This document shows, one piece after another, positions 1-64,000 of a stretch of 64,000 nucleotides of DNA. Within the stretch, counting starts at the first letter, position 1. Each line of letters opens with the position of its first letter. Both the position numbers and the translations under genes were made by a program. The stretch is from Akkermansiaceae bacterium. Lineage in GTDB: Bacteria; Verrucomicrobiota; Verrucomicrobiia; Verrucomicrobiales; Akkermansiaceae. Location: assembly GCA_903908495.1 (NCBI GenBank), contig CAIVSK010000266.1, positions 4,674 through 68,673 on the forward strand, given 5' to 3'. The notes under the pieces are model-generated. The model did not search any database, had not been told where the DNA came from, and worked only from the letters and a program-made list of their open reading frames with translations.

Positions 1-32
1 TGCTGACACCGGGGGCCGACATCGTCGCGCCC

Positions 33-2858
33 GTGGCCATAGTGCGCACGGAAGGGCGGGTGGAGGCGGCCGCCGCGTTGCTGCGCGAGGACGGCAAGGG
101 TTGCCGGTTGACGTATGACAAAACCGGTGCCAAGCCGGTGGTGGTGCTGGATTTCGGCAAGCAGAGTGTGGGTGGTTATGCGGTCTTCACGGTCACCGCC
201 AAGAGCGGTCAACCGGTGCTGCGCCTGGCCTACGCCAATCACCCCGACGGTCTATCCGAAACCGGTGATTTTTCCCGCGAGAGCAGCGCGCGCTACCTCG
301 GGCCGGCCGTCGACCTGCCGGTGTTGCCAGGCAACGTCAACCGGCACGAGACCTACACGATTCCGCGCAGCGGCCGCTTTATCGCACCGCTGATCCAAGG
401 CCAGGCGCGCTACGTGCGGCTGCAACTCGACACGCCGGGCACTTCGGTGGACATCGACTCGTTGGCGATGGCCAACAGCGGGGTGTACGACCGTTCGCCG
501 CACGACGGGTTGTTCTTGTGCAGCGACGAGCGGCTCAACCGGCTCTGGTACATCAGCACCTGGACGCTGCAAATCGCCTCGTTCCCGAACCATGACGCGT
601 GGAAAACCGTCGATGGCTGGCTGCTGCCGCGCAAGTTGGAGCAGGCCGATGAGGTCGGACTCAGCGTGGCCGGCGCGGGGTGGGGGGATGTGACCCTCGA
701 GACGACCTTCGAGTTGCGGAGCAACCCGCATCACGTGTCCGCGGCAGGCGTCGCGTTCAGGGCGCAGGACGCGGGCAATACCTATCTGGCAGAAGTCGCG
801 CTCGACGGCGCGTTCCGGTTGGTCCGCCGGCAGGCTGGCAAGGATACGATCCTCAGCGAGAAGCGGCTGGCGGCGCAACTCATCGATGGCGTGCAGTACC
901 ACCTGAAAATCGAGGCCCGCGGGGCCGTGCTGACGACGCTGTTGGATGGTGTGACGATCGACCAGACGCGCGACGCGGTGTTTGCGAGTGGGCGGGTGGG
1001 TTTCTACACGCCGAAGGAAAAGTGGCCGCTGTTCGACGGGATCCGCGTCTGCGACGGCAAGGGGCAGGTGCTGTTAGCCGACGACTTCGGCGGAGATCTA
1101 TCCAAGTGGCAGTTCGCGCGGACGCTGTCGTTTGTGGCCGACGGCGCCAAGCGCGACCGGTTGATCTGGTCGGGCGACCTGTACTTCGGCCAACGCAGCG
1201 CCTACTACGCGTTTGCGAAGCCGACGTATCTGCGCGACTCGCTCAAGATGCTCGCGTTCAACCAGACGCCGGACGGATATGTGCACGCCTCGCCCTATCC
1301 GGAGCGCAGTGTGCCGCCGGCTGCCGGCGATTACGGTCCTTTTCCCTCCGACGAATTCGCTGCCTGGCTGGTGCCCGTCGCGTGGGAGCATCTGCTCTAC
1401 ACCGACGATACCGCGACGTTGCGCCAGATCTACCCGGCGATCAAAAAGTTGCTAGGATATCTGACCGCGCACATCGGTGCCAACGGATTGTTTGTGCAGC
1501 GCCCCGAGACATCCAAGCACGCGGGCAACCTGGGCGTGGGAGACGTCCGCACGCGCAGTTATATGAATATTTTGTTGTGGGGTGTGTTTACCGACGCCGC
1601 CCGCATTGCCGGTCGCTTGGACCTGGCCGGGGACCGCGCCGAGGCGGAAGAAAAGGCGGCCGCCATCAAGCAGGCGTTGTATGAAAACCTGTGGGACGAG
1701 GCGCACGGGTGTTTCAAAGACGCGCTGGAGACCCCGGGCTTCGGTCCCGAGGCCAATGCGCTGGCACTCTCGCTCGGCCTGGTGACCCAGGCGCAGGCGC
1801 TGCGCATCGTGCCGCATTTCAGCAAGATCGGCCACGGCAAATTCCAGAGCCTGGCCAGTCGCGGCCAATTTGAATACGGCTTCGCACAATCCGGGCTGCA
1901 GACGATTCTCGACCACAATTGGTTGCGGTTGCTTGACGACGGATGGAAGGGCGCGAGCACGGTGACGGAATGCATGACTCTGCTGACAAGCGGATGGGGC
2001 GACGACTCGCATCCGGACGCCGCGATCGCGGATCACTTCAGCGCCTATCTGCTAGGCGTGAGACCGACCGCACCGGGGTTCGCAACCTTCAGCGTGAAGC
2101 CGCAAGCGACGCGCGAAGTGCGCTGGGCCAAGGGAGTGGTGCCCACGCCGCACGGCCCGATCAGCGCGGCCTGGGAACTAACAAATTCCGCGCTGAAGCT
2201 GGCCCTGACGGTGCCCAAGGAGACCACTGCGGACGTCATTCTGCCGCAGGGCGGGCGCGTCACAGTCAATGGCAAACCCGCCAGTTGTGCGGGGCTGGCG
2301 GCCGGGGTCTATCAAATCGAAGTGAGCGGCTTGGCGGCAGGGGTGTGGGCGGATCCGACCGACCGGCAAGCGGATGTGGAGAAAGAACTCAAGCCGGTGG
2401 TCAAGGCGTCGAGTTCGCATGAGGCGGGCGGGTGGGGGATAGGCAACTTGTTTGCCGCGCCGGGCGATGGCGGCAAAAAGGGCTACAGTTCGAAGCCTGA
2501 TGCGACGGACAAGGCCGTGGAGTGGCTGGAGTTTGACTTGGGAGCGGAGACGACACTTGCCAAAATCGTGTTGTTGCCGCGAGCGGACGACACGGCGGCG
2601 GGCAAGCCGGGGATCGGGTTTCCGCGCGACTTCACGGTGCAACTGGCGAAACAACCGGGTGCCTTCACCACCGCCGCGACCTACACCGACTGTCCTGCCC
2701 CGGACGGACGCGGCCTGAGCGTGAACCTCTACACGGTCATCGGCTTTCCCTCGGCGCGCTACGTCCGCATCGCCGTCAGCCGCCTCGGCGAAGCCGCCCC
2801 GGACGAACCGGGCCTGCATCGCCTGCAATTTTCCCGCGTGCGGCTGCTGCGGCCGTGA
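33..2858 (+). CDS. Glycoside hydrolase, alpha-L-rhamnosidase-like (GH78-type six-hairpin) with an inserted LamG/concanavalin-like module and a C-terminal F5/8 type C (discoidin) domain; probably 5-prime partial
   Basis: 941-aa ORF. Segments RLIWSGDLYFGQRSAYY and AWLVPVAWEHLLYTDD..IYPAIKKLLGYL fit (alpha/alpha)6 rhamnosidase-type catalytic domains. Residues about 215-340 look like a beta-sandwich lectin module. The last 150 aa (EWLEFDLG..ARYVRIAV) are discoidin-like. The frame has no stop between nt 3 and 33, so the start may lie upstream of the window. Confidence 0.6.
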   Translation: MAIVRTEGRVEAAAALLREDGKGCRLTYDKTGAKPVVVLDFGKQSVGGYAVFTVTAKSGQPVLRLAYANHPDGLSETGDFSRESSARYLGPAVDLPVLPGNVNRHETYTIPRSGRFIAPLIQGQARYVRLQLDTPGTSVDIDSLAMANSGVYDRSPHDGLFLCSDERLNRLWYISTWTLQIASFPNHDAWKTVDGWLLPRKLEQADEVGLSVAGAGWGDVTLETTFELRSNPHHVSAAGVAFRAQDAGNTYLAEVALDGAFRLVRRQAGKDTILSEKRLAAQLIDGVQYHLKIEARGAVLTTLLDGVTIDQTRDAVFASGRVGFYTPKEKWPLFDGIRVCDGKGQVLLADDFGGDLSKWQFARTLSFVADGAKRDRLIWSGDLYFGQRSAYYAFAKPTYLRDSLKMLAFNQTPDGYVHASPYPERSVPPAAGDYGPFPSDEFAAWLVPVAWEHLLYTDDTATLRQIYPAIKKLLGYLTAHIGANGLFVQRPETSKHAGNLGVGDVRTRSYMNILLWGVFTDAARIAGRLDLAGDRAEAEEKAAAIKQALYENLWDEAHGCFKDALETPGFGPEANALALSLGLVTQAQALRIVPHFSKIGHGKFQSLASRGQFEYGFAQSGLQTILDHNWLRLLDDGWKGASTVTECMTLLTSGWGDDSHPDAAIADHFSAYLLGVRPTAPGFATFSVKPQATREVRWAKGVVPTPHGPISAAWELTNSALKLALTVPKETTADVILPQGGRVTVNGKPASCAGLAAGVYQIEVSGLAAGVWADPTDRQADVEKELKPVVKASSSHEAGGWGIGNLFAAPGDGGKKGYSSKPDATDKAVEWLEFDLGAETTLAKIVLLPRADDTAAGKPGIGFPRDFTVQLAKQPGAFTTAATYTDCPAPDGRGLSVNLYTVIGFPSARYVRIAVSRLGEAAPDEPGLHRLQFSRVRLLRP

Positions 2859-2913
2859 GCATGGGCGGTGCGCGGACTGTCGCGATGCAGTCAACGACCT
2901 CACGTGCACACTC

Positions 2914-3516
2914 TTACGCCACCTCGATTTTCAAACTCGGATCGGTCTCACAGGCGTCGATGATAGCGTTATAGCGGGCGACCAGAGCTATGAAACTGTG
3001 GCGGCGTTGGTTGCCGTCGAAATCAGTCCATTCGAGCATGTTGGCAACGAGGAACTGAGTAATGTCAAGGACTTCCAAGCGACGGCTGATGCCCTCTTCC
3101 TCGGCCAAGGTTTCCGCTTGGGCCGCACCGGCGTTGGTGGAGACGATGAGGGGGCGGAGGCCACGGTCGAGATTGTCGCGGCACTTTTGGAGAAGAAGTT
3201 TCCCGGGAGCTGTGGTGACGTGGATGACACAATCACCAAACTGAAAGTTTCCCACGCGCCCGGTTGGGGAGTCGGAGACAGAGTATCCGCAGTGATTGAT
3301 GGCTTTACCGGGATACAGCGTTTCAAGTTTAGCTCCAACGAGGTGCTGCATCACCAGGCTCAAAATGCTCCCGCCGCATTCGCGGCTTCTGCGCCGCCTT
3401 GCGTCGGCAAACAATGACGTCAGGCATGATTTGATAGACTCACCCTCTGCCAAGACTAACCTCAGAGATGGAGAGGACGGTGGTAAGTTGCATGTTGTGG
3501 AGTTCATCGTGGGCAT
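2914..3516 (-). CDS. Putative type II restriction endonuclease (DUF4928 / BsuBI-PstI-like catalytic core)
   Basis: 200-aa ORF inside a roughly 50-55% GC islet. The core MQHLVGAKLE..GNFQFGDCVIHVTTAPG..KCRDNL resembles the conserved region I remember for DUF4928 and BsuBI/PstI endonucleases. Not verified by any search. Confidence 0.5.
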   Translation of the reverse strand: MPTMNSTTCNLPPSSPSLRLVLAEGESIKSCLTSLFADARRRRSRECGGSILSLVMQHLVGAKLETLYPGKAINHCGYSVSDSPTGRVGNFQFGDCVIHVTTAPGKLLLQKCRDNLDRGLRPLIVSTNAGAAQAETLAEEEGISRRLEVLDITQFLVANMLEWTDFDGNQRRHSFIALVARYNAIIDACETDPSLKIEVA

Positions 3517-3529
3517 TCCATTGGAGTAT

Positions 3530-4300
3530 TCATGCCGGAACCCTGGCGTGCCAGGTTTCGGAGATTTGCTGGCGCTCTCGGCGTGTGAATTCGAGACCTT
3601 GGACCAGCGGGTTCTGGAAGAGGGAGAGCACCGGGCGCTCGTTGAAGTTCCTCACGACGCAGAGATAATACCGGTCCTGAAGGTATTCAGCAACCTGATG
3701 TTCCTTGCTGGTCATCATGACGTCTCCACCGGCACCGGCGATCCCTTTGACTTCAACTGCGAGAAAGGGGCGTGAATCTACTGGTTGCAATCGGAAATCG
3801 AAGCCGCAACCGTAGCGAGTGACATTGGTGAGAGCGTGTTCATTGAACTCTGAAAGCTTTGGGAAGGATGATTCGAAGAATCCTTCGGCGGCCGCGCCGG
3901 TGATGAGGCGTCTGGAGAAGGAATCGTTTTCGAAATTGCTCTCATCGATTGCAGCAAGCTCGTCCATGCCTTCCGGTAGGGGCATCACAGGGGGCAGGAG
4001 CAATGGAGACAACAAGCGGGAAAAATCGAACAATGAGAGGTGTCCAAAACGTTCGAAAGCATCGCGACAGTGAGCGCGCACTTCGCGCTTATGCCAGCCT
4101 TTGCGGTTGTTTGGAAAGAGCGGGTCAAATTCCTGCATGTAATTCTTGATCGAGGCGGGCCTGCCACCCAACGCATATCCAATGGCGTTGTAAGCTTCCC
4201 CAAAACTGGTAAATCCCAAGTGCTGAAGTCCATCCTGACTAAACTTGGATAGGAACATTCCGGCGAGCATCAGGCACTCACGTTGGGAGAAAGGTTTCAT
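3530..4300 (-). CDS. DUF3883-like (restriction-endonuclease-fold) protein with an unassigned N-terminal domain
   Basis: 256-aa ORF. The C-terminal half (GCGFDF..FLAVEVKG..MTSKEHQVAEYL..YYLCVV) fits the DUF3883 E-x-K nuclease-like core. The N-terminal 120 aa (..NYMQEFDPLFPNNRKGWHKR..) are not recognised. Its ATG overlaps the stop of the upstream methyltransferase fragment (ATGA). Confidence 0.5.
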   Translation of the reverse strand: MKPFSQRECLMLAGMFLSKFSQDGLQHLGFTSFGEAYNAIGYALGGRPASIKNYMQEFDPLFPNNRKGWHKREVRAHCRDAFERFGHLSLFDFSRLLSPLLLPPVMPLPEGMDELAAIDESNFENDSFSRRLITGAAAEGFFESSFPKLSEFNEHALTNVTRYGCGFDFRLQPVDSRPFLAVEVKGIAGAGGDVMMTSKEHQVAEYLQDRYYLCVVRNFNERPVLSLFQNPLVQGLEFTRRERQQISETWHARVPA

Positions 4301-4662
4301 CTGCCGATAACTTTAACAAATACAGGCATTTCATCAAGGACCCGCAGCCACTCCCAAAACAGCCCGCTACGGGAGGCGGCGAGCCCGCCCATCTTCCCGG
4401 CAAGGGAGAGATCCTGGCATGGGAAGCTGGCCCAGACGATGTCGCCCTTGGGAATGGTGGCACCGCGAACGTGTTCGATGGAGCCGAGGTGGAAGTGATC
4501 GCTGCCATGGTTCGCAGTGTAAACGGCTGCTTTCTTCGGACAAATATCGTTCGACCAGATGGAAACACAGGCGTGCTTGCCGCCCTGGGTGACAAGACCG
4601 CTGCCGGCGAAGAAATCGACGAATGCTGGGGGGCGTGCGTTCATGAGTTCAAATGAACACAT
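4297..4662 (-). pseudogene. Truncated DNA (cytosine-5) methyltransferase, N-terminal third only
   Basis: 121-aa ORF with C5-MTase motif I (FVDFFAGSGL), motif IV (SFPCQDLSLAG) and the GLFWEW helix. It stops (..MPVFVKVIGR*) where motif VI (ENV) should start. Motifs VI-X and the target recognition domain are absent in all frames downstream. Confidence 0.65.
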
Positions 4663-5084
4663 TCAGATCGGTTCGTCAAACGAAAAATCGGGTCATTTTT
4701 CCGGAGTGGGACCCGCGCCCTGACCTTCCGTCCCAAATATCGGGAATTGCGTGCCCTGAAAGACCCCGGTGGCGGTGGTGCTGTCGTCAGGAATTGTCGG
4801 CTCGGTTTCGTCATCGGTTTTGAGTTTATCCGGTCCCCAGCGTTGCCGCAAGCGCTTTCCATCGCTCCTCAACCGCTGTCACTGAACGGTTCAGGCCCCG
4901 TGAGATTTTCCCGGACGAGCCCCCAGTGAGGCCACCCGCGCCGTTTCCGGCGTGGTCTTGATGTGGCGATTTCGTCACTATCGAGCGATTGCCCGCAAAC
5001 GCGCGGCGGCCAACGTTCTGTCCGGCGAACAGTCCATTGCCGATATTGCATACTTTCCTAACATATCCAATTCTATCTGATTTC

Positions 5085-8000
5085 ATGAAACCATCCTTCT
5101 ATTCCCGCACGTCCAGCCTTCTGTTTGCCTTTGCGACGCTCACCTTCGGCGGAGCGAGCCAGGCGGCCTCCGTCACCTATGATGCCGATACGACCACCAC
5201 CGCCGCCCAAGATGGAGCGGGAGCCGGCTGGCTGACCACCAACAGCAACTTCTGGGATGGCGCCGCCAACGTCGTGTGGCCCAACACCAGCGCCGACGAG
5301 GCGATTTTCGGCGCTGCCAGTGGCGCGGCCGCCAGCGTGACCGTCGGCAGCGTGACCGCCAATAAGATCACCTTCAATGCCGCGGGCTCGGGCAACTACA
5401 CGCTTGCCAGCGGCATCATCACCCTCGCCGGGACCACGCCGACCATTGCCGCCAATGTGGACGCGTCCATCAGTGCGGCGCTGGCGGGCAGCGCCGGGTT
5501 GACCAAGACCGGAGCGGGCACCCTCACGCTGACCGGAGCCAACACGTTTTCCGGAGCCACGACCCTCAGCGCCGGGACGGTGACGGTTGCCGGCAGCAGT
5601 TCGAGCCCCAACAGCACCGGTGCCCTGCTGGTGGGCGGGGCCACCGCCAAAGGCGTGCTTAACATCAACACCAGCGGCACCCTCAACCTCGCCACTGCCA
5701 GCGGCGTTGCAATTCGGGTCGGCGGCAACGCGGTGGCCACCAACAGCGGTGCCGGTGCCCTCAATCAGTCCGCCGGCACCGTCAACCTCGGGCTTGCGAC
5801 CACGACGAATTATCTGGAACTGGGTGCCGGTGGCAGCTCGTACGGTTCATGCCAGTTATCCGGCGGCACGCTCAATATCGTTGCCAACGATGGTTTCCGC
5901 GTCGGTGCCAGCGGCATCGGCTCGTATGTTCAAACCAACGGCACCCTCAACTGCGGCCGCTATCTGGCCATCGGCACCATCGGCGGCGGCCTCACCACCG
6001 GCGGCAAGGGCGTGGCCACCTTCAGCGGCGGCACGGCCAACATCAGCTCCAGCTTCCGCATCATTGTGAGCGACAAACCGAGCGCCGTAGCCACCCTCAA
6101 CATCGGCACCCTGGCGGGCGGATCTGCAATCGTCAACAACCTCAGCGGCAGCGGTGTGACCCTGCTCGGCGACGCCGCCAGCACCAGCGGCATCGTCAAT
6201 CTCAATGCCGGCACCCTGGTGCTGGGCGGCCCGATCAATCGCAACACCGGCAACACGGTTGGCACCGCTGCCGTCAATTTCAACGGCGGAACCTTGCGGG
6301 CAAGCGGCAACGTCGGTCTCATCACCGCTTCGACCGGCACCCTGCTGCCGGTGAATGTCTTCAACGGCGGGGCGATCATCGATACCCAGGCCAATACCGC
6401 AAACATTGCCGCCAACCTGCTGGCCACCACCGGCAACGGCATCTATCCGGCGGGTGGCGTCATTGGGGTCGCCAGCGGCGGCAGCGGCTACATCGGGGCA
6501 CCATTGGTGGCTGTGAGTGGCGGCACGGGCACCGGTGCCACGGCCATTGCCAGTATTGTCGGTGGCGCGATCACCGGGGTGACCCTCACTTCTCCGGGCA
6601 AGGACTACGTGGCTGGCGACGTTGTGACCTTCACCTTCACTGGCGGTGGTGCCCTCAGCGCGGCATCGCCCTTCGCTTACACGCTCACCGCGGGCGATCT
6701 GGCAGCCAACGGCATCGGCGGCCTGACCAAGCTCGGGGCTGGCACGCTCACCCTGTCCGGGACGAACACCTATGCCGGACCGGTCGCGGTGAACAACGGC
6801 ACGCTGGCACTCACGGGTGCCAATGCCACCACCGCGGTTTCACTGGGCAGCGCCACCAGCACCGGCAACCTCGCCATGGGCCAGAGCCTCAGCCTCAATT
6901 CGCTCGTCACCGTCGGTTTGGGTGGCAGCATTGTCGGCGGCAGCTCCACCGTTTCCACTCTCACCCTCAATCAAGCCGCCGGGATCTTGAATCTAACTGC
7001 TCTGGGCGGCGCCACTGGCAACGCTGGCAACCTTTCGCTCGTGCGAACCGGAGCGGGCACCTTTAATGTCGCCGGCAGCACGAACCAACTGGTGGATGCG
7101 ACGATCAGCGGCGGCAGCGTGCAGCTGAGTTCCTTGGCGACCCAAAACCTGACTCTGGGGAATTGCACCGTTGCCATCACCAACCTCCAGGCAGGCATTC
7201 CGGCCATCACAGCAGGCACCAGTTTCACCGCCAGCGGCCCGGTCACGCTCAAGGTTTCCGGTTCCCTAACCACCGGGATCCAGTCGGTGATCGGCTATCC
7301 GGCCGGCGGCACCATCGGCGGCGCCGGCATCGGCGCGTTCACGTTGGAAACTTCGTCATTGCCACGCGGTACCGCCGCCACGCTGGTGGACGATGTGGCG
7401 AGTCACTCGGTGGCCCTCAGCGTGTCCACTTCCAATCCGCTGGCGTGGAAAGGCAACCAAGGAGCCGCCTGGAACATCAACAGTACCAATAACTGGACGA
7501 TGGGCGGATTCGTCGAGCGGTATCTGGAAGGTGATGTGACCGTATTCGACGATTCCGCTTCCACCACCAACGTTAGCTTGGAAGGTAACGTGGCACCCGC
7601 CACAGTCACCTTTACGCATACCGCGAAAGACTACACCCTTTCCGGCAGCGGGGCGATCACCGGGACCACCGGCTTGATCAAAAATGGCGACGGGACCCTC
7701 ACCCTCACCAATTCCAACACCTATGCCGGGACCACCGCCGTGAATGCCGGCACACTCCGTATTGGCAATGGCACCACCGACGGTGGGATCGCCGGACCCA
7801 TCACCGTAGGCGCTGGCGGCACGCTGGATTTCCGCGTTAGCGGGACGCCGACTCATGCCGGATCGATCACCAACGACGGCGTGTTGACGTTCGACACCGC
7901 CGGCACCCTGACGCTTGCGGGCTCGCTTGACGGCTACGGAAACACCTGCGTCAAGTCCGGCAGCGGCAGAGTCGTTTTCACCGGAGGCAACAGCTATGGT

Positions 8001-9590
8001 GGAACCATCGGCATCACCGCCGGTACCTTCCAAATCGGCGACGGCGTCGCGAATGGTACCAGCAGCGGCACCTACGAAATTGCGGCCGGTGCCTTTCTCC
8101 GGATCGAACGCGCCACCGCCGCCGCCCCGGTGTGGTCGGCCATCACTGGAGCGGGCACGCTGGCTTTGAATTCCGCCCAGGCGGTGGATGCCTCGGCGCA
8201 GTGGGGCAGCCTGACGCTGCCCGCCGGCTTCACCGGCACCTTGCGGGTGGAAAAAGGCCGCGTCGGATTCAACTCTGGCAACACCTCCCTCGGCGGTGCC
8301 AGCAAGGTCGAAGTCCTCGTCGGTGCCCAGCTCCTCGCCTTCAGCAGCGCCAATCCCTACACCGCTCCCGTGGATATCGCCGGTGGCGGCTGGGGCGAAA
8401 GCGGGTACCCCGACGGCCTCCGCTTGGCCGCTAGCTCGACCGCCACTTGGGCTGGCAACGTGACCTTGATCGCGGATTCCGGCATCATGGCCCAACGCCT
8501 CTCGAACTTCACCATCACCGGTGCCATCAGCGGGCCGTTCCAGTGCGAATTCTATGTGGGCGACCCGGTGGGTGACTCCGGCATTCTGACCGTGGCACCA
8601 ACCGCCGCCGCGCAGAATTCGTACGCCTCCACCAAGATCAACGGCCGTCCGAGCGCATCGGTGGTCGCCGGTAATGCCTATGCCTTCAGCAGCGGTCCGT
8701 TGCAAGTGGCCGGTGCCATCCTCAAGCTCAACGGCAACAGCTTCAGCTTCGCCAACCTCAGCGGCTCGGTGGGCAGCATCGGCAACTATCATGCCAGCAG
8801 CGCGGCGGGGCTGAGCGTCGGGGCGGACGGCTCCAGCACGGCCTTCAGCGGCGTGATCAGTGATGGCGGCAGCGCCCCGCTGGCCCTGGTCAAGACCGGC
8901 AGCGGCATCCTGACACTAACCGGTGCTAACAGCTACACCGGCACCACCACCGTCAATCAGGGCACGTTGTCCATTACCGTGCCCTATCTGGGGAATGCGT
9001 CCACCGTCACCATCGCCACTGGTGCCAAGCTCGACCTCGCCACAGGCACCGCAGTCGACACCGTCGGCAAGTTGGTGCTCGGCGGAGTTTCCGTGCCGCC
9101 CGGCACCTACAACGCGCTGGATGCCACCTTTGGCAGCTACTTCACCGGCAGCGGCAGCCTGTTGGTGCTGGCGCCCTACGAGGCGTGGGCGGCGCTCAAG
9201 GGCCTCGATAGTTCCAACAACGGCCTTGGCCAGGACCCCGACCACGACGGCCTCTCCAACCTGATGGAGTTCTATCTGAATGGCAACCCGCTGGCCAGCG
9301 ACCCGGCGATGCTTCCCGTGCAGACCCTCGATGCCACCTATGTGACCTTCAGCTTCAGCCGCCGCGACGACGCGGCAGCCGCCGTGACCTCCGAGGCGGC
9401 ACAATACGGCTCGGATTTGCTGGGATGGACGGATGTGCCGCTTGGCACCAGCAGCTCGGGGCCGGACGCCAACGGGGTGATTGTGACGGTCACGCCGAAT
9501 GGTGCCGCGCCGGATTCCATTGTGGTGCAAATCCCGCGCTCGCTGGCACCCGCCGGCGAGTTGTTCGTTCGCCTCAAGGTGGTTAAGTAA
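5085..9590 (+). CDS. Giant secreted autotransporter-associated beta-strand repeat (PATR) protein
   Basis: The ATG at 5085 starts a signal peptide, MKPSFYSRTSSLLFAFATLTFGGASQA. The earlier ATG at 4989 gives a non-signal extension. There are dozens of G-T-L-T-L-(T/S)-G-x-N-(T/S)-Y-x-G-x-T repeats. The C-terminal module carries DPDHDGLSNLMEFYLNGNP. Confidence 0.85.
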   Translation: MKPSFYSRTSSLLFAFATLTFGGASQAASVTYDADTTTTAAQDGAGAGWLTTNSNFWDGAANVVWPNTSADEAIFGAASGAAASVTVGSVTANKITFNAAGSGNYTLASGIITLAGTTPTIAANVDASISAALAGSAGLTKTGAGTLTLTGANTFSGATTLSAGTVTVAGSSSSPNSTGALLVGGATAKGVLNINTSGTLNLATASGVAIRVGGNAVATNSGAGALNQSAGTVNLGLATTTNYLELGAGGSSYGSCQLSGGTLNIVANDGFRVGASGIGSYVQTNGTLNCGRYLAIGTIGGGLTTGGKGVATFSGGTANISSSFRIIVSDKPSAVATLNIGTLAGGSAIVNNLSGSGVTLLGDAASTSGIVNLNAGTLVLGGPINRNTGNTVGTAAVNFNGGTLRASGNVGLITASTGTLLPVNVFNGGAIIDTQANTANIAANLLATTGNGIYPAGGVIGVASGGSGYIGAPLVAVSGGTGTGATAIASIVGGAITGVTLTSPGKDYVAGDVVTFTFTGGGALSAASPFAYTLTAGDLAANGIGGLTKLGAGTLTLSGTNTYAGPVAVNNGTLALTGANATTAVSLGSATSTGNLAMGQSLSLNSLVTVGLGGSIVGGSSTVSTLTLNQAAGILNLTALGGATGNAGNLSLVRTGAGTFNVAGSTNQLVDATISGGSVQLSSLATQNLTLGNCTVAITNLQAGIPAITAGTSFTASGPVTLKVSGSLTTGIQSVIGYPAGGTIGGAGIGAFTLETSSLPRGTAATLVDDVASHSVALSVSTSNPLAWKGNQGAAWNINSTNNWTMGGFVERYLEGDVTVFDDSASTTNVSLEGNVAPATVTFTHTAKDYTLSGSGAITGTTGLIKNGDGTLTLTNSNTYAGTTAVNAGTLRIGNGTTDGGIAGPITVGAGGTLDFRVSGTPTHAGSITNDGVLTFDTAGTLTLAGSLDGYGNTCVKSGSGRVVFTGGNSYGGTIGITAGTFQIGDGVANGTSSGTYEIAAGAFLRIERATAAAPVWSAITGAGTLALNSAQAVDASAQWGSLTLPAGFTGTLRVEKGRVGFNSGNTSLGGASKVEVLVGAQLLAFSSANPYTAPVDIAGGGWGESGYPDGLRLAASSTATWAGNVTLIADSGIMAQRLSNFTITGAISGPFQCEFYVGDPVGDSGILTVAPTAAAQNSYASTKINGRPSASVVAGNAYAFSSGPLQVAGAILKLNGNSFSFANLSGSVGSIGNYHASSAAGLSVGADGSSTAFSGVISDGGSAPLALVKTGSGILTLTGANSYTGTTTVNQGTLSITVPYLGNASTVTIATGAKLDLATGTAVDTVGKLVLGGVSVPPGTYNALDATFGSYFTGSGSLLVLAPYEAWAALKGLDSSNNGLGQDPDHDGLSNLMEFYLNGNPLASDPAMLPVQTLDATYVTFSFSRRDDAAAAVTSEAAQYGSDLLGWTDVPLGTSSSGPDANGVIVTVTPNGAAPDSIVVQIPRSLAPAGELFVRLKVVK

Positions 9591-9679
9591 CTGCCCGCAT
9601 GTATTCCCCCGCCCCGGCGTCTAAGCGGGGCGGCGTGGGCTGGCGGGTGGTTCCTTGAATCCAGGCGGCGGGCAGGATG

Positions 9680-9863
9680 CCCAATACAGTCAGTTTAGAT
9701 GGAGGATAGGCTTCCAGCCTGTCGTTTCATGCGCGGACAGGCGGGACGCGCTGTCTTCCATTACAGGCGGGACGCCTGTTTTCCGATCAGAGCGCGCTAG
9801 ACTGTCAGTATTGGGCGGTCCATCTGTCCTCCGATCAGTGAGTGTTCAATTGACCGTATTGGG
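9680..9863. repeat. REP/MITE-like repeat family 1, copy A
   Basis: The core GGCTTCCAGCCTGTCGTTTCATGCGCGGACAGGCGGGACGCGCTGTCTTCC..ACAGGCGGGACGCCTGTTTTCCGATCAGAGCGCGCT is nearly identical to 56090-56180. It contains a perfect 7-bp hairpin ACAGGCG-GGA-CGCCTGT at 9763-9779. The ends are imperfectly inverted (CCCAATACAGTCAG.. / ..CTGTCAGTATTGGG). Confidence 0.8.
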
Positions 9864-9873
9864 TGGTGCCCGC

Positions 9874-10710
9874 TCAGGCGGTGGCGGGCATCATGAAGGC
9901 GAGCAGCGTGCCGAGTTTGGCGCGCAACTCGTGGCGCGGCACAATGGCATCAATGAGGCCATGATCTAACATGAACTCGGCGGTCTGGAAGCCGGGGGGG
10001 AGATTTTGGTGGGTGGTTTCCTTGACGACGCGGGGGCCGGCGAAACCGATCATGCACTTGGGTTCGGCGAGGTTGACGTCGCCGATGGTGGCAAACGAGG
10101 CGGTGACGCCGCCGGTGGTCGGATGGGTGAGCACGGAAATGAAGGGCAGCTTGGCGTTGGCGAGGCGGGCCAGCGCGGCGCAGGTTTTGGCCATCTGCAT
10201 GAGCGAGAGCATGCCTTCCTGCATGCGAGCGCCGGAGGAGGCGGAAACGATGATGGCACCGCGTTGCTCAGCCACAGCCATTTCCAGCGCGCGGGTGATT
10301 TTTTCCCCCACCACCGAGCCCATCGATCCGGCGAAATACTTGAAATCCATCACCGCGATCATCGCCGGCTGGCCACAGACGGTGAGCCGCCCGGTGACCA
10401 CTGCATCATCCAAGCCGGTTTTTTCACACAGGGCGGCGGTTTTTTCCGCATAGCCCTGGAAACCGAGTGGATTGGAACTGACCAATCCCATCTCGGTCTC
10501 CTCGAAGCTGCCGGGATCGGCCAGCAGCGCGATGCGCTCGCGGGCATCCATCAGAAAATGGTTTTGGCAGGTCTGGCAGACGTAAAGGTTCTGCTTGAGG
10601 TCGAGGATGTGAATCATCGCGCCGCAGTCGGAACACTTGATCCACAGGCCCTCCGGCATGTCATCGCGGCGATCGTGGCGTTGCAGGAGCGGCTTGCTGA
10701 AAATTCCCAT
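9874..10710 (-). CDS. accD: Acetyl-CoA carboxylase carboxyltransferase beta subunit
   Basis: MGIFSK..LWIKCSDCGAMIHILDLKQNLYVCQTCQNH zinc ribbon followed by a carboxyltransferase domain. Start taken at the internal ATG 10710 rather than 10800. Confidence 0.93.
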   Translation of the reverse strand: MGIFSKPLLQRHDRRDDMPEGLWIKCSDCGAMIHILDLKQNLYVCQTCQNHFLMDARERIALLADPGSFEETEMGLVSSNPLGFQGYAEKTAALCEKTGLDDAVVTGRLTVCGQPAMIAVMDFKYFAGSMGSVVGEKITRALEMAVAEQRGAIIVSASSGARMQEGMLSLMQMAKTCAALARLANAKLPFISVLTHPTTGGVTASFATIGDVNLAEPKCMIGFAGPRVVKETTHQNLPPGFQTAEFMLDHGLIDAIVPRHELRAKLGTLLAFMMPATA

Positions 10711-10894
10711 GGGCTTTGAAAAGTGGTTGGAGTTGGAAGTGAAAGGGGTGCTGGCGCTGGCCCCACCGTAGCCGCGAAGGGGGCACGGGACAACCTTCAT
10801 TTACACCCGCAGGTGCCCATGGGCAAAAAATGTTTTGCTTTTCCTTACAACTCTGGCATCCTCAAGCGCGTTGAAGGCAACGATTTCCAATTCG

Positions 10895-11110
10895 ATGAAA
10901 ATGCACCAATTTGTGAGTGGCTCCGCCGTAATCCTTGCCGGATGGCTGATGGTGACGTTTTTACACGACGTCTCGCCGCAACAATATCCGCAGCAACGCA
11001 GAGGCGGGCCGGCCCATGCCGCCAACCGCGAGTCGCCCAAGACCGGGGTGCTGCCTCAAAACGGTAGCAATGCCGCCGCCGCCGGATTGGTGGCAACCCT
11101 GGCTGACTAA
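10895..11110 (+). CDS. Candidate small membrane protein (71 aa)
   Basis: MKMHQFVSGSAVILAGWLMVTFLHD.. has one hydrophobic helix. It lies in the 470-bp accD-CDGSH spacer and is followed by a T-rich stretch. No homology recognised. Confidence 0.2.
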   Translation: MKMHQFVSGSAVILAGWLMVTFLHDVSPQQYPQQRRGGPAHAANRESPKTGVLPQNGSNAAAAGLVATLAD

Positions 11111-11183
11111 AGCGCTCCAGCGGCGGGCGATTTTTTTAAAAATTGGCGATTGCCCTCTTTCAGGAAGCATTTACAGTCAGGGC

Positions 11184-11432
11184 ATGGCTGAAGAACCCGT
11201 CGTGTGTGATACCAAACCGTTAGCCCTTGAAGTTGAAGCCGGAACCTATTGGTGGTGTGCCTGCGGGCGGGCTGCCAATCAGCCGTTTTGCGATGGCTCC
11301 CACAAAGGCACCGGCCTCCAACCGGTGAAATTCGAGGTCGCCGAAAAAACCACCGTGTGGTGGTGCCAGTGCAAGCAGACCGCCGGCGCGCCGCTTTGCG
11401 ATGGTTCGCACAAGAAACTGCGCACGCCTTGA
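11184..11432 (+). CDS. CDGSH iron-sulfur domain protein (two CDGSH motifs)
   Basis: MAEEP..WWCACGRAANQPFCDGSHKG..WWCQCKQTAGAPLCDGSHKK. Start at ATG 11184. Confidence 0.9.
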   Translation: MAEEPVVCDTKPLALEVEAGTYWWCACGRAANQPFCDGSHKGTGLQPVKFEVAEKTTVWWCQCKQTAGAPLCDGSHKKLRTP

Positions 11433-11460
11433 GCCAGAGGGGCAGGGGCGGTAGGCCCAC

Positions 11461-11591
11461 TGCCGTCAGGTTAGCAGGATTGGGCGTCCAGCCTGTCGTC
11501 TCAAGTGCAGACAGGCGGAACGCGCTGTCTGCCCTCACAGGCTGGACGCGTGTGTTCCGATCAGAGAGGGCTGAATTGACACTATTGGGCG
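11461..11591. repeat. REP/MITE-like repeat family 1, copy B (diverged)
   Basis: GGCGTCCAGCCTGTCGTCTCAAGTGCAGACAGGCGGAACGCGCTGTCTGCCCTCACAGGCTGGACGCGTGTGTTCCGATCAGAGAGGGCTGAATTGACACTATTGGGCGG aligns with copy A along its whole length. Confidence 0.7.
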
Positions 11592-11679
11592 GCCCGCCCG
11601 TTCTGCCAATGCACAGCCAAGCAAAGCCGGGCTTCGCGTAGCGACGCCGGCAGTGCCCCTCCCCCCGGTCGGGCGAACG

Positions 11680-13509
11680 CTAGTCGAGCACCTCGCGCAC
11701 GGCTCCCTTGTCCGCGGAGGTGACGTGGAGGGCGTAGATTTTGAGGGCGTTGGAGACGCGGCGGGAGCGGGGAGCGGGGTGGTAGGCGAGTTTACCCTTG
11801 GCGAGTTCGGCTTGTTCGCGGGCGGCGAGTTCGGCGTCGCTGACCACCAGTTGGATTGAGCGCTCAGCGATGTTGATCGTGATGGTGTCGCCATCTTGAA
11901 CCAGCGCGATGGCGCCACCGGCGGCGGCTTCGGGTGAGACGTGGCCGATTGAGAGCCCGGAGGTGCCGCCGGAAAACCGGCCGTCGGTGATGAGGGCGCA
12001 GTATTTGCCCAGGCCCATGGATTTCAGGTAGGACGTGGGGTAGAGCATTTCCTGCATGCCGGGGCCGCCGCGGGGTCCTTCATAGCGGATGACGACCACG
12101 TCGCCAGCCACGATGCGGCCCTGCAGGATGGCCTCGCAGGCGGCATCCTGGGATTCGAACACCTTGGCAGTCCCTTGGAAACGTAGGGAGCCAACGTCCA
12201 CGCCCGCGGTTTTGACGATGGATCCGGCGCGGGCGATGTTGCCGCTGAGCACTGCCAGGCCGCCATCCGGCGAATAGGCGTGGGCGACGTCGCGGATGCA
12301 GCCGAGTTGCTTGTCGGTGTCGAGTTCGCGGAAACTTGCCGACTGCGACGCGAAAACCAGGTTGCGGCCGCCACCGGGGGCGCTTTTATAGACTTCAATG
12401 GCCTCTTGGCACACCGTCGGCCGCGAAATGTCATAGCGGGCGATCGCTTGCGCCAGGGTCATGCCGTCGGCCCGCTGCACCGTGCCGTCGACCAGGCCGG
12501 CGGCTTCGAGTTCGCCGAGGATGCGCAGGATGCCGCCGGCGCGGTTGACGTCCTCGACGTGGTAGTCCGAGCTGGGGGCGACTTTGCAAATGCAGGGGAC
12601 GCGGCGCGAGATGGCGTCGATATCGTCCATGCCGAAGGGGACGCCGGCCTCATGAGCGATGGCCAGAATATGGAGCACCGTGTTGGTCGAGCCGCCCATG
12701 GCCACGTCCAGCGCCATGGCATTGTCAAACGCGCTGCGGCAGGCGATCGAGCGCGGCAACACCGTGGTGTCGCCGTCGCGGTAATAGGCGAAGGCCATCT
12801 CCACGATGCGCGTGGCCGCCTGCTCGAACAACTTGCGACGGTTGGCGTGGGTCGCCACCACCGTGCCGTTGCCCGGCAGCGCCAGGCCAAGCGCCTCGTT
12901 GAGGCAGTTCATCGAGTTGGCGGTGAACATGCCCGAGCACGACCCGCAGGTCGGGCAGGCATTGCGCTCGACGCTCTCCAGCAACTCGTCCGAAACCGAG
13001 CTGTCGCCGCCCATGACCATCGCGTCGACCAAATCGTATTTTTTATCGCCGACCACGCCGGCTTCCATCGGTCCGCCCGAGACGAAAATGGCCGGGATGT
13101 TGAGGCGCATGGCGGCCATGAGCATGCCCGGGGTGATTTTGTCGCAATTGCTGATGCAGATCATGGCATCCGCCTGATGGGCGTTGACCATGTATTCCAC
13201 GCTGTCGGCAATGACTTCGCGCGAGGGCAGCGAATAGAGCATCCCGTCGTGGCCCATGGCGATGCCGTCATCGACGGCGATGGTGTTGAATTCCGCCGCA
13301 AAGCAGCCCTGTGCTTCAATCAGGCCTTTGACGAATTGTCCGACGTCGTGGAGGTGGACGTGACCCGGCACGAACTGGGTGAACGAGTTGACGACGGCGA
13401 TGATGGGCTTGCCGAACTGGCCGTCCTGCATGCCGTTGGCGCGCCAGAGGCTGCGCGCGCCGGACATCAGGCGGCCTTGGGTGGTGGTGTTGCTGCGTAA
13501 GGATGGCAT
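11680..13509 (-). CDS. ilvD: Dihydroxy-acid dehydratase
   Basis: [54 protein letters not shown]..; full-length IlvD. Start at ATG 13509, not the 13680 extension. Confidence 0.95.
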
Positions 13510-13594
13510 GGCGCACTTATAAGCGGGTTTGCCGAAATGGAAATCAAAACCTCGCGCTGCAGCTGTTTCCATGAAAAACAGGTGGCGTTGTGCC

Positions 13595-14361
13595 TTATTC
13601 CGCCGCCTGTACCCGCACGAACTTGTGAGGGCTGCCGAGCGGGATGCTTGCTTGTTTGCGGACGTAATCGGTGGCGACACCGGTCTGATGAATCGCGTCG
13701 GTGATCGTCGCGCTACTGGTGCTCCATGGTTCTTCCAGGGTCGTGCTCTCCTGGAGGACGTAGGTGGCGTTGGCCCGCTCGGACCAACGCACGATCAATC
13801 CGCCCGGAGTGCTCTCAAAGGTGGTGGGTGAACCGGTGTTGGCGACGGGCGAGGTGCCAAACAGGCATTCCTGCAGATTGGTGAAGCCGTCGCCATCCGG
13901 ATCGGCCGCGGGGCCGCGGTCAGCCTCATTCGGAATCACCGCGGACCACAGGGTGTAGGGATCGGTGATGGCCGGGCCGCTGGTGACCGTGACGATGCCA
14001 GTTCCGGAAAAGCAGCTGTCGTCCTGATGGGTAGATCGATGCCGCTGTCGCCGGTGCCGTCGCCCACTTGGAAGACGGTCCCCGGCAAGCCTAACGATCC
14101 CAGCGAGGCGGTGGCATTGGCCCCGGTGCGCACTGAGTCCCAACTGCGGAAACTGGTCCCCGGGGTGAATTTCCGCCGCTTGTTCCACAGCACCATGTTG
14201 ACCTCCTGCCGGATGTCCGCCGCCAGGTGAAAATCCCCGCACAAGGTCCGTATGAAAAGGATCAGGTCATCCTGACAGCCCGTCAATTCCTGCACAAAAC
14301 CATCCACGTCTGCGATTTCCGGGCTGTTTTCCATCACTTTAAACGGCGCATTTCGGGCCAA
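13595..14361 (-). pseudogene. Chimeric gene remnant: N-terminal about 75 aa of a planctomycete/verrucomicrobial-type ECF sigma factor joined to the frameshifted C-terminal module of a surface protein
   Basis: Frame of 14361: ..FVQELTGCQDDLILFIRTLCGDFHLAADIRQEVNMVLWNKRRKFTPGTSFRSW matches sigma region 2 and then runs into unrelated sequence. A second frame (to 13595) encodes ..[27 protein letters not shown], like the C-terminus of the 5085-9590 protein (DPDHDGLSNLMEFYLNGNP..FVRLKVVK). The frames switch near 14000. Confidence 0.55.
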
Positions 14362-14519
14362 GGTTTAGTCGGGGTCGCAAGAATGGCAATTGAATACAGG
14401 GTGGGCATCCCTCAAAAAACTTTCTGGCTTTACTTGCTTCCTGCCCCGGCGTCTCCTATCCTAACCGCTTCACGTTAGGAAAGAGTCAATCCCCCCAAAG
14501 CCAAGTCGCATCAACCAGC

Positions 14520-16715
14520 ATGTCAAACAAAGCCATAAGAATCACCCTCGGGACAGTGATCATAGTCGCTGCGATCCTGGGATTCATGCGTTTCAGCAGA
14601 TCCATGTCTGAAGCCAAGTTGGACCCGCTCCGTTGGACCCAACAAGCAGGCACGGGCGATGCCTTGGCCCAGGCCTATCTGGGGCACGCTCTGTATCAAG
14701 GGTATATGAGCAACTACGGACTCAAAATGGACCGGCCCAAAGGCGTCGACTGGATCAATCAGTCTGCCACTGCAAACCATCCACTCGGCCTCTGTCTGAG
14801 GGGGCTCTTGCGGATCGGTGCCTGCACCAGTGGCAGCCGCGTCAAGCTGGATGATGCATCGGCGCAACAGGATTTCAAGGCGGCGGTGGGTCGAGGATTG
14901 CTTCGGGATGCTGAATCCGGGGGGCCTGTGTGGTGGCTCGTTGTCGGCCGGGCCATCGAGCTGAAATGTGTAACTGCGGACGATGGTCGCCCGGCGGCGG
15001 CGTGGTATCGGAAGTCGGCCGATGCTGGGAACTCGGAAGGAATGAGGTTGCTGGCGGGATGTTACACCCAAGGCACTGATTTGGAAAAAGATCCTTCTCA
15101 GGCGGAAAAATGGCTCCGCAAGTCCGCGGAGGCGGGATCTCCCGATGGAATGTATTTGCTCGGTAACTATTACGACTCTGGAACCAATGCCGTGGAAAAC
15201 GAACCATTGGCAGCGCAATGGTATCTGAAAGCTGCGGAACTGGGTCATGCATCGGCCCAATATCGTGTTGGGCTGTGTTTCGAATTGGGAATTGGCAAAC
15301 CACAAGACGAGTCAACGGGCCTGAAGTGGTTGCTGATGTCTGCGGAACAAGGATTGGCAGATGCCCAATCCTATCTCGGTAAACACTACATCGGAAAAAA
15401 GGATGATATGGAAGCGGCCAAGTGGTACCGCAAGGCTGCCGAACAAGGAGACCCAAACGATCAATTCGCCATGGGGAATTTCTATGCCGATGGCAGGGGA
15501 CTCCCAAAGAACTTGGACGAGGCGGCGCGTTGGTATAGAAAGTCCGCTGACCAAGGGTGCGCGCACGGCCAGCTTGCCATCGGTGCTTGCTATGAAAATG
15601 GCGCAGGAGTGGAGACGAGCAGGCGGGACGCCATGAAATGGTATCGCCTCGCGGCGGATTCCGGCGATGCCGATGCCATGTACCGTCTTGCCATGTGCCA
15701 TGATTCGGTCATTGGCGTGGAAAGCAATCCGGACGAAGTCCTCAAATGGTTGCGCAAAGCATCCGATGCCGGTCAACAGGATGCTCGCAGCAAGCTTGAA
15801 TCCATTCTCAAGCTGGATAAATCCGAGACTGCCGGCTCGCCCAAACCCGCTCCGATTGAAACGGCTGCCGTCGACACCGATCCGACAAGGAAGTCCGGCC
15901 CAGGCGAGAAGCTCACTGGCAAAGCGCTGGAAACTAGAGCAGACTCTGAAAAGAAAGTCATCGCAGCATTGGGAGTCTTCAAAAAAGCAACGCTGGAGGA
16001 GGCCAAGGAGGTGGTTCGATTGCTCGAAGCCGCCCAGAAAATCGATCCTGGAAACGAGGGGATTCCGAAGCTCGAAGACATCATCAAGGAGGTTTTCCGG
16101 GAAGAGGCGGGCTTGAAAAAATCGCTCTCCGATCGCAAAGAGGCTGACGCCCAGTATGAGGCTAAAATGAAGAATCTGGAAATCGTATTAACGCCCTCAA
16201 GGCTGCACGGAAAAGTGGATGTGAATGAAGCAACCCGGCTCAAAAGTGAAGCCGATGAGATCATTCCCAAAGCCGAGAAGGTGATTGAAGCCAGCCGCTC
16301 ACGGCTGGCCAGCTCACTCAGCAGCGCCGCTAAAGAAATCCCCCCTCCGGAACGCGAGATTCTATCGCCTACATGGAATGCCATCGCCACTCGCAGCGGA
16401 ATTCAAGCATCACCGGGTACTGGAACTTATGCGGCTGTCCCGGTCGCACCTAAAATCCCCGTCATCAAAATCATTTCGGCGATCTATGGCAGCGGCGGAA
16501 AAAACGCGGATGTCACCGCGCGTGTGACTGAACTGGTTGAGGTCAAGCACCAGACTTTCTCTGCCAACCCCGGTAATTTGGGGACCGATCCGAATCCGGG
16601 CTGGAACAAGGGTCTTACCATTGTCTATACGGTTAACGGTGTGCGCTGCGAACAGCATCGAAATGAAAACGAAACCATCCTGATAGAAAGTTTCAATCCG
16701 CCACCGACACCCTGA
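14520..16715 (+). CDS. Sel1-like (SLR/TPR) repeat protein with a coiled-coil region and an unassigned C-terminal beta-rich domain
   Basis: N-terminal membrane anchor. About nine repeats of the A..WY.KAAE.G...AQ..LG..Y..G.GV type. K/E-rich central region. C-terminal IKIISAIYGSGGKNADVTARV..TIVYTVNGV module. GC is visibly lower (about 50-55%) than the flanks. Confidence 0.8.
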   Translation: MSNKAIRITLGTVIIVAAILGFMRFSRSMSEAKLDPLRWTQQAGTGDALAQAYLGHALYQGYMSNYGLKMDRPKGVDWINQSATANHPLGLCLRGLLRIGACTSGSRVKLDDASAQQDFKAAVGRGLLRDAESGGPVWWLVVGRAIELKCVTADDGRPAAAWYRKSADAGNSEGMRLLAGCYTQGTDLEKDPSQAEKWLRKSAEAGSPDGMYLLGNYYDSGTNAVENEPLAAQWYLKAAELGHASAQYRVGLCFELGIGKPQDESTGLKWLLMSAEQGLADAQSYLGKHYIGKKDDMEAAKWYRKAAEQGDPNDQFAMGNFYADGRGLPKNLDEAARWYRKSADQGCAHGQLAIGACYENGAGVETSRRDAMKWYRLAADSGDADAMYRLAMCHDSVIGVESNPDEVLKWLRKASDAGQQDARSKLESILKLDKSETAGSPKPAPIETAAVDTDPTRKSGPGEKLTGKALETRADSEKKVIAALGVFKKATLEEAKEVVRLLEAAQKIDPGNEGIPKLEDIIKEVFREEAGLKKSLSDRKEADAQYEAKMKNLEIVLTPSRLHGKVDVNEATRLKSEADEIIPKAEKVIEASRSRLASSLSSAAKEIPPPEREILSPTWNAIATRSGIQASPGTGTYAAVPVAPKIPVIKIISAIYGSGGKNADVTARVTELVEVKHQTFSANPGNLGTDPNPGWNKGLTIVYTVNGVRCEQHRNENETILIESFNPPPTP

Positions 16716-16757
16716 AGGGCTGCCGGCGCCCCTTGCCGGGCGTGTGCGTCAAGCTTG

Positions 16758-19250
16758 CTATCGGGTGAGCAGAACATGCTGCCCCGCCTGGGTTGCGAAC
16801 TTCAGCAGTCCGTCGGGGGTGACTTGGAGCGTGGCGTTCGGGTCGCCGCACGTCCAATCGGCCGGGTCAACCAGCCGCAGTTGGCAATCGCCACCCAGGT
16901 GTGAGGTGATATCGATACTGCGCAATTCGTTTGTCTGCCAGACCGCGCCAACTTCAAAGCCGCCACGGGCCATCAGGCCATGGAAGCTCCCTTCCGACCA
17001 CTCGGGCGGACATGCTGGCAACAGGTGGATGAATCCAGCCTGGCTTTGCAGCAACATCTCGGCAATGCCCGCCGTGCCGCCGAAATTCCCATCGATCTGA
17101 AAAGGCGGGCAGGTATCTAGCAAATTTGGCAGCGTCGACTTGGTGAGCAGGTTGGTGAGCATGCGGCCCGTGGCGGCCCCATCTTCGAGCCGGGCCTGGA
17201 GGTTGATCTTCCAAGCGATGCTCCAGCCGGTGCCGCCTTCACCGCGGAGCTCCAGCGTGCGGCGGGCGGCTGCGGCCAGGGCGGGCGTGCCGCGCAGGGA
17301 AATCTCATCGCCGGGATGCAACCCGAAAATATGCGAGATATGCCGGTGGTGCGGATCGGTTTCCTTGAACTCCTCCGCCCACTCCAGCAACTGGCCCTGG
17401 GAGCCGATTTGATACGGACGGAGCTTGGCCAGGGCGTTGCTTAGTTCTTGTTGGAAAGCGGGATCGAGTGCGAGTGTTTGTGCCGCTGTTAGTGTGTGCT
17501 TGAACAAATCGCGGATGATCGCCAAGTCCATGGCAACCCCGGCAGAGGCCCCGCCTTGAGCCCGCTTGCCTTGGGCATTGGTGTAGGCAAAGGCATTTTC
17601 CGGGGAGGTGCCCACGGGCGTGACCAGTTGCCCATTGGCATCCGGCACCAGCCAGTCCAGATAGAATTCGCAAGCGCCCTTCAGCAGCGGATAGGCGTCG
17701 TGGGCAAGAAACCCGCGGTTGCCGGTGAACGCGTAATGTTCTACGAGTTGGCGGCAGAGCCAGGCGCTGCCCATGGGCCAGAATGACGTGCGGACTTCAT
17801 TGTCCACCGGTTGGGCGCAGCGCCAGAGGGTGGTGTTGTGATGTGCCACCCAGCCGCGGCGGCCATACATGTCCCGCGCGACGCGACGGCCATCCACGGC
17901 GAGCTCGCGGATCATTTCCAGCAGCGGCGCGCTGCATTCGGATAGGTTGGCCACTTCCACCGGCCAGTAGTTCATCTCGGTGTTGATATTGATGGTGTAA
18001 CTGCTGGCCCACGGCGGAATGACATCCTCATTCCACATCCCTTGCAAATTGAGCGGCTGGCCGCCGGCCCGCGAGCCTGCAATCATCAGGTAGCGACCGA
18101 ATTGGAAATACAGTGCGGCGAGTGCCGGGTCCTTCCCGTTGCCAAACAGTTTGAGCCGCTGGCCGGTGGGCAATTTGCTTTGCTCCCCTGGCGCGCCGCC
18201 GAGTTGCAACGAGGCACGATCGAAAAGACTGCGGTAATCGGCGACGTGCCGCGCCGCCAATTCCACGAAGGGTCGGCGCGCCGCGGCTTCCAGAAACCCG
18301 GCGGCCTTGGCAACCGGGTCCACGCCATCGCGGCTGGGACTCTTGTCAAATCCGTTGAAGCTCGTCGCCGCACTCAGAAGCACCAGTGCCTCATCGGCTC
18401 TACTCACCGAGAACTGCCCGTCTTTTTCCACCACCGTGCCACCACTTGTCTGCACTCGCAGCCGGGCATGAAAAAACGTCCCCCGCCCGCCGATCTCGGC
18501 ACCATACATGACTTGTTTTGCATTCGGCAGGCGTTTGCCATCCGGCCCGAACAGTTCGGGATATTTCCAGGTGTCACCCTGCTTTTCTATCCAGTCGAGC
18601 GTCCGCCGCACGACTAATCCAGGGGCCTGCCCCGTCATCGCCAGCATCTGGCCTTTCGCGTCGGCATGGACGCTGGCGGTCGGGTGTGGTGAGTCGAGCC
18701 CGACCCGGAAACGAATGCTGCCGGGTTTGCTCGCGGTCAGGCGGATGGCAATGACCTCGTCCGGATGCGAGGCTAACATCTCGCGCTGGAACGTGACCCC
18801 GTTGCATTCATATTGAACCCGGCAGGTGGCGTCGGTTAGAGAAAGTTCCCGGCGATAATGACTGATATCGCCGCCGTGGTCAAAGGCCAGCCGCAGGTTG
18901 CCCATCGGCTGATAACATGCCCACGAGCGGCCGAGCCATTTGCGGCCGATGAGAGCATCCGCCTCGGCGAATTTCCGCGCGGCGAGCAATTCGCGGACGG
19001 CTGCAAAGTCCGGGCGCACATCCAGCGGCAGCGTGCGGTACCCCGGTTCATCGGAGGCCAGGGTGTTTTCGTTGAATTGGATCCGTTCCTGCCGGGGCTC
19101 GCCAAAGATCATCGCTCCGAGGCGACCGTTGCCGATCGGCAGCGCCTCGTTCCAATGCGCCGCGGGCTGCTCATACCACAGCCGCAACGGCTCTTGGGCG
19201 GACGCGCCGAGTAAACCACCGAGAAGAAAGCAGGCGAGGAGTGGGTGCAT
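16758..19250 (-). CDS. Glycoside hydrolase family 95 (alpha-L-fucosidase-like)
   Basis: Signal peptide MHPLLACFLLGGLLGASAQ, then LWYEQPAAHWNEALPIGNGRLGAMIFG..ERIQFNENTL, the typical GH95 N-terminus. Start at ATG 19250. Confidence 0.88.
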   Translation of the reverse strand: MHPLLACFLLGGLLGASAQEPLRLWYEQPAAHWNEALPIGNGRLGAMIFGEPRQERIQFNENTLASDEPGYRTLPLDVRPDFAAVRELLAARKFAEADALIGRKWLGRSWACYQPMGNLRLAFDHGGDISHYRRELSLTDATCRVQYECNGVTFQREMLASHPDEVIAIRLTASKPGSIRFRVGLDSPHPTASVHADAKGQMLAMTGQAPGLVVRRTLDWIEKQGDTWKYPELFGPDGKRLPNAKQVMYGAEIGGRGTFFHARLRVQTSGGTVVEKDGQFSVSRADEALVLLSAATSFNGFDKSPSRDGVDPVAKAAGFLEAAARRPFVELAARHVADYRSLFDRASLQLGGAPGEQSKLPTGQRLKLFGNGKDPALAALYFQFGRYLMIAGSRAGGQPLNLQGMWNEDVIPPWASSYTININTEMNYWPVEVANLSECSAPLLEMIRELAVDGRRVARDMYGRRGWVAHHNTTLWRCAQPVDNEVRTSFWPMGSAWLCRQLVEHYAFTGNRGFLAHDAYPLLKGACEFYLDWLVPDANGQLVTPVGTSPENAFAYTNAQGKRAQGGASAGVAMDLAIIRDLFKHTLTAAQTLALDPAFQQELSNALAKLRPYQIGSQGQLLEWAEEFKETDPHHRHISHIFGLHPGDEISLRGTPALAAAARRTLELRGEGGTGWSIAWKINLQARLEDGAATGRMLTNLLTKSTLPNLLDTCPPFQIDGNFGGTAGIAEMLLQSQAGFIHLLPACPPEWSEGSFHGLMARGGFEVGAVWQTNELRSIDITSHLGGDCQLRLVDPADWTCGDPNATLQVTPDGLLKFATQAGQHVLLTR

Positions 19251-19447
19251 GAAATTTTGGGCGTTAGAAAAATGGCGGGGCTTCACTGTGGCGCGATCTC
19301 CGCGGCGAGGCGGATGATGGCGCGCGGCCCGCTTTTTACTACTGGAGGAGACTCCAATTATCAAAAAAGTGGTTGACTCCGCTGCGGGGCGGGGCGGGGC
19401 TTTGGCACCTCAGTCCCGCTCAGTGACGGTGGATGACTTATTGAAAT

Positions 19448-19461
19448 TGTTCTCTTGAACA
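19448..19461 (+). promoter_or_regulatory. Putative LexA (SOS) operator TGTTC-TCTT-GAACA
   Basis: Perfect 14-bp palindrome 27 nt upstream of the imuA start. It matches the TGTTC-N4-GAACA motif reported for Verrucomicrobia LexA, as I recall it. No second copy was seen in the window. Confidence 0.7.
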
Positions 19462-19488
19462 GTTTAAGGGTGCTGCTAAAGTTTTGGC

Positions 19489-20124
19489 GTGAGCCCGTCA
19501 CCGGTGGAAACATTGCGCCAGCAACTGCGGGAGAAATTCCCGCAGGCGCATGGATTGCGGCCGCAAGCCGGGCCGGTGGAGGCGGTGGCAATGCCGTTGA
19601 CGGTGGCGAGTTTTCCGGCGGGGGCGATTTCGGAGGTGGTTCCTGCCGGGGCGGGTGCCGGCTTGCTGTTGCTGGTGGCCGGGCTGCTGGGGGATCCGGC
19701 GGAGGTCAGCCCGCACCCGCAACTCGTGCTGGTGGACGGGGCGGATGGTTTTGATCCCGCGTCGTTTCCCGGCAATGCCTGCGCGCGCTTGCTGTGGGTG
19801 CGCTGCCGCTCGGCCAGCAGCATGCTCAAGGCGGCCGATTGGCTGCTGCGTGATGGCAATGTGCCGGTGGTTTTGCTGGATGCAAGCGGGCTGGCGCGGC
19901 GCGATCTGGTGGCGCTGCCGGCGTCCGGCTGGTGGCGCTTGAAGCAAGCGGCGGAGGGCAGTGGGTGCCGGCTGGTGGTGCTTGCGCCGTTTCCGTTGGT
20001 GGCGGCCGCGAGCCTGCGCTTGGTGCTGTCGGCCGAGCTCACTCTGGGGGATTTTGATGGTTCGCGCGACGAATTGTTGCAGCGCCTGCGGCCGGTGCCG
20101 CAACGGCTGCGCCAAGCAACCTGA
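19489..20124 (+). CDS. imuA: ImuA-like RecA-fold protein of the SOS mutasome
   Basis: 211-aa ORF (GTG start) immediately upstream of imuB-dnaE2. ..ISEVVPAGAGAGLLLLVAGLL.. is a degenerate P-loop-like region typical of ImuA. Confidence 0.7.
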   Translation: MSPSPVETLRQQLREKFPQAHGLRPQAGPVEAVAMPLTVASFPAGAISEVVPAGAGAGLLLLVAGLLGDPAEVSPHPQLVLVDGADGFDPASFPGNACARLLWVRCRSASSMLKAADWLLRDGNVPVVLLDASGLARRDLVALPASGWWRLKQAAEGSGCRLVVLAPFPLVAAASLRLVLSAELTLGDFDGSRDELLQRLRPVPQRLRQAT

Positions 20125-20133
20125 TGTCCTGCC

Positions 20134-21621
20134 ATGTTTGCCGCCCTGTATATCCCCGATTTCCCCATGGTGGCGGCCCTGCGCGGTCGGCCCGATGCGC
20201 AGGGCCGACCGGGTGCGGTGCTGGCCACTCCGGCGGGGGCCGCCCGCCAGGCGAAACCCGGCTTGCTGGCGGTCAATCCGGCCGCGCGCTTGGCAGGCAT
20301 CGCCGCCGGTTGGCCGCTCAACCGCGCCTTGGTTCGCTGCCCAGACCTGAGGCTGCTGGAGCGCGATCCGGCCGCCGAGGCGGCGCTGCGCGGCGAACTG
20401 ATCCGGATCGCTGACTCGCTCACGCCCGATGTGGAAATCACCGCGCAGGATTGCGTGCTGCTGGACCTGTCGCTGCGCAGCAAAGCACTCATCAGTCCGT
20501 TTGAATCGATCGTTTCAAGCGACTTTGAACTCTTTCATGCTCAATCGGTAACGCCGGATTTAGCGCATTTGGCGGTGCTTCATGAAACGACGCGGGGGAG
20601 GGTGGTGGTGGCGGCGGATTTGGCAGCTCTGCCATTGGAGGTGCTGGGCTGGCTGGCAGGTGGTGGGAGTGGCGGAGGGGAGTTGGACCTGTTGGATGGC
20701 TGGGGGCTGCGGACGCTGGGGGATTTCATGAAGTTGCCGCGGCAGGCGTTGGAGGAGCGGTTGGGCCCGGCGGTGGGCCGCTGGCACGACGTACTGCATG
20801 GCAAAACGTGTCGCTTGCTGCGGCTGCACCGTCCGCCGGAGGCGTTTGCCCAAAGCTTCGATTTCGAGGATCCGGCGGTGTCGTTGGAGTCGCTGGTGTT
20901 TGCGCTCAAGCGGTTGTTGCACACACTCGCGGCGCGTTTGGCGGCACGCCATTTGGCGGCGGCCCGTCTCGACTTGCGGCTGGAGTTGGAATCCGCTGCG
21001 GCCGTCAGCCGGCAACTCCGGTTGCCCGAAGCGCAAACCACGGTCGGGGGGATGCTGGCGCCGCTCCAGGCATGGCTCGAATCGCTGCAACTGGAGGCAG
21101 CTGTGCGCGGGTTGCATCTCGATGCCACAGCCACTTTTGCGACCTCGGCCCAGCGCGAGTGGTTTGGTCGGAGTCTGCCCCAGCCCGAACGTTGGGCGGA
21201 AACCCTCGCCAAACTCGATGCCTTGCTCGGCCCCGGCCAGGTGGGCATTCCTGTGCCGCCCGCATCTCACAAACCCGATGCGTTCACCTTGCATCCTGCG
21301 GCAGGCGCGGCCGGTGGTTTTCCCGCTGCCGGGTTCCGGCCGACGGCGGCGGTGCCGTTGCGCCGGTACCGGCCGCCTTGCGATATCGCCGTGGCCAGCG
21401 AGTCGCGCGACGGCAGGCCGCAGCCGTTGGCCTTGCTCAGCGGTCCGCACCCGGGCCGCATCGTGGATTGGCGCGGACCCTTTCCCGTCTCGGGCAACTG
21501 GTGGGAGCCCGCCGCCGCCTGGCAACGGCTGGAATGGGACGTCCAACTGGAAAGTGGCCACCTGTTGCGGCTGGTCTATCAAACGCCGGAGCTCTGGCAA
21601 CTCGATGGCATTTACCCATGA
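20134..21621 (+). CDS. imuB: ImuB, Y-family DNA polymerase-like protein
   Basis: MFAALYIPDFPMVAALR.. N-terminus and the length (495 aa) are typical of ImuB. Its stop overlaps the dnaE2 ATG (ATGA). Confidence 0.85.
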   Translation: MFAALYIPDFPMVAALRGRPDAQGRPGAVLATPAGAARQAKPGLLAVNPAARLAGIAAGWPLNRALVRCPDLRLLERDPAAEAALRGELIRIADSLTPDVEITAQDCVLLDLSLRSKALISPFESIVSSDFELFHAQSVTPDLAHLAVLHETTRGRVVVAADLAALPLEVLGWLAGGGSGGGELDLLDGWGLRTLGDFMKLPRQALEERLGPAVGRWHDVLHGKTCRLLRLHRPPEAFAQSFDFEDPAVSLESLVFALKRLLHTLAARLAARHLAAARLDLRLELESAAAVSRQLRLPEAQTTVGGMLAPLQAWLESLQLEAAVRGLHLDATATFATSAQREWFGRSLPQPERWAETLAKLDALLGPGQVGIPVPPASHKPDAFTLHPAAGAAGGFPAAGFRPTAAVPLRRYRPPCDIAVASESRDGRPQPLALLSGPHPGRIVDWRGPFPVSGNWWEPAAAWQRLEWDVQLESGHLLRLVYQTPELWQLDGIYP

Positions 21622-24600
21622 GCGCCGCCTTCGCAGAACTCCACGCGCGCTCGGCATTTTCCTTTCTGGATGGCGCCAGCCAGCCGGAGGCCATGGTCCG
21701 TCACGCCGCGAGTCTCGGCTACCAAACCCTCGCCATCACCGATGTGGCCGGATTTTACGGCTCGGCTCGCGCCCATCACGCCGCCCAGGAAGCGGGCATC
21801 CGCGCGGTGGTCGGCAGCGTGCTGGAAATGCCAGACGGCTCGCGTTTGCCGCTGCTGTGCGCCACCCGCGATGGGTACCGGATGTTATCGCGGCATCTAA
21901 CGGACCGGCATCTGGGCGCGGAACACCGCCGTCCCGGCGGTAAGGGCCGGCAGGCGTCCCGCCTGCCCGCCCATGAAACGACAGACTGGAGGCCCGTCGG
22001 CCATGACAGGCAGGATGCCTGTCCTCCGTCCTTCGCCGGCGGGGATTTGATCGCTCTTACCGGCGACCGCGATGGGCCGCTGTGCCGGCCCCTGCTGCGC
22101 GGCGACCGCCAAGGCGCGCTGCAAGCCGCCACTTATTTGTTAGGTTCATTCGGCCGCGACAACGTTTACGTGGAACTCAACCGCCACGGCTTGCGCGACG
22201 ACGGCCGCCTCAACCGCGACTTGGTCGAGCTGGCCGCGCACCTGCGGCTGCCGTTGTTAGCCAGCAACGCGCCCTTGCACGCCACGCGCGGCGAGCGGCG
22301 GCTGGCGGATGCCTTCAGCTGCCTGCGCCATCATGTGGCGTTGGACCACGCGGGGTGTTTGTTAGCGCCGAATGGCGAGCGGCATTTGAAGGCGCCGCGC
22401 GCCATGGCCGCGCTGTTTTCCGACCTGCCGGAGGCGGTTAGGAACAGCCTGCGGCTGGCGGATCGGATCGAATTCACCCTCGAGAACCTCAACTACCGCT
22501 TCCCGGATTTTCCCGACGGACGCGGCCACCCGTTGTCGTTAGGCGAGCAATCGACGTTGCTGCGGCGCCACGTCTATGCCGGGGCCGCGCGGCGTTATGG
22601 GATTTGCAGCAAAAAAGTGCGCGCCCAGCTTGAGCACGAGTTGGCGATGATCCAGAAGCTGGGGTTTCCGGGGTATTTTCTCATCGTCAACGATCTGGTG
22701 GAGTTTGCGCGGGGCCGCGGCATCCTGTGCCAGGGGAGGGGGTCGGCGGCGAACTCGGCGGTGTGTTACGCGTTGGGCATCACCGCGGTCGATCCGGTCG
22801 GCTGCGGCTTGTTGTTTGAACGCTTCCTCAGCGAGAACCGCCAGAGCTGGCCGGACATCGACATCGATTTCCCCTCCGGCGAGCGGCGCGAGGAGGTCAT
22901 CCAACACGTTTTTAAAAAATATGGTGAGCGCAATGCGGCGATGACCGCCAACGTCATCACCTATCGGCGGCGCTCCGCGTTCCGCGAAATGAGCAAGGTG
23001 CTCGGCATGCCTCCCGAGGCGGCCGCACGGTTTTCTAACGGTCCATCAGCATTCCACGGCGAGGGCGGGCAAGATGATGATGATGACGCGGCGGCCGGCC
23101 GCGAGGCGGAGTTCGAGGACCTGGTGGCCGGCATCCTGCCGCCCTCGCACCCCCGGCTGGCCGCGCTGTCCCATCTCTATCATGCGGTGCTCGGCATGCC
23201 GCGCCATCTCGGCCAGCACTCGGGCGGCATGATCGTGTGCGATCACGGCCTCGACGCGGTGGTGCCCTTGCAGCCGGCCACCATGCCCGGCCGCAACGTC
23301 GTGCAGTGGGACAAGGACGATTGCGAGGACCTGGGCATCGTCAAGATAGATTTGTTAGGTCTGGGCATGCTGGCTGCGATGGAGCAGGCGTTGGAGATAT
23401 GTGCCCGCCGCGGCGAGCCGGTGGATCTGGCCACCATCCCGAAGGATGATCCGGCGGTCTTCGAGTTGTTGTGCCGAGCGGACACGGTGGGCACCTTCCA
23501 GGTGGAAAGCCGGGCGCAGATGGCCACCTTGCCGGTGATGCGGCCGGCCACGTTTTACGATCTGGCCATTGAGGTGGCGATCATCCGGCCGGGGCCCATT
23601 GTCGGGGATCTGGTGCATCCCTATCTGAACCGCCGCAACGGCCGCGAGGCGATCGACTATATTCATCCGGATTGTGAGGAGATTCTCAGCCGCACGCTGG
23701 GGGTGCCGTTGTTTCAGGAACAAGTGCTGCGCATGGCGATGGCGGTGGCCGGCTTCAGCGGCGCGGAGGCCGACGAGCTGCGCCGCGCAATGTCCTTCAA
23801 GCGCAGCGATGAGCGCATGGAGCGGGTGAGCGCCAAACTGCGCCTGCGCATGAACGAACGCGGGGTCAGCCCCGGCGTGCAGGAAAAAATCGTCAACTCG
23901 ATCGGTTCGTTCGCATTGTATGGATTTCCCGAGAGTCATGCGATTTCCTTCGCACTGATCGCATATGCGAGTTGTTGGCTCAAGGTGCACCGGCCGGCGG
24001 AATTCTATGCCGGGCTGATCAACAACCAGCCGATGGGATTCTATTCAGTCAACACCCTCATTCAGGACGCGCGGCGTCACGGGCTGCGCATCAAGCCGGT
24101 GTGCTGCCTGCGGAGCGCGGCTCTAACGGAAGTGGAGGACGCCGCCACGCTGCGCCTCGGCCTGCACCGGCTCAAGGGGCTGGGCACCGCCACAATTGCT
24201 AGAATCGTCGCCGAGCGCCAGCGCGAGCCGTTTGCTTCCATCGAGGATTTTCTGCTGCGGGTGCGGCCAGGCACCAAGGAAAAGCGCCTGTTGGCCCAGG
24301 CCGGTGCCTTGAACGAACTGCCGGAAATCGGCCACCGGCGCCAGGCGGCGTGGCAGGTCGAGTTACCCCTGCACGACGACTTGTTGCCGCCCGCTCCGGC
24401 GCACCGCCAGGGGGTGTTGCCAGCAATGACTCCCGCCGAACGGCTGGCGGCCGACATGCTGGCGCAGGGTGCCACCACCGGGCCGCATCCGATGCGCTTG
24501 TGGCGTGAGGCGGCTGGCACTCCGGAAATCCTCCGCGCCCGCGACCTCCAACACCTGCCTAACGGCTTGGCGGTGGCCATCGCCGGCATGGCGATCTGCC

Positions 24601-24851
24601 GCCAGCGGCCGGGCACCGCCAAGGGCCATTGTTTCATCTCGCTGGAAGACGAAACCGGCATCGCCAACCTGTTTGTGCCCAAGGCGACGTTCCAACGCCT
24701 GCGCCGCGTCATCACCAGCGAACCATTTTTGTTAGCCAAGGGCCGCCTCCAGCGCTCCGAGGGCGACCAGCCGACGGTTTACGTCACCCACGTCGAGCCC
24801 TTGCCGGATGGCCCCGCCGGTCACGCGGCGGAGTCCCATGATTTCCACTGA
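21618..24851 (+). CDS. dnaE2: Error-prone DNA polymerase III alpha-like subunit DnaE2
   Basis: MSAAFAELHARSAFSFLDGASQPE.. PHP domain followed by the polymerase core, 1077 aa. The 20808 ORF start is an out-of-context extension overlapping imuB. Confidence 0.93.
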   Translation: MSAAFAELHARSAFSFLDGASQPEAMVRHAASLGYQTLAITDVAGFYGSARAHHAAQEAGIRAVVGSVLEMPDGSRLPLLCATRDGYRMLSRHLTDRHLGAEHRRPGGKGRQASRLPAHETTDWRPVGHDRQDACPPSFAGGDLIALTGDRDGPLCRPLLRGDRQGALQAATYLLGSFGRDNVYVELNRHGLRDDGRLNRDLVELAAHLRLPLLASNAPLHATRGERRLADAFSCLRHHVALDHAGCLLAPNGERHLKAPRAMAALFSDLPEAVRNSLRLADRIEFTLENLNYRFPDFPDGRGHPLSLGEQSTLLRRHVYAGAARRYGICSKKVRAQLEHELAMIQKLGFPGYFLIVNDLVEFARGRGILCQGRGSAANSAVCYALGITAVDPVGCGLLFERFLSENRQSWPDIDIDFPSGERREEVIQHVFKKYGERNAAMTANVITYRRRSAFREMSKVLGMPPEAAARFSNGPSAFHGEGGQDDDDDAAAGREAEFEDLVAGILPPSHPRLAALSHLYHAVLGMPRHLGQHSGGMIVCDHGLDAVVPLQPATMPGRNVVQWDKDDCEDLGIVKIDLLGLGMLAAMEQALEICARRGEPVDLATIPKDDPAVFELLCRADTVGTFQVESRAQMATLPVMRPATFYDLAIEVAIIRPGPIVGDLVHPYLNRRNGREAIDYIHPDCEEILSRTLGVPLFQEQVLRMAMAVAGFSGAEADELRRAMSFKRSDERMERVSAKLRLRMNERGVSPGVQEKIVNSIGSFALYGFPESHAISFALIAYASCWLKVHRPAEFYAGLINNQPMGFYSVNTLIQDARRHGLRIKPVCCLRSAALTEVEDAATLRLGLHRLKGLGTATIARIVAERQREPFASIEDFLLRVRPGTKEKRLLAQAGALNELPEIGHRRQAAWQVELPLHDDLLPPAPAHRQGVLPAMTPAERLAADMLAQGATTGPHPMRLWREAAGTPEILRARDLQHLPNGLAVAIAGMAICRQRPGTAKGHCFISLEDETGIANLFVPKATFQRLRRVITSEPFLLAKGRLQRSEGDQPTVYVTHVEPLPDGPAGHAAESHDFH
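21945..22027. repeat. REP/MITE-like repeat family 1, copy D, inverted and in frame inside dnaE2
   Basis: The reverse complement GGAGGACAGGCATCCTGCCTGTCATGGCCGACGGGCCTCCAGTCTGTCGTTTCATGGGCGGGCAGGCGGGACGCCTGCCGGCC aligns with 56060-56140. It has a perfect hairpin GACAGGC-AGGAT-GCCTGTC at 22005-22023. It translates as ..GKGRQASRLPAHETTDWRPVGHDRQDACPP.. Confidence 0.8.
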
Positions 24852-25021
24852 GCGGCAGATTGGCTGCATGAATTCGGACAATTGTCTTGGCACGGGCGAT
24901 GGGGTGGGTAGGCTCCGGCGTTTACCGGCCATCCCAGTTCCCATGAACTCCGCATTCACCATGCCCCCCCGCCTAACCTGCCTCGTGGCGGCCATCACAT
25001 GCCCGGATCGGAGGCACCGCC

Positions 25022-26554
25022 ATGCATGACATCATCCGCCAACTCGACGAAAAGCGGGCTCGCGCGGCCATGGGCGGCGGCGTCAAACGCATTGCCGCGC
25101 AACACGCCAAGGGCAAACTGACCGCTCGCGAGCGCATCGAAATTTTGCTCGACGAAGGCTCGTTCGAGGAGTGGGACATGTTTGTCGAACACCGCTGCAC
25201 CGACTTCGGCATGGACCAGGAGTCGGTGCCCGGCGACGGCGTGGTCACCGGCTTCGGCATGATCAACGGCCGCCCGGTGTTTGTCTTCTCCCAGGATTTC
25301 ACCGTGTTCGGCGGCTCCCTGTCCGAGGCCCACGCCGAGAAAATCTGCAAGATCATGGATCACGCGATGAAGGCCGGCGTGCCGGTCATCGGCCTCAACG
25401 ACTCCGGTGGCGCGCGCATCCAGGAAGGCGTCGCCTCACTCGGTGGCTACGCCGAGGTGTTCCAGCGCAATGTGTTGGCTTCGGGCGTCATCCCCCAAAT
25501 CTCGGTGATCATGGGCCCTTGCGCCGGCGGCGCGGTGTATTCTCCGGCGATGACCGACTTCATCTTCATGGTCAAGGATTCATCTTATATGTTCGTGACC
25601 GGTCCCGAGGTGGTCAAAACCGTCACCCATGAGGAAGTCACCGCAGAGGAACTCGGCGGTGCCATCACCCACACCACCCGCTCCGGCGTGGCCGACCTCG
25701 CCTTCGGAACCGACGTCGAGGCCCTGCTGATGGTGCGCCGGTTCTTCAACTATCTGCCGCTCAACAACCGTGAGAAGCCCCCACGGCGCCAAACCACCGA
25801 CACCGCGGAACGCCTCGAAATGTCGCTCGACACGCTGGTGCCGGATAATCCTAACAAGCCATACGACGTCAAGGAACTCATCATCAAGGTGGTTGATGAT
25901 TGCGAGTTCTTCGAGTTGCAGCCCGATAACGCGAAAAATATTGTCATCGGGCTGGCCCGCATGCAAGGCGCGCCGGTCGGCATCGTCGCCAACCAACCGC
26001 TGGTGCTGGCCGGTTGCCTCGACATCAAGAGTTCCATCAAGGCCGCCAGGTTTGTTAGGTTCTGCGACGCGTTCAACATCCCGGTGCTGACGTTCGTGGA
26101 CGTGCCGGGCTTCATGCCGGGCACCGCGCAGGAGTATGGCGGCATCATCACCCACGGTGCCAAGTTGTTATATGCGTATGCCGAATGCACCGTGCCGAAA
26201 ATCACCGTCATCACCCGCAAGGCATACGGCGGCGCCTATGACGTCATGAGCTCCAAGCACCTGCGCGGCGACGTCAACTTCGCCTGGCCCTCGGCCGAAA
26301 TCGCGGTGATGGGACCCAAGGGGGCGGTGGCGATCATTTTCCGCGACGAGAAAAACGATCCGGCAAAGCTCGCCGCCCGCGAGCAGGAGTACCGCAGCGC
26401 GTTTGCCAACCCGTTCATCGCCGGTCGCCGCGGCTACATCGACGACGTGATCATGCCTCATGAGACGCGCAAGCGCATCTGCCGCAGCCTGGCCATGCTG
26501 CGCGGCAAGCGCCTTGAGAACCCGTGGCGCAAGCACGGCAACATCCCGCTCTAA
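25022..26554 (+). CDS. pccB: Acyl-CoA carboxylase carboxyltransferase subunit (propionyl-CoA carboxylase beta / methylmalonyl-CoA carboxyltransferase type)
   Basis: 510 aa. ..[61 protein letters not shown]..; substrate specificity not determinable from sequence. Confidence 0.9.
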
Positions 26555-26555
26555 C

Positions 26556-28544
26556 ATGTTCACCAAGATCCTCATCGCCAACCGCGGCGAAATCGCCTGC
26601 CGCGTCATCGCCACCGCCCGCCGCATGGGCATCGCCACGGTGGCCGTGTATTCCGACGCGGACCGCGACGCGCGTCATGTCCTGCTCGCCGACGAAGCGG
26701 TCCATATCGGCCCGCCACCGCCGCGCGAGTCGTATCTGGCGATCGCAAACATTCTCGCCGCGTGCCGGGCCAGCGGCGCCGAGGCGGTGCATCCGGGGTA
26801 TGGCTTTCTATCCGAAAATGCCGATTTTGCGCGGCAGGTCGAGGCGGCCGGCCTCGCGTTTATCGGCCCCAAGCCCGCCGCGATCGCTGCGATGGGCGAC
26901 AAGATCGCCTCCAAGAGGCTCGCCATGGCGGCCAAGGTCAACACGATCCCGGGATGCGATGAGTTGGTCCGAGATGGGACGGACGCCGTGCGCATTGCCC
27001 GCCAGGTGGGCTATCCTGTGATGCTCAAGGCGTCGGCCGGCGGCGGCGGCAAGGGCCTGCGCGTTGCCCACAACGACCACGAAGCGAGCGCCGGGTTTGA
27101 CGCTTGCCGTGCCGAGGCGCTGACCAGTTTTGGCGATGATCGCATTTTCATCGAGAAATTCATCGAGCAGCCGCGGCACATCGAGATTCAGGTGTTAGGT
27201 GATGCGCACGGCAACGTCGTGCACCTGTTCGAGCGGGAGTGTTCGATCCAGCGGCGGCACCAGAAGGTCATCGAGGAGGCACCGTCGCCGTTGCTCGACG
27301 AGGCGACCCGCCGCGCGATGGGCGCGCAGGCCGTCGCGCTCGCCAAGGCGGTGGGTTATGAGTCGGCCGGCACGGTTGAGTTCGTCGTCGGCAAGGACCG
27401 CGGGTTTTATTTTCTTGAGATGAACACGCGCTTGCAGGTCGAGCATCCGGTCACCGAGATGATCACCGGCGTGGATCTGGTCGAGTGGATGATCCGGGTG
27501 GCCGCCGGCGAGCCTCTGCCATTCCAACAGGATGAGTTGAAGATTCGCGGCTGGGCGATCGAGTGCCGCATCAACGCCGAGGACTCGCTGCACAATTTCC
27601 TGCCGTCCATCGGCCGTCTGGTGCGCTTTCAACCACCGGAAGTCATCCCGGACTGCGTGCGGGTGGACACCGGCGTGTATGAGGGCGGTGAAATCTCCAC
27701 CCACTACGATTCGATGATCGCCAAGGTCATCTGCCATGGCGCTTCGCGCGACGAGGCACTGGGGCGGATGCGCGATGCGCTCAATGCCTTTGTCATCCGC
27801 GGCGTGGCAACTAACATCGCTTTCCAAGCGGCACTCACCCGCCACCCGCGCTTTGAGCAGGGGCGTCTGACGACGGCGTTCATCGCCGAGGAATATCCTA
27901 ACGGATTTCACGGTTCCGATCTGGCGCCGGGCGGGGCGGAATTTCTGGCGGCGGTGGCGGCGGCGGTGCACCGGATCTATCTGGAACGCGCGTCGCGCAT
28001 CGAGGGCCAGGTGCCGGGACACGAATTGCGCATCGGTGAGGATTTTGTGGTGGTGGGCAATGACGCCGAGCGGGAGGTGAAGGTGCAGCGGGTGGCGGAT
28101 GGGTGCGACGTGCGGATCGAGGGGACCACCCATGTGTTGCGCAGCGCCTGGCGCTTCGGCGATATTTTGATGCGCGGCACGTTTGATGGCGCGCCGTTTT
28201 GTGTGCAGGTCGAGCGTCCCGGGCTGCGCTATCGGCTGTCGTGCATGGGAGTACAACTCGAATATTCGGTGCTGCCGCGGCGGGCCGCCGAACTGCTGCG
28301 GATGATGCCGCGCAAGCTGCCCCCCGACACCTCCAAGTTCCTGCTCTCGCCGATGCCCGGGTTGTTGGTGGCGGTGGTGGTGCGCCTCGGCCAGGTGGTC
28401 GAGGCGGGCGAGCGCCTGGTGGTCATCGAGGCGATGAAAATGCAGAACACCCTGCACGCCGAGCGGGCTGGCACCATCGCCGAGTTGCTCGCCGAGCAGG
28501 GGACAAGCCTCGCGGTCGATCAGCCGATATTGCGCTTTATCTAA
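26556..28544 (+). CDS. pccA: Acyl-CoA carboxylase alpha subunit (biotin carboxylase plus C-terminal biotinyl carrier domain)
   Basis: MFTKILIANRGEIACRVI.. then an ATP-grasp domain and the C-terminal EAMKMQN biotinylation motif. Start at ATG 26556, one nt after the pccB stop. Confidence 0.92.
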   Translation: MFTKILIANRGEIACRVIATARRMGIATVAVYSDADRDARHVLLADEAVHIGPPPPRESYLAIANILAACRASGAEAVHPGYGFLSENADFARQVEAAGLAFIGPKPAAIAAMGDKIASKRLAMAAKVNTIPGCDELVRDGTDAVRIARQVGYPVMLKASAGGGGKGLRVAHNDHEASAGFDACRAEALTSFGDDRIFIEKFIEQPRHIEIQVLGDAHGNVVHLFERECSIQRRHQKVIEEAPSPLLDEATRRAMGAQAVALAKAVGYESAGTVEFVVGKDRGFYFLEMNTRLQVEHPVTEMITGVDLVEWMIRVAAGEPLPFQQDELKIRGWAIECRINAEDSLHNFLPSIGRLVRFQPPEVIPDCVRVDTGVYEGGEISTHYDSMIAKVICHGASRDEALGRMRDALNAFVIRGVATNIAFQAALTRHPRFEQGRLTTAFIAEEYPNGFHGSDLAPGGAEFLAAVAAAVHRIYLERASRIEGQVPGHELRIGEDFVVVGNDAEREVKVQRVADGCDVRIEGTTHVLRSAWRFGDILMRGTFDGAPFCVQVERPGLRYRLSCMGVQLEYSVLPRRAAELLRMMPRKLPPDTSKFLLSPMPGLLVAVVVRLGQVVEAGERLVVIEAMKMQNTLHAERAGTIAELLAEQGTSLAVDQPILRFI

Positions 28545-29813
28545 ATGATGGATAGATATGATGTCATTGTGGTGGGGGCTGGTGCGGCGGGATTGATCGC
28601 TGCCGGCAGGGCGGCGGAGTTGGGCGGCAAGGTGCTGTTGTTGGAGAAAATGGAGCGGGCCGGTCGCAAACTCCTCATCACCGGCAAGGGCCGCTGCAAT
28701 ATCACCAACGACGCCCCGCACAGCGAATTTCTCAAGCATATTCACCCTGATAGCTCGTTCCTCCAGCATGCCTTCGCCGGATTTTTTTCCCATGACATCA
28801 TCCGGTTGCTGGCGGACAACGGCTGCGCCACGGTGGTGGAGCGCGGGGCGCGGGTGTTTCCTGCGTCTAACAAGGCGGCCGATGTGGTCCACGCCCTGAT
28901 GCGCTGGGTGGGCAAAAACCAGGTGGACGTCCGCTATCGCCACAAGGTCGAGGGGCTGCACGTGAGTGACGGGCAGGTCAGCGGTTTGAAAGTGCACACG
29001 CCGGTTGGCAGCCGCACGGTGCATGCCAGGAGCATCATCTTGTGCACTGGCGGCAAGTCCTATCCGGCGACCGGATCGGATGGCGATGGCTACCGGTTTG
29101 CGGCGGCCGCCGGTCATCTCATTGAAACCCCGCGGCAGGCACTGGTGCCGCTGGAGACCGCCGGCAACATGGCGTCACGCTTGCGGGGCTTGAGCCTGCG
29201 CAACGTCAAGGCGGTGGTGTGGGTCAACGGCAAGCCGACCCGCGAGGAGTTCGGCGAGTTGCTCTTCACCGAGTTCGGGCTGTCCGGGCCGATCATTCTA
29301 ACACTGAGCCGCTTCGTGGTGGACGAATTGCGCAACCACAACCAGGTGGAGCTGGCACTGGATTTGAAGCCCGCACTGAGTGAAACCAAGTTGGACAACC
29401 GGCTGCTGCGCGACCTCAAGGAGCATGCGACCCTGCGCATGGAGAGCATTTTCAGGAAATGGCTGCCGGCCGAGCTGGTGCCGGTGTTTGGAGAAACCAC
29501 CGGGGTGGCCGCCGGCACCCAAGGCCAGCGGCTCAGCCCGGCGGAACGCCGCAGGATTCTGCTGCTGATGAAAGACCTTCGCTTCACCATCACGGGTTGT
29601 CGGCCGTTCAAGGAAGCCATCGTCACCGCCGGTGGGGTGGTCACTACCCAGATTGATGCCCACACCATGGAATCCAAATTAATTAGAAATCTCCATTTTG
29701 CCGGGGAACTCATCGATCTGGATGCGGACACCGGCGGCTACAATCTGCAGCTTGCCTTCTCCACCGGTTGGCTAGCCGCCGAGGCGTGCATGCGGCAATG
29801 CGAGCGCGAGTGA
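28545..29813 (+). CDS. HI0933/BaiN-like NAD(FAD)-utilising flavoprotein
   Basis: YDVIVVGAGAAGLIAAGRAAELGGKVLLLEK..GRKLLITGKGRCNITN, the characteristic HI0933-family N-terminus. Confidence 0.85.
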   Translation: MMDRYDVIVVGAGAAGLIAAGRAAELGGKVLLLEKMERAGRKLLITGKGRCNITNDAPHSEFLKHIHPDSSFLQHAFAGFFSHDIIRLLADNGCATVVERGARVFPASNKAADVVHALMRWVGKNQVDVRYRHKVEGLHVSDGQVSGLKVHTPVGSRTVHARSIILCTGGKSYPATGSDGDGYRFAAAAGHLIETPRQALVPLETAGNMASRLRGLSLRNVKAVVWVNGKPTREEFGELLFTEFGLSGPIILTLSRFVVDELRNHNQVELALDLKPALSETKLDNRLLRDLKEHATLRMESIFRKWLPAELVPVFGETTGVAAGTQGQRLSPAERRRILLLMKDLRFTITGCRPFKEAIVTAGGVVTTQIDAHTMESKLIRNLHFAGELIDLDADTGGYNLQLAFSTGWLAAEACMRQCERE

Positions 29814-29886
29814 ATGCCAATCGCCGGCCGAGCGCGATCGCCGGCCGGTTCATAACATGCCTAAGAGGCCTACTTGCCTAAGAGGC

Positions 29887-30330
29887 CTACTTGCCGCCGT
29901 AGCTTACGTAGTCGTCGTAGTCGAGCCACTCAAACCAAGTGGCGAGGTCATCGCGGTCCGCACCGCCGGCCTTTTCCACTTCGCCGCTGATGTAGCCGCG
30001 GCTGCCGTTGTCGCCTGGCGCGGAGGCTTCACGGAAGCGGCTCCAGGCGTCGATTTCGTGGTCGGCACGCTGGAGTGGCGCATTGGCCTGAATCCAGGCG
30101 AGCAGAGCGCCATCGCTGAGGCCCTTGGCGACTTCGGTCTGAAGTGCCGTCGGATCGATGCCGGTGAACGCGAAGAAACGCTGGTCGAGCGGGCAGGCGT
30201 AGTGGTATTCGCCGTTGGTGCCGGCGAGCGAGGCGCGGCACTTGTCGAGGATGCGCGGGAGAATGACAAAGCCGCCGAGGCGGACGCGGGCGCTGCGAGG
30301 CGGGCGCTGGGTGAGGTCTGTGGATTGCAT
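29887..30330 (-). CDS. DUF5069 domain protein
   Basis: MQSTDLTQRPPRSARVRLGGFVILPRILDKCRA..GEYHYACPLDQRFF.. Start at ATG 30330. Confidence 0.7.
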   Translation of the reverse strand: MQSTDLTQRPPRSARVRLGGFVILPRILDKCRASLAGTNGEYHYACPLDQRFFAFTGIDPTALQTEVAKGLSDGALLAWIQANAPLQRADHEIDAWSRFREASAPGDNGSRGYISGEVEKAGGADRDDLATWFEWLDYDDYVSYGGK

Positions 30331-30530
30331 TGGGCCAGACAATGGCGTTGAATGAACAGAACGCAAGTGCAAAGACACCCCCCGTGGAGCGGAACTTGCC
30401 AAAGCCCGCGTCGATGCAGCGAGGGCCCTGCCGGGCACCGCGGAATTTATTTGAGGATTGCTCTTCTGGTTAGGTCGATCGGGTGAAAGAATCGCGGCGT
30501 GCCCGCCGTTTTGGGTGGCACTCGCACGCA

Positions 30531-31928
30531 ATGAAACGACCGCTTCGCTCACTCATCATCCTCCTCGGCATCGCCGCCATCGCGCTGGGCGCCTGGCGCA
30601 TTTTTTATAAAAAAGCAGCCCCTCTGCCGGAGTTGCGGACCGAAGTGGTGAAACGCGGCGACGTGCTCGCCACCATCAGCGCCACCGGCACCCTCGAGCC
30701 TGAGGAGGTCGTCGATATCGGTGCCCAGGTCACCGGTCAGATCCTCACTTTCGGCAAGGACATCGCCGGCAAGACCGTCGATTATGGCTCGGAAATCGAG
30801 CAGGGCGCACTGCTCGCCAAAATTGACAACTCGCTCTACGCCATCAACAAGAAGCAGGCCGAGGCCCAGCTCCAGCAGGCCCAATCCGCCGTGCTTTCCG
30901 CCGATGCCGGACTCGTCCAGAACCGCGCCAGGCTCGAACAAGCCCGTGCCCAGTTCAACCAGGCCAAAAAAGACTGGGACCGCGCCGAAAAACTCGGCCC
31001 CACCGATTCGCTCTCGCGCTCCGCCTACGATACCTATCAAAGCACCTACGAGGCCGCCAAGGCCAACGTCTCCGCCGCCGAGGCCGCCTGCGAGGTGTCC
31101 ACCGCCCAAATCGCCACTAGCAAGGCCACCGTCATGCAGGCCCAGGCCGCGATCCAACTCGCCGACCGCAACCTAGACTATTGCACCATCACCTCGCCGG
31201 TCAAGGGCATCGTCATCGACCGCCGGGTGGATGTCGGGCAAACCGTGGTTTCTAACATGAGTGCCTCCAGTCTGTTCCTGCTGGCCAAGGATTTGAAGAA
31301 GATGGAGGTATGGGTCGCCGTCAACGAGGCCGATATCGGCAGCATCCACACCGGCCAGGCAATCAGTTTCACCGTCGATACCTTCCCCGGCATGACCTTT
31401 CAAGGTACCGTCAACAAAATCCGCCTCAATGCCACCATGTCCCAGAACGTGGTGACCTACACGGTCGAAATCAACACCGACAATGCCGACGGCACGCTGC
31501 TGCCCTATCTAACCGCCAGTGTGAAGTTCGAAATCGACCACAAGCAGGACGTTCTGACCGTGCCCAACGCGGCGTTGCGCTGGCGGCCCGAGGACAACCA
31601 ACTCGCCGCCGGCGCGGAAAATCCGTTCACCGCCAAAGCCGCCAAGCCGGACTCCGCCAAGGGCGGCGGCAAATCCTCCGCCAAGAAAAAAAGCAGCAGC
31701 GGCGTGCTGTGGGTGCGCGATGCCAAGCAGCCGAAGACCGTCACGCCGCTCAAGGTGCGTACCGGCATCAGCGACGGGGTGGTCACCGAAGTGATGCCGC
31801 TTGACGGCAACGCCACCCTTGAAGGTGTGGAGGTGATCATCGCCGAGTTGCGGGAATCCAGCGCCGCGGACTCCACCGAGACCACCAACCCCTTCGCCCC
31901 GAAATTCCCCGGCCGCGGCCGCAAGTAA
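30531..31928 (+). CDS. Efflux periplasmic adaptor (HlyD/MacA-type membrane fusion protein)
   Basis: N-terminal anchor, long coiled-coil hairpin (..AQLQQAQSAV..LEQARAQFNQAKKDWDRAE..), then beta-barrel and MP domains. First gene of a four-gene operon. Confidence 0.88.
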   Translation: MKRPLRSLIILLGIAAIALGAWRIFYKKAAPLPELRTEVVKRGDVLATISATGTLEPEEVVDIGAQVTGQILTFGKDIAGKTVDYGSEIEQGALLAKIDNSLYAINKKQAEAQLQQAQSAVLSADAGLVQNRARLEQARAQFNQAKKDWDRAEKLGPTDSLSRSAYDTYQSTYEAAKANVSAAEAACEVSTAQIATSKATVMQAQAAIQLADRNLDYCTITSPVKGIVIDRRVDVGQTVVSNMSASSLFLLAKDLKKMEVWVAVNEADIGSIHTGQAISFTVDTFPGMTFQGTVNKIRLNATMSQNVVTYTVEINTDNADGTLLPYLTASVKFEIDHKQDVLTVPNAALRWRPEDNQLAAGAENPFTAKAAKPDSAKGGGKSSAKKKSSSGVLWVRDAKQPKTVTPLKVRTGISDGVVTEVMPLDGNATLEGVEVIIAELRESSAADSTETTNPFAPKFPGRGRK

Positions 31929-31944
31929 GCCGCGCCACCCGCTT

Positions 31945-32661
31945 GTGAGTGCCCCTATGAATCTCATTGAATTGCACGACATCCGCAAGACTTTCTATCT
32001 GGGGGAAGTGGTGCTGCCCGTGCTTAAGGGGATTTCGCTCAACATCGCCAAGGGCGAAATGGTCGCCCTCACCGGTGCGTCGGGTTCCGGCAAGAGCACC
32101 TTGATGAACACCCTGGGCTGCCTCGACCGCCCGACCTCCGGCACCTACACCCTGGACGGCGAGGAGGTCAGCGTTCTTTCTAACGACGCTCGCGCCCTCA
32201 TGCGCAACCACAAGATGGGTTTTGTGTTCCAAAACTTCAACCTGCTGCCGCGCACCAAGGCCCTCGGCCAGGTCATGATGCCCCTGCTTTACGGCGGAAC
32301 CCATATCTCACAAAAGGAAGCCAAACAGCGCGCCACTGCCATGTTGGAGAGGGTCGGCCTGGCCGATCGCATGGACCACCAGCCGTCGCAGCTCTCCGGC
32401 GGCCAGCAACAGCGCGTGGCGCTGGCGCGCGCCCTGATCAACCGGCCGCCGCTGCTGTTAGCCGACGAGCCCACCGGCAATCTCGATACCCAGACGACCC
32501 GCGAAGTGTTGGCGCTCTTCAAACAACTCAACGACGAGGATGGCATCACCATTCTCATCGTCACCCATGACCCGAAGGTGGCCGCCAGCTGCAAGCGGGT
32601 CATCCGCATGGCCGACGGCCTCATCGAGGCGGATGAACTCAACGGGAGCGTCCATTCATGA
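31945..32661 (+). CDS. ABC transporter ATP-binding protein (MacB/LolD type)
   Basis: Walker A GASGSGKST, signature LSGGQQQRVA, Walker B LLLADEPT. A GTG at 31945 or the ATG at 31957 could be the start. Confidence 0.93.
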   Translation: MSAPMNLIELHDIRKTFYLGEVVLPVLKGISLNIAKGEMVALTGASGSGKSTLMNTLGCLDRPTSGTYTLDGEEVSVLSNDARALMRNHKMGFVFQNFNLLPRTKALGQVMMPLLYGGTHISQKEAKQRATAMLERVGLADRMDHQPSQLSGGQQQRVALARALINRPPLLLADEPTGNLDTQTTREVLALFKQLNDEDGITILIVTHDPKVAASCKRVIRMADGLIEADELNGSVHS

Positions 32662-34028
32662 AAGTGCTGTTGATACTGCTGGCCTCCCTCACCGCGCTGC
32701 GCCGCAACGTGATGCGCTCGGCACTCACCACCCTGGGCATCGTCATCGGCGTCGGCTCGGTCATCGCCATGATGGAAATCGGCAACGGCTCGTCGGCATC
32801 GATTCAAAAAACCATCGCCAGCATGGGGGCCAACACGCTGATGATTTTCCCCGGCGCGGCAGCCAGCGGCGGCGTGTCCTTTGGTGCCGGCAGCACCATG
32901 ACCCTGACGCCGGGCGACAGCGATGCCATCCAGCGCGAATGCCCGTCGGTGCGCGCCACCGCCCCGGTGATCCGCAGCCGCAACGCACCGGTCATCGCCG
33001 GCAATAAAAACTGGGTGCCTAACGAAATTGACGGCACCACTCCGGATTTCCTCGACGTGCGGGATTGGCCGATTTCCGATGGGGCGGCATTCGACGAGCG
33101 CGACGTGCGCAACGCGGCCCGCGTCTGCCTGATCGGCCAGGCCTTGGTTCGCGAATTGTTTCAGGGCCAGTCGCCGGTGGGGCAGGAGGTGCGCCTGCAA
33201 AACGTCGCCTTGCGGGTGGTCGGCGTGCTGGAAAAAAAGGGGGCGAGCATGATGGGCCGCGACCAGGATGATATTCTAATTGCGCCGTGGACCACGATCA
33301 AGTTCCGGGTGTCCGGTGCGAGCACGGCCAACACCTCGGCGGTTGGAGCCGTGGCCGGCACCACCACCACCACCCCCCGCGGCCAGCTCTATCCGGGCTC
33401 GGCGCAGGGGCTGTTTGCCGCCCGATCGGCCACCCAGACGAAAAACAGCCCGATGCCGGTGCGCATGATCACCGTCGATCAAATCATCGTGTCGGCCACC
33501 AGCGCGGCGGAAATCAAGGACGCGACCGCGGAAATCACCACCCTGCTTCACGAGCGCCACCACATCACCGACGCCGAGGTGGACGATTTCAACATCCGCG
33601 ACATGGCCGAGATCACCAAAGTGATGACATCCACCACCGATTTGATGACCAAACTGCTGCTGGTGGTGGCCATGATCTCCCTGGTGGTCGGGGGCGTGGG
33701 CATCATGAACATCATGCTCGTCTCGGTGACCGAGCGCACCAAGGAAATCGGCCTCCGCATGGCGGTCGGCGCCCGCGGCACCGATATTTTGCGGCAGTTT
33801 CTAACCGAGTCTGTGATGCTCTGCCTGGCCGGCGGGGCGATGGGCATCGGCCTGGGCCGTGGCACATCCTATCTGGTCTCCAGGATCCTGCATTGGCCCA
33901 CACTGCCCTCGGTGGAGGCGATCATCGCCTCGGTGGTGGTGTCCGCCTCGGTAGGTATCATTTTCGGCTTCTATCCGGCGTGGAAAGCCTCGCGCCTCGA
34001 TCCGATCGAGGCGCTGCGTTATGAATGA
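32658..34028 (+). CDS. ABC transporter permease (MacB/FtsX type with periplasmic domain)
   Basis: ..RNVMRSALTTLGIVIGVGSVIAM.. N-terminus, large periplasmic domain and C-terminal FtsX-like helices. Its start overlaps the ATPase stop. Confidence 0.9.
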   Translation: MKVLLILLASLTALRRNVMRSALTTLGIVIGVGSVIAMMEIGNGSSASIQKTIASMGANTLMIFPGAAASGGVSFGAGSTMTLTPGDSDAIQRECPSVRATAPVIRSRNAPVIAGNKNWVPNEIDGTTPDFLDVRDWPISDGAAFDERDVRNAARVCLIGQALVRELFQGQSPVGQEVRLQNVALRVVGVLEKKGASMMGRDQDDILIAPWTTIKFRVSGASTANTSAVGAVAGTTTTTPRGQLYPGSAQGLFAARSATQTKNSPMPVRMITVDQIIVSATSAAEIKDATAEITTLLHERHHITDAEVDDFNIRDMAEITKVMTSTTDLMTKLLLVVAMISLVVGGVGIMNIMLVSVTERTKEIGLRMAVGARGTDILRQFLTESVMLCLAGGAMGIGLGRGTSYLVSRILHWPTLPSVEAIIASVVVSASVGIIFGFYPAWKASRLDPIEALRYE

Positions 34029-35431
34029 ACTTTTTTCCCATGATATCCCCTAAATCACCGTCTGTTTTGCTTGGCCTGTTGTTCGTGAGTTGCGCGGTGG
34101 GCCCTGACTTCAAACGCCCTAACAGCGACGTGCCCGCCAGTTGGAGTTTCAGCAAAACCAAAGTGGCCGCCACCCCCGCCGATCCGGCCGAGCTGGTGCG
34201 CTGGTGGCGGAGGTTTCACGATGCCAAACTCAACTCGCTGGTCGAACAGGCGATTGATGCCAACCTCGACGTGAAAATCGCCAGCGCCCGCCTCAATCAG
34301 GCGCGTGCCCAACGCCAGGGGGCCGCCGCTTCGTTTTGGCCGTGGCTCAGCGCCTCCGGCAGCGAAACGGAGTCCCACGTCAATGGGTCGGGACCGGGCT
34401 CGGGCAGTTTCTCGAGCTATCGCGGCTCGATGAGCGCGGCTTGGGAACTGGATTTCTTCGGCGGCAACCGCCGCAACCTGGAATCCGCCACCGCCCGCCA
34501 AGCGTCGGTCGCCGCGGATCTGGATGCCACCCGCTTGAGCATGGCCGCCGAGGTTGCCCTAACCTATTGCCAACTTCGCTCGATCCAGGACCAGATCGCC
34601 GTGGCCCATCGCAATTTACTGACCCAGAAGCGCAGTTCGGAAATCACCCACGAACGCCGCGGTGCCGGCTTCGCCAGTGATTTGGACGTGGTCAATGCCG
34701 ACGCGCTCGTCGCCAATACCCAGGCTCAAATCCCGAGTCTGGAAACCGCCGCCAGCAAATCATCCCATGCCATCGCGGTATTGCTAGGCCTGCCGCCCAC
34801 CGATTTATCCGCCATGTTGTCCGCTGCCGGTCCGGTGCCCACCGCATCCGCCGCGGTGCCCACCGGCATTCCCTCGGATCTGTTGCGGCGCCGTCCGGAC
34901 GTTCGCAGCGCCGAGGCCGCCGCCCACGCCGCCACTGCCAACATCGGTGTGGCCGTCGCCGACCTGTTCCCCAAATTTTCTCTCAATGGGTCCGTCAGCC
35001 AGCAAAGTGCCAAGCTATCCGACTGGCTCTCGCCGTCGGCCCGCGCGAGCTCCTTTGGTCCGTCGTTTAATTGGGCGTTGTTCCAAGGGGGCAGCATCCA
35101 AGCCAACATCCACATGCAGCAGGCGCTGCGAGATCAGTCGGTGCTTGCCTATCGCAAGACGGTTTTAACGGCCCTGCAGGAGGTCGAGGATGCGATGGTC
35201 GCCCAGTCTAACGAATACAAGCGGCGCGCCTCACTTGCCGAGGCGGTGACGGCCAACCGCCGCGCGGTGGAGCTCTCCACCAAGCTCTACACCGCCGGCC
35301 AGACGGATTTCCTCAACGTTCTCAATGCCCAGCGGTCGCTGCTGCAATCTGAAAGCGAGCAGACCCTGAGCAATCTGCAGCTAGCCACCAATTTGATCTC
35401 GCTCTACAAGGCTCTTGGCGGCGGCTGGTGA
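34025..35431 (+). CDS. Efflux outer-membrane factor lipoprotein (NodT/TolC family)
   Basis: Lipobox LLFVSC. Duplicated OEP repeats. ..LISLYKALGGGW C-terminus. Confidence 0.9.
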   Translation: MNFFPMISPKSPSVLLGLLFVSCAVGPDFKRPNSDVPASWSFSKTKVAATPADPAELVRWWRRFHDAKLNSLVEQAIDANLDVKIASARLNQARAQRQGAAASFWPWLSASGSETESHVNGSGPGSGSFSSYRGSMSAAWELDFFGGNRRNLESATARQASVAADLDATRLSMAAEVALTYCQLRSIQDQIAVAHRNLLTQKRSSEITHERRGAGFASDLDVVNADALVANTQAQIPSLETAASKSSHAIAVLLGLPPTDLSAMLSAAGPVPTASAAVPTGIPSDLLRRRPDVRSAEAAAHAATANIGVAVADLFPKFSLNGSVSQQSAKLSDWLSPSARASSFGPSFNWALFQGGSIQANIHMQQALRDQSVLAYRKTVLTALQEVEDAMVAQSNEYKRRASLAEAVTANRRAVELSTKLYTAGQTDFLNVLNAQRSLLQSESEQTLSNLQLATNLISLYKALGGGW

Positions 35432-35493
35432 TCGAGGGTTCGCCTCAGATCAAGACACATACATATCCGTATGCTTTGTGAGTCGGGACCGCA

Positions 35494-38400
35494 CTAGCGG
35501 GCGAGGAGGGCGCGGCGCACGGACGTCTCCGGATAGTCCCGGGCCAGGCGGTGGAGCTCGGTGAGGCCGGCCGAGTCGGCCAGGTGGCCGGCGGCGATGG
35601 CGGCGGCGTAGCGGGTGTCGGTGGCATTGGCTAGATCGGCGATGGTTTTTAGCAGCACGGGCATGGCCCGCGCGTCGCCGCAGCGGCCGATTGCCCAAGC
35701 GACCTCGGCGCGCCAGCACGGCGTTAGATCGTTGTGCAAGAAAAGCACGCCCGGTCCGAGCGGATCGGGTCGGCCGCTGGCCGCTTCCGTAGCCGATGTT
35801 TCCAGCAGGGTTACCAGGGGCGCCACGGATGATAGGGAGTGCAGATTGCCCAATTCCCTGGCCAGGAAGAACGAGACCCAGTGGCGTGCTGGCAGTTTGT
35901 TGACCACCGGGATGCCGGTGTCGAAGACGCGCGGGATGTCCACCGGCAGACTCGAGAAGCGTAGCAAGGCCGCGCGGATGCGTGGCTCATACGCTGTGTC
36001 GCGGCAGACCAGCGAGAGAATCTGCGCGGCGCGGTTCTGCGGGTCGGGGGTGCCTGCCCACGCCGGATGGGTGGACGCCATGGCCTTGGCGATGGCGGCT
36101 TGCTGGATGGCTTGGGGCTCTCCTAACATCGCGAGACAGGTCTCGCTGACGGCCGCTTGCTGGCCGCTGCGGCGGATCACCCGGCCCACCAGCGTCTCGT
36201 AGTCATCGTTGCCCGGCATCAGCGCACGGTCCGGGTCGGTCGGCACCGAGCGGATGAGCTCGGCGACAATGGCAGCGGTGTGGGTGGTGCCGATGGCATC
36301 CAGCGCCTCGATGATATAGGAATGCAGCGGGGAGGCGTGGCAGGCTATCAGCGCGTCGTGATCGCCATACCAGCGGGTGTAGACCGGGTAATCCGGCAAC
36401 TTGGAAAAGATATCGATCAATGCGGCGACGGCCTCCGGCGTGGCGATGTTGCCGAGGGCCTGTGCCGCCGCCTCTGCCAAAAACAGGTTGGCTGTGGCAG
36501 GGTCCACATTTTGGCGCAGCGTCTCGGCGAGCATGGGCACCGCTTCCGCATCAGCCAGCCAGCCGAGAGCCCTAACGGCCGCCTGCAAGCAGCGCGGATT
36601 GACGGGGTCCAGCGCGTTGAAGCGCGCATTGTCGCCGTCATGGCTCTTGCGCCATTCCGGCAATGGATTGCGCTCGCGTTCGTGTGACACATATCCGCGC
36701 AGGCCGCGGCGCGCGGCATTGCCGCCGATGTGCCCCAGCGCCACCGCCGCCTTGCGGACGTCATCGCGGTCAGTTCCGGCAAGGCGTTGGGTCAAGTCCG
36801 CTTCCAAAGCGTCCCAAGGCTGCGCTTGGAGCCACTGCTGCCACCCCGCGGCCTGGCTGCAGGGATCCGGCGCGGTGTCTGGCGGCACCGCATGTGCTGT
36901 TAGGTTCTCCAATGCCAGCGCGGCGGCGCGGGCGACGAGGGGATCGGGGTCTAGCAATGCAAGCAGCAGTGGCGGGACCGATTCGCGGTTGCCGCAGGTG
37001 GCGAGGGCGATGGCGGCAGCCACCCGCAGCTCGCGCTGTTGATCGGCGTGCAGGCAGAGCGCCAACGCTGGGGCGGCGCTGCGCTGGCGGAAGATGGCCA
37101 GGCGTTGGGCGGCACTGATTTTGGTCTCGGCAGTGCTTGATCCTAACTGGGCGATGAGGGCGGCCACTTCCTGGGCTCCGGTCGCCACGGGGTTGGCGGT
37201 TTCGCTGTGGCGGTTGATGCCGGCCACCTCCCGGTACCGGTCGAACTGCAATTCCATCAGGCCGGTGACGGCCGCGTTGTTGCCGCGGAAACGGTGCGGG
37301 CTGCCTGTGTCTAACAACTTCAAGGGTTGCACCCGCATGGCGAGCACGCCGGTGAGCGGGATGGGAGGGGCTTCCTGTCTGGGTTGATGGCAGCCGACGC
37401 AGCCGCGGGTTTCTCCGGGGCGGACGAAGATCCAGGACATTTCATTGAGTTCGGAACGGCCTTCGCCATCGACGGCCTGGAAGGCGATGGGAGTATCGGC
37501 GGGCACCTCGACGGCAAATGAGCCATCCGCCAGCAACGGCACCGTGCCCAGTTCGGTGACTTCGCTGCCGGCATGTACGATATAGGAATGGGACGAGCGG
37601 AGGGTGAGCCCTTTGCCCGCCAGCACCCGGATTGCTCTAACATGAGGCCAGCCGGCGTTGGTGTTTTTGGTGAAGCGCGCGTTCTGGCAAATGAAAACAC
37701 CGGTGGGGTGGGGGACAGCAGCGGCGCGGGCATCCACTGAGTTAGGCAGGATCGGCGGTCGCTGCCGCGCGCCCAAAAATACCGGTGAGTGCAACGGTGC
37801 CGCGGGCGAATCCATGATGAGCACCGGCTTGCCGCCGCCGGGGGCGGGATCAATAACCGCAAGCCGGGTATAACTGGTGGCATGGGCAATGGCACCGGTT
37901 TTTCTAACATAATTACCGGTGCCCGGCCGGCCCGCCAGCGTGCACAACAATCGCCCGTCCGGCAGCGCGGCCACGTCGCCGGCGGCCACCTCGAGGTGGC
38001 GCAAGTCCGCGGCGGTGCCTCCCGGGCGGCCCACGGCGATGCCTGATTCGGTTAGGAATGCGACCTGTCCATCGGGCATGGGGGCCGGGCTGCCGCAATT
38101 GAAGGCGCGCAGGCGGCCGCCGTAGTCCGGGCCTTGGTCGAGGCCGAACTCGGTGAGCCCGGCGGTGCCATCGGGGTGGATGGCGTGCAACAAGGTTTCC
38201 ACCTTGCCGCGTCCGAAGAAATTGTCAGATCGGATGCAGAGAATGCGGCCGTCGGCGAGCACCTCGGGTTCGTTGTCGAAAACGATGGTGTGGGTGAGGG
38301 GAGTGATGTGGTGGCCGTCCGGGTCCATGGTGAACAACGCGCGGGACGGCGGGTTGTGATACTCCTCAAAGGTTCCGATGCGGGTCGAGGTGAACACCAG

Positions 38401-39456
38401 CCTGCCGTCGGGCAGTTCGCAGGGATCAATGTCGTGGAAGGGTCCATCAGTGAGCTTTTGCGGCGTGCCGCCGCCGGCACCGATCCGATAGATATGGTAA
38501 AACCCCTCGCCAGCGGGTGCCATGGATAGATAGATCCAGCGCCCGTCGAACGAGACCGAGGGCGATCCGAGCGCGCCGGCTCCGGCGTCTAGCAGCGGTA
38601 GCGGCACTACGCCCGGCTTGGCGGGCTTGAGGGCATAGAGCTTGTGTCCGACTTTCATCGGTGAGGGCAGGTCGTGCTCGGGGAAGGCCCTCGAGTCGCG
38701 CGGATTGAACACGGTGACCGACAGGCTGTCGTAGCTGTTGCCGAGCGCGCCGACCGGCCGATAGAGACTGCAGTCATCCCCGACATACACCAGCGCCTCC
38801 GGCCAGACAAAATCAGCGGGTGGAGCGGGTTCGCCGCCAGCCTCACGGTTGCCTGCGGGTTCCAGCGTGGCGTTCGTCGCGAACTTGCCCCATGGTGCGC
38901 TGCCAAAGCCTCCCAGACTCAGTGCCGCAGGCCACGCCTGGTCGTTGAGGCCCGGTTGTTGCCAGTTAGTTGGCTCCTCAGTGACGCATTTCCAGCTTGG
39001 CCGGGTGGTCAGTTCGGCCGTTTGGCCGTCCATCAACTCGACGACGAGGCGAACGAGCAGGCCCGCCGGTCCGGGCGCGGTGTTGACCGCCTCGATGGCG
39101 ATGGAGTTGTGTCCCGCCGCCAGCAGCGGAGCCACGTCGAACCGCTTCGCCCGGCTCCAGGCGTTAGGGTCGGCTTCACTCTCGCCGACGTAGCGGCCAT
39201 TCAGATAGACGGTGTACAGGTTGTCCGCGGTGATGAGCAACTCCGCCAAACGAATTTGTGCCTTTTCCGACACGTCCATGCTGGAGCGGAACCACACCGC
39301 TCCCGCCGGCGGGTTGAGGGCCGTCCCACCCGCCGGGGGTGCCGACCAAATCCATTCCGCCGCGCCGAAGTCCATCGGCGCGGCGCGGAGCCCCCCGGCC
39401 CATCCGAAGAGAATCAAAGCTAATGTTAGGGAGGCGGGCTTCGGTCTATTGCGCAT
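35494..39456 (-). CDS. Large secreted multidomain protein: N-terminal galactose-binding-like module, PD40/TolB-like beta-propeller region, CxxCH-like motif (CVGCH) and C-terminal HEAT/PBS-lyase repeats
   Basis: Signal peptide MRNRPKPASLTLALILFGWAGGLRA (ATG 39456). Mid region ..GRWIYLSMAP..FYHIYRI.. is propeller-like. The C-terminal 600 aa hold repeated ..VR.AAA.ALG.IG...A...L.. HEAT-like units. Confidence 0.7.
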   Translation of the reverse strand: MRNRPKPASLTLALILFGWAGGLRAAPMDFGAAEWIWSAPPAGGTALNPPAGAVWFRSSMDVSEKAQIRLAELLITADNLYTVYLNGRYVGESEADPNAWSRAKRFDVAPLLAAGHNSIAIEAVNTAPGPAGLLVRLVVELMDGQTAELTTRPSWKCVTEEPTNWQQPGLNDQAWPAALSLGGFGSAPWGKFATNATLEPAGNREAGGEPAPPADFVWPEALVYVGDDCSLYRPVGALGNSYDSLSVTVFNPRDSRAFPEHDLPSPMKVGHKLYALKPAKPGVVPLPLLDAGAGALGSPSVSFDGRWIYLSMAPAGEGFYHIYRIGAGGGTPQKLTDGPFHDIDPCELPDGRLVFTSTRIGTFEEYHNPPSRALFTMDPDGHHITPLTHTIVFDNEPEVLADGRILCIRSDNFFGRGKVETLLHAIHPDGTAGLTEFGLDQGPDYGGRLRAFNCGSPAPMPDGQVAFLTESGIAVGRPGGTAADLRHLEVAAGDVAALPDGRLLCTLAGRPGTGNYVRKTGAIAHATSYTRLAVIDPAPGGGKPVLIMDSPAAPLHSPVFLGARQRPPILPNSVDARAAAVPHPTGVFICQNARFTKNTNAGWPHVRAIRVLAGKGLTLRSSHSYIVHAGSEVTELGTVPLLADGSFAVEVPADTPIAFQAVDGEGRSELNEMSWIFVRPGETRGCVGCHQPRQEAPPIPLTGVLAMRVQPLKLLDTGSPHRFRGNNAAVTGLMELQFDRYREVAGINRHSETANPVATGAQEVAALIAQLGSSTAETKISAAQRLAIFRQRSAAPALALCLHADQQRELRVAAAIALATCGNRESVPPLLLALLDPDPLVARAAALALENLTAHAVPPDTAPDPCSQAAGWQQWLQAQPWDALEADLTQRLAGTDRDDVRKAAVALGHIGGNAARRGLRGYVSHERERNPLPEWRKSHDGDNARFNALDPVNPRCLQAAVRALGWLADAEAVPMLAETLRQNVDPATANLFLAEAAAQALGNIATPEAVAALIDIFSKLPDYPVYTRWYGDHDALIACHASPLHSYIIEALDAIGTTHTAAIVAELIRSVPTDPDRALMPGNDDYETLVGRVIRRSGQQAAVSETCLAMLGEPQAIQQAAIAKAMASTHPAWAGTPDPQNRAAQILSLVCRDTAYEPRIRAALLRFSSLPVDIPRVFDTGIPVVNKLPARHWVSFFLARELGNLHSLSSVAPLVTLLETSATEAASGRPDPLGPGVLFLHNDLTPCWRAEVAWAIGRCGDARAMPVLLKTIADLANATDTRYAAAIAAGHLADSAGLTELHRLARDYPETSVRRALLAR

Positions 39457-39625
39457 GGGTAAGAGGCATGTTGGAAAGGGCGTCTGACGGGCGGGTGTCG
39501 CCATGCGAGCCCGGTTCCCGGCAATGATTCTTGTTTCATGGGTGCAAGCGGGCGCGCTGTGGTTGCGCCTGCCTTGCTAAACGGGGCCGGGTGGCCCGTT
39601 CAATCATCAATGTTCAGACCTCGCC

Positions 39626-40402
39626 TCACAATGCGAACCACTCGGTGGGCTCGTTCGGGCAGGCACAATGAATCTGGGTCTGCGGGTGGCCGAGAGTGGT
39701 TAGACATTCGCGCAACAGCCCGAGCGCCAGTTGCGGCCCGTTGCAATCGGCGCTCAGATGGCCTAACACAACCCGCGCCAATGCCGGGTGGGCGACATCC
39801 CGCAGCAACTCGAGCACCTGCAAATTGGACAAGTGGCCGTGGCGGGAGCGGATGCGTTGCTTGGTCGGCCACGGGCGTTTGGTATCGGCTTCCAGCAGGT
39901 CCTCATCATAGTTGGCCTCGACGAAGAGGCCGTTGAGGCCGCGCAGGGTGTCGGTGACGCTGCGGGTGACAAAGCCGGTATCCGAGAGCACTCCCAGGCG
40001 CTTGGCTTGATGGTGGATGACGAAGCCGACCGGGTCGACTGCGTCGTGTTGGATGGCGAAGGACTCGACGGTGGCCGCGCCGACGTCAAACGAGCGGCCG
40101 GCTTCAAACACTTTCCATTTGGCACCTTCGATGCCGGTCTCGCGCACCACCTGTGCGGTGGCCGCGGTGGCAAACACCGGCAACCGATGCTGCTTGAGAA
40201 AAACCTTCAGCCCGCGGACGTGGTCGCCGTGCTCGTGGGTGAGTAAAATGCCGTCCAGCGATTCCGGTGCGACGCCCACCTGCGCCAGGCGCAGGCTGAG
40301 TTGTTTGGCGCTCAAACCCGCGTCAATCATCAAGCGAAGTCCGCCGCACTCGACCAACGCCGCATTGCCACTGCTACCGCTTCCGAGAATCACAAATCGC
40401 AT
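39626..40402 (-). CDS. MBL-fold metallo-hydrolase (YycJ/PhnP-like)
   Basis: MRFVILGSGSSGNAALVECGG..LLTHEHGDHV (HxHxDH). Start at ATG 40402. Confidence 0.85.
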   Translation of the reverse strand: MRFVILGSGSSGNAALVECGGLRLMIDAGLSAKQLSLRLAQVGVAPESLDGILLTHEHGDHVRGLKVFLKQHRLPVFATAATAQVVRETGIEGAKWKVFEAGRSFDVGAATVESFAIQHDAVDPVGFVIHHQAKRLGVLSDTGFVTRSVTDTLRGLNGLFVEANYDEDLLEADTKRPWPTKQRIRSRHGHLSNLQVLELLRDVAHPALARVVLGHLSADCNGPQLALGLLRECLTTLGHPQTQIHCACPNEPTEWFAL

Positions 40403-40586
40403 CCGGCCCGGAGGATGGACTATGGGCCCGCCGCTGGCAAGGGGGACTCGGCGGAAAACGCGGACTGTGGTCATCGATGCACCTGAATTGGGCCTTTCGG
40501 CCCCAATACAGTCGAGCATGGCTGGGCGTGCCGCTGCAAATCATTGGGGTGGCGGCGTCCTCCCGGCTCCCGGGGGGCTCAATGCC

Positions 40587-41732
40587 TCACTTCGAGTCGG
40601 TGCCGGGTGGCGGCGTTACCGATTCCGGCGCTGGCGATGCCGGCGGGTCCTCATAGACCCAGGACGTGCTCAGTACCTGATCGATAAGCACGCCGCGGCG
40701 CGACTGGGTGCCGGCAGGCAGGGTCAGGCGCAGGATCGCCGCGGCGGGTTCGCGGGCTTTGGGATCAATCAGCGCCAGCAAGGCAGCCTCCACCGGTCCG
40801 CCACGCGGCACATAGCCAAACAGCGTTTCCTCGCCGCCGGGAGTGGTCAGACGAAACGATGCCCATTGACGCGCATCGGAAAATTCATGGGTGAAAAAAT
40901 TGTCTTTTCTGATGTAAACGCGGAAATCCATTGTTGTCGCCTGCGGCCGTTGCCGGGCGTAGTCGTTCCAGTTCATCGGTTGGTAGGTTACCGCCGTCTC
41001 CCAGTCCACCGCGATTCTGCCCGCCGGGTCTTGCTCGACAAGAATATCCCTGATCTGCCCGTCGCCCAGCTCGGTGGTGAACACCCAAAAATCGCTCTTG
41101 CCCCCCATCATTGCCCCCTCGAACTTGCCCACCCGCTTGAATCCCAGTGCCTGCAGCGGGTTTTGCGCATAGTACCGCTCCATCAAGGGACGCACTTGTT
41201 CGGGATGGCGCAACAAGGGCAACATCGCCTCCAGCGAGCCCGCCTCGCAAAACGCCTTCACTTGGCGCTCCATGCCCTCGATCATGGCCTTCAGCGCGCG
41301 GTCGCTCGCGGCGGATTCCTCGGCCGCTTCGGCCACCTGCATTTGCTCCTCCCTGACCTGTGGCTCCGCTTGCCGGATGTGGCTGATCGACCAGATGACC
41401 GCGGCCGCCAGCACCAGGCCCACCAAGGCAAACCAGCCCCATGCCACGGGGCCGGACTGGCCTGCGGCTTGGCTCCAGGCCTCTTCCGCATGGGGTGCAG
41501 TGGGCTCGTCGGTCGCAATCAGCACCTCGACCCCCGGTTGATGGCTGCGCCGGGTGTCCAGCGCTTCCAGATTGGGCAGTTCCAAGCGCGCCGCCGGCGC
41601 CTGGCGGGTGTCCTTGTTTTCGGGAATGAGCCGCACCGGTTGCCCTTCCAAGCCCAGCCGCGGCACCACCACCTTGACCGCCGGTTGGTCGTCCACGGTC
41701 CTCAATTCAATCGGTCTCTTGTCGCGCGCCAT
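40587..41732 (-). CDS. Hypothetical single-pass membrane protein
   Basis: 381-aa ORF with one TM helix (WGWFALVGLVLAAAVIWSI). Codon usage resembles its neighbours. No family recognised. Confidence 0.6.
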   Translation of the reverse strand: MARDKRPIELRTVDDQPAVKVVVPRLGLEGQPVRLIPENKDTRQAPAARLELPNLEALDTRRSHQPGVEVLIATDEPTAPHAEEAWSQAAGQSGPVAWGWFALVGLVLAAAVIWSISHIRQAEPQVREEQMQVAEAAEESAASDRALKAMIEGMERQVKAFCEAGSLEAMLPLLRHPEQVRPLMERYYAQNPLQALGFKRVGKFEGAMMGGKSDFWVFTTELGDGQIRDILVEQDPAGRIAVDWETAVTYQPMNWNDYARQRPQATTMDFRVYIRKDNFFTHEFSDARQWASFRLTTPGGEETLFGYVPRGGPVEAALLALIDPKAREPAAAILRLTLPAGTQSRRGVLIDQVLSTSWVYEDPPASPAPESVTPPPGTDSK

Positions 41733-41808
41733 ACCCCGCGAAACTTAAACCCAAAAAGTCCATCGACGCAATGCCTCAATCCACCTAAAATCCGCGCCGA
41801 CCCCCGCC

Positions 41809-42939
41809 ATGCCAACCGCCCCTCGTTTGCTCATTCTCACCGCCGCCTTCGGGGAAGGCCACAACAGTGCGGCGCGCAACCTTGCCCTTGCCCTCACTGC
41901 CGCAGGTGCCGACGCCCAGGTGTGCGACCCTTGTCTGCTGGCCACCCCCATCCTCACCCAAACCCTCAGCCGGCTCTATCGCTTTGCCACGGATTATCTC
42001 CCGCAAGTGTGGGGGAAAATCTACCATTCCATCGACCGCGTTGATTTCAAGCACAGTGGCACCTTGCTCACCCGCAAGCCCGAAGCGTTGCTGGCCAAGC
42101 TTATTGCCGACTATCAACCCACGGCGATCGTCAGCTCGTATCCACTTTACCCCTATCTGCTGGAACGCATCTTCAACAAGACCGGCACCCGCCTGCCGGT
42201 CTTCACGGTGGTCACCGACTCGATTGAAATCAACTCCGCCTGGCTGCGTGCACCGAGCGATTTCTGGCTGGTCACCGACGCCGCCACCCGCGACTCGATG
42301 GTTCGCAGTGGGCTTCCGGCCGCCCGCATCATCGACACCGGCTTTCCGGTCAATCCGGAATTTGCGCGGCTCACCCCACTCGATCCGGGCGATCCCTGCG
42401 ATCCCTTCCGCGTGTTGTTCTTTCCCACCGCCCGCCGCCACTCCATCGCCTCCTGTGGCACCGCCATCCTCAATGCCTCGCCGGCCGTGCACCTGACCCT
42501 GGTGCTCGGTAAGAACGTCAAGCTGCTGCATCGACACGCCCGCGCCCTGCAACTGGCCTTTCCCGGACGCGTTCGCATCCTTGGCTGGACCCGCCGCATT
42601 CCCCGCCTGCTGACACAACACCACCTCGTCGTCGGCAAAGCCGGCGGCGCCACCGTCCACGAAGCCATCGCGGCGCATTGTCCGATGCTCATCCACCACC
42701 TCGTGCCCGGTCAGGAAGAAGGCAATCTGCGCCTGCTGGAAGCCATTGGCGGTGGCGGGCTTGCCGCCGATCCACGCACCCTTGCAGCTCGCATCCAGGC
42801 CGTTCTCGCCCACCAGGCGGCTCCCTGGCGTGCCATGAAACGCGCGCTCGCCGCCCACAACCGCGACTCCGGTGCCATCGCCGCCGCGCGCTGCATTCTG
42901 CAAAGGCCGGAAAACCTGCAGACTCAGGATGCAAGATAG
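41809..42939 (+). CDS. Glycosyltransferase, MGDG synthase/UgtP-like (GT28)
   Basis: LILTAAFGEGHNSAARNLALAL N-terminal motif and C-terminal ..LVVGKAGGATVHEAIAAHCPMLI.. nucleotide-sugar binding region. Confidence 0.8.
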   Translation: MPTAPRLLILTAAFGEGHNSAARNLALALTAAGADAQVCDPCLLATPILTQTLSRLYRFATDYLPQVWGKIYHSIDRVDFKHSGTLLTRKPEALLAKLIADYQPTAIVSSYPLYPYLLERIFNKTGTRLPVFTVVTDSIEINSAWLRAPSDFWLVTDAATRDSMVRSGLPAARIIDTGFPVNPEFARLTPLDPGDPCDPFRVLFFPTARRHSIASCGTAILNASPAVHLTLVLGKNVKLLHRHARALQLAFPGRVRILGWTRRIPRLLTQHHLVVGKAGGATVHEAIAAHCPMLIHHLVPGQEEGNLRLLEAIGGGGLAADPRTLAARIQAVLAHQAAPWRAMKRALAAHNRDSGAIAAARCILQRPENLQTQDAR

Positions 42940-43005
42940 GAGCGGTTCGGTTTGTTGATTCTTCCCTTGTGTCCCGGGTCATTTTTCCCTCTCTTCCTTT
43001 TCCCC

Positions 43006-43635
43006 ATGACTTTTCTCTTCGATATCGGCCGCGTGCTTCTGGACTTTGATTTCGAGCGTTCGTTGGCCCGCCTGCTGCCGCCTGATGCGACCGACCCGCG
43101 TGCCCGTCTGGAATTATTATTAGATCAGAGGGATGAATTTGAAGCCGGCGCCATCGAGACTGATACCTATATTGCATGGGCCTTGGGCGTGCTTGGCAGC
43201 GGGGCCACCGCCGAGGACTTCCGGCACGCCTGGCGGCATGTGTTCACGCCGATCGAGCCGATGTGGCAGGAGGTGCGCATGCTTGCAGCTGCGGGTCACC
43301 GGCTCATCCTGTTTTCCAACACCAACGCCATCCACTGTCCGTGGATTTTCGAGGTCTTTGCCGATTTCGCGCTGTTTCAAGCCGCGGTCCTCTCGTATCA
43401 AGTCGGCGGCGTCAAGCCCGAGCCGGCGATCTATCAGTACGCCATCGCCACCCACCAACTCGATCCCGCCACCACCCTCTACATCGACGATTTGCCGGCC
43501 AATATCGCCACCGGCCGCAGCCACGGCTTCCGTTGCTTCCAGTACGATCAAGCCAACCATGGCGCATTCCAGCAGTGGCTGCGCGGTGAGCTTGAGCGCG
43601 GGCTTGAAGCCGGTCATGGCGAAATGAAGCTGTAA
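43006..43635 (+). CDS. HAD-superfamily hydrolase (YihX-like phosphatase)
   Basis: MTFLFDIGRVLLDFDFE.. motif I variant, ..LFSNTN.. motif II, ..YIDDLPANI.. motif IV. Start at ATG 43006. Confidence 0.8.
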   Translation: MTFLFDIGRVLLDFDFERSLARLLPPDATDPRARLELLLDQRDEFEAGAIETDTYIAWALGVLGSGATAEDFRHAWRHVFTPIEPMWQEVRMLAAAGHRLILFSNTNAIHCPWIFEVFADFALFQAAVLSYQVGGVKPEPAIYQYAIATHQLDPATTLYIDDLPANIATGRSHGFRCFQYDQANHGAFQQWLRGELERGLEAGHGEMKL

Positions 43636-43696
43636 ACCCGGCACCTACATCCGGCACCTACATAAGGAACGGCATTATGTTCTTGCCGACCGCGGG

Positions 43697-43900
43697 ATGC
43701 CGGACCAGGCGGAGGCGCTCATGGCCGGCTATTTGCGGCGCATGTGCAACCTTGCGCCGATGTTTGTGAAGGAGTTGAAAGAGCGGTCTTCGCGCTGGTA
43801 CAACCGTCACCACGACCGGCGCGGGACGCTGTGGAGAACGCTTCAAAATCGCAGCTACTTGAGCGCGTCGCGGCACCAGGCGAGGGCCATCAGGGCGTAG
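43697..43900 (+). pseudogene. Fragment of an IS200/RAYT-like (Y1) transposase
   Basis: ..MFVKELKERSSRWYNRHHDRRGTLW.. matches the conserved ..F.RWFN.RH.R.G.LW.ERFKS.. block of REP-associated/IS200-like transposases. The expected ERFKS..LE continues only in another frame (ENASKSQLLE). The catalytic HUH and Tyr regions are absent. Its 3-prime end overlaps the convergent gene ending at 43855. Confidence 0.5.
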
Positions 43901-45150
43901 CCGGTGCCGTAGGGGCGGTGGTAGTTGTAGAGTGGATAGTCCCACCACGAACCGTCCTTTTCCTGATGGGACAGGATGATGGCGGCGAGGCGCCTGGCGT
44001 AGGCGGCGTGGGTGGCCTTGGGCAGCAGGCGGGCCGACTCGGTGAAATAGTAGATGCCGTAATAGTAGAAGTAGCCGGCGATGCGGAAAGGAGCCTCATG
44101 TGGTACCGGGCGTTTGCGGCCATTGCTCAGGAAACCTTCGCGGGCCAGAAAACGGTCGGCCCATTCGGTGAGTACCTGGTCGGTCACCAGCGGGTTGCCG
44201 AACACGCGCAGGCAGGCGTTGCAGGCCTGCGAGCGGCCGAGCGAGCCGGCGGGGCGGTTGATGTCGAGGCGCGGCCGGTAGCGATGCTGGAACGAATAGG
44301 TGTAGGAAAAATCCGGGGTGCGTTGATAGTTGATGGAAGCGAGCGCGTGCTTGACGAGTTTGTCATCGAGGGTCACGCCCATGGTGGAGCGGGCCTCGGC
44401 CATGGCTAACAGGACCGTGGCGGTGGTGAACGAGGTGGGCAGGCCGGAGGGTTTCTGAGTGGTCAGGCCGTCGTAAATATCGAGGTAGCCCCAGCCGCCG
44501 TTGACGTCCTCGCTGCGGTTGGCCGTATCCACCTGTTGTTGGGCGAGGCGGGCCCAGGCGGCCTTTTTGGCGGGGTCGGTTTCACGTTGATAGAGGCGGG
44601 CGATGGCGCGCAGGCCATAGGCGTGGCCCCAGGAATTGTAGGTGCAATCCTGGCTGGTGCGGCGCAGGTTCGGCAGTTCGGCGGCGGTCCAGGCGGCGGC
44701 CTTGTCGATGGCGGCGGCGACCTCGGGGCGGGGGTCGGCGGCATCGATCAGGCCGGAGAGAGCCAGCCCGGAGGCACCCGCGCGGAACGCCTGATGGCCA
44801 CCCGGCAGCGGCGCGAAGATGTTGAGGTCCTTGGTTTGGGTGGCGTCACCCCACGAGCCGTTCTTGTTCTGATCGGCTAACAGGAAATCGACGCCGCGGC
44901 GGATCGCCGCGTCCAGCGCCTCGCGGGTGAGTTCCGGGAGCGGCGCGGCAGCGGTGGTCGCCGCGGGTGTGGATTTTTCGCTAGGTTCGGCAGTCGCGGC
45001 GATGGCGAGGCAGCAGGCAAGACCCAAGACCCAAGACGGCGAGACGCAAGACGCAAGATGAAGACGCGAGCGCGAATCGGGCGGGCCCGGAGGCAGGGAA
45101 TGACGGGCCGGAAGATTGCGGGCCGGAAGATTGAAGAAATTGTTGGGCAT
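43855..45150 (-). CDS. Secreted prenyltransferase/squalene-oxidase-repeat (alpha-alpha toroid) protein
   Basis: ..RGVDFLLADQNKNGSWGD.. and ..ILSHQEKDGSWWDYPLYNYHRPYGTGYALMALA.. repeats. The N-terminal 45 codons are built from short DNA repeats, so the exact start is uncertain. Confidence 0.75.
   Translation of the reverse strand: MPNNFFNLPARNLPARHSLPPGPPDSRSRLHLASCVSPSWVLGLACCLAIAATAEPSEKSTPAATTAAAPLPELTREALDAAIRRGVDFLLADQNKNGSWGDATQTKDLNIFAPLPGGHQAFRAGASGLALSGLIDAADPRPEVAAAIDKAAAWTAAELPNLRRTSQDCTYNSWGHAYGLRAIARLYQRETDPAKKAAWARLAQQQVDTANRSEDVNGGWGYLDIYDGLTTQKPSGLPTSFTTATVLLAMAEARSTMGVTLDDKLVKHALASINYQRTPDFSYTYSFQHRYRPRLDINRPAGSLGRSQACNACLRVFGNPLVTDQVLTEWADRFLAREGFLSNGRKRPVPHEAPFRIAGYFYYYGIYYFTESARLLPKATHAAYARRLAAIILSHQEKDGSWWDYPLYNYHRPYGTGYALMALAWCRDALK
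45018..45066. repeat. Period-7 AAGAC-type repeat block (inside the 5-prime end of the 43855-45150 CDS)
   Basis: CAAGACC CAAGACC CAAGACG GCGAGAC GCAAGAC GCAAGAT GAAGACG. It is the inverted counterpart of 45153-45221. Confidence 0.75.
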
Positions 45151-45152
45151 AT

Positions 45153-45221
45153 TCTTGTCTTGTATCTTGCGTCTTGCAGTCTTGGGTCTTCAGGTCTAGC
45201 GTCTTCGATTCTAGCGTCTGC
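45153..45221. repeat. Period-7 GTCTT-type repeat block in the intergenic spacer
   Basis: TCTTGTCTTGTATCTTGCGTCTTGCAGTCTTGGGTCTTCAGGTCTAGCGTCTTCGATTCTAGCGTCTGC. It shares GCGTCTTGC and GTCTTGGGTCTT with the reverse complement of 45018-45066. Confidence 0.75.
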
Positions 45222-46619
45222 TTACGGCGTTAGGATCACCTGGCCGGCCTCCAGGCCGCTGAGGATTTCACTGGTGTCCTTGTTGGCGCGGCCGCGTTTG
45301 ACCGGGCGGCGCTCGGTCTTGCCGTCGGCCAGCTTGATTTCCACGCTCCAACCGCCAGGGGTGAAGCTGAGCGCCTTGGTAGGCACGGCGATGGCGTCGG
45401 GCTTTTCATAGGCGACGAGGGAAACTTCAGCGGTGTTGCCGGGGGTGATGCTGATGGTGGCGGGCCAGGTGACCTCGAGGGTGGCGCGGTAGCGGCCGTC
45501 GGGTTCCGGGGTGTTGGCGATTTTGGCGAGTTTGAGGGGGATTTCGAGGTCCTCGCGGCCGGCGAGGCAGGCGTTGCCCTTGAGTTCTGGTGTTAGGGAG
45601 CGGGCGGTGGCTTCATCGACAAATGCGCTGAGGCCGAGTTTGGCGGTGGCGGGGATGAAGGTGGCGAATGAGCGTTTGAGGGGAGCCTTGCCGCCGACGG
45701 CGAGGGCTTTGAGGAGTTCGCCGGTGCTCCAGCGGCCGTCCTCGAAGGATCCCAGATAGAACCAACCGGCGGCGGGTGCCTTGATTTCAAAGAGTTTGCG
45801 ATCGGTCTCAAGTTTGGCGAGGGATTCTTTGTCGCGGGTGAACGCGGTCTTGGCGGCTTCGAGCTGGATTTTCTGGAGTTTGATTTGGCGGGGCAGATTG
45901 GCCTCGCCCTTGGTCAGGGCGAGGGCGGATTCACTCTCGCCGGCGGCGAGGGTTTCGGCTTCGCGGGGCAGTGTGACCTTGAGGGTGCGGTCGTGGTCGA
46001 GTTGTTCCATGCGCAGGGAGAATTCGGCGTGGGCCACAGCGTCGCGCTGGCGGGTGAGGATGATCTCCTCGGTTTCCTCGACGAGGTCGTCGGCGGCGTA
46101 CATTTTAGTGAGTTGGCGCAGTTCCTCGAGTTGGTTTTCGAGGGTTTCCTTGCTCCGTTTGAGGACATGATCGACGTGCTCTTCGTTTGCCTTGCGACGG
46201 GTCGCTGTGAAGTATTGGTTTTCCTCCTTGGCGTTGCGGGCGGCGCGGCGCAGTGCGTCGAGCTTGAGCTGGGTCGCTTCGGTGAGGTTGGCGAAGTCCA
46301 ACTCGGTTTGGGCGAGGGTGAGTTCGCTGGAGGCCAGCGCGCGGTTGGCGTCGGTGAGCTTGTTGTCGATGTCTTCGGTATCAAAGGCGATGAGGACATC
46401 GCCGGCCGCGACCTTGCTGCCATGGGTGGCGAGGTGGGTGATTTCGAAATCCGCCCAGGCCTTTGGCTCAAGCCGGATGCGGGTGGTTTCCGCAGGAATG
46501 GCCGTGGCGCCGAAGGTTTGCTGGGTGAAGAAGAGTTTGGGTTGAATCGTCAGTTCGCCGGCCTGGGCCAGCGTGGTGAGCAAGACGGGAATGCAATGGA
46601 GAACGGTGAGGCGGGGCAT
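45222..46619 (-). CDS. HlyD-family periplasmic adaptor-like protein (no cognate transporter adjacent)
   Basis: Signal peptide MPRLTVLHCIPVLLTTLAQA (ATG 46619). ..GDVLIAFDTEDIDNKL.. lipoyl-like segment, long coiled coil and C-terminal beta-barrel. The 651-aa ORF version has a P/R/S-rich artefactual extension. Confidence 0.75.
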   Translation of the reverse strand: MPRLTVLHCIPVLLTTLAQAGELTIQPKLFFTQQTFGATAIPAETTRIRLEPKAWADFEITHLATHGSKVAAGDVLIAFDTEDIDNKLTDANRALASSELTLAQTELDFANLTEATQLKLDALRRAARNAKEENQYFTATRRKANEEHVDHVLKRSKETLENQLEELRQLTKMYAADDLVEETEEIILTRQRDAVAHAEFSLRMEQLDHDRTLKVTLPREAETLAAGESESALALTKGEANLPRQIKLQKIQLEAAKTAFTRDKESLAKLETDRKLFEIKAPAAGWFYLGSFEDGRWSTGELLKALAVGGKAPLKRSFATFIPATAKLGLSAFVDEATARSLTPELKGNACLAGREDLEIPLKLAKIANTPEPDGRYRATLEVTWPATISITPGNTAEVSLVAYEKPDAIAVPTKALSFTPGGWSVEIKLADGKTERRPVKRGRANKDTSEILSGLEAGQVILTP

Positions 46620-46656
46620 GGGATGTGGGTGATGGGAAGTTTTTATTACAGCGCTG

Positions 46657-47334
46657 TCACTCGAACGCTTTGCCTTTGCGTGCAAGCCAAATCGGCTGGA
46701 GTCGCGTTTTCTTGGCGTTGGGTGCCAGTGGAATGAGGTGCTCGGCCACCGCAAAGCCTGCCCGCTGGAGGCGGCGGGTGAGGCTGGGGATCGGCCGCGC
46801 CGCGGCGATGGCGAGCAGGCCGCCGGCCTGCAATGCCTCGTAGGCGGCGGCCAGCCAACGGCGGTCGTCGATCCACGGCCGGTTGCGCTCGGTGGTGGGA
46901 GAGGCGTCGAGGTGCAAGGTGATGGCGTGGAGGCTGCCGGCGTGGCGGGCCAGGCCCGAGGGGCCGGAATCTTGCTCGATGACGATGCGCGGATCCGTGT
47001 TGAGCGGGCTGGCGGGAAGGTGGGCGCGATGCCACTGCGGAAGCTCAGCGAGCGGTTCTGCGACGAAAAACGTGGCGCGTTTCTGCGGCAGGGCGGCGGC
47101 CACCGCCTCCAGCGTGTGGCCGAGGGCCAGGCCGACGAGAAAAACCTTCGGCTGGCGCGCGGGACGGAACGGCGCACATGCCAGGCGGGCGAGTTCGGCT
47201 TCAGCGCCTTGGGTGGCCGGCCCGGCGATTTGTTGGCCTTGGACGATGAGGTAGTGGCGGCCGTCGTGTTCTTGCAGGACGAGCGGGATGCCGTCGGGGA
47301 GTTGGGCTGTTGCGAGGGTGTTCCGCGGTTTCAT
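46657..47334 (-). CDS. Spermidine synthase-like / class I SAM-dependent methyltransferase-fold protein
   Basis: MKPRNTLATAQLPDGIPLVLQEHDGRHYLIVQGQQI..PKVFLVGLALGHTLEAV..; start at ATG 47334. The longer ORF would run through the hup terminator. Confidence 0.6.
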   Translation of the reverse strand: MKPRNTLATAQLPDGIPLVLQEHDGRHYLIVQGQQIAGPATQGAEAELARLACAPFRPARQPKVFLVGLALGHTLEAVAAALPQKRATFFVAEPLAELPQWHRAHLPASPLNTDPRIVIEQDSGPSGLARHAGSLHAITLHLDASPTTERNRPWIDDRRWLAAAYEALQAGGLLAIAAARPIPSLTRRLQRAGFAVAEHLIPLAPNAKKTRLQPIWLARKGKAFE

Positions 47335-47483
47335 GGGGTGGCTTGGGGTCGGTGGAGGGGGCTGGACTTGAATTACTGGAAATGCCGCGCTCTGTCCATC
47401 GCCGTCAGCGCGGCGCTGCTTGTCTAACGGGATTGTCGGTGCCGAGGCGGGCGGATGCTCACGGCGGCGAGCCCTTCCCACCC

Positions 47484-47515
47484 AACAGAAAACCCCGGCT
47501 TGAGCGCCGGGGTTT
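47484..47515 (-). terminator. Rho-independent terminator of hup
   Basis: On the minus strand: perfect 10-bp stem AAACCCCGGC / GCCGGGGTTT, a 6-nt loop, then TTTTCTGTT. It lies 40 nt downstream of the hup stop. Confidence 0.7.
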
Positions 47516-47556
47516 CCATGCGGTTGGGATTTTATAAGGGATCGAGAGCCTGGCAA

Positions 47557-47832
47557 TTACAGACTGCCCTTGAGCACGGACGACGGTTTGAAGCCGACGG
47601 ACTTGGACGCGCCGATTTTCATCGACTCGCCGGTTTTCGGGTTGCGGCCCATGCGAGCGGCGCGCTTCTTCACTTCAAAAGTGCCGAAGCCAATGATCTG
47701 GACCTTTTTGTCTTTCTTGATGCCCTTGGCGATGGAATCGAGAACGGCTTCGACGGCCTCGTCGGCAGCGCGTTTGGTGATGTCTTTCCCGAGGGCTTTC
47801 TGGACGGCTTCAATAAGTTCTGCTTTGTTCAT
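47557..47832 (-). CDS. hup: HU-family DNA-binding protein
   Basis: MNKAELIEAVQKALG..VQIIGFGTFEVKKRAARMGRNPKTGE.. Start at ATG 47832. Confidence 0.95.
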   Translation of the reverse strand: MNKAELIEAVQKALGKDITKRAADEAVEAVLDSIAKGIKKDKKVQIIGFGTFEVKKRAARMGRNPKTGESMKIGASKSVGFKPSSVLKGSL

Positions 47833-48211
47833 GGCAGCCGCGTTTATGTGAATCGGGGGGAGGGTTGGCAAGAAAAAATCTGGCGAAAGAAAATATATTT
47901 TTTCCTAGAGCGAGCTTGACTTGTGCGCCTTGAGCGGCTGATGGCTGGCCGTTTTCAAGTGCCGACGGCTGCAATTCCGCCACAGGTCTGGCCTGCGGCG
48001 GGTGTTAGAGCGTGGTTTGGCCGGGTTTGGCGCTGGCTGAATGGATGGCGTGGCGGCAGCGTGGTGGTGGGCTGATCCCGCATTATTCGAGGGATTGGAT
48101 GGTGGCCGGGAGTCCGGGGAAATCAATGAGTGCGCAGCGAATGTTGAAATTTGCGGAAAAAAACGCTTGCGGAGTTCGAGGGGGTGCAACTATCTTCCGC
48201 GCGTCCTATCC

Positions 48212-49066
48212 ATGCGCTTCATTTTCCCCACAACTGCAGTATTTTTTCTAACGCCTCTAGCCGCGCTGGCCGGAGGTGAGGCCGAGGCCGCGGGCTTGCC
48301 GCTGCAGGCGCAAGCGATCTGGCCGGGGCTGCCGATCACCAATTCGATGGTGATGGTGTGGATCGCGGTGGCGCTGATCACGTTGTTTTGCCGGGCGGCG
48401 ACCAAGCGCATGGCACTGGTGCCGGCGGGCTTTCAAAACTTTGCCGAATGGGTGGTGGAAAGCCTCTACGATTTCCTCTCCAGCATTCTGGGTGGCTACA
48501 TGGTGAAGAAGACGTTCTGGTTTTTCGGCAGCATTTTCCTTTTTATTCTGGTAAGCAACTTGTTGGGGCTCATTCCAGGAGTGGGCACCATCGGCCGCTA
48601 CAATGAGCACGGCCACATCGTCGGATTCCTGCGCGGCGGCAACGCCGACTTGAACATGACTTTGGCGATGGCGCTGATGTTTGCCGTGCTGTGGTTTTAC
48701 TGGGCCATATCCGAGAATGGGGTGAAGGGCTTTCTGGTCCACATCTTCGCGCCGAAGGGGGATTTCCACGGGCTGATGCTCATGTTCATGGTGCCTATTT
48801 TCCTGGCGGTGGGCGTGTTGGAGGTCATTTCCATTGCGATCCGGCCAGTGGCACTCACCTTCCGTTTGTTCGGCAATATCTACGGCGGCGAACAGACGAT
48901 GGATAAGCTCATGGAGCTGGTTCCCAAATCCCTGGCGTTCCTGCCGGCGCTGCCGTTCTACTTCATGGAACTGCTGGTTGGCTTCGTGCAAGCGCTGGTT
49001 TTCATGTTGCTCACCGCAGTGTTTTTGCGCCTCATCTGCGAACACGCCGGCGACGAACATCACTGA
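48212..49066 (+). CDS. atpB: F0F1 ATP synthase subunit a
   Basis: Multi-pass membrane protein with ..RPVALTFRLFGNIYGGE.. (the conserved Arg helix). Start at ATG 48212. Confidence 0.9.
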   Translation: MRFIFPTTAVFFLTPLAALAGGEAEAAGLPLQAQAIWPGLPITNSMVMVWIAVALITLFCRAATKRMALVPAGFQNFAEWVVESLYDFLSSILGGYMVKKTFWFFGSIFLFILVSNLLGLIPGVGTIGRYNEHGHIVGFLRGGNADLNMTLAMALMFAVLWFYWAISENGVKGFLVHIFAPKGDFHGLMLMFMVPIFLAVGVLEVISIAIRPVALTFRLFGNIYGGEQTMDKLMELVPKSLAFLPALPFYFMELLVGFVQALVFMLLTAVFLRLICEHAGDEHH

Positions 49067-49148
49067 CAATTTCGGTGCCTTGACCATGACTGGCTCGTGG
49101 AAGGCACCTTAAACCAACACACCAAACCACCACCCCCCACCTATCATT

Positions 49149-49364
49149 ATGTCCATCATTCCCATGCTCGCTGAAATCACCGGCAACGTCCACATCGCCA
49201 TGGCTGCACTCGGTGCCGGCCTAGGCATCGGCATCCTCGGTTCCAAGGCCGCCGAAGCCACCGGTCGCAATCCCGGTGCGTCCACCCCCATCTTGGTCAA
49301 CGCGATCATTTTCGCCGCTCTTGCCGAAGGGGTGTTCATTCTCTCCGCCTTTGCCGTCAAGTAA
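49149..49364 (+). CDS. atpE: F0F1 ATP synthase subunit c
   Basis: 71-aa hairpin proteolipid, ..GLGIGILGSKAAEATGRNPGA..IFAALAEGV.. Confidence 0.93.
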   Translation: MSIIPMLAEITGNVHIAMAALGAGLGIGILGSKAAEATGRNPGASTPILVNAIIFAALAEGVFILSAFAVK

Positions 49365-49461
49365 GCGGAGGTGGCCTTTTGCCGTGTGGGGGCAGGCTTG
49401 ATCGCCCGTCCCCCGCACGTTCCCCGTTTTCTCCCTAGCTCAGTTTCCACACCTGCCAGCA

Positions 49462-50007
49462 ATGATCTCCGTCCTCGCTTTAGTCACTGAATCCTCTCAA
49501 AACCCGGTTGCCGAACTCTGCGGCAAATTCGGCGTCAATTGGCCGTTCTTCATTGCCAGTTGCCTCAACTTCGTGCTGGTCATCTGGGTGCTGAAAAAAT
49601 TCGCCTTCGGCCCCATCCAAGCCATGCTCGAGCAGCGCCGCGAGCGCATTGCCGAGGGCGAAGACAAGCTCAAGGCGATTGAAAAGCAGCTCGCCGAGTC
49701 CGAGCAGACGACGGCTGCGGCCATCGCCAAGGCGAGCGACGACGCGATGCGCATGATCAACGAGGCCAAGCTCGGCGCCGCCGCCTTTTCCGAGCAGAAG
49801 GCCCAGGAGGCCATCGCCCATGCCCAACAGATTTTGGTGAAGGCGGAAGCCGCCGCCAAGGCCGACCGCGAACGCCTCAGCATCGAGCTCAAACGCGAGT
49901 TCGGCCGCCTGGTGGCCGCCACCGCCGCGCAGGCAACCGGCAAGATTCTAACGGCCGACGACCAGCTTCGCATCAACGAGACCGCCCTCACCAAGGTCGA
50001 AGCCTGA
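49462..50007 (+). CDS. atpF: F0F1 ATP synthase subunit b
   Basis: N-terminal TM helix followed by a long A/E/K-rich helix. Position in the operon. Confidence 0.88.
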   Translation: MISVLALVTESSQNPVAELCGKFGVNWPFFIASCLNFVLVIWVLKKFAFGPIQAMLEQRRERIAEGEDKLKAIEKQLAESEQTTAAAIAKASDDAMRMINEAKLGAAAFSEQKAQEAIAHAQQILVKAEAAAKADRERLSIELKREFGRLVAATAAQATGKILTADDQLRINETALTKVEA

Positions 50008-50036
50008 TCCACCGTCAGCTCCTCCACCACGCCGCC

Positions 50037-50429
50037 ATGAAAATCTCCAAAGCCGCCTCCGCCAGTGCCCGCCGCCTGTTCGGGTTATGCCACACCGGTG
50101 ACCGGTTGGACGAGGCCAAGCTGCGCCTCGTGGCGGCCCGCCTGGTGGAAGCCAAGCCGCGCGATTACCCCGCCATCCTGTCCGCCCTGCTGCGCCTGAC
50201 CCGCCTCGCCTTCGAGCGCCGCCAGGTGACCGTGGAGAGCGCCGTGGAACTCGATGCCGCCAGCCGGGAGCGGGTGCTTGCCGGACTCGCCAAACAATAC
50301 GGTCCCGACCTCGTGGCCCAATATCTCATCACTCCTTCCCTGCTCGGCGGCCTGCGCATCCGGGTGGGCAACGATGTGTTCGACGGCTCGGTCAAGGGCC
50401 GCCTCGAACGCTTCGCCAATTCGCTCTGA
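50037..50429 (+). CDS. atpH: F0F1 ATP synthase subunit delta (short, 130 aa)
   Basis: C-terminal ..ITPSLLGGLRIRVGNDVFDGSVKGRLE.. is the OSCP/delta signature. The N-terminal domain is shorter than usual. Confidence 0.8.
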   Translation: MKISKAASASARRLFGLCHTGDRLDEAKLRLVAARLVEAKPRDYPAILSALLRLTRLAFERRQVTVESAVELDAASRERVLAGLAKQYGPDLVAQYLITPSLLGGLRIRVGNDVFDGSVKGRLERFANSL

Positions 50430-50477
50430 ATCTAACAGCACTCCGCCGAACCCCGACCCACCCAGCTAACTTCTCTT

Positions 50478-52019
50478 ATGAGCAGCATTCTCCAGGAACT
50501 CGAACAACAGATCGCCGGCATCACCACGTCGGTCGAAAAATCCAACATCGGCAAAGTCCGCCAGGTCGGCGATGGCGTCGCCAAAGTCGAAGGGCTTTCC
50601 GACGTGATGCTCAACGAAATGATTGACTTTGGTGGCGGTGTCACCGGCATGGCGCTCAACCTCGAGGAGAGCGAAGTCGGCGTGGTGCTGCTCGGCGACT
50701 ATGCCGCGGTCAAGGCCGGTTCCGAGTGCTGCACCACCGGCAAACTGTTGTCCGTGCCGGTCGGCGAAGCCATGTTGGGCCGCGTCGTCAACGCGCTGGG
50801 CCAACCGATCGATGGCAAGGGAGAAATCGCCGCGGCCGCGTTCTATCCGATGGAGAAGATCGCCCCCGGCATCATCAAGCGCAAATCCGTGTCGGTGCCG
50901 GTGCAGACGGGCATCATGTCGATTGACGCGATGATTCCCATCGGCCGCGGCCAGCGCGAACTCATCATCGGCGACCGCTCCACCGGCAAGACCACCATTG
51001 CGGTGGACACCATCATCTCGCAGGCCCTGCAAAACAAGGCGGCCGAGCAAGGCAAGTTGCAGAACCACAAGCCGCTCTACTGCATCTACGTGGCCATCGG
51101 CCAGAAACTCTCCAACGTCGCACGCACCCAGAAGATCTTGGAAGATGCCGGTGCGATGGAATACACCACCATCGTTTCGGCCTCCGCCTCGGATGCCGCG
51201 GCCATGCAATACATCGCCCCGTACGCCGGTTGCGCAATCGCCGAGTACCTCATGGACAAGGGGCAGGACTGCCTCATCGTGTTCGACGACCTGTCCAAGC
51301 ACGCGGTTGCCTACCGCCAGGTGTCGCTCATCTTGCGCCGCCCGTCCGGCCGCGAAGCCTATCCGGGCGACGTGTTCTATCTGCACTCCCGGCTGCTCGA
51401 GCGCTCCGCCCGGCTCTCCGCCGCCGCTGGTGGCGGTTCGCTCACCGCGTTGCCCATCATCGAGACCCAGGCCGGCGACGTGTCCGCCTACATCCCGACC
51501 AACGTCATCTCCATCACTGACGGCCAGATTTTCCTTGAGACCGACCTTTTCTATCAGGGCATCCGGCCCGCCATCTCGGTGGGCCTCTCGGTGTCGCGCG
51601 TCGGTTCCGCCGCGCAAACCAAGACGATCAAATCGGTGGCCGGCACCACCAAGCTCGACCTCGCGCAGTATCGCGAGTTGCAGGCCTTCGCCCAGTTCGG
51701 CAGCGACCTGGATGCCTCGACCAAGAAGAAGCTTGAGCGCGGCGCGCGCATCGTCGAGTTGTTCAAGCAAAACCAATACAGTCCGCTGGCCATGGAAATG
51801 GAATGTATCCATTTGTTCGCCATGCAAAACGGCTACTTCGATGACGTCAAAGTGGCCGACGTGCGCCGCTTCCAAGCCGGCCTCGGTGAATTCTTCAACA
51901 CCCGCAAGGGCGAGTTGCTCGACAAGATCCGCAATGAAAAGCCGGACCTGAAGAAGGACGCCGCCATGGTGGATGCCGTCAAGCAGGGCATTGAAGATTT
52001 CAAGCGCGGCTGGAAGTGA
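50478..52019 (+). CDS. atpA: F0F1 ATP synthase subunit alpha
   Basis: Walker A GDRSTGKT. Full-length alpha subunit. Confidence 0.97.
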
Positions 52020-52081
52020 CCCCTGCTGTTCGATCCCCGCGTTTCCTGATAACCGCTAACTGATAACTCTCAACCACCCCC

Positions 52082-54471
<2,390 letters not shown>

Positions 54472-54533
54472 TCTGTCCGTTAGTTTGTTGCCGGCTTTCA
54501 GTTTAGGGAAATGCCCAAGTGTGGCACCAGATA

Positions 54534-54606
54534 ACTGACAACTGACAACTGACAACCGACAACTGACAACTGACAACTGACAACTGACAACTGACAACTG
54601 ACAACT
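54534..54606. repeat. Heptanucleotide tandem array (ACTGACA) x about 10.4, one variant unit ACCGACA
   Basis: Read directly in the atpD-atpC spacer. Explains the SCQLSVV periodicity in the spurious minus-strand ORF 53230-54843. Confidence 0.95.
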
Positions 54607-54624
54607 CCTTCTTCCCCCCCCCCC

Positions 54625-55038
54625 ATGTCCCTGCACCTTGATATCGTCACGCCGGAGAAAATGGTTTTCTCCGACTCTGTGGAAAACGTCTATCTTCCCG
54701 GGGCGGATGGCGAATTGGGCGTGCTGCCACAGCATGCCGGTCTGGTCACCGCGCTTAAACCCGGCGAGTTGCGCTACCTGCATGATGGCAAGGTGGTCAT
54801 TCTGGCCGTGGGCTCGGGCTTCGCCGAAATCACCCAGACCCAAGTCGTCGTCCTAACCGATATGGCGCTGGGTGAGGCCGAGATTGACGTCGCCCAAGCG
54901 GAGTCCGCCATCCAGCGCGCCCAGGAACAACTCCATGGCGTGGAACACAGCATGGATGCCGAGGAGGTCGCCTTCCTTCAGGGCATCATCGCCAAGTCCA
55001 CCGTCGCTATCAACTTCAAGCGCAAGAGCCAGGGTTGA
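54625..55038 (+). CDS. atpC: F0F1 ATP synthase subunit epsilon
   Basis: MSLHLDIVTPEKMVFSDSVENVYLPGADGELGVLPQHAGLVTAL.. typical epsilon N-terminal beta-sandwich. Confidence 0.93.
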   Translation: MSLHLDIVTPEKMVFSDSVENVYLPGADGELGVLPQHAGLVTALKPGELRYLHDGKVVILAVGSGFAEITQTQVVVLTDMALGEAEIDVAQAESAIQRAQEQLHGVEHSMDAEEVAFLQGIIAKSTVAINFKRKSQG

Positions 55039-55240
55039 GGTGCCCGCGTGGCGTGGCTCCAGTCGCAGACCGCAGGCACGCGCCTCCGCCGCAGTCTTCC
55101 AGCCCGGAAGCTGTAAACGCTGAGGTGCAGAGTTCGCCGAGGTGGGTGGAGAGTTGAAGGCGGGAAAGTGGAAAGGCCGGGGTCATGAAACGGGCGGAGC
55201 GCCCCGATGTGGTGAAAATAAGGCGCGCAGCACCCCCTTT

Positions 55241-55918
55241 TCACGCATCCTCATCTTCGTCGCCGGTCATCGGTACGAAACGCACGGGCAGCACCTCGCG
55301 CTGGTGAATCGTGCCGTCGCGCTTTTCTAACACATATAACTCCTGGTTCATCGGCGGGCCGACCGGGATGGTCATGCGGCCGCCGTGCTTGAGTTGATCC
55401 ACCAACGGTTGCGGGATGTGCTGTGGCGCGCAAGTGACGATGACCGCGTCGAACGGTGCCTTGTCCGGCCAGCCGTTGCAGCCATCGCCGGCGCGGACAT
55501 GCACATTGTGGTAACCCAAGCGCTGGAGATCGGCTGCGGCGCGCGCGGCCAGGATATCGACGATCTCGATGGTGTAAACCTCCTTGACCAATTGTGCGAG
55601 CACGGCCGCCTGATAACCGGAGCCGGTGCCGATTTCCAGCACGCGGTCAGCGGCATGTGGGTTGAGCTCCTGGGTCATCAAGGCCACGATGTACGGCTGG
55701 GACAGCGTCTGGCCGTAGCCAATCGGCAAGGGCCCGTCGTCATAGGCCCAGCGGCGTTGCGCGGCGGGGACGAATTCGTGGCGTGGCACAGTGGCCATCG
55801 CCTGCAAGACCCTGCGGTTGGTGATGCCGCGGTAGGGTACGGTGAACTGCTCGGCCACCATCCGCCTGCGTGCGGCCGTGAAATCGACATCGTTGGTGTC
55901 AGACGCTTTCATACCCAC
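55241..55918 (-). CDS. pcm: Protein-L-isoaspartate O-methyltransferase
   Basis: ..MATVPRHEFVP..AYDDGPLPIGYGQTLSQPYIVALMTQ..VLEIGTGSGYQAAVLA.. Confidence 0.93.
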   Translation of the reverse strand: MGMKASDTNDVDFTAARRRMVAEQFTVPYRGITNRRVLQAMATVPRHEFVPAAQRRWAYDDGPLPIGYGQTLSQPYIVALMTQELNPHAADRVLEIGTGSGYQAAVLAQLVKEVYTIEIVDILAARAAADLQRLGYHNVHVRAGDGCNGWPDKAPFDAVIVTCAPQHIPQPLVDQLKHGGRMTIPVGPPMNQELYVLEKRDGTIHQREVLPVRFVPMTGDEDEDA

Positions 55919-56040
55919 GAGGACACTCTATTCGTGTTTCGGCGTGGCGTCAAGATGCCCGCGCCGGCAGATGCCCGCCACGCTGCTTTGGCTCAACCGG
56001 TGGAGTTGCGGAGTTGCCGGCAGGCACCAGCCGTCTCGCG

Positions 56041-56188
56041 CAATACTGCTGACTTAGCGGGAGGATAGGCATCCTGCCTGTCATGGACGACGGGCTTCCA
56101 GCCTGTCGTTTCATGCGCGGACAGGCGGGACGCGCTGTCTTCCGTCACAGGCGGGACGCCAGTTTTCCGATCAGAGCGCGCTAAGTCA
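56041..56188. repeat. REP/MITE-like repeat family 1, copy C, with terminal inverted repeats and flanking 21-bp direct repeats
   Basis: The ends CTGCTGACTTAGCG .. CGCTAAGTCAGCAG are inverted. GCAGGCACCAGCCGTCTCGCG occurs at both 56020-56040 and 56189-56209. The core is nearly identical to copy A. Confidence 0.85.
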
Positions 56189-56288
56189 GCAGGCACCAGC
56201 CGTCTCGCGGATGGCCGCCCACCAGCCGGGAACGACGGGTTGTTATGACGGACCGCGTCATTGTCGGGCCGCAGCGGGTTGTGGGATC

Positions 56289-56334
56289 GAGCCAAAGCGG
56301 TGTCGCGCTGGCGCTTGCCACGCGCACTCCATGC
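56289..56334. repeat. Repeat family 2, copy 1
   Basis: GAGCCAAAGCGGTGTCGCGCTGGCGCTTGCCACGCGCACTCCATGC is the reverse complement of the units at 61931-62040. Confidence 0.8.
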
Positions 56335-56372
56335 CTGCGCGGCCCATGCGCCACGCCCGCCCGAGCCCTCCC

Positions 56373-58112
56373 TTAGCGGGCGGCCTTGGGGGTGGTGAGG
56401 AATGCCTCGACTTCGGCGCGCGAGCGGGTGTTGAGGATGTCTTGGCGGCGCAGCCAGCCTTTGCGGGCGAGGCGCACGCCGAGGCCGATGTGATGGAGCC
56501 GGGCGGTGGAGTGGGCGTCGGGATTGATCGAGCACAACACGCCGAGGTCGCGGGCACGCTTCCACCAGCGCCAGTCCATGTCGAGGCGCAGCGGGCTGCA
56601 ATTGAGCTCGATGATGGTGCGGGTGGCCGCCGCGCAATCGATGATTTTGGCGTGGTCGACTGCGTAGCCCTCGCGCTTGAGCAGCAGGCGGCCGGTGAGG
56701 TGGCCGAGCATCGTGACGTGCTCGTTTTCCATGGCGCGGCAGATCCGGCGAGTCATCTCATCCTCGGTCAGATTAAAGATGTTGTGCACCGAGGCGACGC
56801 AGTAGTCGAGTTGGGCGAGGATCGAGTCATCGAAGTCGAGGGTGCCGTCGCGCAAGATGTCCACCTCGGAACCGGCGAAGATGCGGAAATCCGGCTGGGA
56901 GGCATTGAGTTTGGCGATGGCGGCGAGTTGGGCCAACAGCTTGGTTTCGTCGAGGCCGTTGCCGATGAAGGTGGACTTCGAGTGATCGGCGATGCCGAGG
57001 TACTGGAGGCCCATGTCGACGGCTTCGGCGACCATTTCCTCGAGCGAATTGAGGCCGTCGGAGGCGGTGGTGTGGTTGTGGAAAGTGCCGCGGAGGTTGT
57101 CCAGTTCGATGAGTTTGGGCAGGGTGTGGGCGGCTGCGGCCTCGATTTCACCTTGGTTTTCGCGCAGCTCCGGTTCGATGTAATCGAGTCCGAGGGCGTG
57201 ATAGATATCTGGTTCGTCGTGGATGGTGGCGGGCGGCGGGGTTGGAGACTTGCCAGTGGCTGTGAAGCCGTATTCGTTGAGTGACCAGCCGTGTTTGAGG
57301 GCGAGGGAGCGCAGGGCGACGTTGTGTTCCTTGGAGCCGGTGAAATATTGCAGGGCGAACGCGAACTGGCTGTTGGACACGGCGCGCAGATCGCATTGCA
57401 GGCCGTTGTGCAGGCGCACCGACGCCTTGGTATCGCCGCAAGCGATGATGGAGGCCACCTGTGGCAAGGTGGTGAAATCCTCGCAGACGAGGGCGGGGGA
57501 CTTGGTGGCGACGAGAAAATCGAGGTCATGCACGGTCTCCTTGGCGCGGCGGAACGAGCCGGCGACGGTGGCGCGCGAGACTTCCGGGTGCAGCCGCAGC
57601 GTCTCTAACATCTCATCGACGAGCGGGCTGATGGCGCCGAGGGTGAAGGCATCGGCGAATTTGTCGCGCAGGGCGATGGCCTCGAGGATTTTGGTTTGGG
57701 TCTTGGTGCCGAAGCCTGTGAGCGCGGCGACCTTGCCGGCCTCGCAGGCGAGTTTGAGATCGGCAATGGAGCTGATGGCCAGCGCCTCGTAGAGGGCTTT
57801 GACTTTTTTTGGGCCGAGGCCCTGGAGGTCAAACAGGTCGAACAAGCCGGGGGGGAATTCGGCGCGGAGGTGCTGATGGAAGGGCAGCCAGCCGGTGCTG
57901 GCGAGGATGTGGAGCTTGTCGCGGAGGGCTTCGCCGATGCCCTTGATGCCGGTGAGTTGCTTGTCGGCGGCGCGCTGGACGATGTCGCCATCGAAGTTGC
58001 GCACGCTCTCTGCCCCCTGGCGATAGGCGCGGACTTTGAACGGGTTCTCGTTCTTGAGTTCGAGCAGCAGGGCAATTTCGTCGAGGACGTCGGCGAGGAT
58101 TTCGCGGGTCAT
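56373..58112 (-). CDS. polX: Family X DNA polymerase with C-terminal PHP domain
   Basis: MTREILADVLDEIALLLELKNENPFKVRAYRQGAESV.. HhH N-terminus, PolX core, then PHP histidinol-phosphatase-like domain (..HNHTTASDG..). Confidence 0.92.
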   Translation of the reverse strand: MTREILADVLDEIALLLELKNENPFKVRAYRQGAESVRNFDGDIVQRAADKQLTGIKGIGEALRDKLHILASTGWLPFHQHLRAEFPPGLFDLFDLQGLGPKKVKALYEALAISSIADLKLACEAGKVAALTGFGTKTQTKILEAIALRDKFADAFTLGAISPLVDEMLETLRLHPEVSRATVAGSFRRAKETVHDLDFLVATKSPALVCEDFTTLPQVASIIACGDTKASVRLHNGLQCDLRAVSNSQFAFALQYFTGSKEHNVALRSLALKHGWSLNEYGFTATGKSPTPPPATIHDEPDIYHALGLDYIEPELRENQGEIEAAAAHTLPKLIELDNLRGTFHNHTTASDGLNSLEEMVAEAVDMGLQYLGIADHSKSTFIGNGLDETKLLAQLAAIAKLNASQPDFRIFAGSEVDILRDGTLDFDDSILAQLDYCVASVHNIFNLTEDEMTRRICRAMENEHVTMLGHLTGRLLLKREGYAVDHAKIIDCAAATRTIIELNCSPLRLDMDWRWWKRARDLGVLCSINPDAHSTARLHHIGLGVRLARKGWLRRQDILNTRSRAEVEAFLTTPKAAR

Positions 58113-58120
58113 GATAAAGA

Positions 58121-58250
58121 AAAAGACAGAAGACTTTGAGACAGAAGACAGAAGACAAGAGGAAGAAGCGCCATGCTCGGCCCAACGGCTCTGATCTTGT
58201 CTTGGAGCGCAGCGGTCTTCTGTCTTGGAGCGAAGCGGTCTGGAGTCTTC
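58121..58250. repeat. AAGAC/GTCTT period-7 modules forming an inverted repeat, plus a 21-23 nt direct repeat
   Basis: AGACAGAAGAC occurs three times between 58124 and 58156. The complement GTCTTCTGTCTT is at 58215-58226. CTTGTCTTGGAGCGCAGCGGT / CTTCTGTCTTGGAGCGAAGCGGT are direct repeats at 58196-58239. The whole block fills the ybaB-polX spacer. Confidence 0.8.
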
Positions 58251-58557
58251 ATCCCATTCCCGGGATGTTGAGGCCGCCGGTGAGTTTTTTCATTTCGGCG
58301 GCGGCTTGTGCCTTGCCCTTGGCGATGGCTTCCTGGACGGCCTTGAGGACGAGGCCTTCGAGGAACTCGGCGTCGGCGGGATCGATGACAGCAGGGTCGA
58401 TTTTGATCGACAGGACATCGCCGGCACAGGTGGCGGTGACTTTGACTTTGCCGCCGGCCACGGAGGCATCGACGATCTGGATGGCGAGTTCTTCCTGTTT
58501 GGCGGCAAGCCCGGCTTGCATCTGCTGGGCTTGTTTCATGATTTTGGCGAGGTTCAT
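58249..58557 (-). CDS. ybaB: Nucleoid-associated protein YbaB/EbfC
   Basis: MNLAKIMKQAQQMQ..VDASVAGGKVKVTATCAGDVLSIKIDP.. 102 aa. Confidence 0.93.
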   Translation of the reverse strand: MNLAKIMKQAQQMQAGLAAKQEELAIQIVDASVAGGKVKVTATCAGDVLSIKIDPAVIDPADAEFLEGLVLKAVQEAIAKGKAQAAAEMKKLTGGLNIPGMG

Positions 58558-58567
58558 AGGGGCGGGG

Positions 58568-60223
<1,656 letters not shown>

Positions 60224-60346
60224 GGGGGGATTGTAGGGATGCGGGCCGGTTTGTCATGACTCAGTTTGCAGGAAATGGAAAATTCTTTGCGTGGCGGGCT
60301 TGGCTGGCGGCGGCGGCGGGTGTATTTCCGGCCTGTGAACGAACCA

Positions 60347-60820
60347 ATGACGGTGCCGACCGCGGCCGAGAAACGCCGACTCTACGCGCAAGCCGCCCTG
60401 CGGATCGGCGGCCTGGTGGCCGCTGAGCCGGACCGGATCGCCCGCATGGCGGGGGTGACGGCGGTCCTGCACGGGCTGATGCCGCACTTTTATTGGACGG
60501 GATTTTACCGGGTGAGCGGTGCCTCGCTGGTGATCGGGCCCTACCAGGGGACCCCGGGCTGCAGCCGCATCGGGTGGGGACGCGGCGTCTGCGGCACCGC
60601 TTGGGCCACAGGGGAAACCCAGGTGGTGGGGGATGTGCACGCGTATCCCGGCCACATCGCCTGCGACGCCCAGTCGGCCAGCGAGGTGGTGGTGCCCCTG
60701 CGCGATGCGCAGGGGCGGGTGGTGGCGGTGTTCGACGCCGATGCCCGGGTGGCCGGGGCGTTCGACGCGGTGGACCGCGAGGAATTGGAGGCCATTTTCG
60801 CGAATTGGGGCGAAATTTGA
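60347..60820 (+). CDS. GAF-domain free methionine-(R)-sulfoxide reductase-like protein
   Basis: ..FYWTGFYRV..LVIGPYQGTPGCSRIGWGRGVCGTAW..HIACDAQSASEVVVPL.. matches the fRMsr/YebR pattern. Start at ATG 60347. Confidence 0.8.
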   Translation: MTVPTAAEKRRLYAQAALRIGGLVAAEPDRIARMAGVTAVLHGLMPHFYWTGFYRVSGASLVIGPYQGTPGCSRIGWGRGVCGTAWATGETQVVGDVHAYPGHIACDAQSASEVVVPLRDAQGRVVAVFDADARVAGAFDAVDREELEAIFANWGEI

Positions 60821-60865
60821 ACGGCGCGGGGCGATGGCACAGTAGAAATCCCCTAAACTGCTATC

Positions 60866-61891
60866 ATGAAATCGATCCAACCCGTAGTGATCCTCCTGGC
60901 TATCCTTGGCACCCTGACCCCGGCTGTCAGCCTGGCGCAGGCAGACGCGCCCAAGCCGCTTCCGACCCTGTCCGAATCGTTGAAGGACCTCAAACCCGCA
61001 GTCCGGCAGTTGTTCGACGAACCGATGCGCGATCCGTCCATCTGCCTCGGCCCCGACGGCACGTATTATCTGACCGGGACCAGCGAGCCGTTCTGGGGAT
61101 TCAACAACGCCAATGGCATCCGGGTCTGGAAGTCCAAGGACATGGCGAAGTGGGAACCTCTGGGCACGGTCTGGCGGTATGGCGACAGCCCGTGGCACAA
61201 GCCCTACCTAGAGGCCAAGAAGCCGCTTTGGGCCCCGGAAATCCACTATAAAAAGGGCACCTTCTGGTTGACCTACAGCATGCCGGGTTGGCAGGTGGGC
61301 GACCATTACGAGAACTGCGGCAGCGGCCTTCTCAAGAGCACCAACGGTAAGCCGGAGGGTCCATACGTCGATGTGTCCCCTAACGAACGCCTCGGCGACG
61401 AGATCGATGCCTCGCTCTTCGAGGACAGCGACGGCACTCTCTATTTTGTCTGGCATTGCGGCAAGATCCGCAAACTCAAGTCAGACCTGACGGGGCCCGC
61501 CGAGCCGATGCGGAAACTGACGCTGAGCGTCCCCGACCCGGACCCCGGCCACCACACCGGCCTGTGCGCGATGGTGCACGGGAAGGATTCCTTCGACCAC
61601 ATCGGTTACGAGGGAGTTTTCCTGCTCAAGACCGGCGACACGTATGTTCTCTCCGGCTCCGATCTCTACGAGGGCAAATACACGTGCTGGGTCGCCACTT
61701 CGAAGAACCTTTACGGCCCCTACAGCGCCCGCTATCCGGCCATCCCGTTCGGCGGGCACAACATGTTCTTCAAGGACAAGGAGGAAAAATGGTGGTCGAC
61801 CATCTTCAACGGTCCGATCAACGAGAGACCCTGCGTTCTGCCGGTCAATATCCAACCCAATGGTCAGGTTTCGTTGCGCATGGAACCATGA
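60866..61891 (+). CDS. Glycoside hydrolase family 43
   Basis: Signal peptide, then ..MRDPSICLGPDGTYYLTGT..PLWAPEIHY..FEDSDGTLYFVW.. five-bladed propeller signatures. Confidence 0.85.
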   Translation: MKSIQPVVILLAILGTLTPAVSLAQADAPKPLPTLSESLKDLKPAVRQLFDEPMRDPSICLGPDGTYYLTGTSEPFWGFNNANGIRVWKSKDMAKWEPLGTVWRYGDSPWHKPYLEAKKPLWAPEIHYKKGTFWLTYSMPGWQVGDHYENCGSGLLKSTNGKPEGPYVDVSPNERLGDEIDASLFEDSDGTLYFVWHCGKIRKLKSDLTGPAEPMRKLTLSVPDPDPGHHTGLCAMVHGKDSFDHIGYEGVFLLKTGDTYVLSGSDLYEGKYTCWVATSKNLYGPYSARYPAIPFGGHNMFFKDKEEKWWSTIFNGPINERPCVLPVNIQPNGQVSLRMEP

Positions 61892-61930
61892 ACCCGCACC
61901 TTCACCCAGCCGGACAAGCGGTTGGGCCGT

Positions 61931-62040
61931 GCAGATGTGGACTGCGGTGGCAAGCGCGGCGCGACACCGCTTTGGCTGCGCATGGGCAGCGCAAGTGTGG
62001 ACTGCGTGTGGCAAGCGCCAGCGCGACACCGCTTTGGCTC
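61931..62040. repeat. Repeat family 2, two tandem copies (inverted relative to 56289 and 62168)
   Basis: GCAGATGTGGACTGCGGTGGCAAGCGCGGCGCGACACCGCTTTGGCTGC followed by GCAAGTGTGGACTGCGTGTGGCAAGCGCCAGCGCGACACCGCTTTGGCTC. Confidence 0.8.
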
Positions 62041-62167
62041 GATCGCGGCGCGCCCTGCGGCCTCGACCAGGGCCGGTCCGTCATCAAGCCTCCGCATTCC
62101 CCAGCCAGAGCGATGGGTAAGCGCGAGACGGCTTGGACCTAGCGGGATCCCCGGCTCTCTTTCGGCT

Positions 62168-62219
62168 GAGCCAAAGCGGCGTGGCGGGCTTGCGCCCTTC
62201 CCGCCGCACTCCACACATC
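62168..62219. repeat. Repeat family 2, diverged copy in opposite orientation
   Basis: GAGCCAAAGCGGCGTGGCGGGCTTGCGCCCTTCCCGCCGCACTCCACACATC. Its GAGCCAAAGCGG arm is the perfect complement of CCGCTTTGGCTC at 62029-62040. Confidence 0.7.
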
Positions 62220-62330
62220 GGCTCGCGCAGGGGCGGCGCATTTTTGGGCAGCGCAGGGGGCCGCAGGGAGGAGTGCGGAGTTTCTCGGATGGGGGTTGAT
62301 GCCCGGCGCGTTCCTGCTAAAGTCCGGCCT

Positions 62331-63926
62331 ATGGGCAACTTGCGCAACTTGCTGTTGGGTGGCAACCGAGGCGTTTCAAACCGCCAGCGGCGTGGCTTTC
62401 CGTGGCTGCGTGCGGGCTGCCTGCTGCTCGCCTGCGGGCTGCTCGGGTTGTTGTTCACCTCCATTCCTGGAAAAATCAAACGCGGCCTGCGGGAAATCAT
62501 CGCCCCCAAACCGCTGGTCATCGCCGCCGATGAAGCCGACCTCCGGCGCCAGATCGAGTCGCGCCTGCGCAGCGAAATGGAGGAAAAACTCGACCTGGAA
62601 CTCGCCGCCATGCGCAAGGCCACGGCTGCGCCTGCCACCAAGGAACCCGACAAGCCCAAAGACGAGACCGAGGACGCCGCGCCGCCGGTGCTGCCCAGCC
62701 TGCCGGGCGCGGTGAGCGACGTGCGCTTGCTGCGCTCGGGCATTCCGTTCAAGACCGAGATCAAGCTCGTGAAAGGCGGCATCGCCTCCAAGGAACGCGT
62801 CGATGCGGCGAGCTACACCGCTTTCTATCAACTCAGCCTGCGCCTGCCCGCCGCCGCCGCCACCCTCGCTGAACTCGAGTCATCCAATCCCAAACTTTCC
62901 AAGCTGTTGCCGGGCTTGCCCGCGCTGCTCGCCAACGCCGAGGTGTCCGCCTGGTACGGCAAGTTGTATGATACCAAGACGGCGCGCGTCCGCAAGGAGG
63001 CCACGCTGCTGAATGAGATCCTGACAAAACATAACTTCTTCGACTGCGAAACCATGCTCAATTTGCGCGCCGACAACGGCCGGCGGGTGTTCTATCTGCA
63101 GGCGGACATGGATGTGGTTTCGGACGGTTCCGACGGCGACCGCCTCGCGGCGATGCCGGAGGCCATCGTCACCTCGGCGCACTATCAGCCGTTCACCAGT
63201 TATGGGTGGCCGAAAAAATCCGCGGTGCCCAATCCGATGGTGGCCGGTTGGGAGCGCCGGATCAAGGATGCGGAAAAGGAACTCGCCGAGCGCGCAACCC
63301 CGGCCGAGCGCAAAAAATGGCTGCGCGAGCGCATCGCCTATCTCAAGCGCGGCGTGGCGGACCTGAAATCCCGCAGCTTCCTCATTGGCGAACACGATCC
63401 GTTCATCGTCGTTCCCGTCACCCTGCTGGCCGCCAAAAATGACCCGTTCGCTCCCAAGGTCGGAGACTTCGCCGTGGTCGTCCATGGCGAAAAACTCTAT
63501 CCGGCCATCGTCGGCGATGGCGGCCCGGGCTACGTCGTCGGCGAAGCGTCACTGCGCATGGCCCAACAAATCAACCCCCGTGCTTTATCTAACAACAGGC
63601 CGGTGTCCGATCTGAAGGTCGCTTATGTGATCTTCCCCGGCAGCGCCGACCCCGAGCGCGGGCCACCGGACTACGCCAGATGGCGTCAGCGCTGCTACGA
63701 GCTCCTCACCGAAATCGGCGGCATCGGCTCGGGCTACACGCTGCATGAATGGCAGGACACCCTGCCCAAACCCATCCCGCCTCCCGTGGTGCCTCCCGTG
63801 GTGCCGCCCGTGGTGCCTCCCGTGGTGCCGCCCGTGGTGCCTCCCGTGGTGCCGCCTCCCGACGGCGCCCCGTCAACTCCCAATCCACCGCCGACTCCGG
63901 CCGCACCTGGCCCGGCGTCGCCCTAA
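62331..63926 (+). CDS. Membrane-anchored protein with a GH75 (chitosanase-like) domain and a proline-rich C-terminal repeat
   Basis: The ATG at 62331 precedes a TM helix (CLLLACGLLGLLF). ..LQADMDVVSDGSDGD.. and ..GDFAVVVHGEKLYPAIVGDGGPGYVVGEASLRMAQ.. resemble the fungal/bacterial GH75 signature blocks, from memory. The C-terminus is (PPVV)x6. Confidence 0.65.
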   Translation: MGNLRNLLLGGNRGVSNRQRRGFPWLRAGCLLLACGLLGLLFTSIPGKIKRGLREIIAPKPLVIAADEADLRRQIESRLRSEMEEKLDLELAAMRKATAAPATKEPDKPKDETEDAAPPVLPSLPGAVSDVRLLRSGIPFKTEIKLVKGGIASKERVDAASYTAFYQLSLRLPAAAATLAELESSNPKLSKLLPGLPALLANAEVSAWYGKLYDTKTARVRKEATLLNEILTKHNFFDCETMLNLRADNGRRVFYLQADMDVVSDGSDGDRLAAMPEAIVTSAHYQPFTSYGWPKKSAVPNPMVAGWERRIKDAEKELAERATPAERKKWLRERIAYLKRGVADLKSRSFLIGEHDPFIVVPVTLLAAKNDPFAPKVGDFAVVVHGEKLYPAIVGDGGPGYVVGEASLRMAQQINPRALSNNRPVSDLKVAYVIFPGSADPERGPPDYARWRQRCYELLTEIGGIGSGYTLHEWQDTLPKPIPPPVVPPVVPPVVPPVVPPVVPPVVPPPDGAPSTPNPPPTPAAPGPASP

Positions 63927-64000
63927 CGGCGGGGGCGCTCCTGTCGCCGGGTAAATGAACAGCCTGGATTGAGCGATCTGCTCTATTGTGTCACGGGAGG

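Follow-up and report, generated by a model that had tools for sequence, protein, structure and literature searches.

Why is one five-letter word, CTAAC with its complement GTTAG, so common in this DNA, and does the pressure that keeps it there act on the protein, on the codon or on the DNA itself? The window, by which we mean the whole 64-kb stretch that was analyzed, holds 87 copies by exact search (53 CTAAC and 34 GTTAG on the + strand), compared with 7-16 copies for each control word of the same composition.

Abundance of the word in the window

An earlier note on this DNA, working by hand, had counted 51 CTAAC, 34 GTTAG and about 85 in total, and its counts of the control words were also sound: CTAAG/CTTAG occurs 7 times (8 noted), GTAAC/GTTAC 16 times (12 noted) and TTAAC/GTTAA 8 times (6 noted). 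Of the positions it cited, 17 of 19 were exact, while 33811 and 53229 should read 33801 and 53230. Across the window, 87 of the 337 TAA/TTA trinucleotides are embedded in the word, compared with about 10% expected (binomial p = 8e-17), and the regional shares agree with those noted, being 20/47 (about 44 noted) at 21.6-29.8 kb and 0/19 (about 16 noted) at 39.8-44.4 kb. A sharp regional variation had been read from these shares; the zero count is right, but the 4.6-kb site-free stretch behind it is not in itself significant, the probability of a longest gap at least as long as the observed one being 0.12, and the spacing of sites is Poisson-like (CV 1.09).

The description of the word as over-represented stands against coding constraints and against relatives, as detailed below, but not against base composition, which predicts about 80 copies for the 87 found (1.1-fold). 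The remaining NTAAN (TAA/TTA) words of the window are depleted 5-10 times, with CTAAC/GTTAG spared, so that the word is exceptional because its neighbors are depleted and not because it exceeds the expectation from base composition.

Excess over coding constraints and over relatives

As a codon-preserving null model, we shuffled synonymous codons within each gene, which gave 22.8 genic copies compared with 76 observed (combined ratio 3.33). Both orientations contributed, with 46 CTAAC observed for 12.8 shuffled (z = 9.7, 3.6-fold) and 30 GTTAG for 10.0 (z = 6.6, 3.0-fold). The combined ratio is unique among pentamers, the next independent word reaching at most 1.7, and the shuffle, which the earlier note had set beforehand as a refutation test, did not reproduce similar counts. 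GC-matched proteobacterial loci predict only 8.1 copies for the window, and GC-matched outgroup Akkermansiaceae predict 24 for the window and the related sequence L167 together, where 125 were seen (about 5-fold), making the word the top-ranked pentamer. The excess is real. The same shuffle found CTATC enriched on the coding strand only, indicating that some codon-context effects exist in this genome.

Reading frames and codon use

Read on the coding strand, the 87 copies are spelled CTA-ACN (24), NCT-AAC (22), GTT-AGN (9) and G-TTA-G (21), and 11 are intergenic or at a gene edge. We compared these spellings between the trait-bearing clade (the window, L001/L002, L167, L168, L169 and L171, with L092 and L003 weaker) and outgroup Akkermansiaceae. 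Leu-Thr is spelled CTA-ACN in 52/222 cases in the clade vs 5/159 in the outgroup, Ser, Pro, Thr or Ala followed by Asn is spelled NCT-AAC in 48/333 vs 3/256, Val followed by Ser or Arg is spelled GTT-AGN in 24/337 vs 1/241, and the G-TTA-G spelling accounts for 43/1350 vs 7/1246, so that all four reading-frame spellings are raised 6-17 fold. Outside the word, codon use is unchanged for CTA (2.9% in the clade vs 2.4%) and NCT (8.3% vs 8.6%), and TTA before a base other than G rises only about 1.7-fold (2.1% vs 1.3%). In non-coding DNA, the clade has 15 copies in 10.5 kb and the outgroup 5 in 11 kb (about 3-fold, p = 0.036), and the clade copies there are at the level of base composition (15 vs 15.7 expected).

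Since all four spellings rise while the same codons elsewhere are not commoner than in relatives, the pressure must fall on the duplex DNA. The claim that selection targets the DNA word, as opposed to protein or codon use, is supported by these results together with the similar behavior of both orientations and the same trend in non-coding DNA. The accompanying statement that nearly every TTA or CTA codon lies inside the pentamer was overstated, as this holds for 21 of 45 TTA and 24 of 55 CTA codons.

Edges of the word and strand polarity

In the window and L167, CTAAC (125) far outnumbers CTAAA (24), CTAAG (12), CTAAT (9), ATAAC (35), GTAAC (22) and TTAAC (13), and one-off variants are not enriched, with the exception of the sense-only CTATC. 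Over 186 sites, no flanking position has more than 0.18 bit of information. The mild preferences described before were found again, with C or T at position -1 in 63 of 87 copies and T at position +1 in only 6 of 87. The sole palindromic arrangement seen is an intergenic inverted pair, CCTAAC-N8-GTTAGG (Table 1).

Orientation on the + strand (CTAAC:GTTAG) is 53:34 in the window, where the replicative component of GC3 skew is +0.065. It is 13:25 in L167 (+0.123) and 18:12 in L169 (-0.08). At all three loci, replication direction is inferred from skew and counts are small. CTAAC is favored on the putative leading strand in the window and disfavored on it in L167 and L169, and pooling the window with L167-L169 gives 101 vs 85. 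By this GC3-skew estimate, no strand or replication polarity consistent across the loci was found.

Distribution and retention among relatives

Data for the clade amount to about 140 kb of DNA, from which statements about the whole genome or its replichores are extrapolated. When the ratio of CTAAC to control words was ranked over 170 sequences, the top 8 were all relatives of the window; L171, which was not among the 170, has 18 copies in 6.4 kb. L170, as closely related as the trait-bearing lineages, has 6 copies in 24 kb. No excess was found in Haloferula or in the L163/L164 contigs, and Luteolibacter sp. GHJ8 (L165) has a weak excess at most (12 vs 27 expected). Between lineages of equal relatedness, the trait is either present or absent.

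Retention was followed in a codon alignment of the gene for the HEAT/HZS_alpha-domain protein from the window, L167, L168, L169, L171 and L170, in which these sequences carry 12, 11, 4, 12, 11 and 1 aligned copies, respectively, and alignment column 2703 holds a site common to all five trait-bearing lineages. Identity of the 5-mer among the trait-bearing lineages is 82/200 = 0.41, compared with 0.18-0.21 for 5-mers with A or T at the third position (p = 1e-9, a naive value that comes mainly from one gene and from lineage pairs that are not independent), and 2/50 in L170. Retention in orthologues, which the earlier note had put forward as a check, is about twice that of comparable 5-mers in this one gene, yet sites do turn over. 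Gains arose from differing precursors and needed 1-3 substitutions (G to T, C to T, G to A and multi-step changes), and sites are lost at about 0.55 of the rate of controls. An enrichment of 3-5 fold and this loss rate fit a scaled coefficient of roughly 1-1.6, which means little pressure on any single site.

Genes and islands of the window

The densest gene is dnaE2, whose limits were taken from genes called on contigs L001 and L002. Several of its copies are spelled TTG-TTA-G (Leu-Leu), and comparison of orthologues reveals multi-substitution gains such as CTG CTG G to TTG TTA G at 23354. In pccB-pccA, the word is formed, for example, where a conserved Val-Arg is spelled GTT-AGG (26054) and by the stop codon of pccB, as C-TAA-C (26551). 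The 79 proteobacterial orthologues of pccBA average 0.4 copies per 3.5 kb, compared with 6 in the window and 1 in L003, the nearest listed species. These genes were apparently acquired from Betaproteobacteria and have gained their 6 copies since. The two low-GC islands, the only ones available, have together 1 copy for 34 TAA/TTA, and the first exemplifies probably foreign DNA in which the word is all but missing. The genes atpA and atpG and the HU gene have 0 copies each.

Table 1. Features of the window and positions of CTAAC/GTTAG
Feature	Position	Strand	Basis
Low-GC island, GC 0.54-0.57: DUF4928 protein, NOV_C protein, truncated C5-cytosine methylase fragment; 1 copy among 17 TAA/TTA	2914..4662	-	Pfam, per-gene table
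C5-cytosine methylase fragment, truncated, in the low-GC island	4297-4662
Inverted pair CCTAAC-N8-GTTAGG between divergent genes	14460..14479	.	Read from sequence
Sel1-repeat gene, GC 0.55, GC3 0.60; 0 copies among 17 TAA/TTA	14520..16715	+	Pfam, per-gene table
dnaE2, error-prone DNA polymerase III alpha; 11 copies, 3.4 per kb	21618..24851	+	Pfam PHP, DNA_pol3_alpha, finger, HHH_6, OB domains
pccB-pccA, propionyl-CoA carboxylase; 6 copies	25022..28544	+	Pfam
HEAT/HZS_alpha-domain protein gene, 1336 aa; 13 copies, 3.2 per kb	35494..39504	-	Pfam
Longest CTAAC/GTTAG-free stretch, 4.6 kb; 19 TAA/TTA, none in the word	39768..44405	.	Count; P = 0.12 under Poisson spacing
CTAAC (53)	2178, 3456, 5058, 6993, 7266, 8916, 8926, 9966, 14091, 14461, 18773, 21897, 23035, 24123, 24559, 24973, 25851, 26551, 27811, 27898, 28867, 29298, 31252, 31509, 32180, 33019, 33801, 34119, 34559, 35208, 36123, 36572, 37143, 37311, 37637, 37904, 39763, 44406, 44877, 47424, 48248, 49948, 50432, 50466, 52056, 53230, 53957, 54853, 55327, 57605, 61380, 63589, 63923	+	Exact search
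GTTAG (34)	1073, 7572, 7836, 11219, 11470, 14474, 17488, 18835, 19263, 22139, 22256, 22361, 22437, 22538, 23354, 24731, 26054, 27194, 30469, 32457, 35723, 36899, 37741, 38051, 38965, 39163, 39425, 39699, 45229, 45592, 48004, 54373, 54479, 59744	+	Exact search

Discussion

One clade of uncultured freshwater Akkermansiaceae is under weak, strand-symmetric pressure for duplex CTAAC/GTTAG, which is genome-wide by extrapolation from about 140 kb, and the word enters genes by any synonymous, and sometimes non-synonymous, route. An explanation that needs no function for the word is a neutral shift in genome signature, in which a context-dependent change in mutation or repair lifts its frequency. Many oligonucleotides do differ between clade and outgroup (GA/TC 0.81, CA/TG 1.17, GAAG/CTTC 0.52, GATC 0.55, CTATC 3.0), and the parity with base composition, the Poisson-like spacing and the turnover of sites conserved only about twice as well as controls all agree with such a shift. 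However, it would require a 5-nucleotide context with both flanking Cs, as single-end variants are 4-14 times rarer, and the gains come from varied precursors through several kinds of substitution, without any single neighbor word being drained. The frequencies of TA, CTA, CT, AA and AC are essentially unchanged, the 5-fold change is unmatched by any other word, and retention above comparable 5-mers is unexpected if a process merely creates sites, so we regard a neutral shift as unlikely. Under another explanation, very-short-patch-type repair, a mismatch endonuclease and a partner cytosine methylase would return T:G mismatches in TTAAC or CTAAT to CTAAC. Repair of this type is a recognized cause of oligonucleotide bias, as in Escherichia coli, where Vsr inflates CCWGG, and the window does contain a C5-cytosine methylase fragment at 4297-4662. 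That gene is truncated and lies in a foreign island, though, and the only usable precursors show no depletion against the outgroup (TTAAC/GTTAA 0.81, CTAAT/ATTAG 0.96), their pools are far too small for about 100 extra sites, and the observed gains mostly alter the internal T and A positions. Counts of neighbor words largely refute this mechanism, which is barely credible.

A preference at the level of translation, in which codon pairs or rare codons (TTA, CTA, AGR, NCT) spell the word by chance, would suit the mostly genic location of the copies, the use of rare codons, the empty atpA, atpG and HU genes, which are presumed to be highly expressed, and the coding-strand-only enrichment of CTATC. 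It would need four unrelated codon-pair preferences, each up 6-17 fold with the same codons nearly unchanged elsewhere, whereas sense and antisense copies are equally enriched and non-coding DNA trends alike, making it very improbable. The earlier note had also thought of Chi-like sites. A polar motif of this or another kind would be read from a single strand by RecBCD/AddAB, FtsK or primase and selected for protecting the chromosome or organizing it relative to replication. The word is an asymmetric 5-mer, as is the Chi of Bacillus subtilis (AGCGG), it occurs 1.4-2.8 times per kb and seldom in the probably foreign islands, as expected of a self-marker, and the window has a mild + strand excess (53:34). 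The replication polarity predicted by a Chi-like role was not consistent across the loci sampled, since the orientation bias does not track the direction given by GC3 skew, the window being opposite to L167 and L169; moreover, the orientations are near-equally enriched after coding constraints (3.6-fold and 3.0-fold) and reach 101 and 85 when pooled. We therefore consider a Chi-like role quite improbable.

The target is sharp, in that both flanking Cs are needed, variants with one changed base show no enrichment and there is little information in the flanks, from which we infer a sequence-specific protein that would recognize the whole 5-bp word. CTAAC/GTTAG may then be a "self-DNA tag" that is recognized by some DNA enzyme or receptor specific to the lineage, a reading to which the sequence patterns give slightly better than even odds in our judgment. 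Copies of such a tag would build up because they are weakly selected or because conversion is biased toward them; the same has been proposed for HIP1 of cyanobacteria and for uptake signals. The residence effect counts as support, as copies seem to accumulate with time in the genome, from 0.4 to 6 in pccBA and with low-GC islands near-devoid of them. We tentatively favor a methyltransferase-type recognition module as the agent, because such modules typically recognize a sharp, asymmetric 5-mer and are either present or absent in a lineage; marked sites would be favored by repair, recombination or transformation. Direct bias of an uptake receptor seems a less likely agent, and an architectural DNA-binding protein a somewhat unlikelier one still. 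Against a self-DNA tag, the 3-5 fold excess is tiny beside that of HIP1 and uptake signals, the copy number only matches base composition, and restriction-modification recognition sites are normally neutral or avoided, not enriched. No candidate agent was found within the 64-kb window, where the sole methylase is the truncated C5 fragment without a tie to the word, and no link of CTAAC/GTTAG to methylation, uptake or binding was found in the literature.

A close likeness is to HIP1 (GCGATCGC) and alternate highly iterated palindromes, in which one short word is also hyper-abundant in ORFs in all frames, lineage-specific with exceptions among relatives, and better conserved from genome to genome than neutrality would predict. 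HIP1 has the form of a GC-rich 8-bp palindrome, whereas the word described here is an AT-cored, asymmetric, non-self-complementary 5-mer. HIP1 is also phylum-wide and 15-300 fold over-represented (PMC5861425), in contrast to 3-5 fold in a genus-level clade of Verrucomicrobiota, and has a periodicity of 10-90 kb, for which our window spans only 64 kb. It is conserved and linked to methyltransferases (PMC4390886, PMC5861425), while CTAAC/GTTAG has no known cognate methyltransferase. Its creation and maintenance have been attributed to methyltransferase-linked repair (PMC4390886) or to selection for chromosome structure (PMC5861425), and a preprint reports that it improves natural transformation in a methylation-dependent way (bioRxiv 10.1101/2024.09.10.611283).

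The guess of an uptake signal agrees with several features of the word. Like the USS of Pasteurellaceae and the DUS of Neisseriaceae, the word occurs in both orientations at about 1-2 per kb, is placed in coding regions through permissive frames that leave conserved residues mostly intact, and, judging by the two low-GC islands, may be scarce in genes acquired of late. Uptake sequences build up within coding regions once genes have been transferred (PMC2817400), exist as lineage-specific "dialects" (PMC3630211) and can spread by molecular drive without per-site function. The length, the absent flank consensus and the modest excess do not fit, as USS/DUS are words of 9-12 bp whose flanks are long and graded and many of whose copies are imperfect, compared with 5 bp, sharp edges and variants that are not enriched. 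The excess of uptake signals is large, by orders of magnitude, compared with 1.1-fold (composition), 3.3-fold (shuffle) and 5-fold (outgroup) here, and in our case the word is no denser in non-coding DNA than in genes. Chi, especially the 5-mer of B. subtilis, is alike in being short, asymmetric and over-represented in core genes and in possibly marking self-DNA, but it is usually G-rich and strongly co-oriented with replication. Type III, IIS, IIG and BREX methyltransferase sites share the asymmetric 5-6 bp, the all-or-none specificity and the patchiness among close relatives, although we know of no case in which they became enriched in the host genome.

Few genome-wide enriched words are known to us, none of them from Verrucomicrobiota and none a non-polar asymmetric 5-mer, and Chi, uptake signals, KOPS and HIP1 each revealed some machinery by which the chromosome is read. 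CTAAC/GTTAG gives a clean signal, being present in all frames and on both strands, with constituent codons unchanged or slightly raised elsewhere and on/off behavior in equal relatives. As the word is present in the window, L167, L169 and L171 and absent from L170, the question of the responsible gene is tractable, and pccBA, which went from about 0 to 6 copies, is a natural gauge of how fast a weak DNA-level pressure rewrites acquired genes. A bolder reading, which we hold to be less likely than not, is the first self-DNA tag of Verrucomicrobiota, a minimal asymmetric 5-bp word that may be read by a lineage-specific methyltransferase or by uptake/recombination machinery, its copies spreading via biased conversion in homologous exchange among clade members. 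If this is the true explanation, a system akin to HIP1 or USS would exist in a further phylum, with a motif of novel architecture, and would be toggled between sister lineages.

Results

An exact count of the + strand gives 87 copies of CTAAC/GTTAG in the window (53 CTAAC and 34 GTTAG), where about 80 are expected from base composition alone; measured in this way there is no excess, and the over-representation described in the earlier note needs that qualification. What stands of that description is the excess over the other NTAAN words, each of which is depleted 5-10 times, as is usual in GC-rich genomes. The same-composition controls CTAAG/CTTAG, GTAAC/GTTAC and TTAAC/GTTAA occur only 7, 16 and 8 times, confirming the rarity first judged by eye, and 87 of the 337 TAA/TTA trinucleotides lie in the C_C context, compared with about 10% expected (p = 8e-17). 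The reported regional contrast also held, with 20 of 47 TAA/TTA trinucleotides inside the word at 21.6-29.8 kb and 0 of 19 at 39.8-44.4 kb, and the positions listed for individual sites were exact in all cases except two. Judged against 27 GC-matched proteobacterial loci (492 kb), which predict 8.1 copies per 64 kb (z = 26), no other pentamer comes near it in specificity to the window.

When synonymous codons were shuffled within each of the 45 called genes of the window, 12.8 copies of CTAAC were expected on the coding strand and 46 observed (z = 9.7), and 10.0 copies of GTTAG were expected and 30 observed (z = 6.6). Together the two orientations give a ratio of 3.33, which no other word approaches: among independent pentamer pairs the runner-up is no higher than 1.7. 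The earlier note had named similar counts after a codon-preserving shuffle as grounds for abandoning its claim; the shuffle did not produce them, and the excess therefore stands. All four stop-free frames are in use, with 24 copies in the window read as CTA-ACN, 22 as NCT-AAC, 21 as G-TTA-G and 9 as GTT-AGN, and 11 further copies are intergenic or at gene edges. The pentamer contains 21 of the 45 TTA codons and 24 of the 55 CTA codons, so the earlier note's claim of almost all such codons was too strong.

We also counted spellings conditioned on the encoded dipeptide in the clade (the window and the relatives in which the word is enriched) and in an outgroup of other Akkermansiaceae. Leu-Thr is written CTA-ACN in 52 of 222 cases in the clade and 5 of 159 in the outgroup, [S/P/T/A]-Asn is written NCT-AAC in 48 of 333 and 3 of 256, Val-[Ser/Arg] is written GTT-AGN in 24 of 337 and 1 of 241, and G-TTA-G accounts for 43 of 1350 and 7 of 1246. 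Ahead of other residues, CTA (clade 2.9%, outgroup 2.4%) and NCT (8.3% and 8.6%) are used alike in both groups, and TTA ahead of a non-G base rises only modestly, from 1.3% in the outgroup to 2.1%. No codon effect can account for a 6-17 fold rise in each of four unrelated codon pairings that all spell one duplex word. Non-coding DNA points in the same direction, with 15 copies in 10.5 kb of the clade and 5 in 11 kb of the outgroup (p = 0.036).

In the window and its relative L167 together, CTAAC occurs 125 times, far more often than CTAAA (24), CTAAG (12) and CTAAT (9) or ATAAC (35), GTAAC (22) and TTAAC (13), showing that both end bases matter. Flanking positions add at most 0.18 bit over 186 pooled sites (Y at -1 and not-T at +1). 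These sites yielded no extended or gapped consensus, and contrasts at k = 6-8 only lengthened the core. No preferred pair distance or mutual orientation of copies was found.

The gene content of the window is of Verrucomicrobiota type, including a PATR autotransporter, rhamnosidases, GH95, a HEAT/HZS_alpha protein, the atp operon and imuB-dnaE2, and its closest species representative is 'Akkermansiaceae bacterium Tobar13m-G56'. An identical PccB protein is encoded by two sequences that match the window at 99.6-99.7% DNA identity, one a contig of the MAG GCA_037140895.1 and the other from an ENA lake assembly. Enrichment was not seen in Haloferula helveola or in the metagenome contigs L163 and L164 (75-80% nucleotide identity), and Luteolibacter sp. 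GHJ8 shows at most a weak rise (12 copies against 27 expected). Further relatives, located through the HEAT protein gene, carry 38 copies in 18 kb (L167), 31 in 14.9 kb (L168), 30 in 20 kb (L169) and 18 in 6.4 kb (L171), in contrast to their sister lineage L170, which lacks the trait with 6 copies in 24 kb (1-24122). By HEAT protein similarity (0.77-0.78) L170 stands no further from L169 and L171 than these do from each other, and its HEAT gene nevertheless holds 1 copy compared with 11-12 in theirs, indicating that the trait switches on and off among equally related lineages. The window and L167 hold 125 copies where the GC-matched outgroup predicts 24 (GC 0.626 and 0.629), again making this the top pentamer, and the top eight CTAAC-to-control ratios among 170 ranked sequences belong exactly to relatives of the window (L171 lay outside the ranking). 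The clade DNA examined amounts to about 140 kb, mostly surrounding three anchor genes, and the genes of the relatives were called crudely, by GC3.

Gained sites are mostly synonymous, with few altering a residue, and arose from many different words, often requiring 2-3 substitutions, as in GTC CGG to GTT AGG at 26054 and CTG CTG G to TTG TTA G at 23354. When the HEAT gene was aligned by codon across six lineages, each trait-bearing lineage had 4-12 sites, and several sites were common to four or five of them. Motif 5-mers are identical between trait-bearing lineages in 82 of 200 pairwise cases (0.41), compared with 0.18-0.21 for comparable A/T-third-position 5-mers and 2 of 50 in L170, in a single gene and with non-independent lineage pairs, for which reason we read this modestly, as a roughly halved loss rate rather than strong positional constraint. 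From standard mutation-selection-drift formulas, rather than a fitted model, we infer that the pressure per site is weak, with a scaled value of about 1-1.6, as would suit a loss rate about 0.55 that of controls and a 3-5 fold excess.

Density varies among the genes of the window, and the word is absent or almost so from imuB, atpA, atpG, ilvD and the two low-GC islands. The 6 copies in pccBA compare with a mean of 0.4 in 79 proteobacterial orthologues and 1 in L003, the nearest listed species. Burkholderiales and Rhodocyclales orthologues of PccB share 81-85% identity with it in protein and up to about 82% in DNA, just one Akkermansiaceae species is among its 80 best genome matches, and pccB-pccA looks horizontally acquired from Betaproteobacteria. 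One low-GC island looks like a decayed restriction-modification module. It encodes a NOV_C-domain protein, a DUF4928 protein matching only the C-terminal part of the profile, and 121 aa of a C5-cytosine methylase, a fragment limited to profile positions 3-100. No tRNA genes are present in the window.

Features of the window and their relation to the word
Feature	Coordinates	Strand	Remarks
Low-GC island	2914-4662	-	GC 0.54-0.57
Small CDGSH-type iron-sulfur ORF	11186-11433		By-eye motif C-x-C-x-x-...-C-D-G-S-H; intergenic in the crude gene call; GTTAG at 11219
CCTAAC-N8-GTTAGG	14460-14479		Perfect inverted pair, the word's sole palindromic occurrence; between divergent genes, upstream of a low-GC Sel1-repeat gene; could be an operator
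SOS-type mutasome cassette	19591-24851		Three genes, including imuB and dnaE2; the first encodes 177 aa without Pfam match, imuA-like by position
imuB	20134-21621		IMS domain; no word, none in the gene upstream either
dnaE2	21618-24851		11 copies, 3.4 per kb, highest density
pccB-pccA	25022-28544
HEAT protein gene	35494-39504	-	3.2 per kb

Other words also depart from the codon shuffle on the coding strand of all window genes, with CTCCT heavily depleted (16 against 72.7 expected), CCTGG depleted (94 against 159), and GGTGC (166 against 87) and CAAGG (159 against 92) enriched. The excess of CTATC over the shuffle (77 against 48) is confined to the sense strand, and this word stands 3-fold above outgroup Akkermansiaceae, relative to which CTACC/GGTAG is at 0.39. 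The window and L167 differ broadly in oligonucleotide signature from L163, L165, L166, L170 and L083, and their ratios to related genera are 0.55 for GATC, 0.52 for GAAG/CTTC, 0.29 for AGAAG/CTTCT, 0.81 for GA/TC and 1.17 for CA/TG. An unrelated metagenome contig, L120 (1-23204; GC 0.53, DnaE2 48% identical), has 53 copies of CTAAC/GTTAG in 23 kb, and CTAAC is its commonest NTAAN word, yet GTAAC is nearly equal (45) and the count is probably ordinary for its own composition.

Discussion

If a single mutational step were favoured, for instance m5C deamination at CCAAC or GTCAG, gains would not hit different positions and often take 2-3 substitutions, as they do. VSP-type repair, which we consider scarcely credible, should deplete its precursors, and these are not depleted. 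No one neighbouring word is drained in the clade relative to the outgroup (CTGAC/GTCAG 0.9, CCAAC 1.5), which excludes both. A neutral shift of signature is unlikely, as neighbour-dependent mutation does not behave as an all-or-none 5-bp target. Codon usage and codon-pair bias are ruled out by the synonymous shuffle and the dipeptide-conditioned counts, leaving a translation-level effect very improbable.

Hidden off-frame stops ('ambush') would also favour CTAAA, CTAAG and CTAAT, which contain the same TAA/TAG and are not enriched; at real stop codons C-TAA-C is not preferred (3 of 17 against 2 of 19). A repeat element or assembly artefact is contradicted by site contexts that all differ and by 30 of 30 sites kept in two independent assemblies, and the sites code for the same amino acids as in orthologues. 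The regular spacing of a mismatch-repair strand signal does not fit the Poisson-like distribution of copies in the window (CV 1.09, largest gap 4.6 kb). A polar motif like Chi, which shares the short asymmetric form, is improbable. Copies lean slightly to one orientation on the coding strand, no more than the shuffle leads one to expect, and the residual strand bias disagrees across loci with replication direction as inferred from GC3 skew.

In the literature searched, CTAAC/GTTAG was not found as a bacterial, methylation or uptake motif, the matches being only primer sequences and unrelated items. HIP1, abundant in ORFs, conserved and methyltransferase-linked, is closest in behaviour but differs as a GC-rich 8-bp palindrome in 15-300 fold excess (PMC4390886, PMC5861425); a preprint reports that it aids transformation (bioRxiv 10.1101/2024.09.10.611283). 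Uptake signals resemble the word in density, symmetry, accumulation after transfer (PMC2817400) and lineage dialects (see also PMC3458573 and PMC3630211), but their motifs are graded and of greater length, and their enrichment is vastly higher. Since the HIP and uptake-signal families each have one or more defining features that the word, when tested, lacks, we file it under the general kind of genome-wide enriched recognition words, outside the HIP, uptake-signal and Chi families.

What is targeted is the whole 5-bp duplex, all or none. Proteins recognise DNA in this manner, methyltransferase and restriction-type modules most of all. Equally related lineages either have the trait or lack it; it lasts over more than 20% sequence divergence, is weak per site and appears to act on native DNA the more, the longer that DNA has been resident. 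From these properties we conclude, with slightly better than even confidence, that the word is a self-DNA tag, the recognition word of a putative lineage-specific DNA enzyme or receptor. A methyltransferase-linked route, HIP1-like, is tentatively possible, direct drive by an uptake receptor, as for uptake signals, would be more doubtful, and an architectural binding protein is somewhat less probable still; these weights are rough and overlapping, summing to slightly more than that of the class, and the leftover probability belongs to something else. Copies of such a tag would be favoured by weak selection or biased conversion.

Follow-up and report, generated by a model that had tools for sequence, protein, structure and literature searches.

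Positions 2859–5084 of the window (the whole stretch of DNA analysed, 64 kb) form an islet with a GC content of 0.557, below that of both flanking genes (0.65) and of the window as a whole (0.631). A sequence-only reading had picked this out as a low-GC islet, which it is, although the measured value is slightly higher than the 50–55% it had estimated. Three minus-strand ORFs lie here in the same orientation, as that reading also described: ORF A (4297–4662, 121 aa), ORF B (3530–4300, 256 aa) and ORF C (2914–3516, 200 aa), with the TGA of the first overlapping the ATG of the second (ATGA) and the third following after a 13-nt gap. The Pfam families PF00145, PF13020 and PF16280 match ORFs A, B and C, respectively. 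The features are as follows, all on the minus strand.

2905..4859, minus: transferable unit, running from the upstream region through the methylase stub and B to the endonuclease fragment, by an 84% contiguous DNA match to locus L001
4663..4859, minus: upstream non-coding region conserved with L001, presumed promoter of the former methylase gene
4297..4662, minus: ORF A, 121-aa 5′ stub of a C5 cytosine methyltransferase (Pfam PF00145)
4297..4306, minus: left junction, with the ATGA stop/start overlap of stub and B (stub TGA 4297–4299, B ATG 4298–4300)
3530..4300, minus: ORF B, 256-aa two-domain nuclease, putative payload of the replacement (homologues, omega, AlphaFold2)
3998..4300, minus: all-helical N-terminal domain of B, aa 1–101 (AlphaFold2, five helices, pLDDT about 90)
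3533..3919, minus: C-terminal PD-(D/E)xK nuclease domain of B (DUF3883/NOV_C), aa 128–256 (PF13020)
3797–3799, 3752–3754 and 3746–3748, minus: catalytic residues D168, E183 and K185 of B, by conservation
3478..3529, minus: right junction, a 52-nt stretch of non-R-M DNA that follows the stop of B, from alignment with full-length DUF4928
2914..3516, minus: ORF C, 5′-truncated DUF4928 restriction endonuclease, 200 aa (PF16280)

ORF A matches the DNA_methylase family only over profile positions 3–100 of 324 (E 8e-19). Motifs I to V are present, including FAGSG and PCQ, and the protein is 80% identical (tblastn) to residues 1–110 of the intact 364-aa methylase at locus L004. The homology stops at the ‘KVI’ codons (4306–4314), two codons before the stub stop and directly before the place of motif VI (ENV), which is where the sequence-only reading had put the end of the truncated methylase; about 5 nt of non-methylase DNA then precede the B ATG. 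Motifs VI–X and the target-recognition domain are absent, and ORF A is not the complete C5 methyltransferase of a Type II R-M system. Searches of the 64-kb window by tblastn and HMM found no further piece of a C5 methylase, DUF4928 or Vsr, and no methylase of any kind besides the stub, so that a replacement is indicated rather than a frameshift, as had been argued.

ORF C belongs to DUF4928 by a partial, C-terminal profile match only (PF16280 positions 137–306 of 306, E 2.2e-31, 109.7 bits, cut-off 25). Full-length relatives have 311 aa, and the homology runs from their residue ~126 (window position 3477) to 311, with ORF C residue 14 (‘SSP’) the first homologous one; a new ATG (3514–3516) and 13 new N-terminal codons are contributed by the right junction. 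The whole N-terminal domain of the family (~125 aa) is missing, and in an AlphaFold2 model of a full-length relative this helical domain ends at residue 126. In addition Asp201, invariant in 24 full-length relatives, is replaced by Asn (D201N, codon 3247–3249). The earlier description of ORF C as intact-looking and PstI-like therefore does not survive: the N-terminal domain and Asp201 are gone, and the BsuBI/PstI family (PF06616) has no match at E≤1, so membership of that family is rejected. With ORF C truncated and carrying D201N there is no unprotected restriction enzyme in the islet, and the paradox posed by that reading, an intact endonuclease beside a dead methylase, is absent. One of the solutions it had offered, that the endonuclease is inactive, was essentially right, for reasons (the missing domain and D201N) that it had not seen. 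ORF C is not a complete cognate endonuclease with its catalytic residues, and since methylase and endonuclease are both incomplete we reject the islet as a functional Type II R-M system. There is a warning for annotation here: where a DUF3883 gene has short ORFs annotated as ‘DUF4928’ and ‘DNA methylase’ on its two sides, these would be remnants and not an R-M system.

ORF B has 1536 homologues in the protein database (over 1,500 homologous protein clusters), mostly of 246–258 aa, and relatives were confirmed in 338 stretches of a species-representative genome collection (one genome per species). Its C-terminal part matches PF13020 (NOV_C/DUF3883) at aa 159–225 (E 5.2e-12, 46 bits, cut-off 22.1) and D168, E183 and K185 are identical in 82 of 82 loci, the profile match and the D...E-x-K residues together placing it among the DUF3883/NOV_C PD-(D/E)xK nucleases. 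In the AlphaFold2 model of B (pLDDT 84) the nuclease domain has an alpha/beta core, for which Foldseek reports weak likeness only, to the SPARDA nuclease domain and Hjc. The N-terminus is predicted to fold as a five-helix, all-helical domain with the invariant motif S-IKNY-x-x-EFDP-x-FPN-x-R-x-GW-x-x-R, and it has no match in Pfam, among PDB sequences or by Foldseek; the sequence-only reading had recognized the DUF3883-type C-terminus and had likewise been unable to place the N-terminal domain. It is presumed to be a DNA-recognition domain. It is unlike the known m5C readers (SRA, PUA/EVE/YTH, DUF3427). It is present in 405 cluster representatives (E≤0.001), one of which is an 883-aa AAA_5 (McrB-like) protein with a neighbouring RE_LlaJI (McrC-like) gene and no methylase nearby.

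Extent of the replaced segment

Intact counterparts of ORFs A and C are found at loci L004 and L005, where a methylase gene (M) for 364–375 aa overlaps the 311-aa DUF4928 endonuclease gene (R) by 50 nt. In a metagenome sample, 71 of 77 loci with a full-length R have a full methylase upstream and most have Vsr downstream. B occurs at none of these 77, whereas all three loci with a 5′-truncated R have B immediately upstream, together with a methylase stub wherever upstream sequence exists. B and full-length R are thus mutually exclusive in this sample (0/77 versus 3/3), and B sits between flanks homologous to intact M and R; by its position it qualifies as a restriction-gene-replacing gene of the hrgA type. 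By this comparison the ancestral unit was M (C5 methylase, ~365 aa) followed by R (DUF4928, 311 aa) and usually by vsr, on one strand. In it ~1.1 kb was swapped for ~0.83 kb that is essentially gene B alone; the lost segment began shortly upstream of the methylase motif VI codons and reached to residue ~125 of the endonuclease. The methylase lost its 3′ two-thirds and the endonuclease its 5′ third, both enzymes dying at once, so that nothing in the islet needs protection.

The same trio is present at L001/L002, L003/L009, L006, L095 and L096. The contiguous match to L001 covers exactly 2905..4859, a segment with a GC content of 0.553 against 0.65 in the flanks, and the flanking genes differ between the window and L001; no terminal repeats or target duplications were found around it. 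B-containing cassettes lie in at least nine different genomic contexts, and L003 and L009 are the only syntenic pair. No intact R-M locus sharing flanks with any trio locus was found, so that allelic replacement in situ is putative.

B is without its own leader. Its transcription probably depends on the promoter of the former methylase gene, the region 4663..4859 being presumed the sole candidate. A sigma-70 consensus scan found no site in this region, so the promoter there is putative. The ATGA overlap probably couples translation of B to that of the stub, with ribosomes on the stub passed to B.

On balance we consider it more likely than not that a gene was replaced within a Type II m5C R-M operon and that the islet is the resulting scar, a nuclease cassette of an R-M-replacing kind that recurs elsewhere. 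B would be the selected payload, predicted to be a stand-alone nuclease that joins a helical domain for DNA recognition to a DUF3883 PD-(D/E)xK catalytic domain. Homologous recombination in its two arms could carry an M5′–B–R3′ allele to other, related R-M loci, a route that has been demonstrated by experiment for hrgA/hpyIIIR in H. pylori (see below).

Methylase and vsr remnants at other B loci

We surveyed 82 B loci from Verrucomicrobiota, Acidobacteriota, Proteobacteria, Patescibacteria, Planctomycetota and other phyla. The 80 taken from genomes scored highest among 338, and the counts are therefore not an unbiased census. A C5-methylase 5′ stub lies directly upstream on the same strand in 32; these fragments begin at profile positions 1–4 and end at 23 to 209, apart from one that runs to 371 and is without motif X. 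In another 21 loci vsr is directly upstream, 3′-truncated in 16 of them (profile ends 25–103 of 114). A C5-methylase or vsr gene or fragment therefore abuts B on the same strand in 53 of the 82 loci, and R, M or Vsr remnants downstream in ten further loci bring those with m5C-system remnants to 63. Pfam assignments of the nearest upstream ORFs are in keeping (DNA_methylase 24/76, Vsr 18/76). All 32 adjacent methylases are truncated, leaving no adjacent intact methylase at any of the 82 loci, and wrecks of N6-adenine or N4-cytosine methylases were not found beside B in the survey. Downstream restriction genes are 5′-truncated, and include HaeII (120–338 of 338), HinP1I (43–208 of 208) and DUF4928 (from ~105–129); the gene after B at L030 is McrC-like (DUF2357/PDDEXK_7). 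Homologues of B clearly co-occur with methylase stubs and DUF4928 genes, and the earlier concern that they might never do so falls away. Because the B lineages are phylogenetically related, the 53 stub-bearing loci represent fewer independent events, and the different downstream gene families indicate at least six.

The B family is thus found again and again in wrecks of m5C systems, with 5′ stubs of C5-methylase or vsr genes upstream and 3′ fragments of R genes from several unrelated families downstream. Recurrence of the swap across many phyla suggests a nuclease family specialized in taking over cytosine-methylating restriction systems. The most likely function of B would be that of a defence nuclease of the restriction type, linked in function to cytosine-5 methylation. 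It may well be modification-dependent (Type IV-like), in which case it could settle only where the resident m5C methylase has been destroyed. If true, this would be a newly identified, widespread nuclease family whose characteristic habitat is the wreckage of cytosine-methylating restriction systems, and a concrete case in which m5C methylation and a nuclease are in conflict.

A plainer account is a decaying R-M remnant, in which an unrelated gene landed by chance in a dispensable operon, B has no link to cytosine methylation and the remnants are junk. Loss and rearrangement of R-M systems are common, there is no doubt that both enzymes of the islet are dead, the stub has shrunk in some lineages, and about a quarter of B loci lie between full-length, ordinary housekeeping genes with no recognizable remnant. 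The association nevertheless seems too specific for chance, given C5-methylase or vsr sequences at 53 of 82 loci and no N6 or N4 wreck, at least six unrelated downstream gene contexts, the exclusive pairing of truncated DUF4928 genes with B, and purifying selection on stub and R fragment (see below). The survey disfavours this account, and we regard it as improbable.

Several loci are also informative about what B might cut. At L012 an apparently intact M–R pair, likewise of DUF4928 type, is found 4 kb from B, at L065 an apparently intact C5 methylase and vsr are ~1 kb away, and a 31%-identical relative in Hymenobacter belongs to a cluster on a plasmid that includes an intact Dcm. These methylases ought not to be tolerated by a generic m5C-dependent nuclease, and they speak against the cassette interpretation in its modification-dependent form. 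They would suit B as an ordinary Type II-like endonuclease that cuts unmodified DNA, with protection from a methylase encoded at another place in the genome, such as a second member of the methylase family concerned, and in the model the helical N-terminal domain resembles a sequence-specific DNA binder more than a base-flipping reader. However, an R-M partnership would select for retention of the methylase, and every adjacent methylase in the survey is truncated; at most loci there is no further C5 methylase in the surrounding 5 kb, and the window holds none beyond the stub. A Type II-like role for B seems rather improbable to us.

The positions of the junctions bear on whether B drives its own insertion, as a selfish homing-type or transposase-like nuclease entering methylase and vsr genes or generating adjacent nested deletions. 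In most loci the right ends of the upstream truncations are ~5–40 nt from the B start and the left ends vary, as expected of element-adjacent nested deletions, and the cassette occupies many genomic contexts. Yet the insertion points are scattered over the whole methylase (profile 23–371) and vsr (25–114), so there is no conserved target site, and B is rejected as a homing endonuclease gene with one such target. The unit in the window has no terminal repeats or target duplications, the stub at L008 has an internal deletion that is not anchored at B, and the phage collection contains no B and the plasmids hardly any. We view selfish insertion as very unlikely.

Selection on the remnants

ORF B is under purifying selection (omega 0.04–0.28). 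Judging from codon substitutions, the stub of the window clade is under purifying selection as strong as that on intact methylases. Its omega is 0.06–0.14 (0.06 for the window versus L001), and differences at the three codon positions of the stub core (92 codons) number 5/1/24 between the window and L001 and 4/6/29 between L003 and L006, compared with 8/5/38 between the intact methylases of L004 and L005. In the syntenic pair L003/L009 the stub has 11 synonymous to 4 non-synonymous changes (p 6e-5) and the diverged part of the R fragment has 9:8 (p 0.01); the substitution counts in these tests are small. Selection along the R arm is uneven, with the first ~125, B-proximal codons relaxed (omega ~0.3, against below 0.1 in the intact pair) and the last 53 strongly constrained, and this combination of B-proximal decay and distal conservation is what arm-mediated recombination predicts.

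These patterns raise the possibility of a functional three-protein module, a new system born from the R-M operon in which the stub (motifs I–V, the SAM-binding half) and the dead DUF4928 domain are neo-functionalized regulators, sensors or partners of the effector B. Besides the omega values and codon-position pattern of the stub and the signals in L003/L009, such a module would account for R fragments that have diverged to ~49% identity and in which a 195-codon frame is still open, starting at an ATG of its own just behind B, for the coincidence of the truncation point (~126) with the domain boundary in the AlphaFold2 model, and for the movement of the trio as one unit into different genomic contexts. 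Close relatives within the same B clade are hard to reconcile with it: the stub is cut to 48 or 37 codons in L007 and L010, internally deleted in L008 and absent from L011 and L013, and the R fragment is missing from L010, L011 and L014. Across the family the stubs range over 23–209 codons and derive from unrelated methylases or vsr, and, with some shrunk to 23–50 codons, they cannot be generally functional. Invariant DUF4928 residues have also gone (D201 in the window; Q168, H169, D193, D201 and D206 in the R fragments of the L003 group), few substitutions were counted, and gene conversion or recombination with intact copies, such as those near B in L012, could keep omega low. We judge such a module possible but unlikely. 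A stronger version, in which the trio is a working defence module with the stub and a nuclease-dead DUF4928 domain as sensor or regulatory subunits controlling B, and the B family systematically converts m5C R-M systems across phyla, is in our view doubtful; the stub and DUF4928 domain might, for example, act as decoys or guards that sense phage anti-restriction proteins or SAM depletion and release B.

Within the cassette interpretation, the stub and endonuclease fragment of the window clade would still be translated and under selection, and may therefore have been co-opted for expression or as partners, although not generally in the family. A pure ‘scar’ model leaves the purifying selection on the L003/L009 stub unexplained, and there is a puzzle in a 100-residue half-methylase that evolves like a functional protein long after the ability to methylate was lost.

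Comparison with known systems

The islet has the gene order and strand of the canonical DUF4928 M–R–Vsr operon, with the stub 80% and ORF C 71% identical (tblastn) to the intact pair. It differs in that motifs VI–X and the target-recognition domain of the methylase and the first 125 residues of the endonuclease are gone, D201N is present, there is no vsr, and B lies between the two remnants.

The closest precedent is hrgA (DUF511), the ‘restriction endonuclease-replacing gene’ at the hpyIII locus in Helicobacter pylori, which encodes a wHTH and a PD-(D/E)xK domain and replaces hpyIIIR by homologous recombination (Ando et al. 2002/2003, via PMC3045609); by that account, a number of hrgA strains have an inactive HpyIIIM. 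On that description hrgA and B are both small genes with a DNA-binding-type N-terminal domain and a PD-(D/E)xK domain, lying inside an R-M operon in place of restriction-enzyme sequence and with an inactive linked methylase (for hrgA in a number of carriers). The gene hrgA replaces R only, is single and species-specific, and belongs to a GATC system homologous to MboI, whereas B removes the methylase 3′ two-thirds and the endonuclease 5′ third, is tied to m5C systems, and is found in many phyla and with several R-M families, with vsr also targeted. DUF511 has no match to B at E≤1, and B matches NOV_C/DUF3883 only. If our interpretation is true, the single-species case of hrgA/hpyIIIR would be widened to a general phenomenon in which defence systems are replaced.

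In YenY4I, a characterized modified-cytosine-dependent enzyme, and in McaZI-like DUF3427–DUF3883 fusions, catalysis is the task of the DUF3883 domain (PMC6765204). Like B, these are stand-alone genes with a domain for sensing DNA or a modification followed by a C-terminal DUF3883 PD-(D/E)xK domain, and both groups lie close to C5-methylase genes and defence loci. YenY4I and McaZI sense modification through PUA-superfamily and/or DUF3427 domains, to which the N-terminal domain of B is unrelated. That this domain is all-helical and resembles no known m5C reader is an observation against the modification-dependent cassette.

The Tiamat protein TmtA (PADLOC models) has C-terminal ~100 residues that match the C-terminal domain of B (best E 5e-10). 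These models are 1000–1800 residues long, and the 256-aa B covers only positions ~1531–1631 of a 1655-position model; because B corresponds to the terminal, nuclease-like part alone, we reject its assignment as a Tiamat system.

There is a further likeness to the GTP-dependent restriction systems of McrBC/LlaJI type. The N-terminal domain of B is homologous (profile E 3e-26) to the N-terminus of the 883-aa AAA_5 protein, the position of DNA specificity in McrB. In contrast to these systems, B lacks an AAA+ GTPase, is without a McrC partner in the window and carries its own nuclease domain.

Three reading frames in a low-GC islet

The islet (~2859-5084 of the window) carries three co-oriented ORFs:

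ORF A, 4297-4662, minus strand: 121 aa; Pfam DNA_methylase, profile positions 3-100 of 324 only
ORF B, 3530-4300, minus strand: 256 aa; Pfam NOV_C/DUF3883 at residues 159-225
ORF C, 2914-3516, minus strand: 200 aa; Pfam DUF4928, profile positions 137-306 of 306 only

The TGA of A, the 5' stub of a C5 cytosine methylase, overlaps the B start codon (ATGA), and C begins 13 nt past the B stop. GC content is 55.7% over the islet span, 65% in each flanking gene and 63.1% in the whole window. PADLOC identifies A as a fragment of a Type II or Druantia-like cytosine methylase and C as a Type II REase represented by its C-terminal part only, and its TmtA models match B at their C-terminus; NCBIfam has no family for B or for C. 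Apart from these ORFs there is no methylase, DUF4928 or Vsr sequence in any frame of the 64-kb window. Searches for direct or inverted terminal repeats around the islet returned only short, chance-level matches, and a sigma-70 promoter/terminator scan gave no site upstream of the stub in an organism that may use other promoter types. Relatives of the window's proteins are found in MAGs of Akkermansiaceae, Luteolibacter and Haloferula. The neighbours of the islet are a 941-aa ORF (33-2858) and a 1533-aa ORF (4989-9590); the latter has many Gly/Thr/Ala repeats and a start like that of a signal peptide, appears by sequence to resemble an autotransporter-associated repeat protein, and has lower GC over its first ~260 nt, as on the islet side.

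The sequence-only reading described this arrangement accurately except that it took the endonuclease to be intact. Alignment with full-length relatives of 311 aa shows that C is a fragment without their first ~125 residues, homology beginning at C residue 14 (window position 3477). In the AlphaFold2 model (pLDDT 88) of one full-length relative, a helical N-domain runs to residue 126 and an alpha/beta domain follows; C is therefore exactly the C-terminal domain of DUF4928. Positions invariant in 24 full-length relatives, the most distant at 46% identity, include an EGGRTSRGS-type motif in the missing part, and MQHLVGAK, D193, D201, H210 and K222 in the part that C keeps. A PDB sequence search with the DUF4928 profile gave no significant match and Foldseek of the model against the PDB none below E 1e-3, so the catalytic assignment rests on these invariant residues; from its invariance and position, D201 is presumably a metal ligand. 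With the N-terminal ~125 residues gone and Asn at D201 (codon 3247-3249), the paradox of an unprotected endonuclease, raised in the same reading, disappears. Profile-profile comparison gave no similarity (probability 0.2%) that would make the B N-domain a substitute for the lost DUF4928 N-domain.

Replacement within methylase-endonuclease operons

The intact loci L004 and L005 (Haloferula) have a C5 methylase of 364-375 aa with a 50-nt overlap with a 311-aa DUF4928 gene. In a metagenome DUF4928 scan covering the 80 best-scoring loci, mostly with full-length endonucleases, 77 loci are full-length; 71 of these have a full methylase upstream, and most have Vsr downstream. In four of the remaining six, upstream sequence is short or missing, and in two a model built for this work detects no methylase. 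B is present in none of these 77, and is directly upstream in all three loci (3/3) with a 5'-truncated endonuclease, along with a methylase stub in those that have sequence upstream. At the left junction in the window, methylase codons are kept to 'KVI' before motif VI (ENV), with the B ATG ~5 nt further on, and at the right junction the endonuclease is kept from residue ~126 on. Approximately 1.1 kb of restriction-modification (R-M) sequence is thus swapped for ~0.83 kb (3478-4305), which consists of B and 52 nt that give the fragment a new ATG and 13 codons.

The closest B homologues also have short DUF4928 forms on their contigs, and the identical stub-B-fragment order recurs in loci L001/L002 and L003 with entirely different neighbours. 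The B-containing cassette occurs in at least nine genomic contexts, of which only those of L003 and L009 are syntenic; their flanks are 92-95% identical over 10 kb, and these two are therefore related by vertical descent at one site. The DNA common to the window and L001 is 2905-4859, which defines the extent of the transferable unit. An intact R-M locus with the same flanks as a stub-B-fragment locus, which would be direct proof of allelic replacement, is not present in the sample. The cassette is not evidently carried by phages or plasmids, since a phage collection gave no match to B and a plasmid collection one distant relative, clustered with an intact Dcm. This relative (L086, Hymenobacter sp. 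NBH84 plasmid NZ_CP043645.1, 178651-189325) is 31% identical to B, and the annotated cluster has the order DNA cytosine methyltransferase, sensor histidine kinase (HATPase), hypothetical protein, DUF3883, ATP-binding protein, Z1 domain and PD-(D/E)XK protein, with the methylase annotated as a normal gene.

Nuclease B and its loci

With one genome per species scanned, B relatives were confirmed in 338 stretches. We surveyed the best 80 of these (82 loci counted, window included), which are from Verrucomicrobiota, Acidobacteriota, Proteobacteria, Patescibacteria, Planctomycetota and other phyla, by searching six-frame translations with methylase and Vsr HMMs built for the purpose.

Surroundings of B in the surveyed loci
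C5-methylase fragment, same strand, abutting B: 32/82
vsr abutting B: 21/82 (3'-truncated in 16/21, profile ends 25-103 of 114)
Neither upstream; endonuclease, methylase or Vsr remnants downstream: 10/82
Neither; intact housekeeping genes on flanks: 19/82

All 32 abutting methylase fragments start at profile position 1-4, and they end at 23, 29, 32, 34, 37, 48, 51, 65, 67, 81, 93, 104-106, 112, 120-125, 136, 141, 170-174, 185 or 209, with one that ends at 371 and is without motif X. As an independent check, Pfam finds DNA_methylase in 24/76 and Vsr in 18/76 of the nearest upstream ORFs. No N6-adenine or N4-cytosine methylase wrecks were seen among the best 80 of 338 and the window. Restriction genes downstream of B are 5'-truncated and belong to unrelated families.

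Genes downstream of B
DUF4928: from ~105-129
HaeII: profile positions 120-338 of 338
HinP1I: profile positions 43-208 of 208
A family without a Pfam model
Locus L030: complete McrC-like gene directly after B

With at least six different downstream contexts, these sequences imply repeated and independent replacements, all in m5C systems, and the comparative pattern of B in m5C R-M wrecks is robust.

There are several further departures among the loci. The vsr genes upstream of B form a nested 3' truncation series (L017, L033, L040, L043, L050, L053, L057, L060, L067, L073 and others) in which close B genes differ in stub length, and full-length vsr followed by B is also seen (L022, L024, L047, L062); this suggests that vsr is lost progressively once the methylase is gone. 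Many vsr-stub loci have one of two small conserved ORFs right after B, neither with a Pfam match, that may be accessory genes of the cassette: D1 (~100 aa, '..ARAGLIPASD..ILADLRHYCD..'; L017, L022, L033, L040, L043, L051, L053) and D2 (~95 aa, 'MLDLAIS..ETNRG..KAPGWPQDCDFQLVAF..KPDWYRRL'; L019, L023, L031, L059, L062, L067, L070). There are apparent signs of cassette decay in some lineages, including an internal stub deletion joining motif I straight to 'LFWEW' (L008:4660-5004), a B gene broken across two frames (L096:2406-3168), and a B match limited to residues 1-223 with a frameshifted stub (L015). In L167-L171 (B homologue P0118) an IS481-family transposase lies upstream of B and an IS200-type Y1 transposase downstream, followed by a 152-aa ORF and an intact vsr beside metK, apparently an R-M wreck further split by insertion sequences.

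B itself is strongly conserved, at an omega of 0.04-0.28, and D168, E183 and K185 are the same in 82/82 loci (best 80 of 338, window counted). Its AlphaFold2 model (pLDDT 84) has a five-helix N-domain (residues 1-101), a disordered linker and an alpha/beta nuclease domain. For the C-domain, Foldseek against the PDB showed only weak, generic PD-(D/E)xK resemblance, to the SPARDA nuclease domain and Hjc, none below E 1e-3, and a PDB sequence search with the B profile gave no significant match. The N-domain has an invariant basic motif and is found in 405 cluster representatives, mostly B-like. A word-index search with this domain alone returned short fragments only and no new architecture; an exhaustive search of representatives gave two others. 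One is an 883-aa protein (L172:5001-9130) with the B-type domain at its N-terminus and an AAA_5 (McrB-like) module; the neighbouring gene is RE_LlaJI (McrC-like), and 5 kb around contain neither methylase nor vsr. The domain is placed as the DNA-specificity domain is in McrBC-type systems, and L172 is possibly such a system with the same DNA-recognition domain as B. The second comprises ~235-aa proteins with the domain as their C-terminal half.

Selection on the remnants and a proposed mode of spread

Differences between stub loci in the window's clade are overwhelmingly at third codon positions, and the stub omega is 0.06-0.14.

Differences at codon positions 1/2/3
Window vs L001 (both stubs): 5/1/24
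L003 vs L006 (both stubs): 4/6/29
L004 vs L005 (both intact): 8/5/38

Between L003 and L009 the stub has 11 synonymous and 4 non-synonymous differences (p 6e-5), B has 16:5, and the diverged part of the endonuclease fragment 9:8 (p 0.01). Fragments only ~49% identical to the window's keep open 195-codon frames with their own ATG. The stub in the window's clade thus does not look like junk, judged by these substitutions, and the remnants are either co-opted or repeatedly refreshed from intact copies. A general function for the stub is at odds with sister lineages in which the stub measures 48 or 37 codons, is internally deleted (L008) or is absent, and with stubs of down to 23 codons across the surveyed B family.

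In the islet both R-M enzymes are destroyed; B is undamaged and conserved, with next to no leader. Where stub-bearing loci were examined, no more than about 40 nt separate the end of the stub ORF from the B start, and a dozen loci have the ATGA overlap. B would be transcribed from the former methylase or vsr promoter, with its translation coupled to that of the stub. The exclusive link to m5C systems and the lack of an adjacent intact methylase suggest that B activity is tied to cytosine-5 methylation, and in the simplest form B would be a modification-dependent, putatively Type IV nuclease that requires a dead methylase in order to persist. The characterised enzyme YenY4I, which depends on modified cytosine, has DUF3883 as its catalytic domain, and so do the McaZI-like fusions (PMC6765204). 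Three observations count against a generic m5C-dependent enzyme: in L012 an intact M-R pair of the same type is 4 kb from B, in L065 an intact-looking methylase and vsr are ~1 kb from B, and the N-domain is unlike any known m5C reader.

B would most simply spread into related operons by homologous recombination, using the two R-M arms, by analogy with H. pylori hrgA/hpyIIIR, where exchange by homologous recombination has been demonstrated (PMC3045609). The endonuclease arm has the gradient that such recombination would predict: the ~125 codons nearest B show relaxed constraint or decay (omega ~0.3; in the L003 group, dN to intact genes is 0.65-0.8), and over the 53 distal codons identity to intact genes is ~90%. 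hrgA, an unrelated wHTH + PD-(D/E)xK gene that replaces hpyIIIR, often alongside an inactive methylase, is the closest published analogue by behaviour. The present case differs from hrgA in that parts of both genes are lost, only m5C systems (vsr included) are affected, many phyla and several R-M families are involved, and the methylase stub shows conservation. We rejected a functional Type II R-M system (neither defining component is complete), a Tiamat system (the match is to the terminal domain alone) and a homing endonuclease gene (there is no fixed target).

In L012 (1-9400; uncultured Verrucomicrobiae MAG, CAVYVH010000002.1) three 5' stubs (~110 aa; 2057-2428, 3782-4126 and 6646-6981) of a different C5-methylase family, mutually 93-95% identical, come after the intact methylase-DUF4928 pair. 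Behind them are, respectively, a 386-aa ORF, a 325-aa ORF with B and a decayed DUF4928 fragment, and an IS66 element, as if cassettes had been added one after another behind a repeated methylase 5' end.
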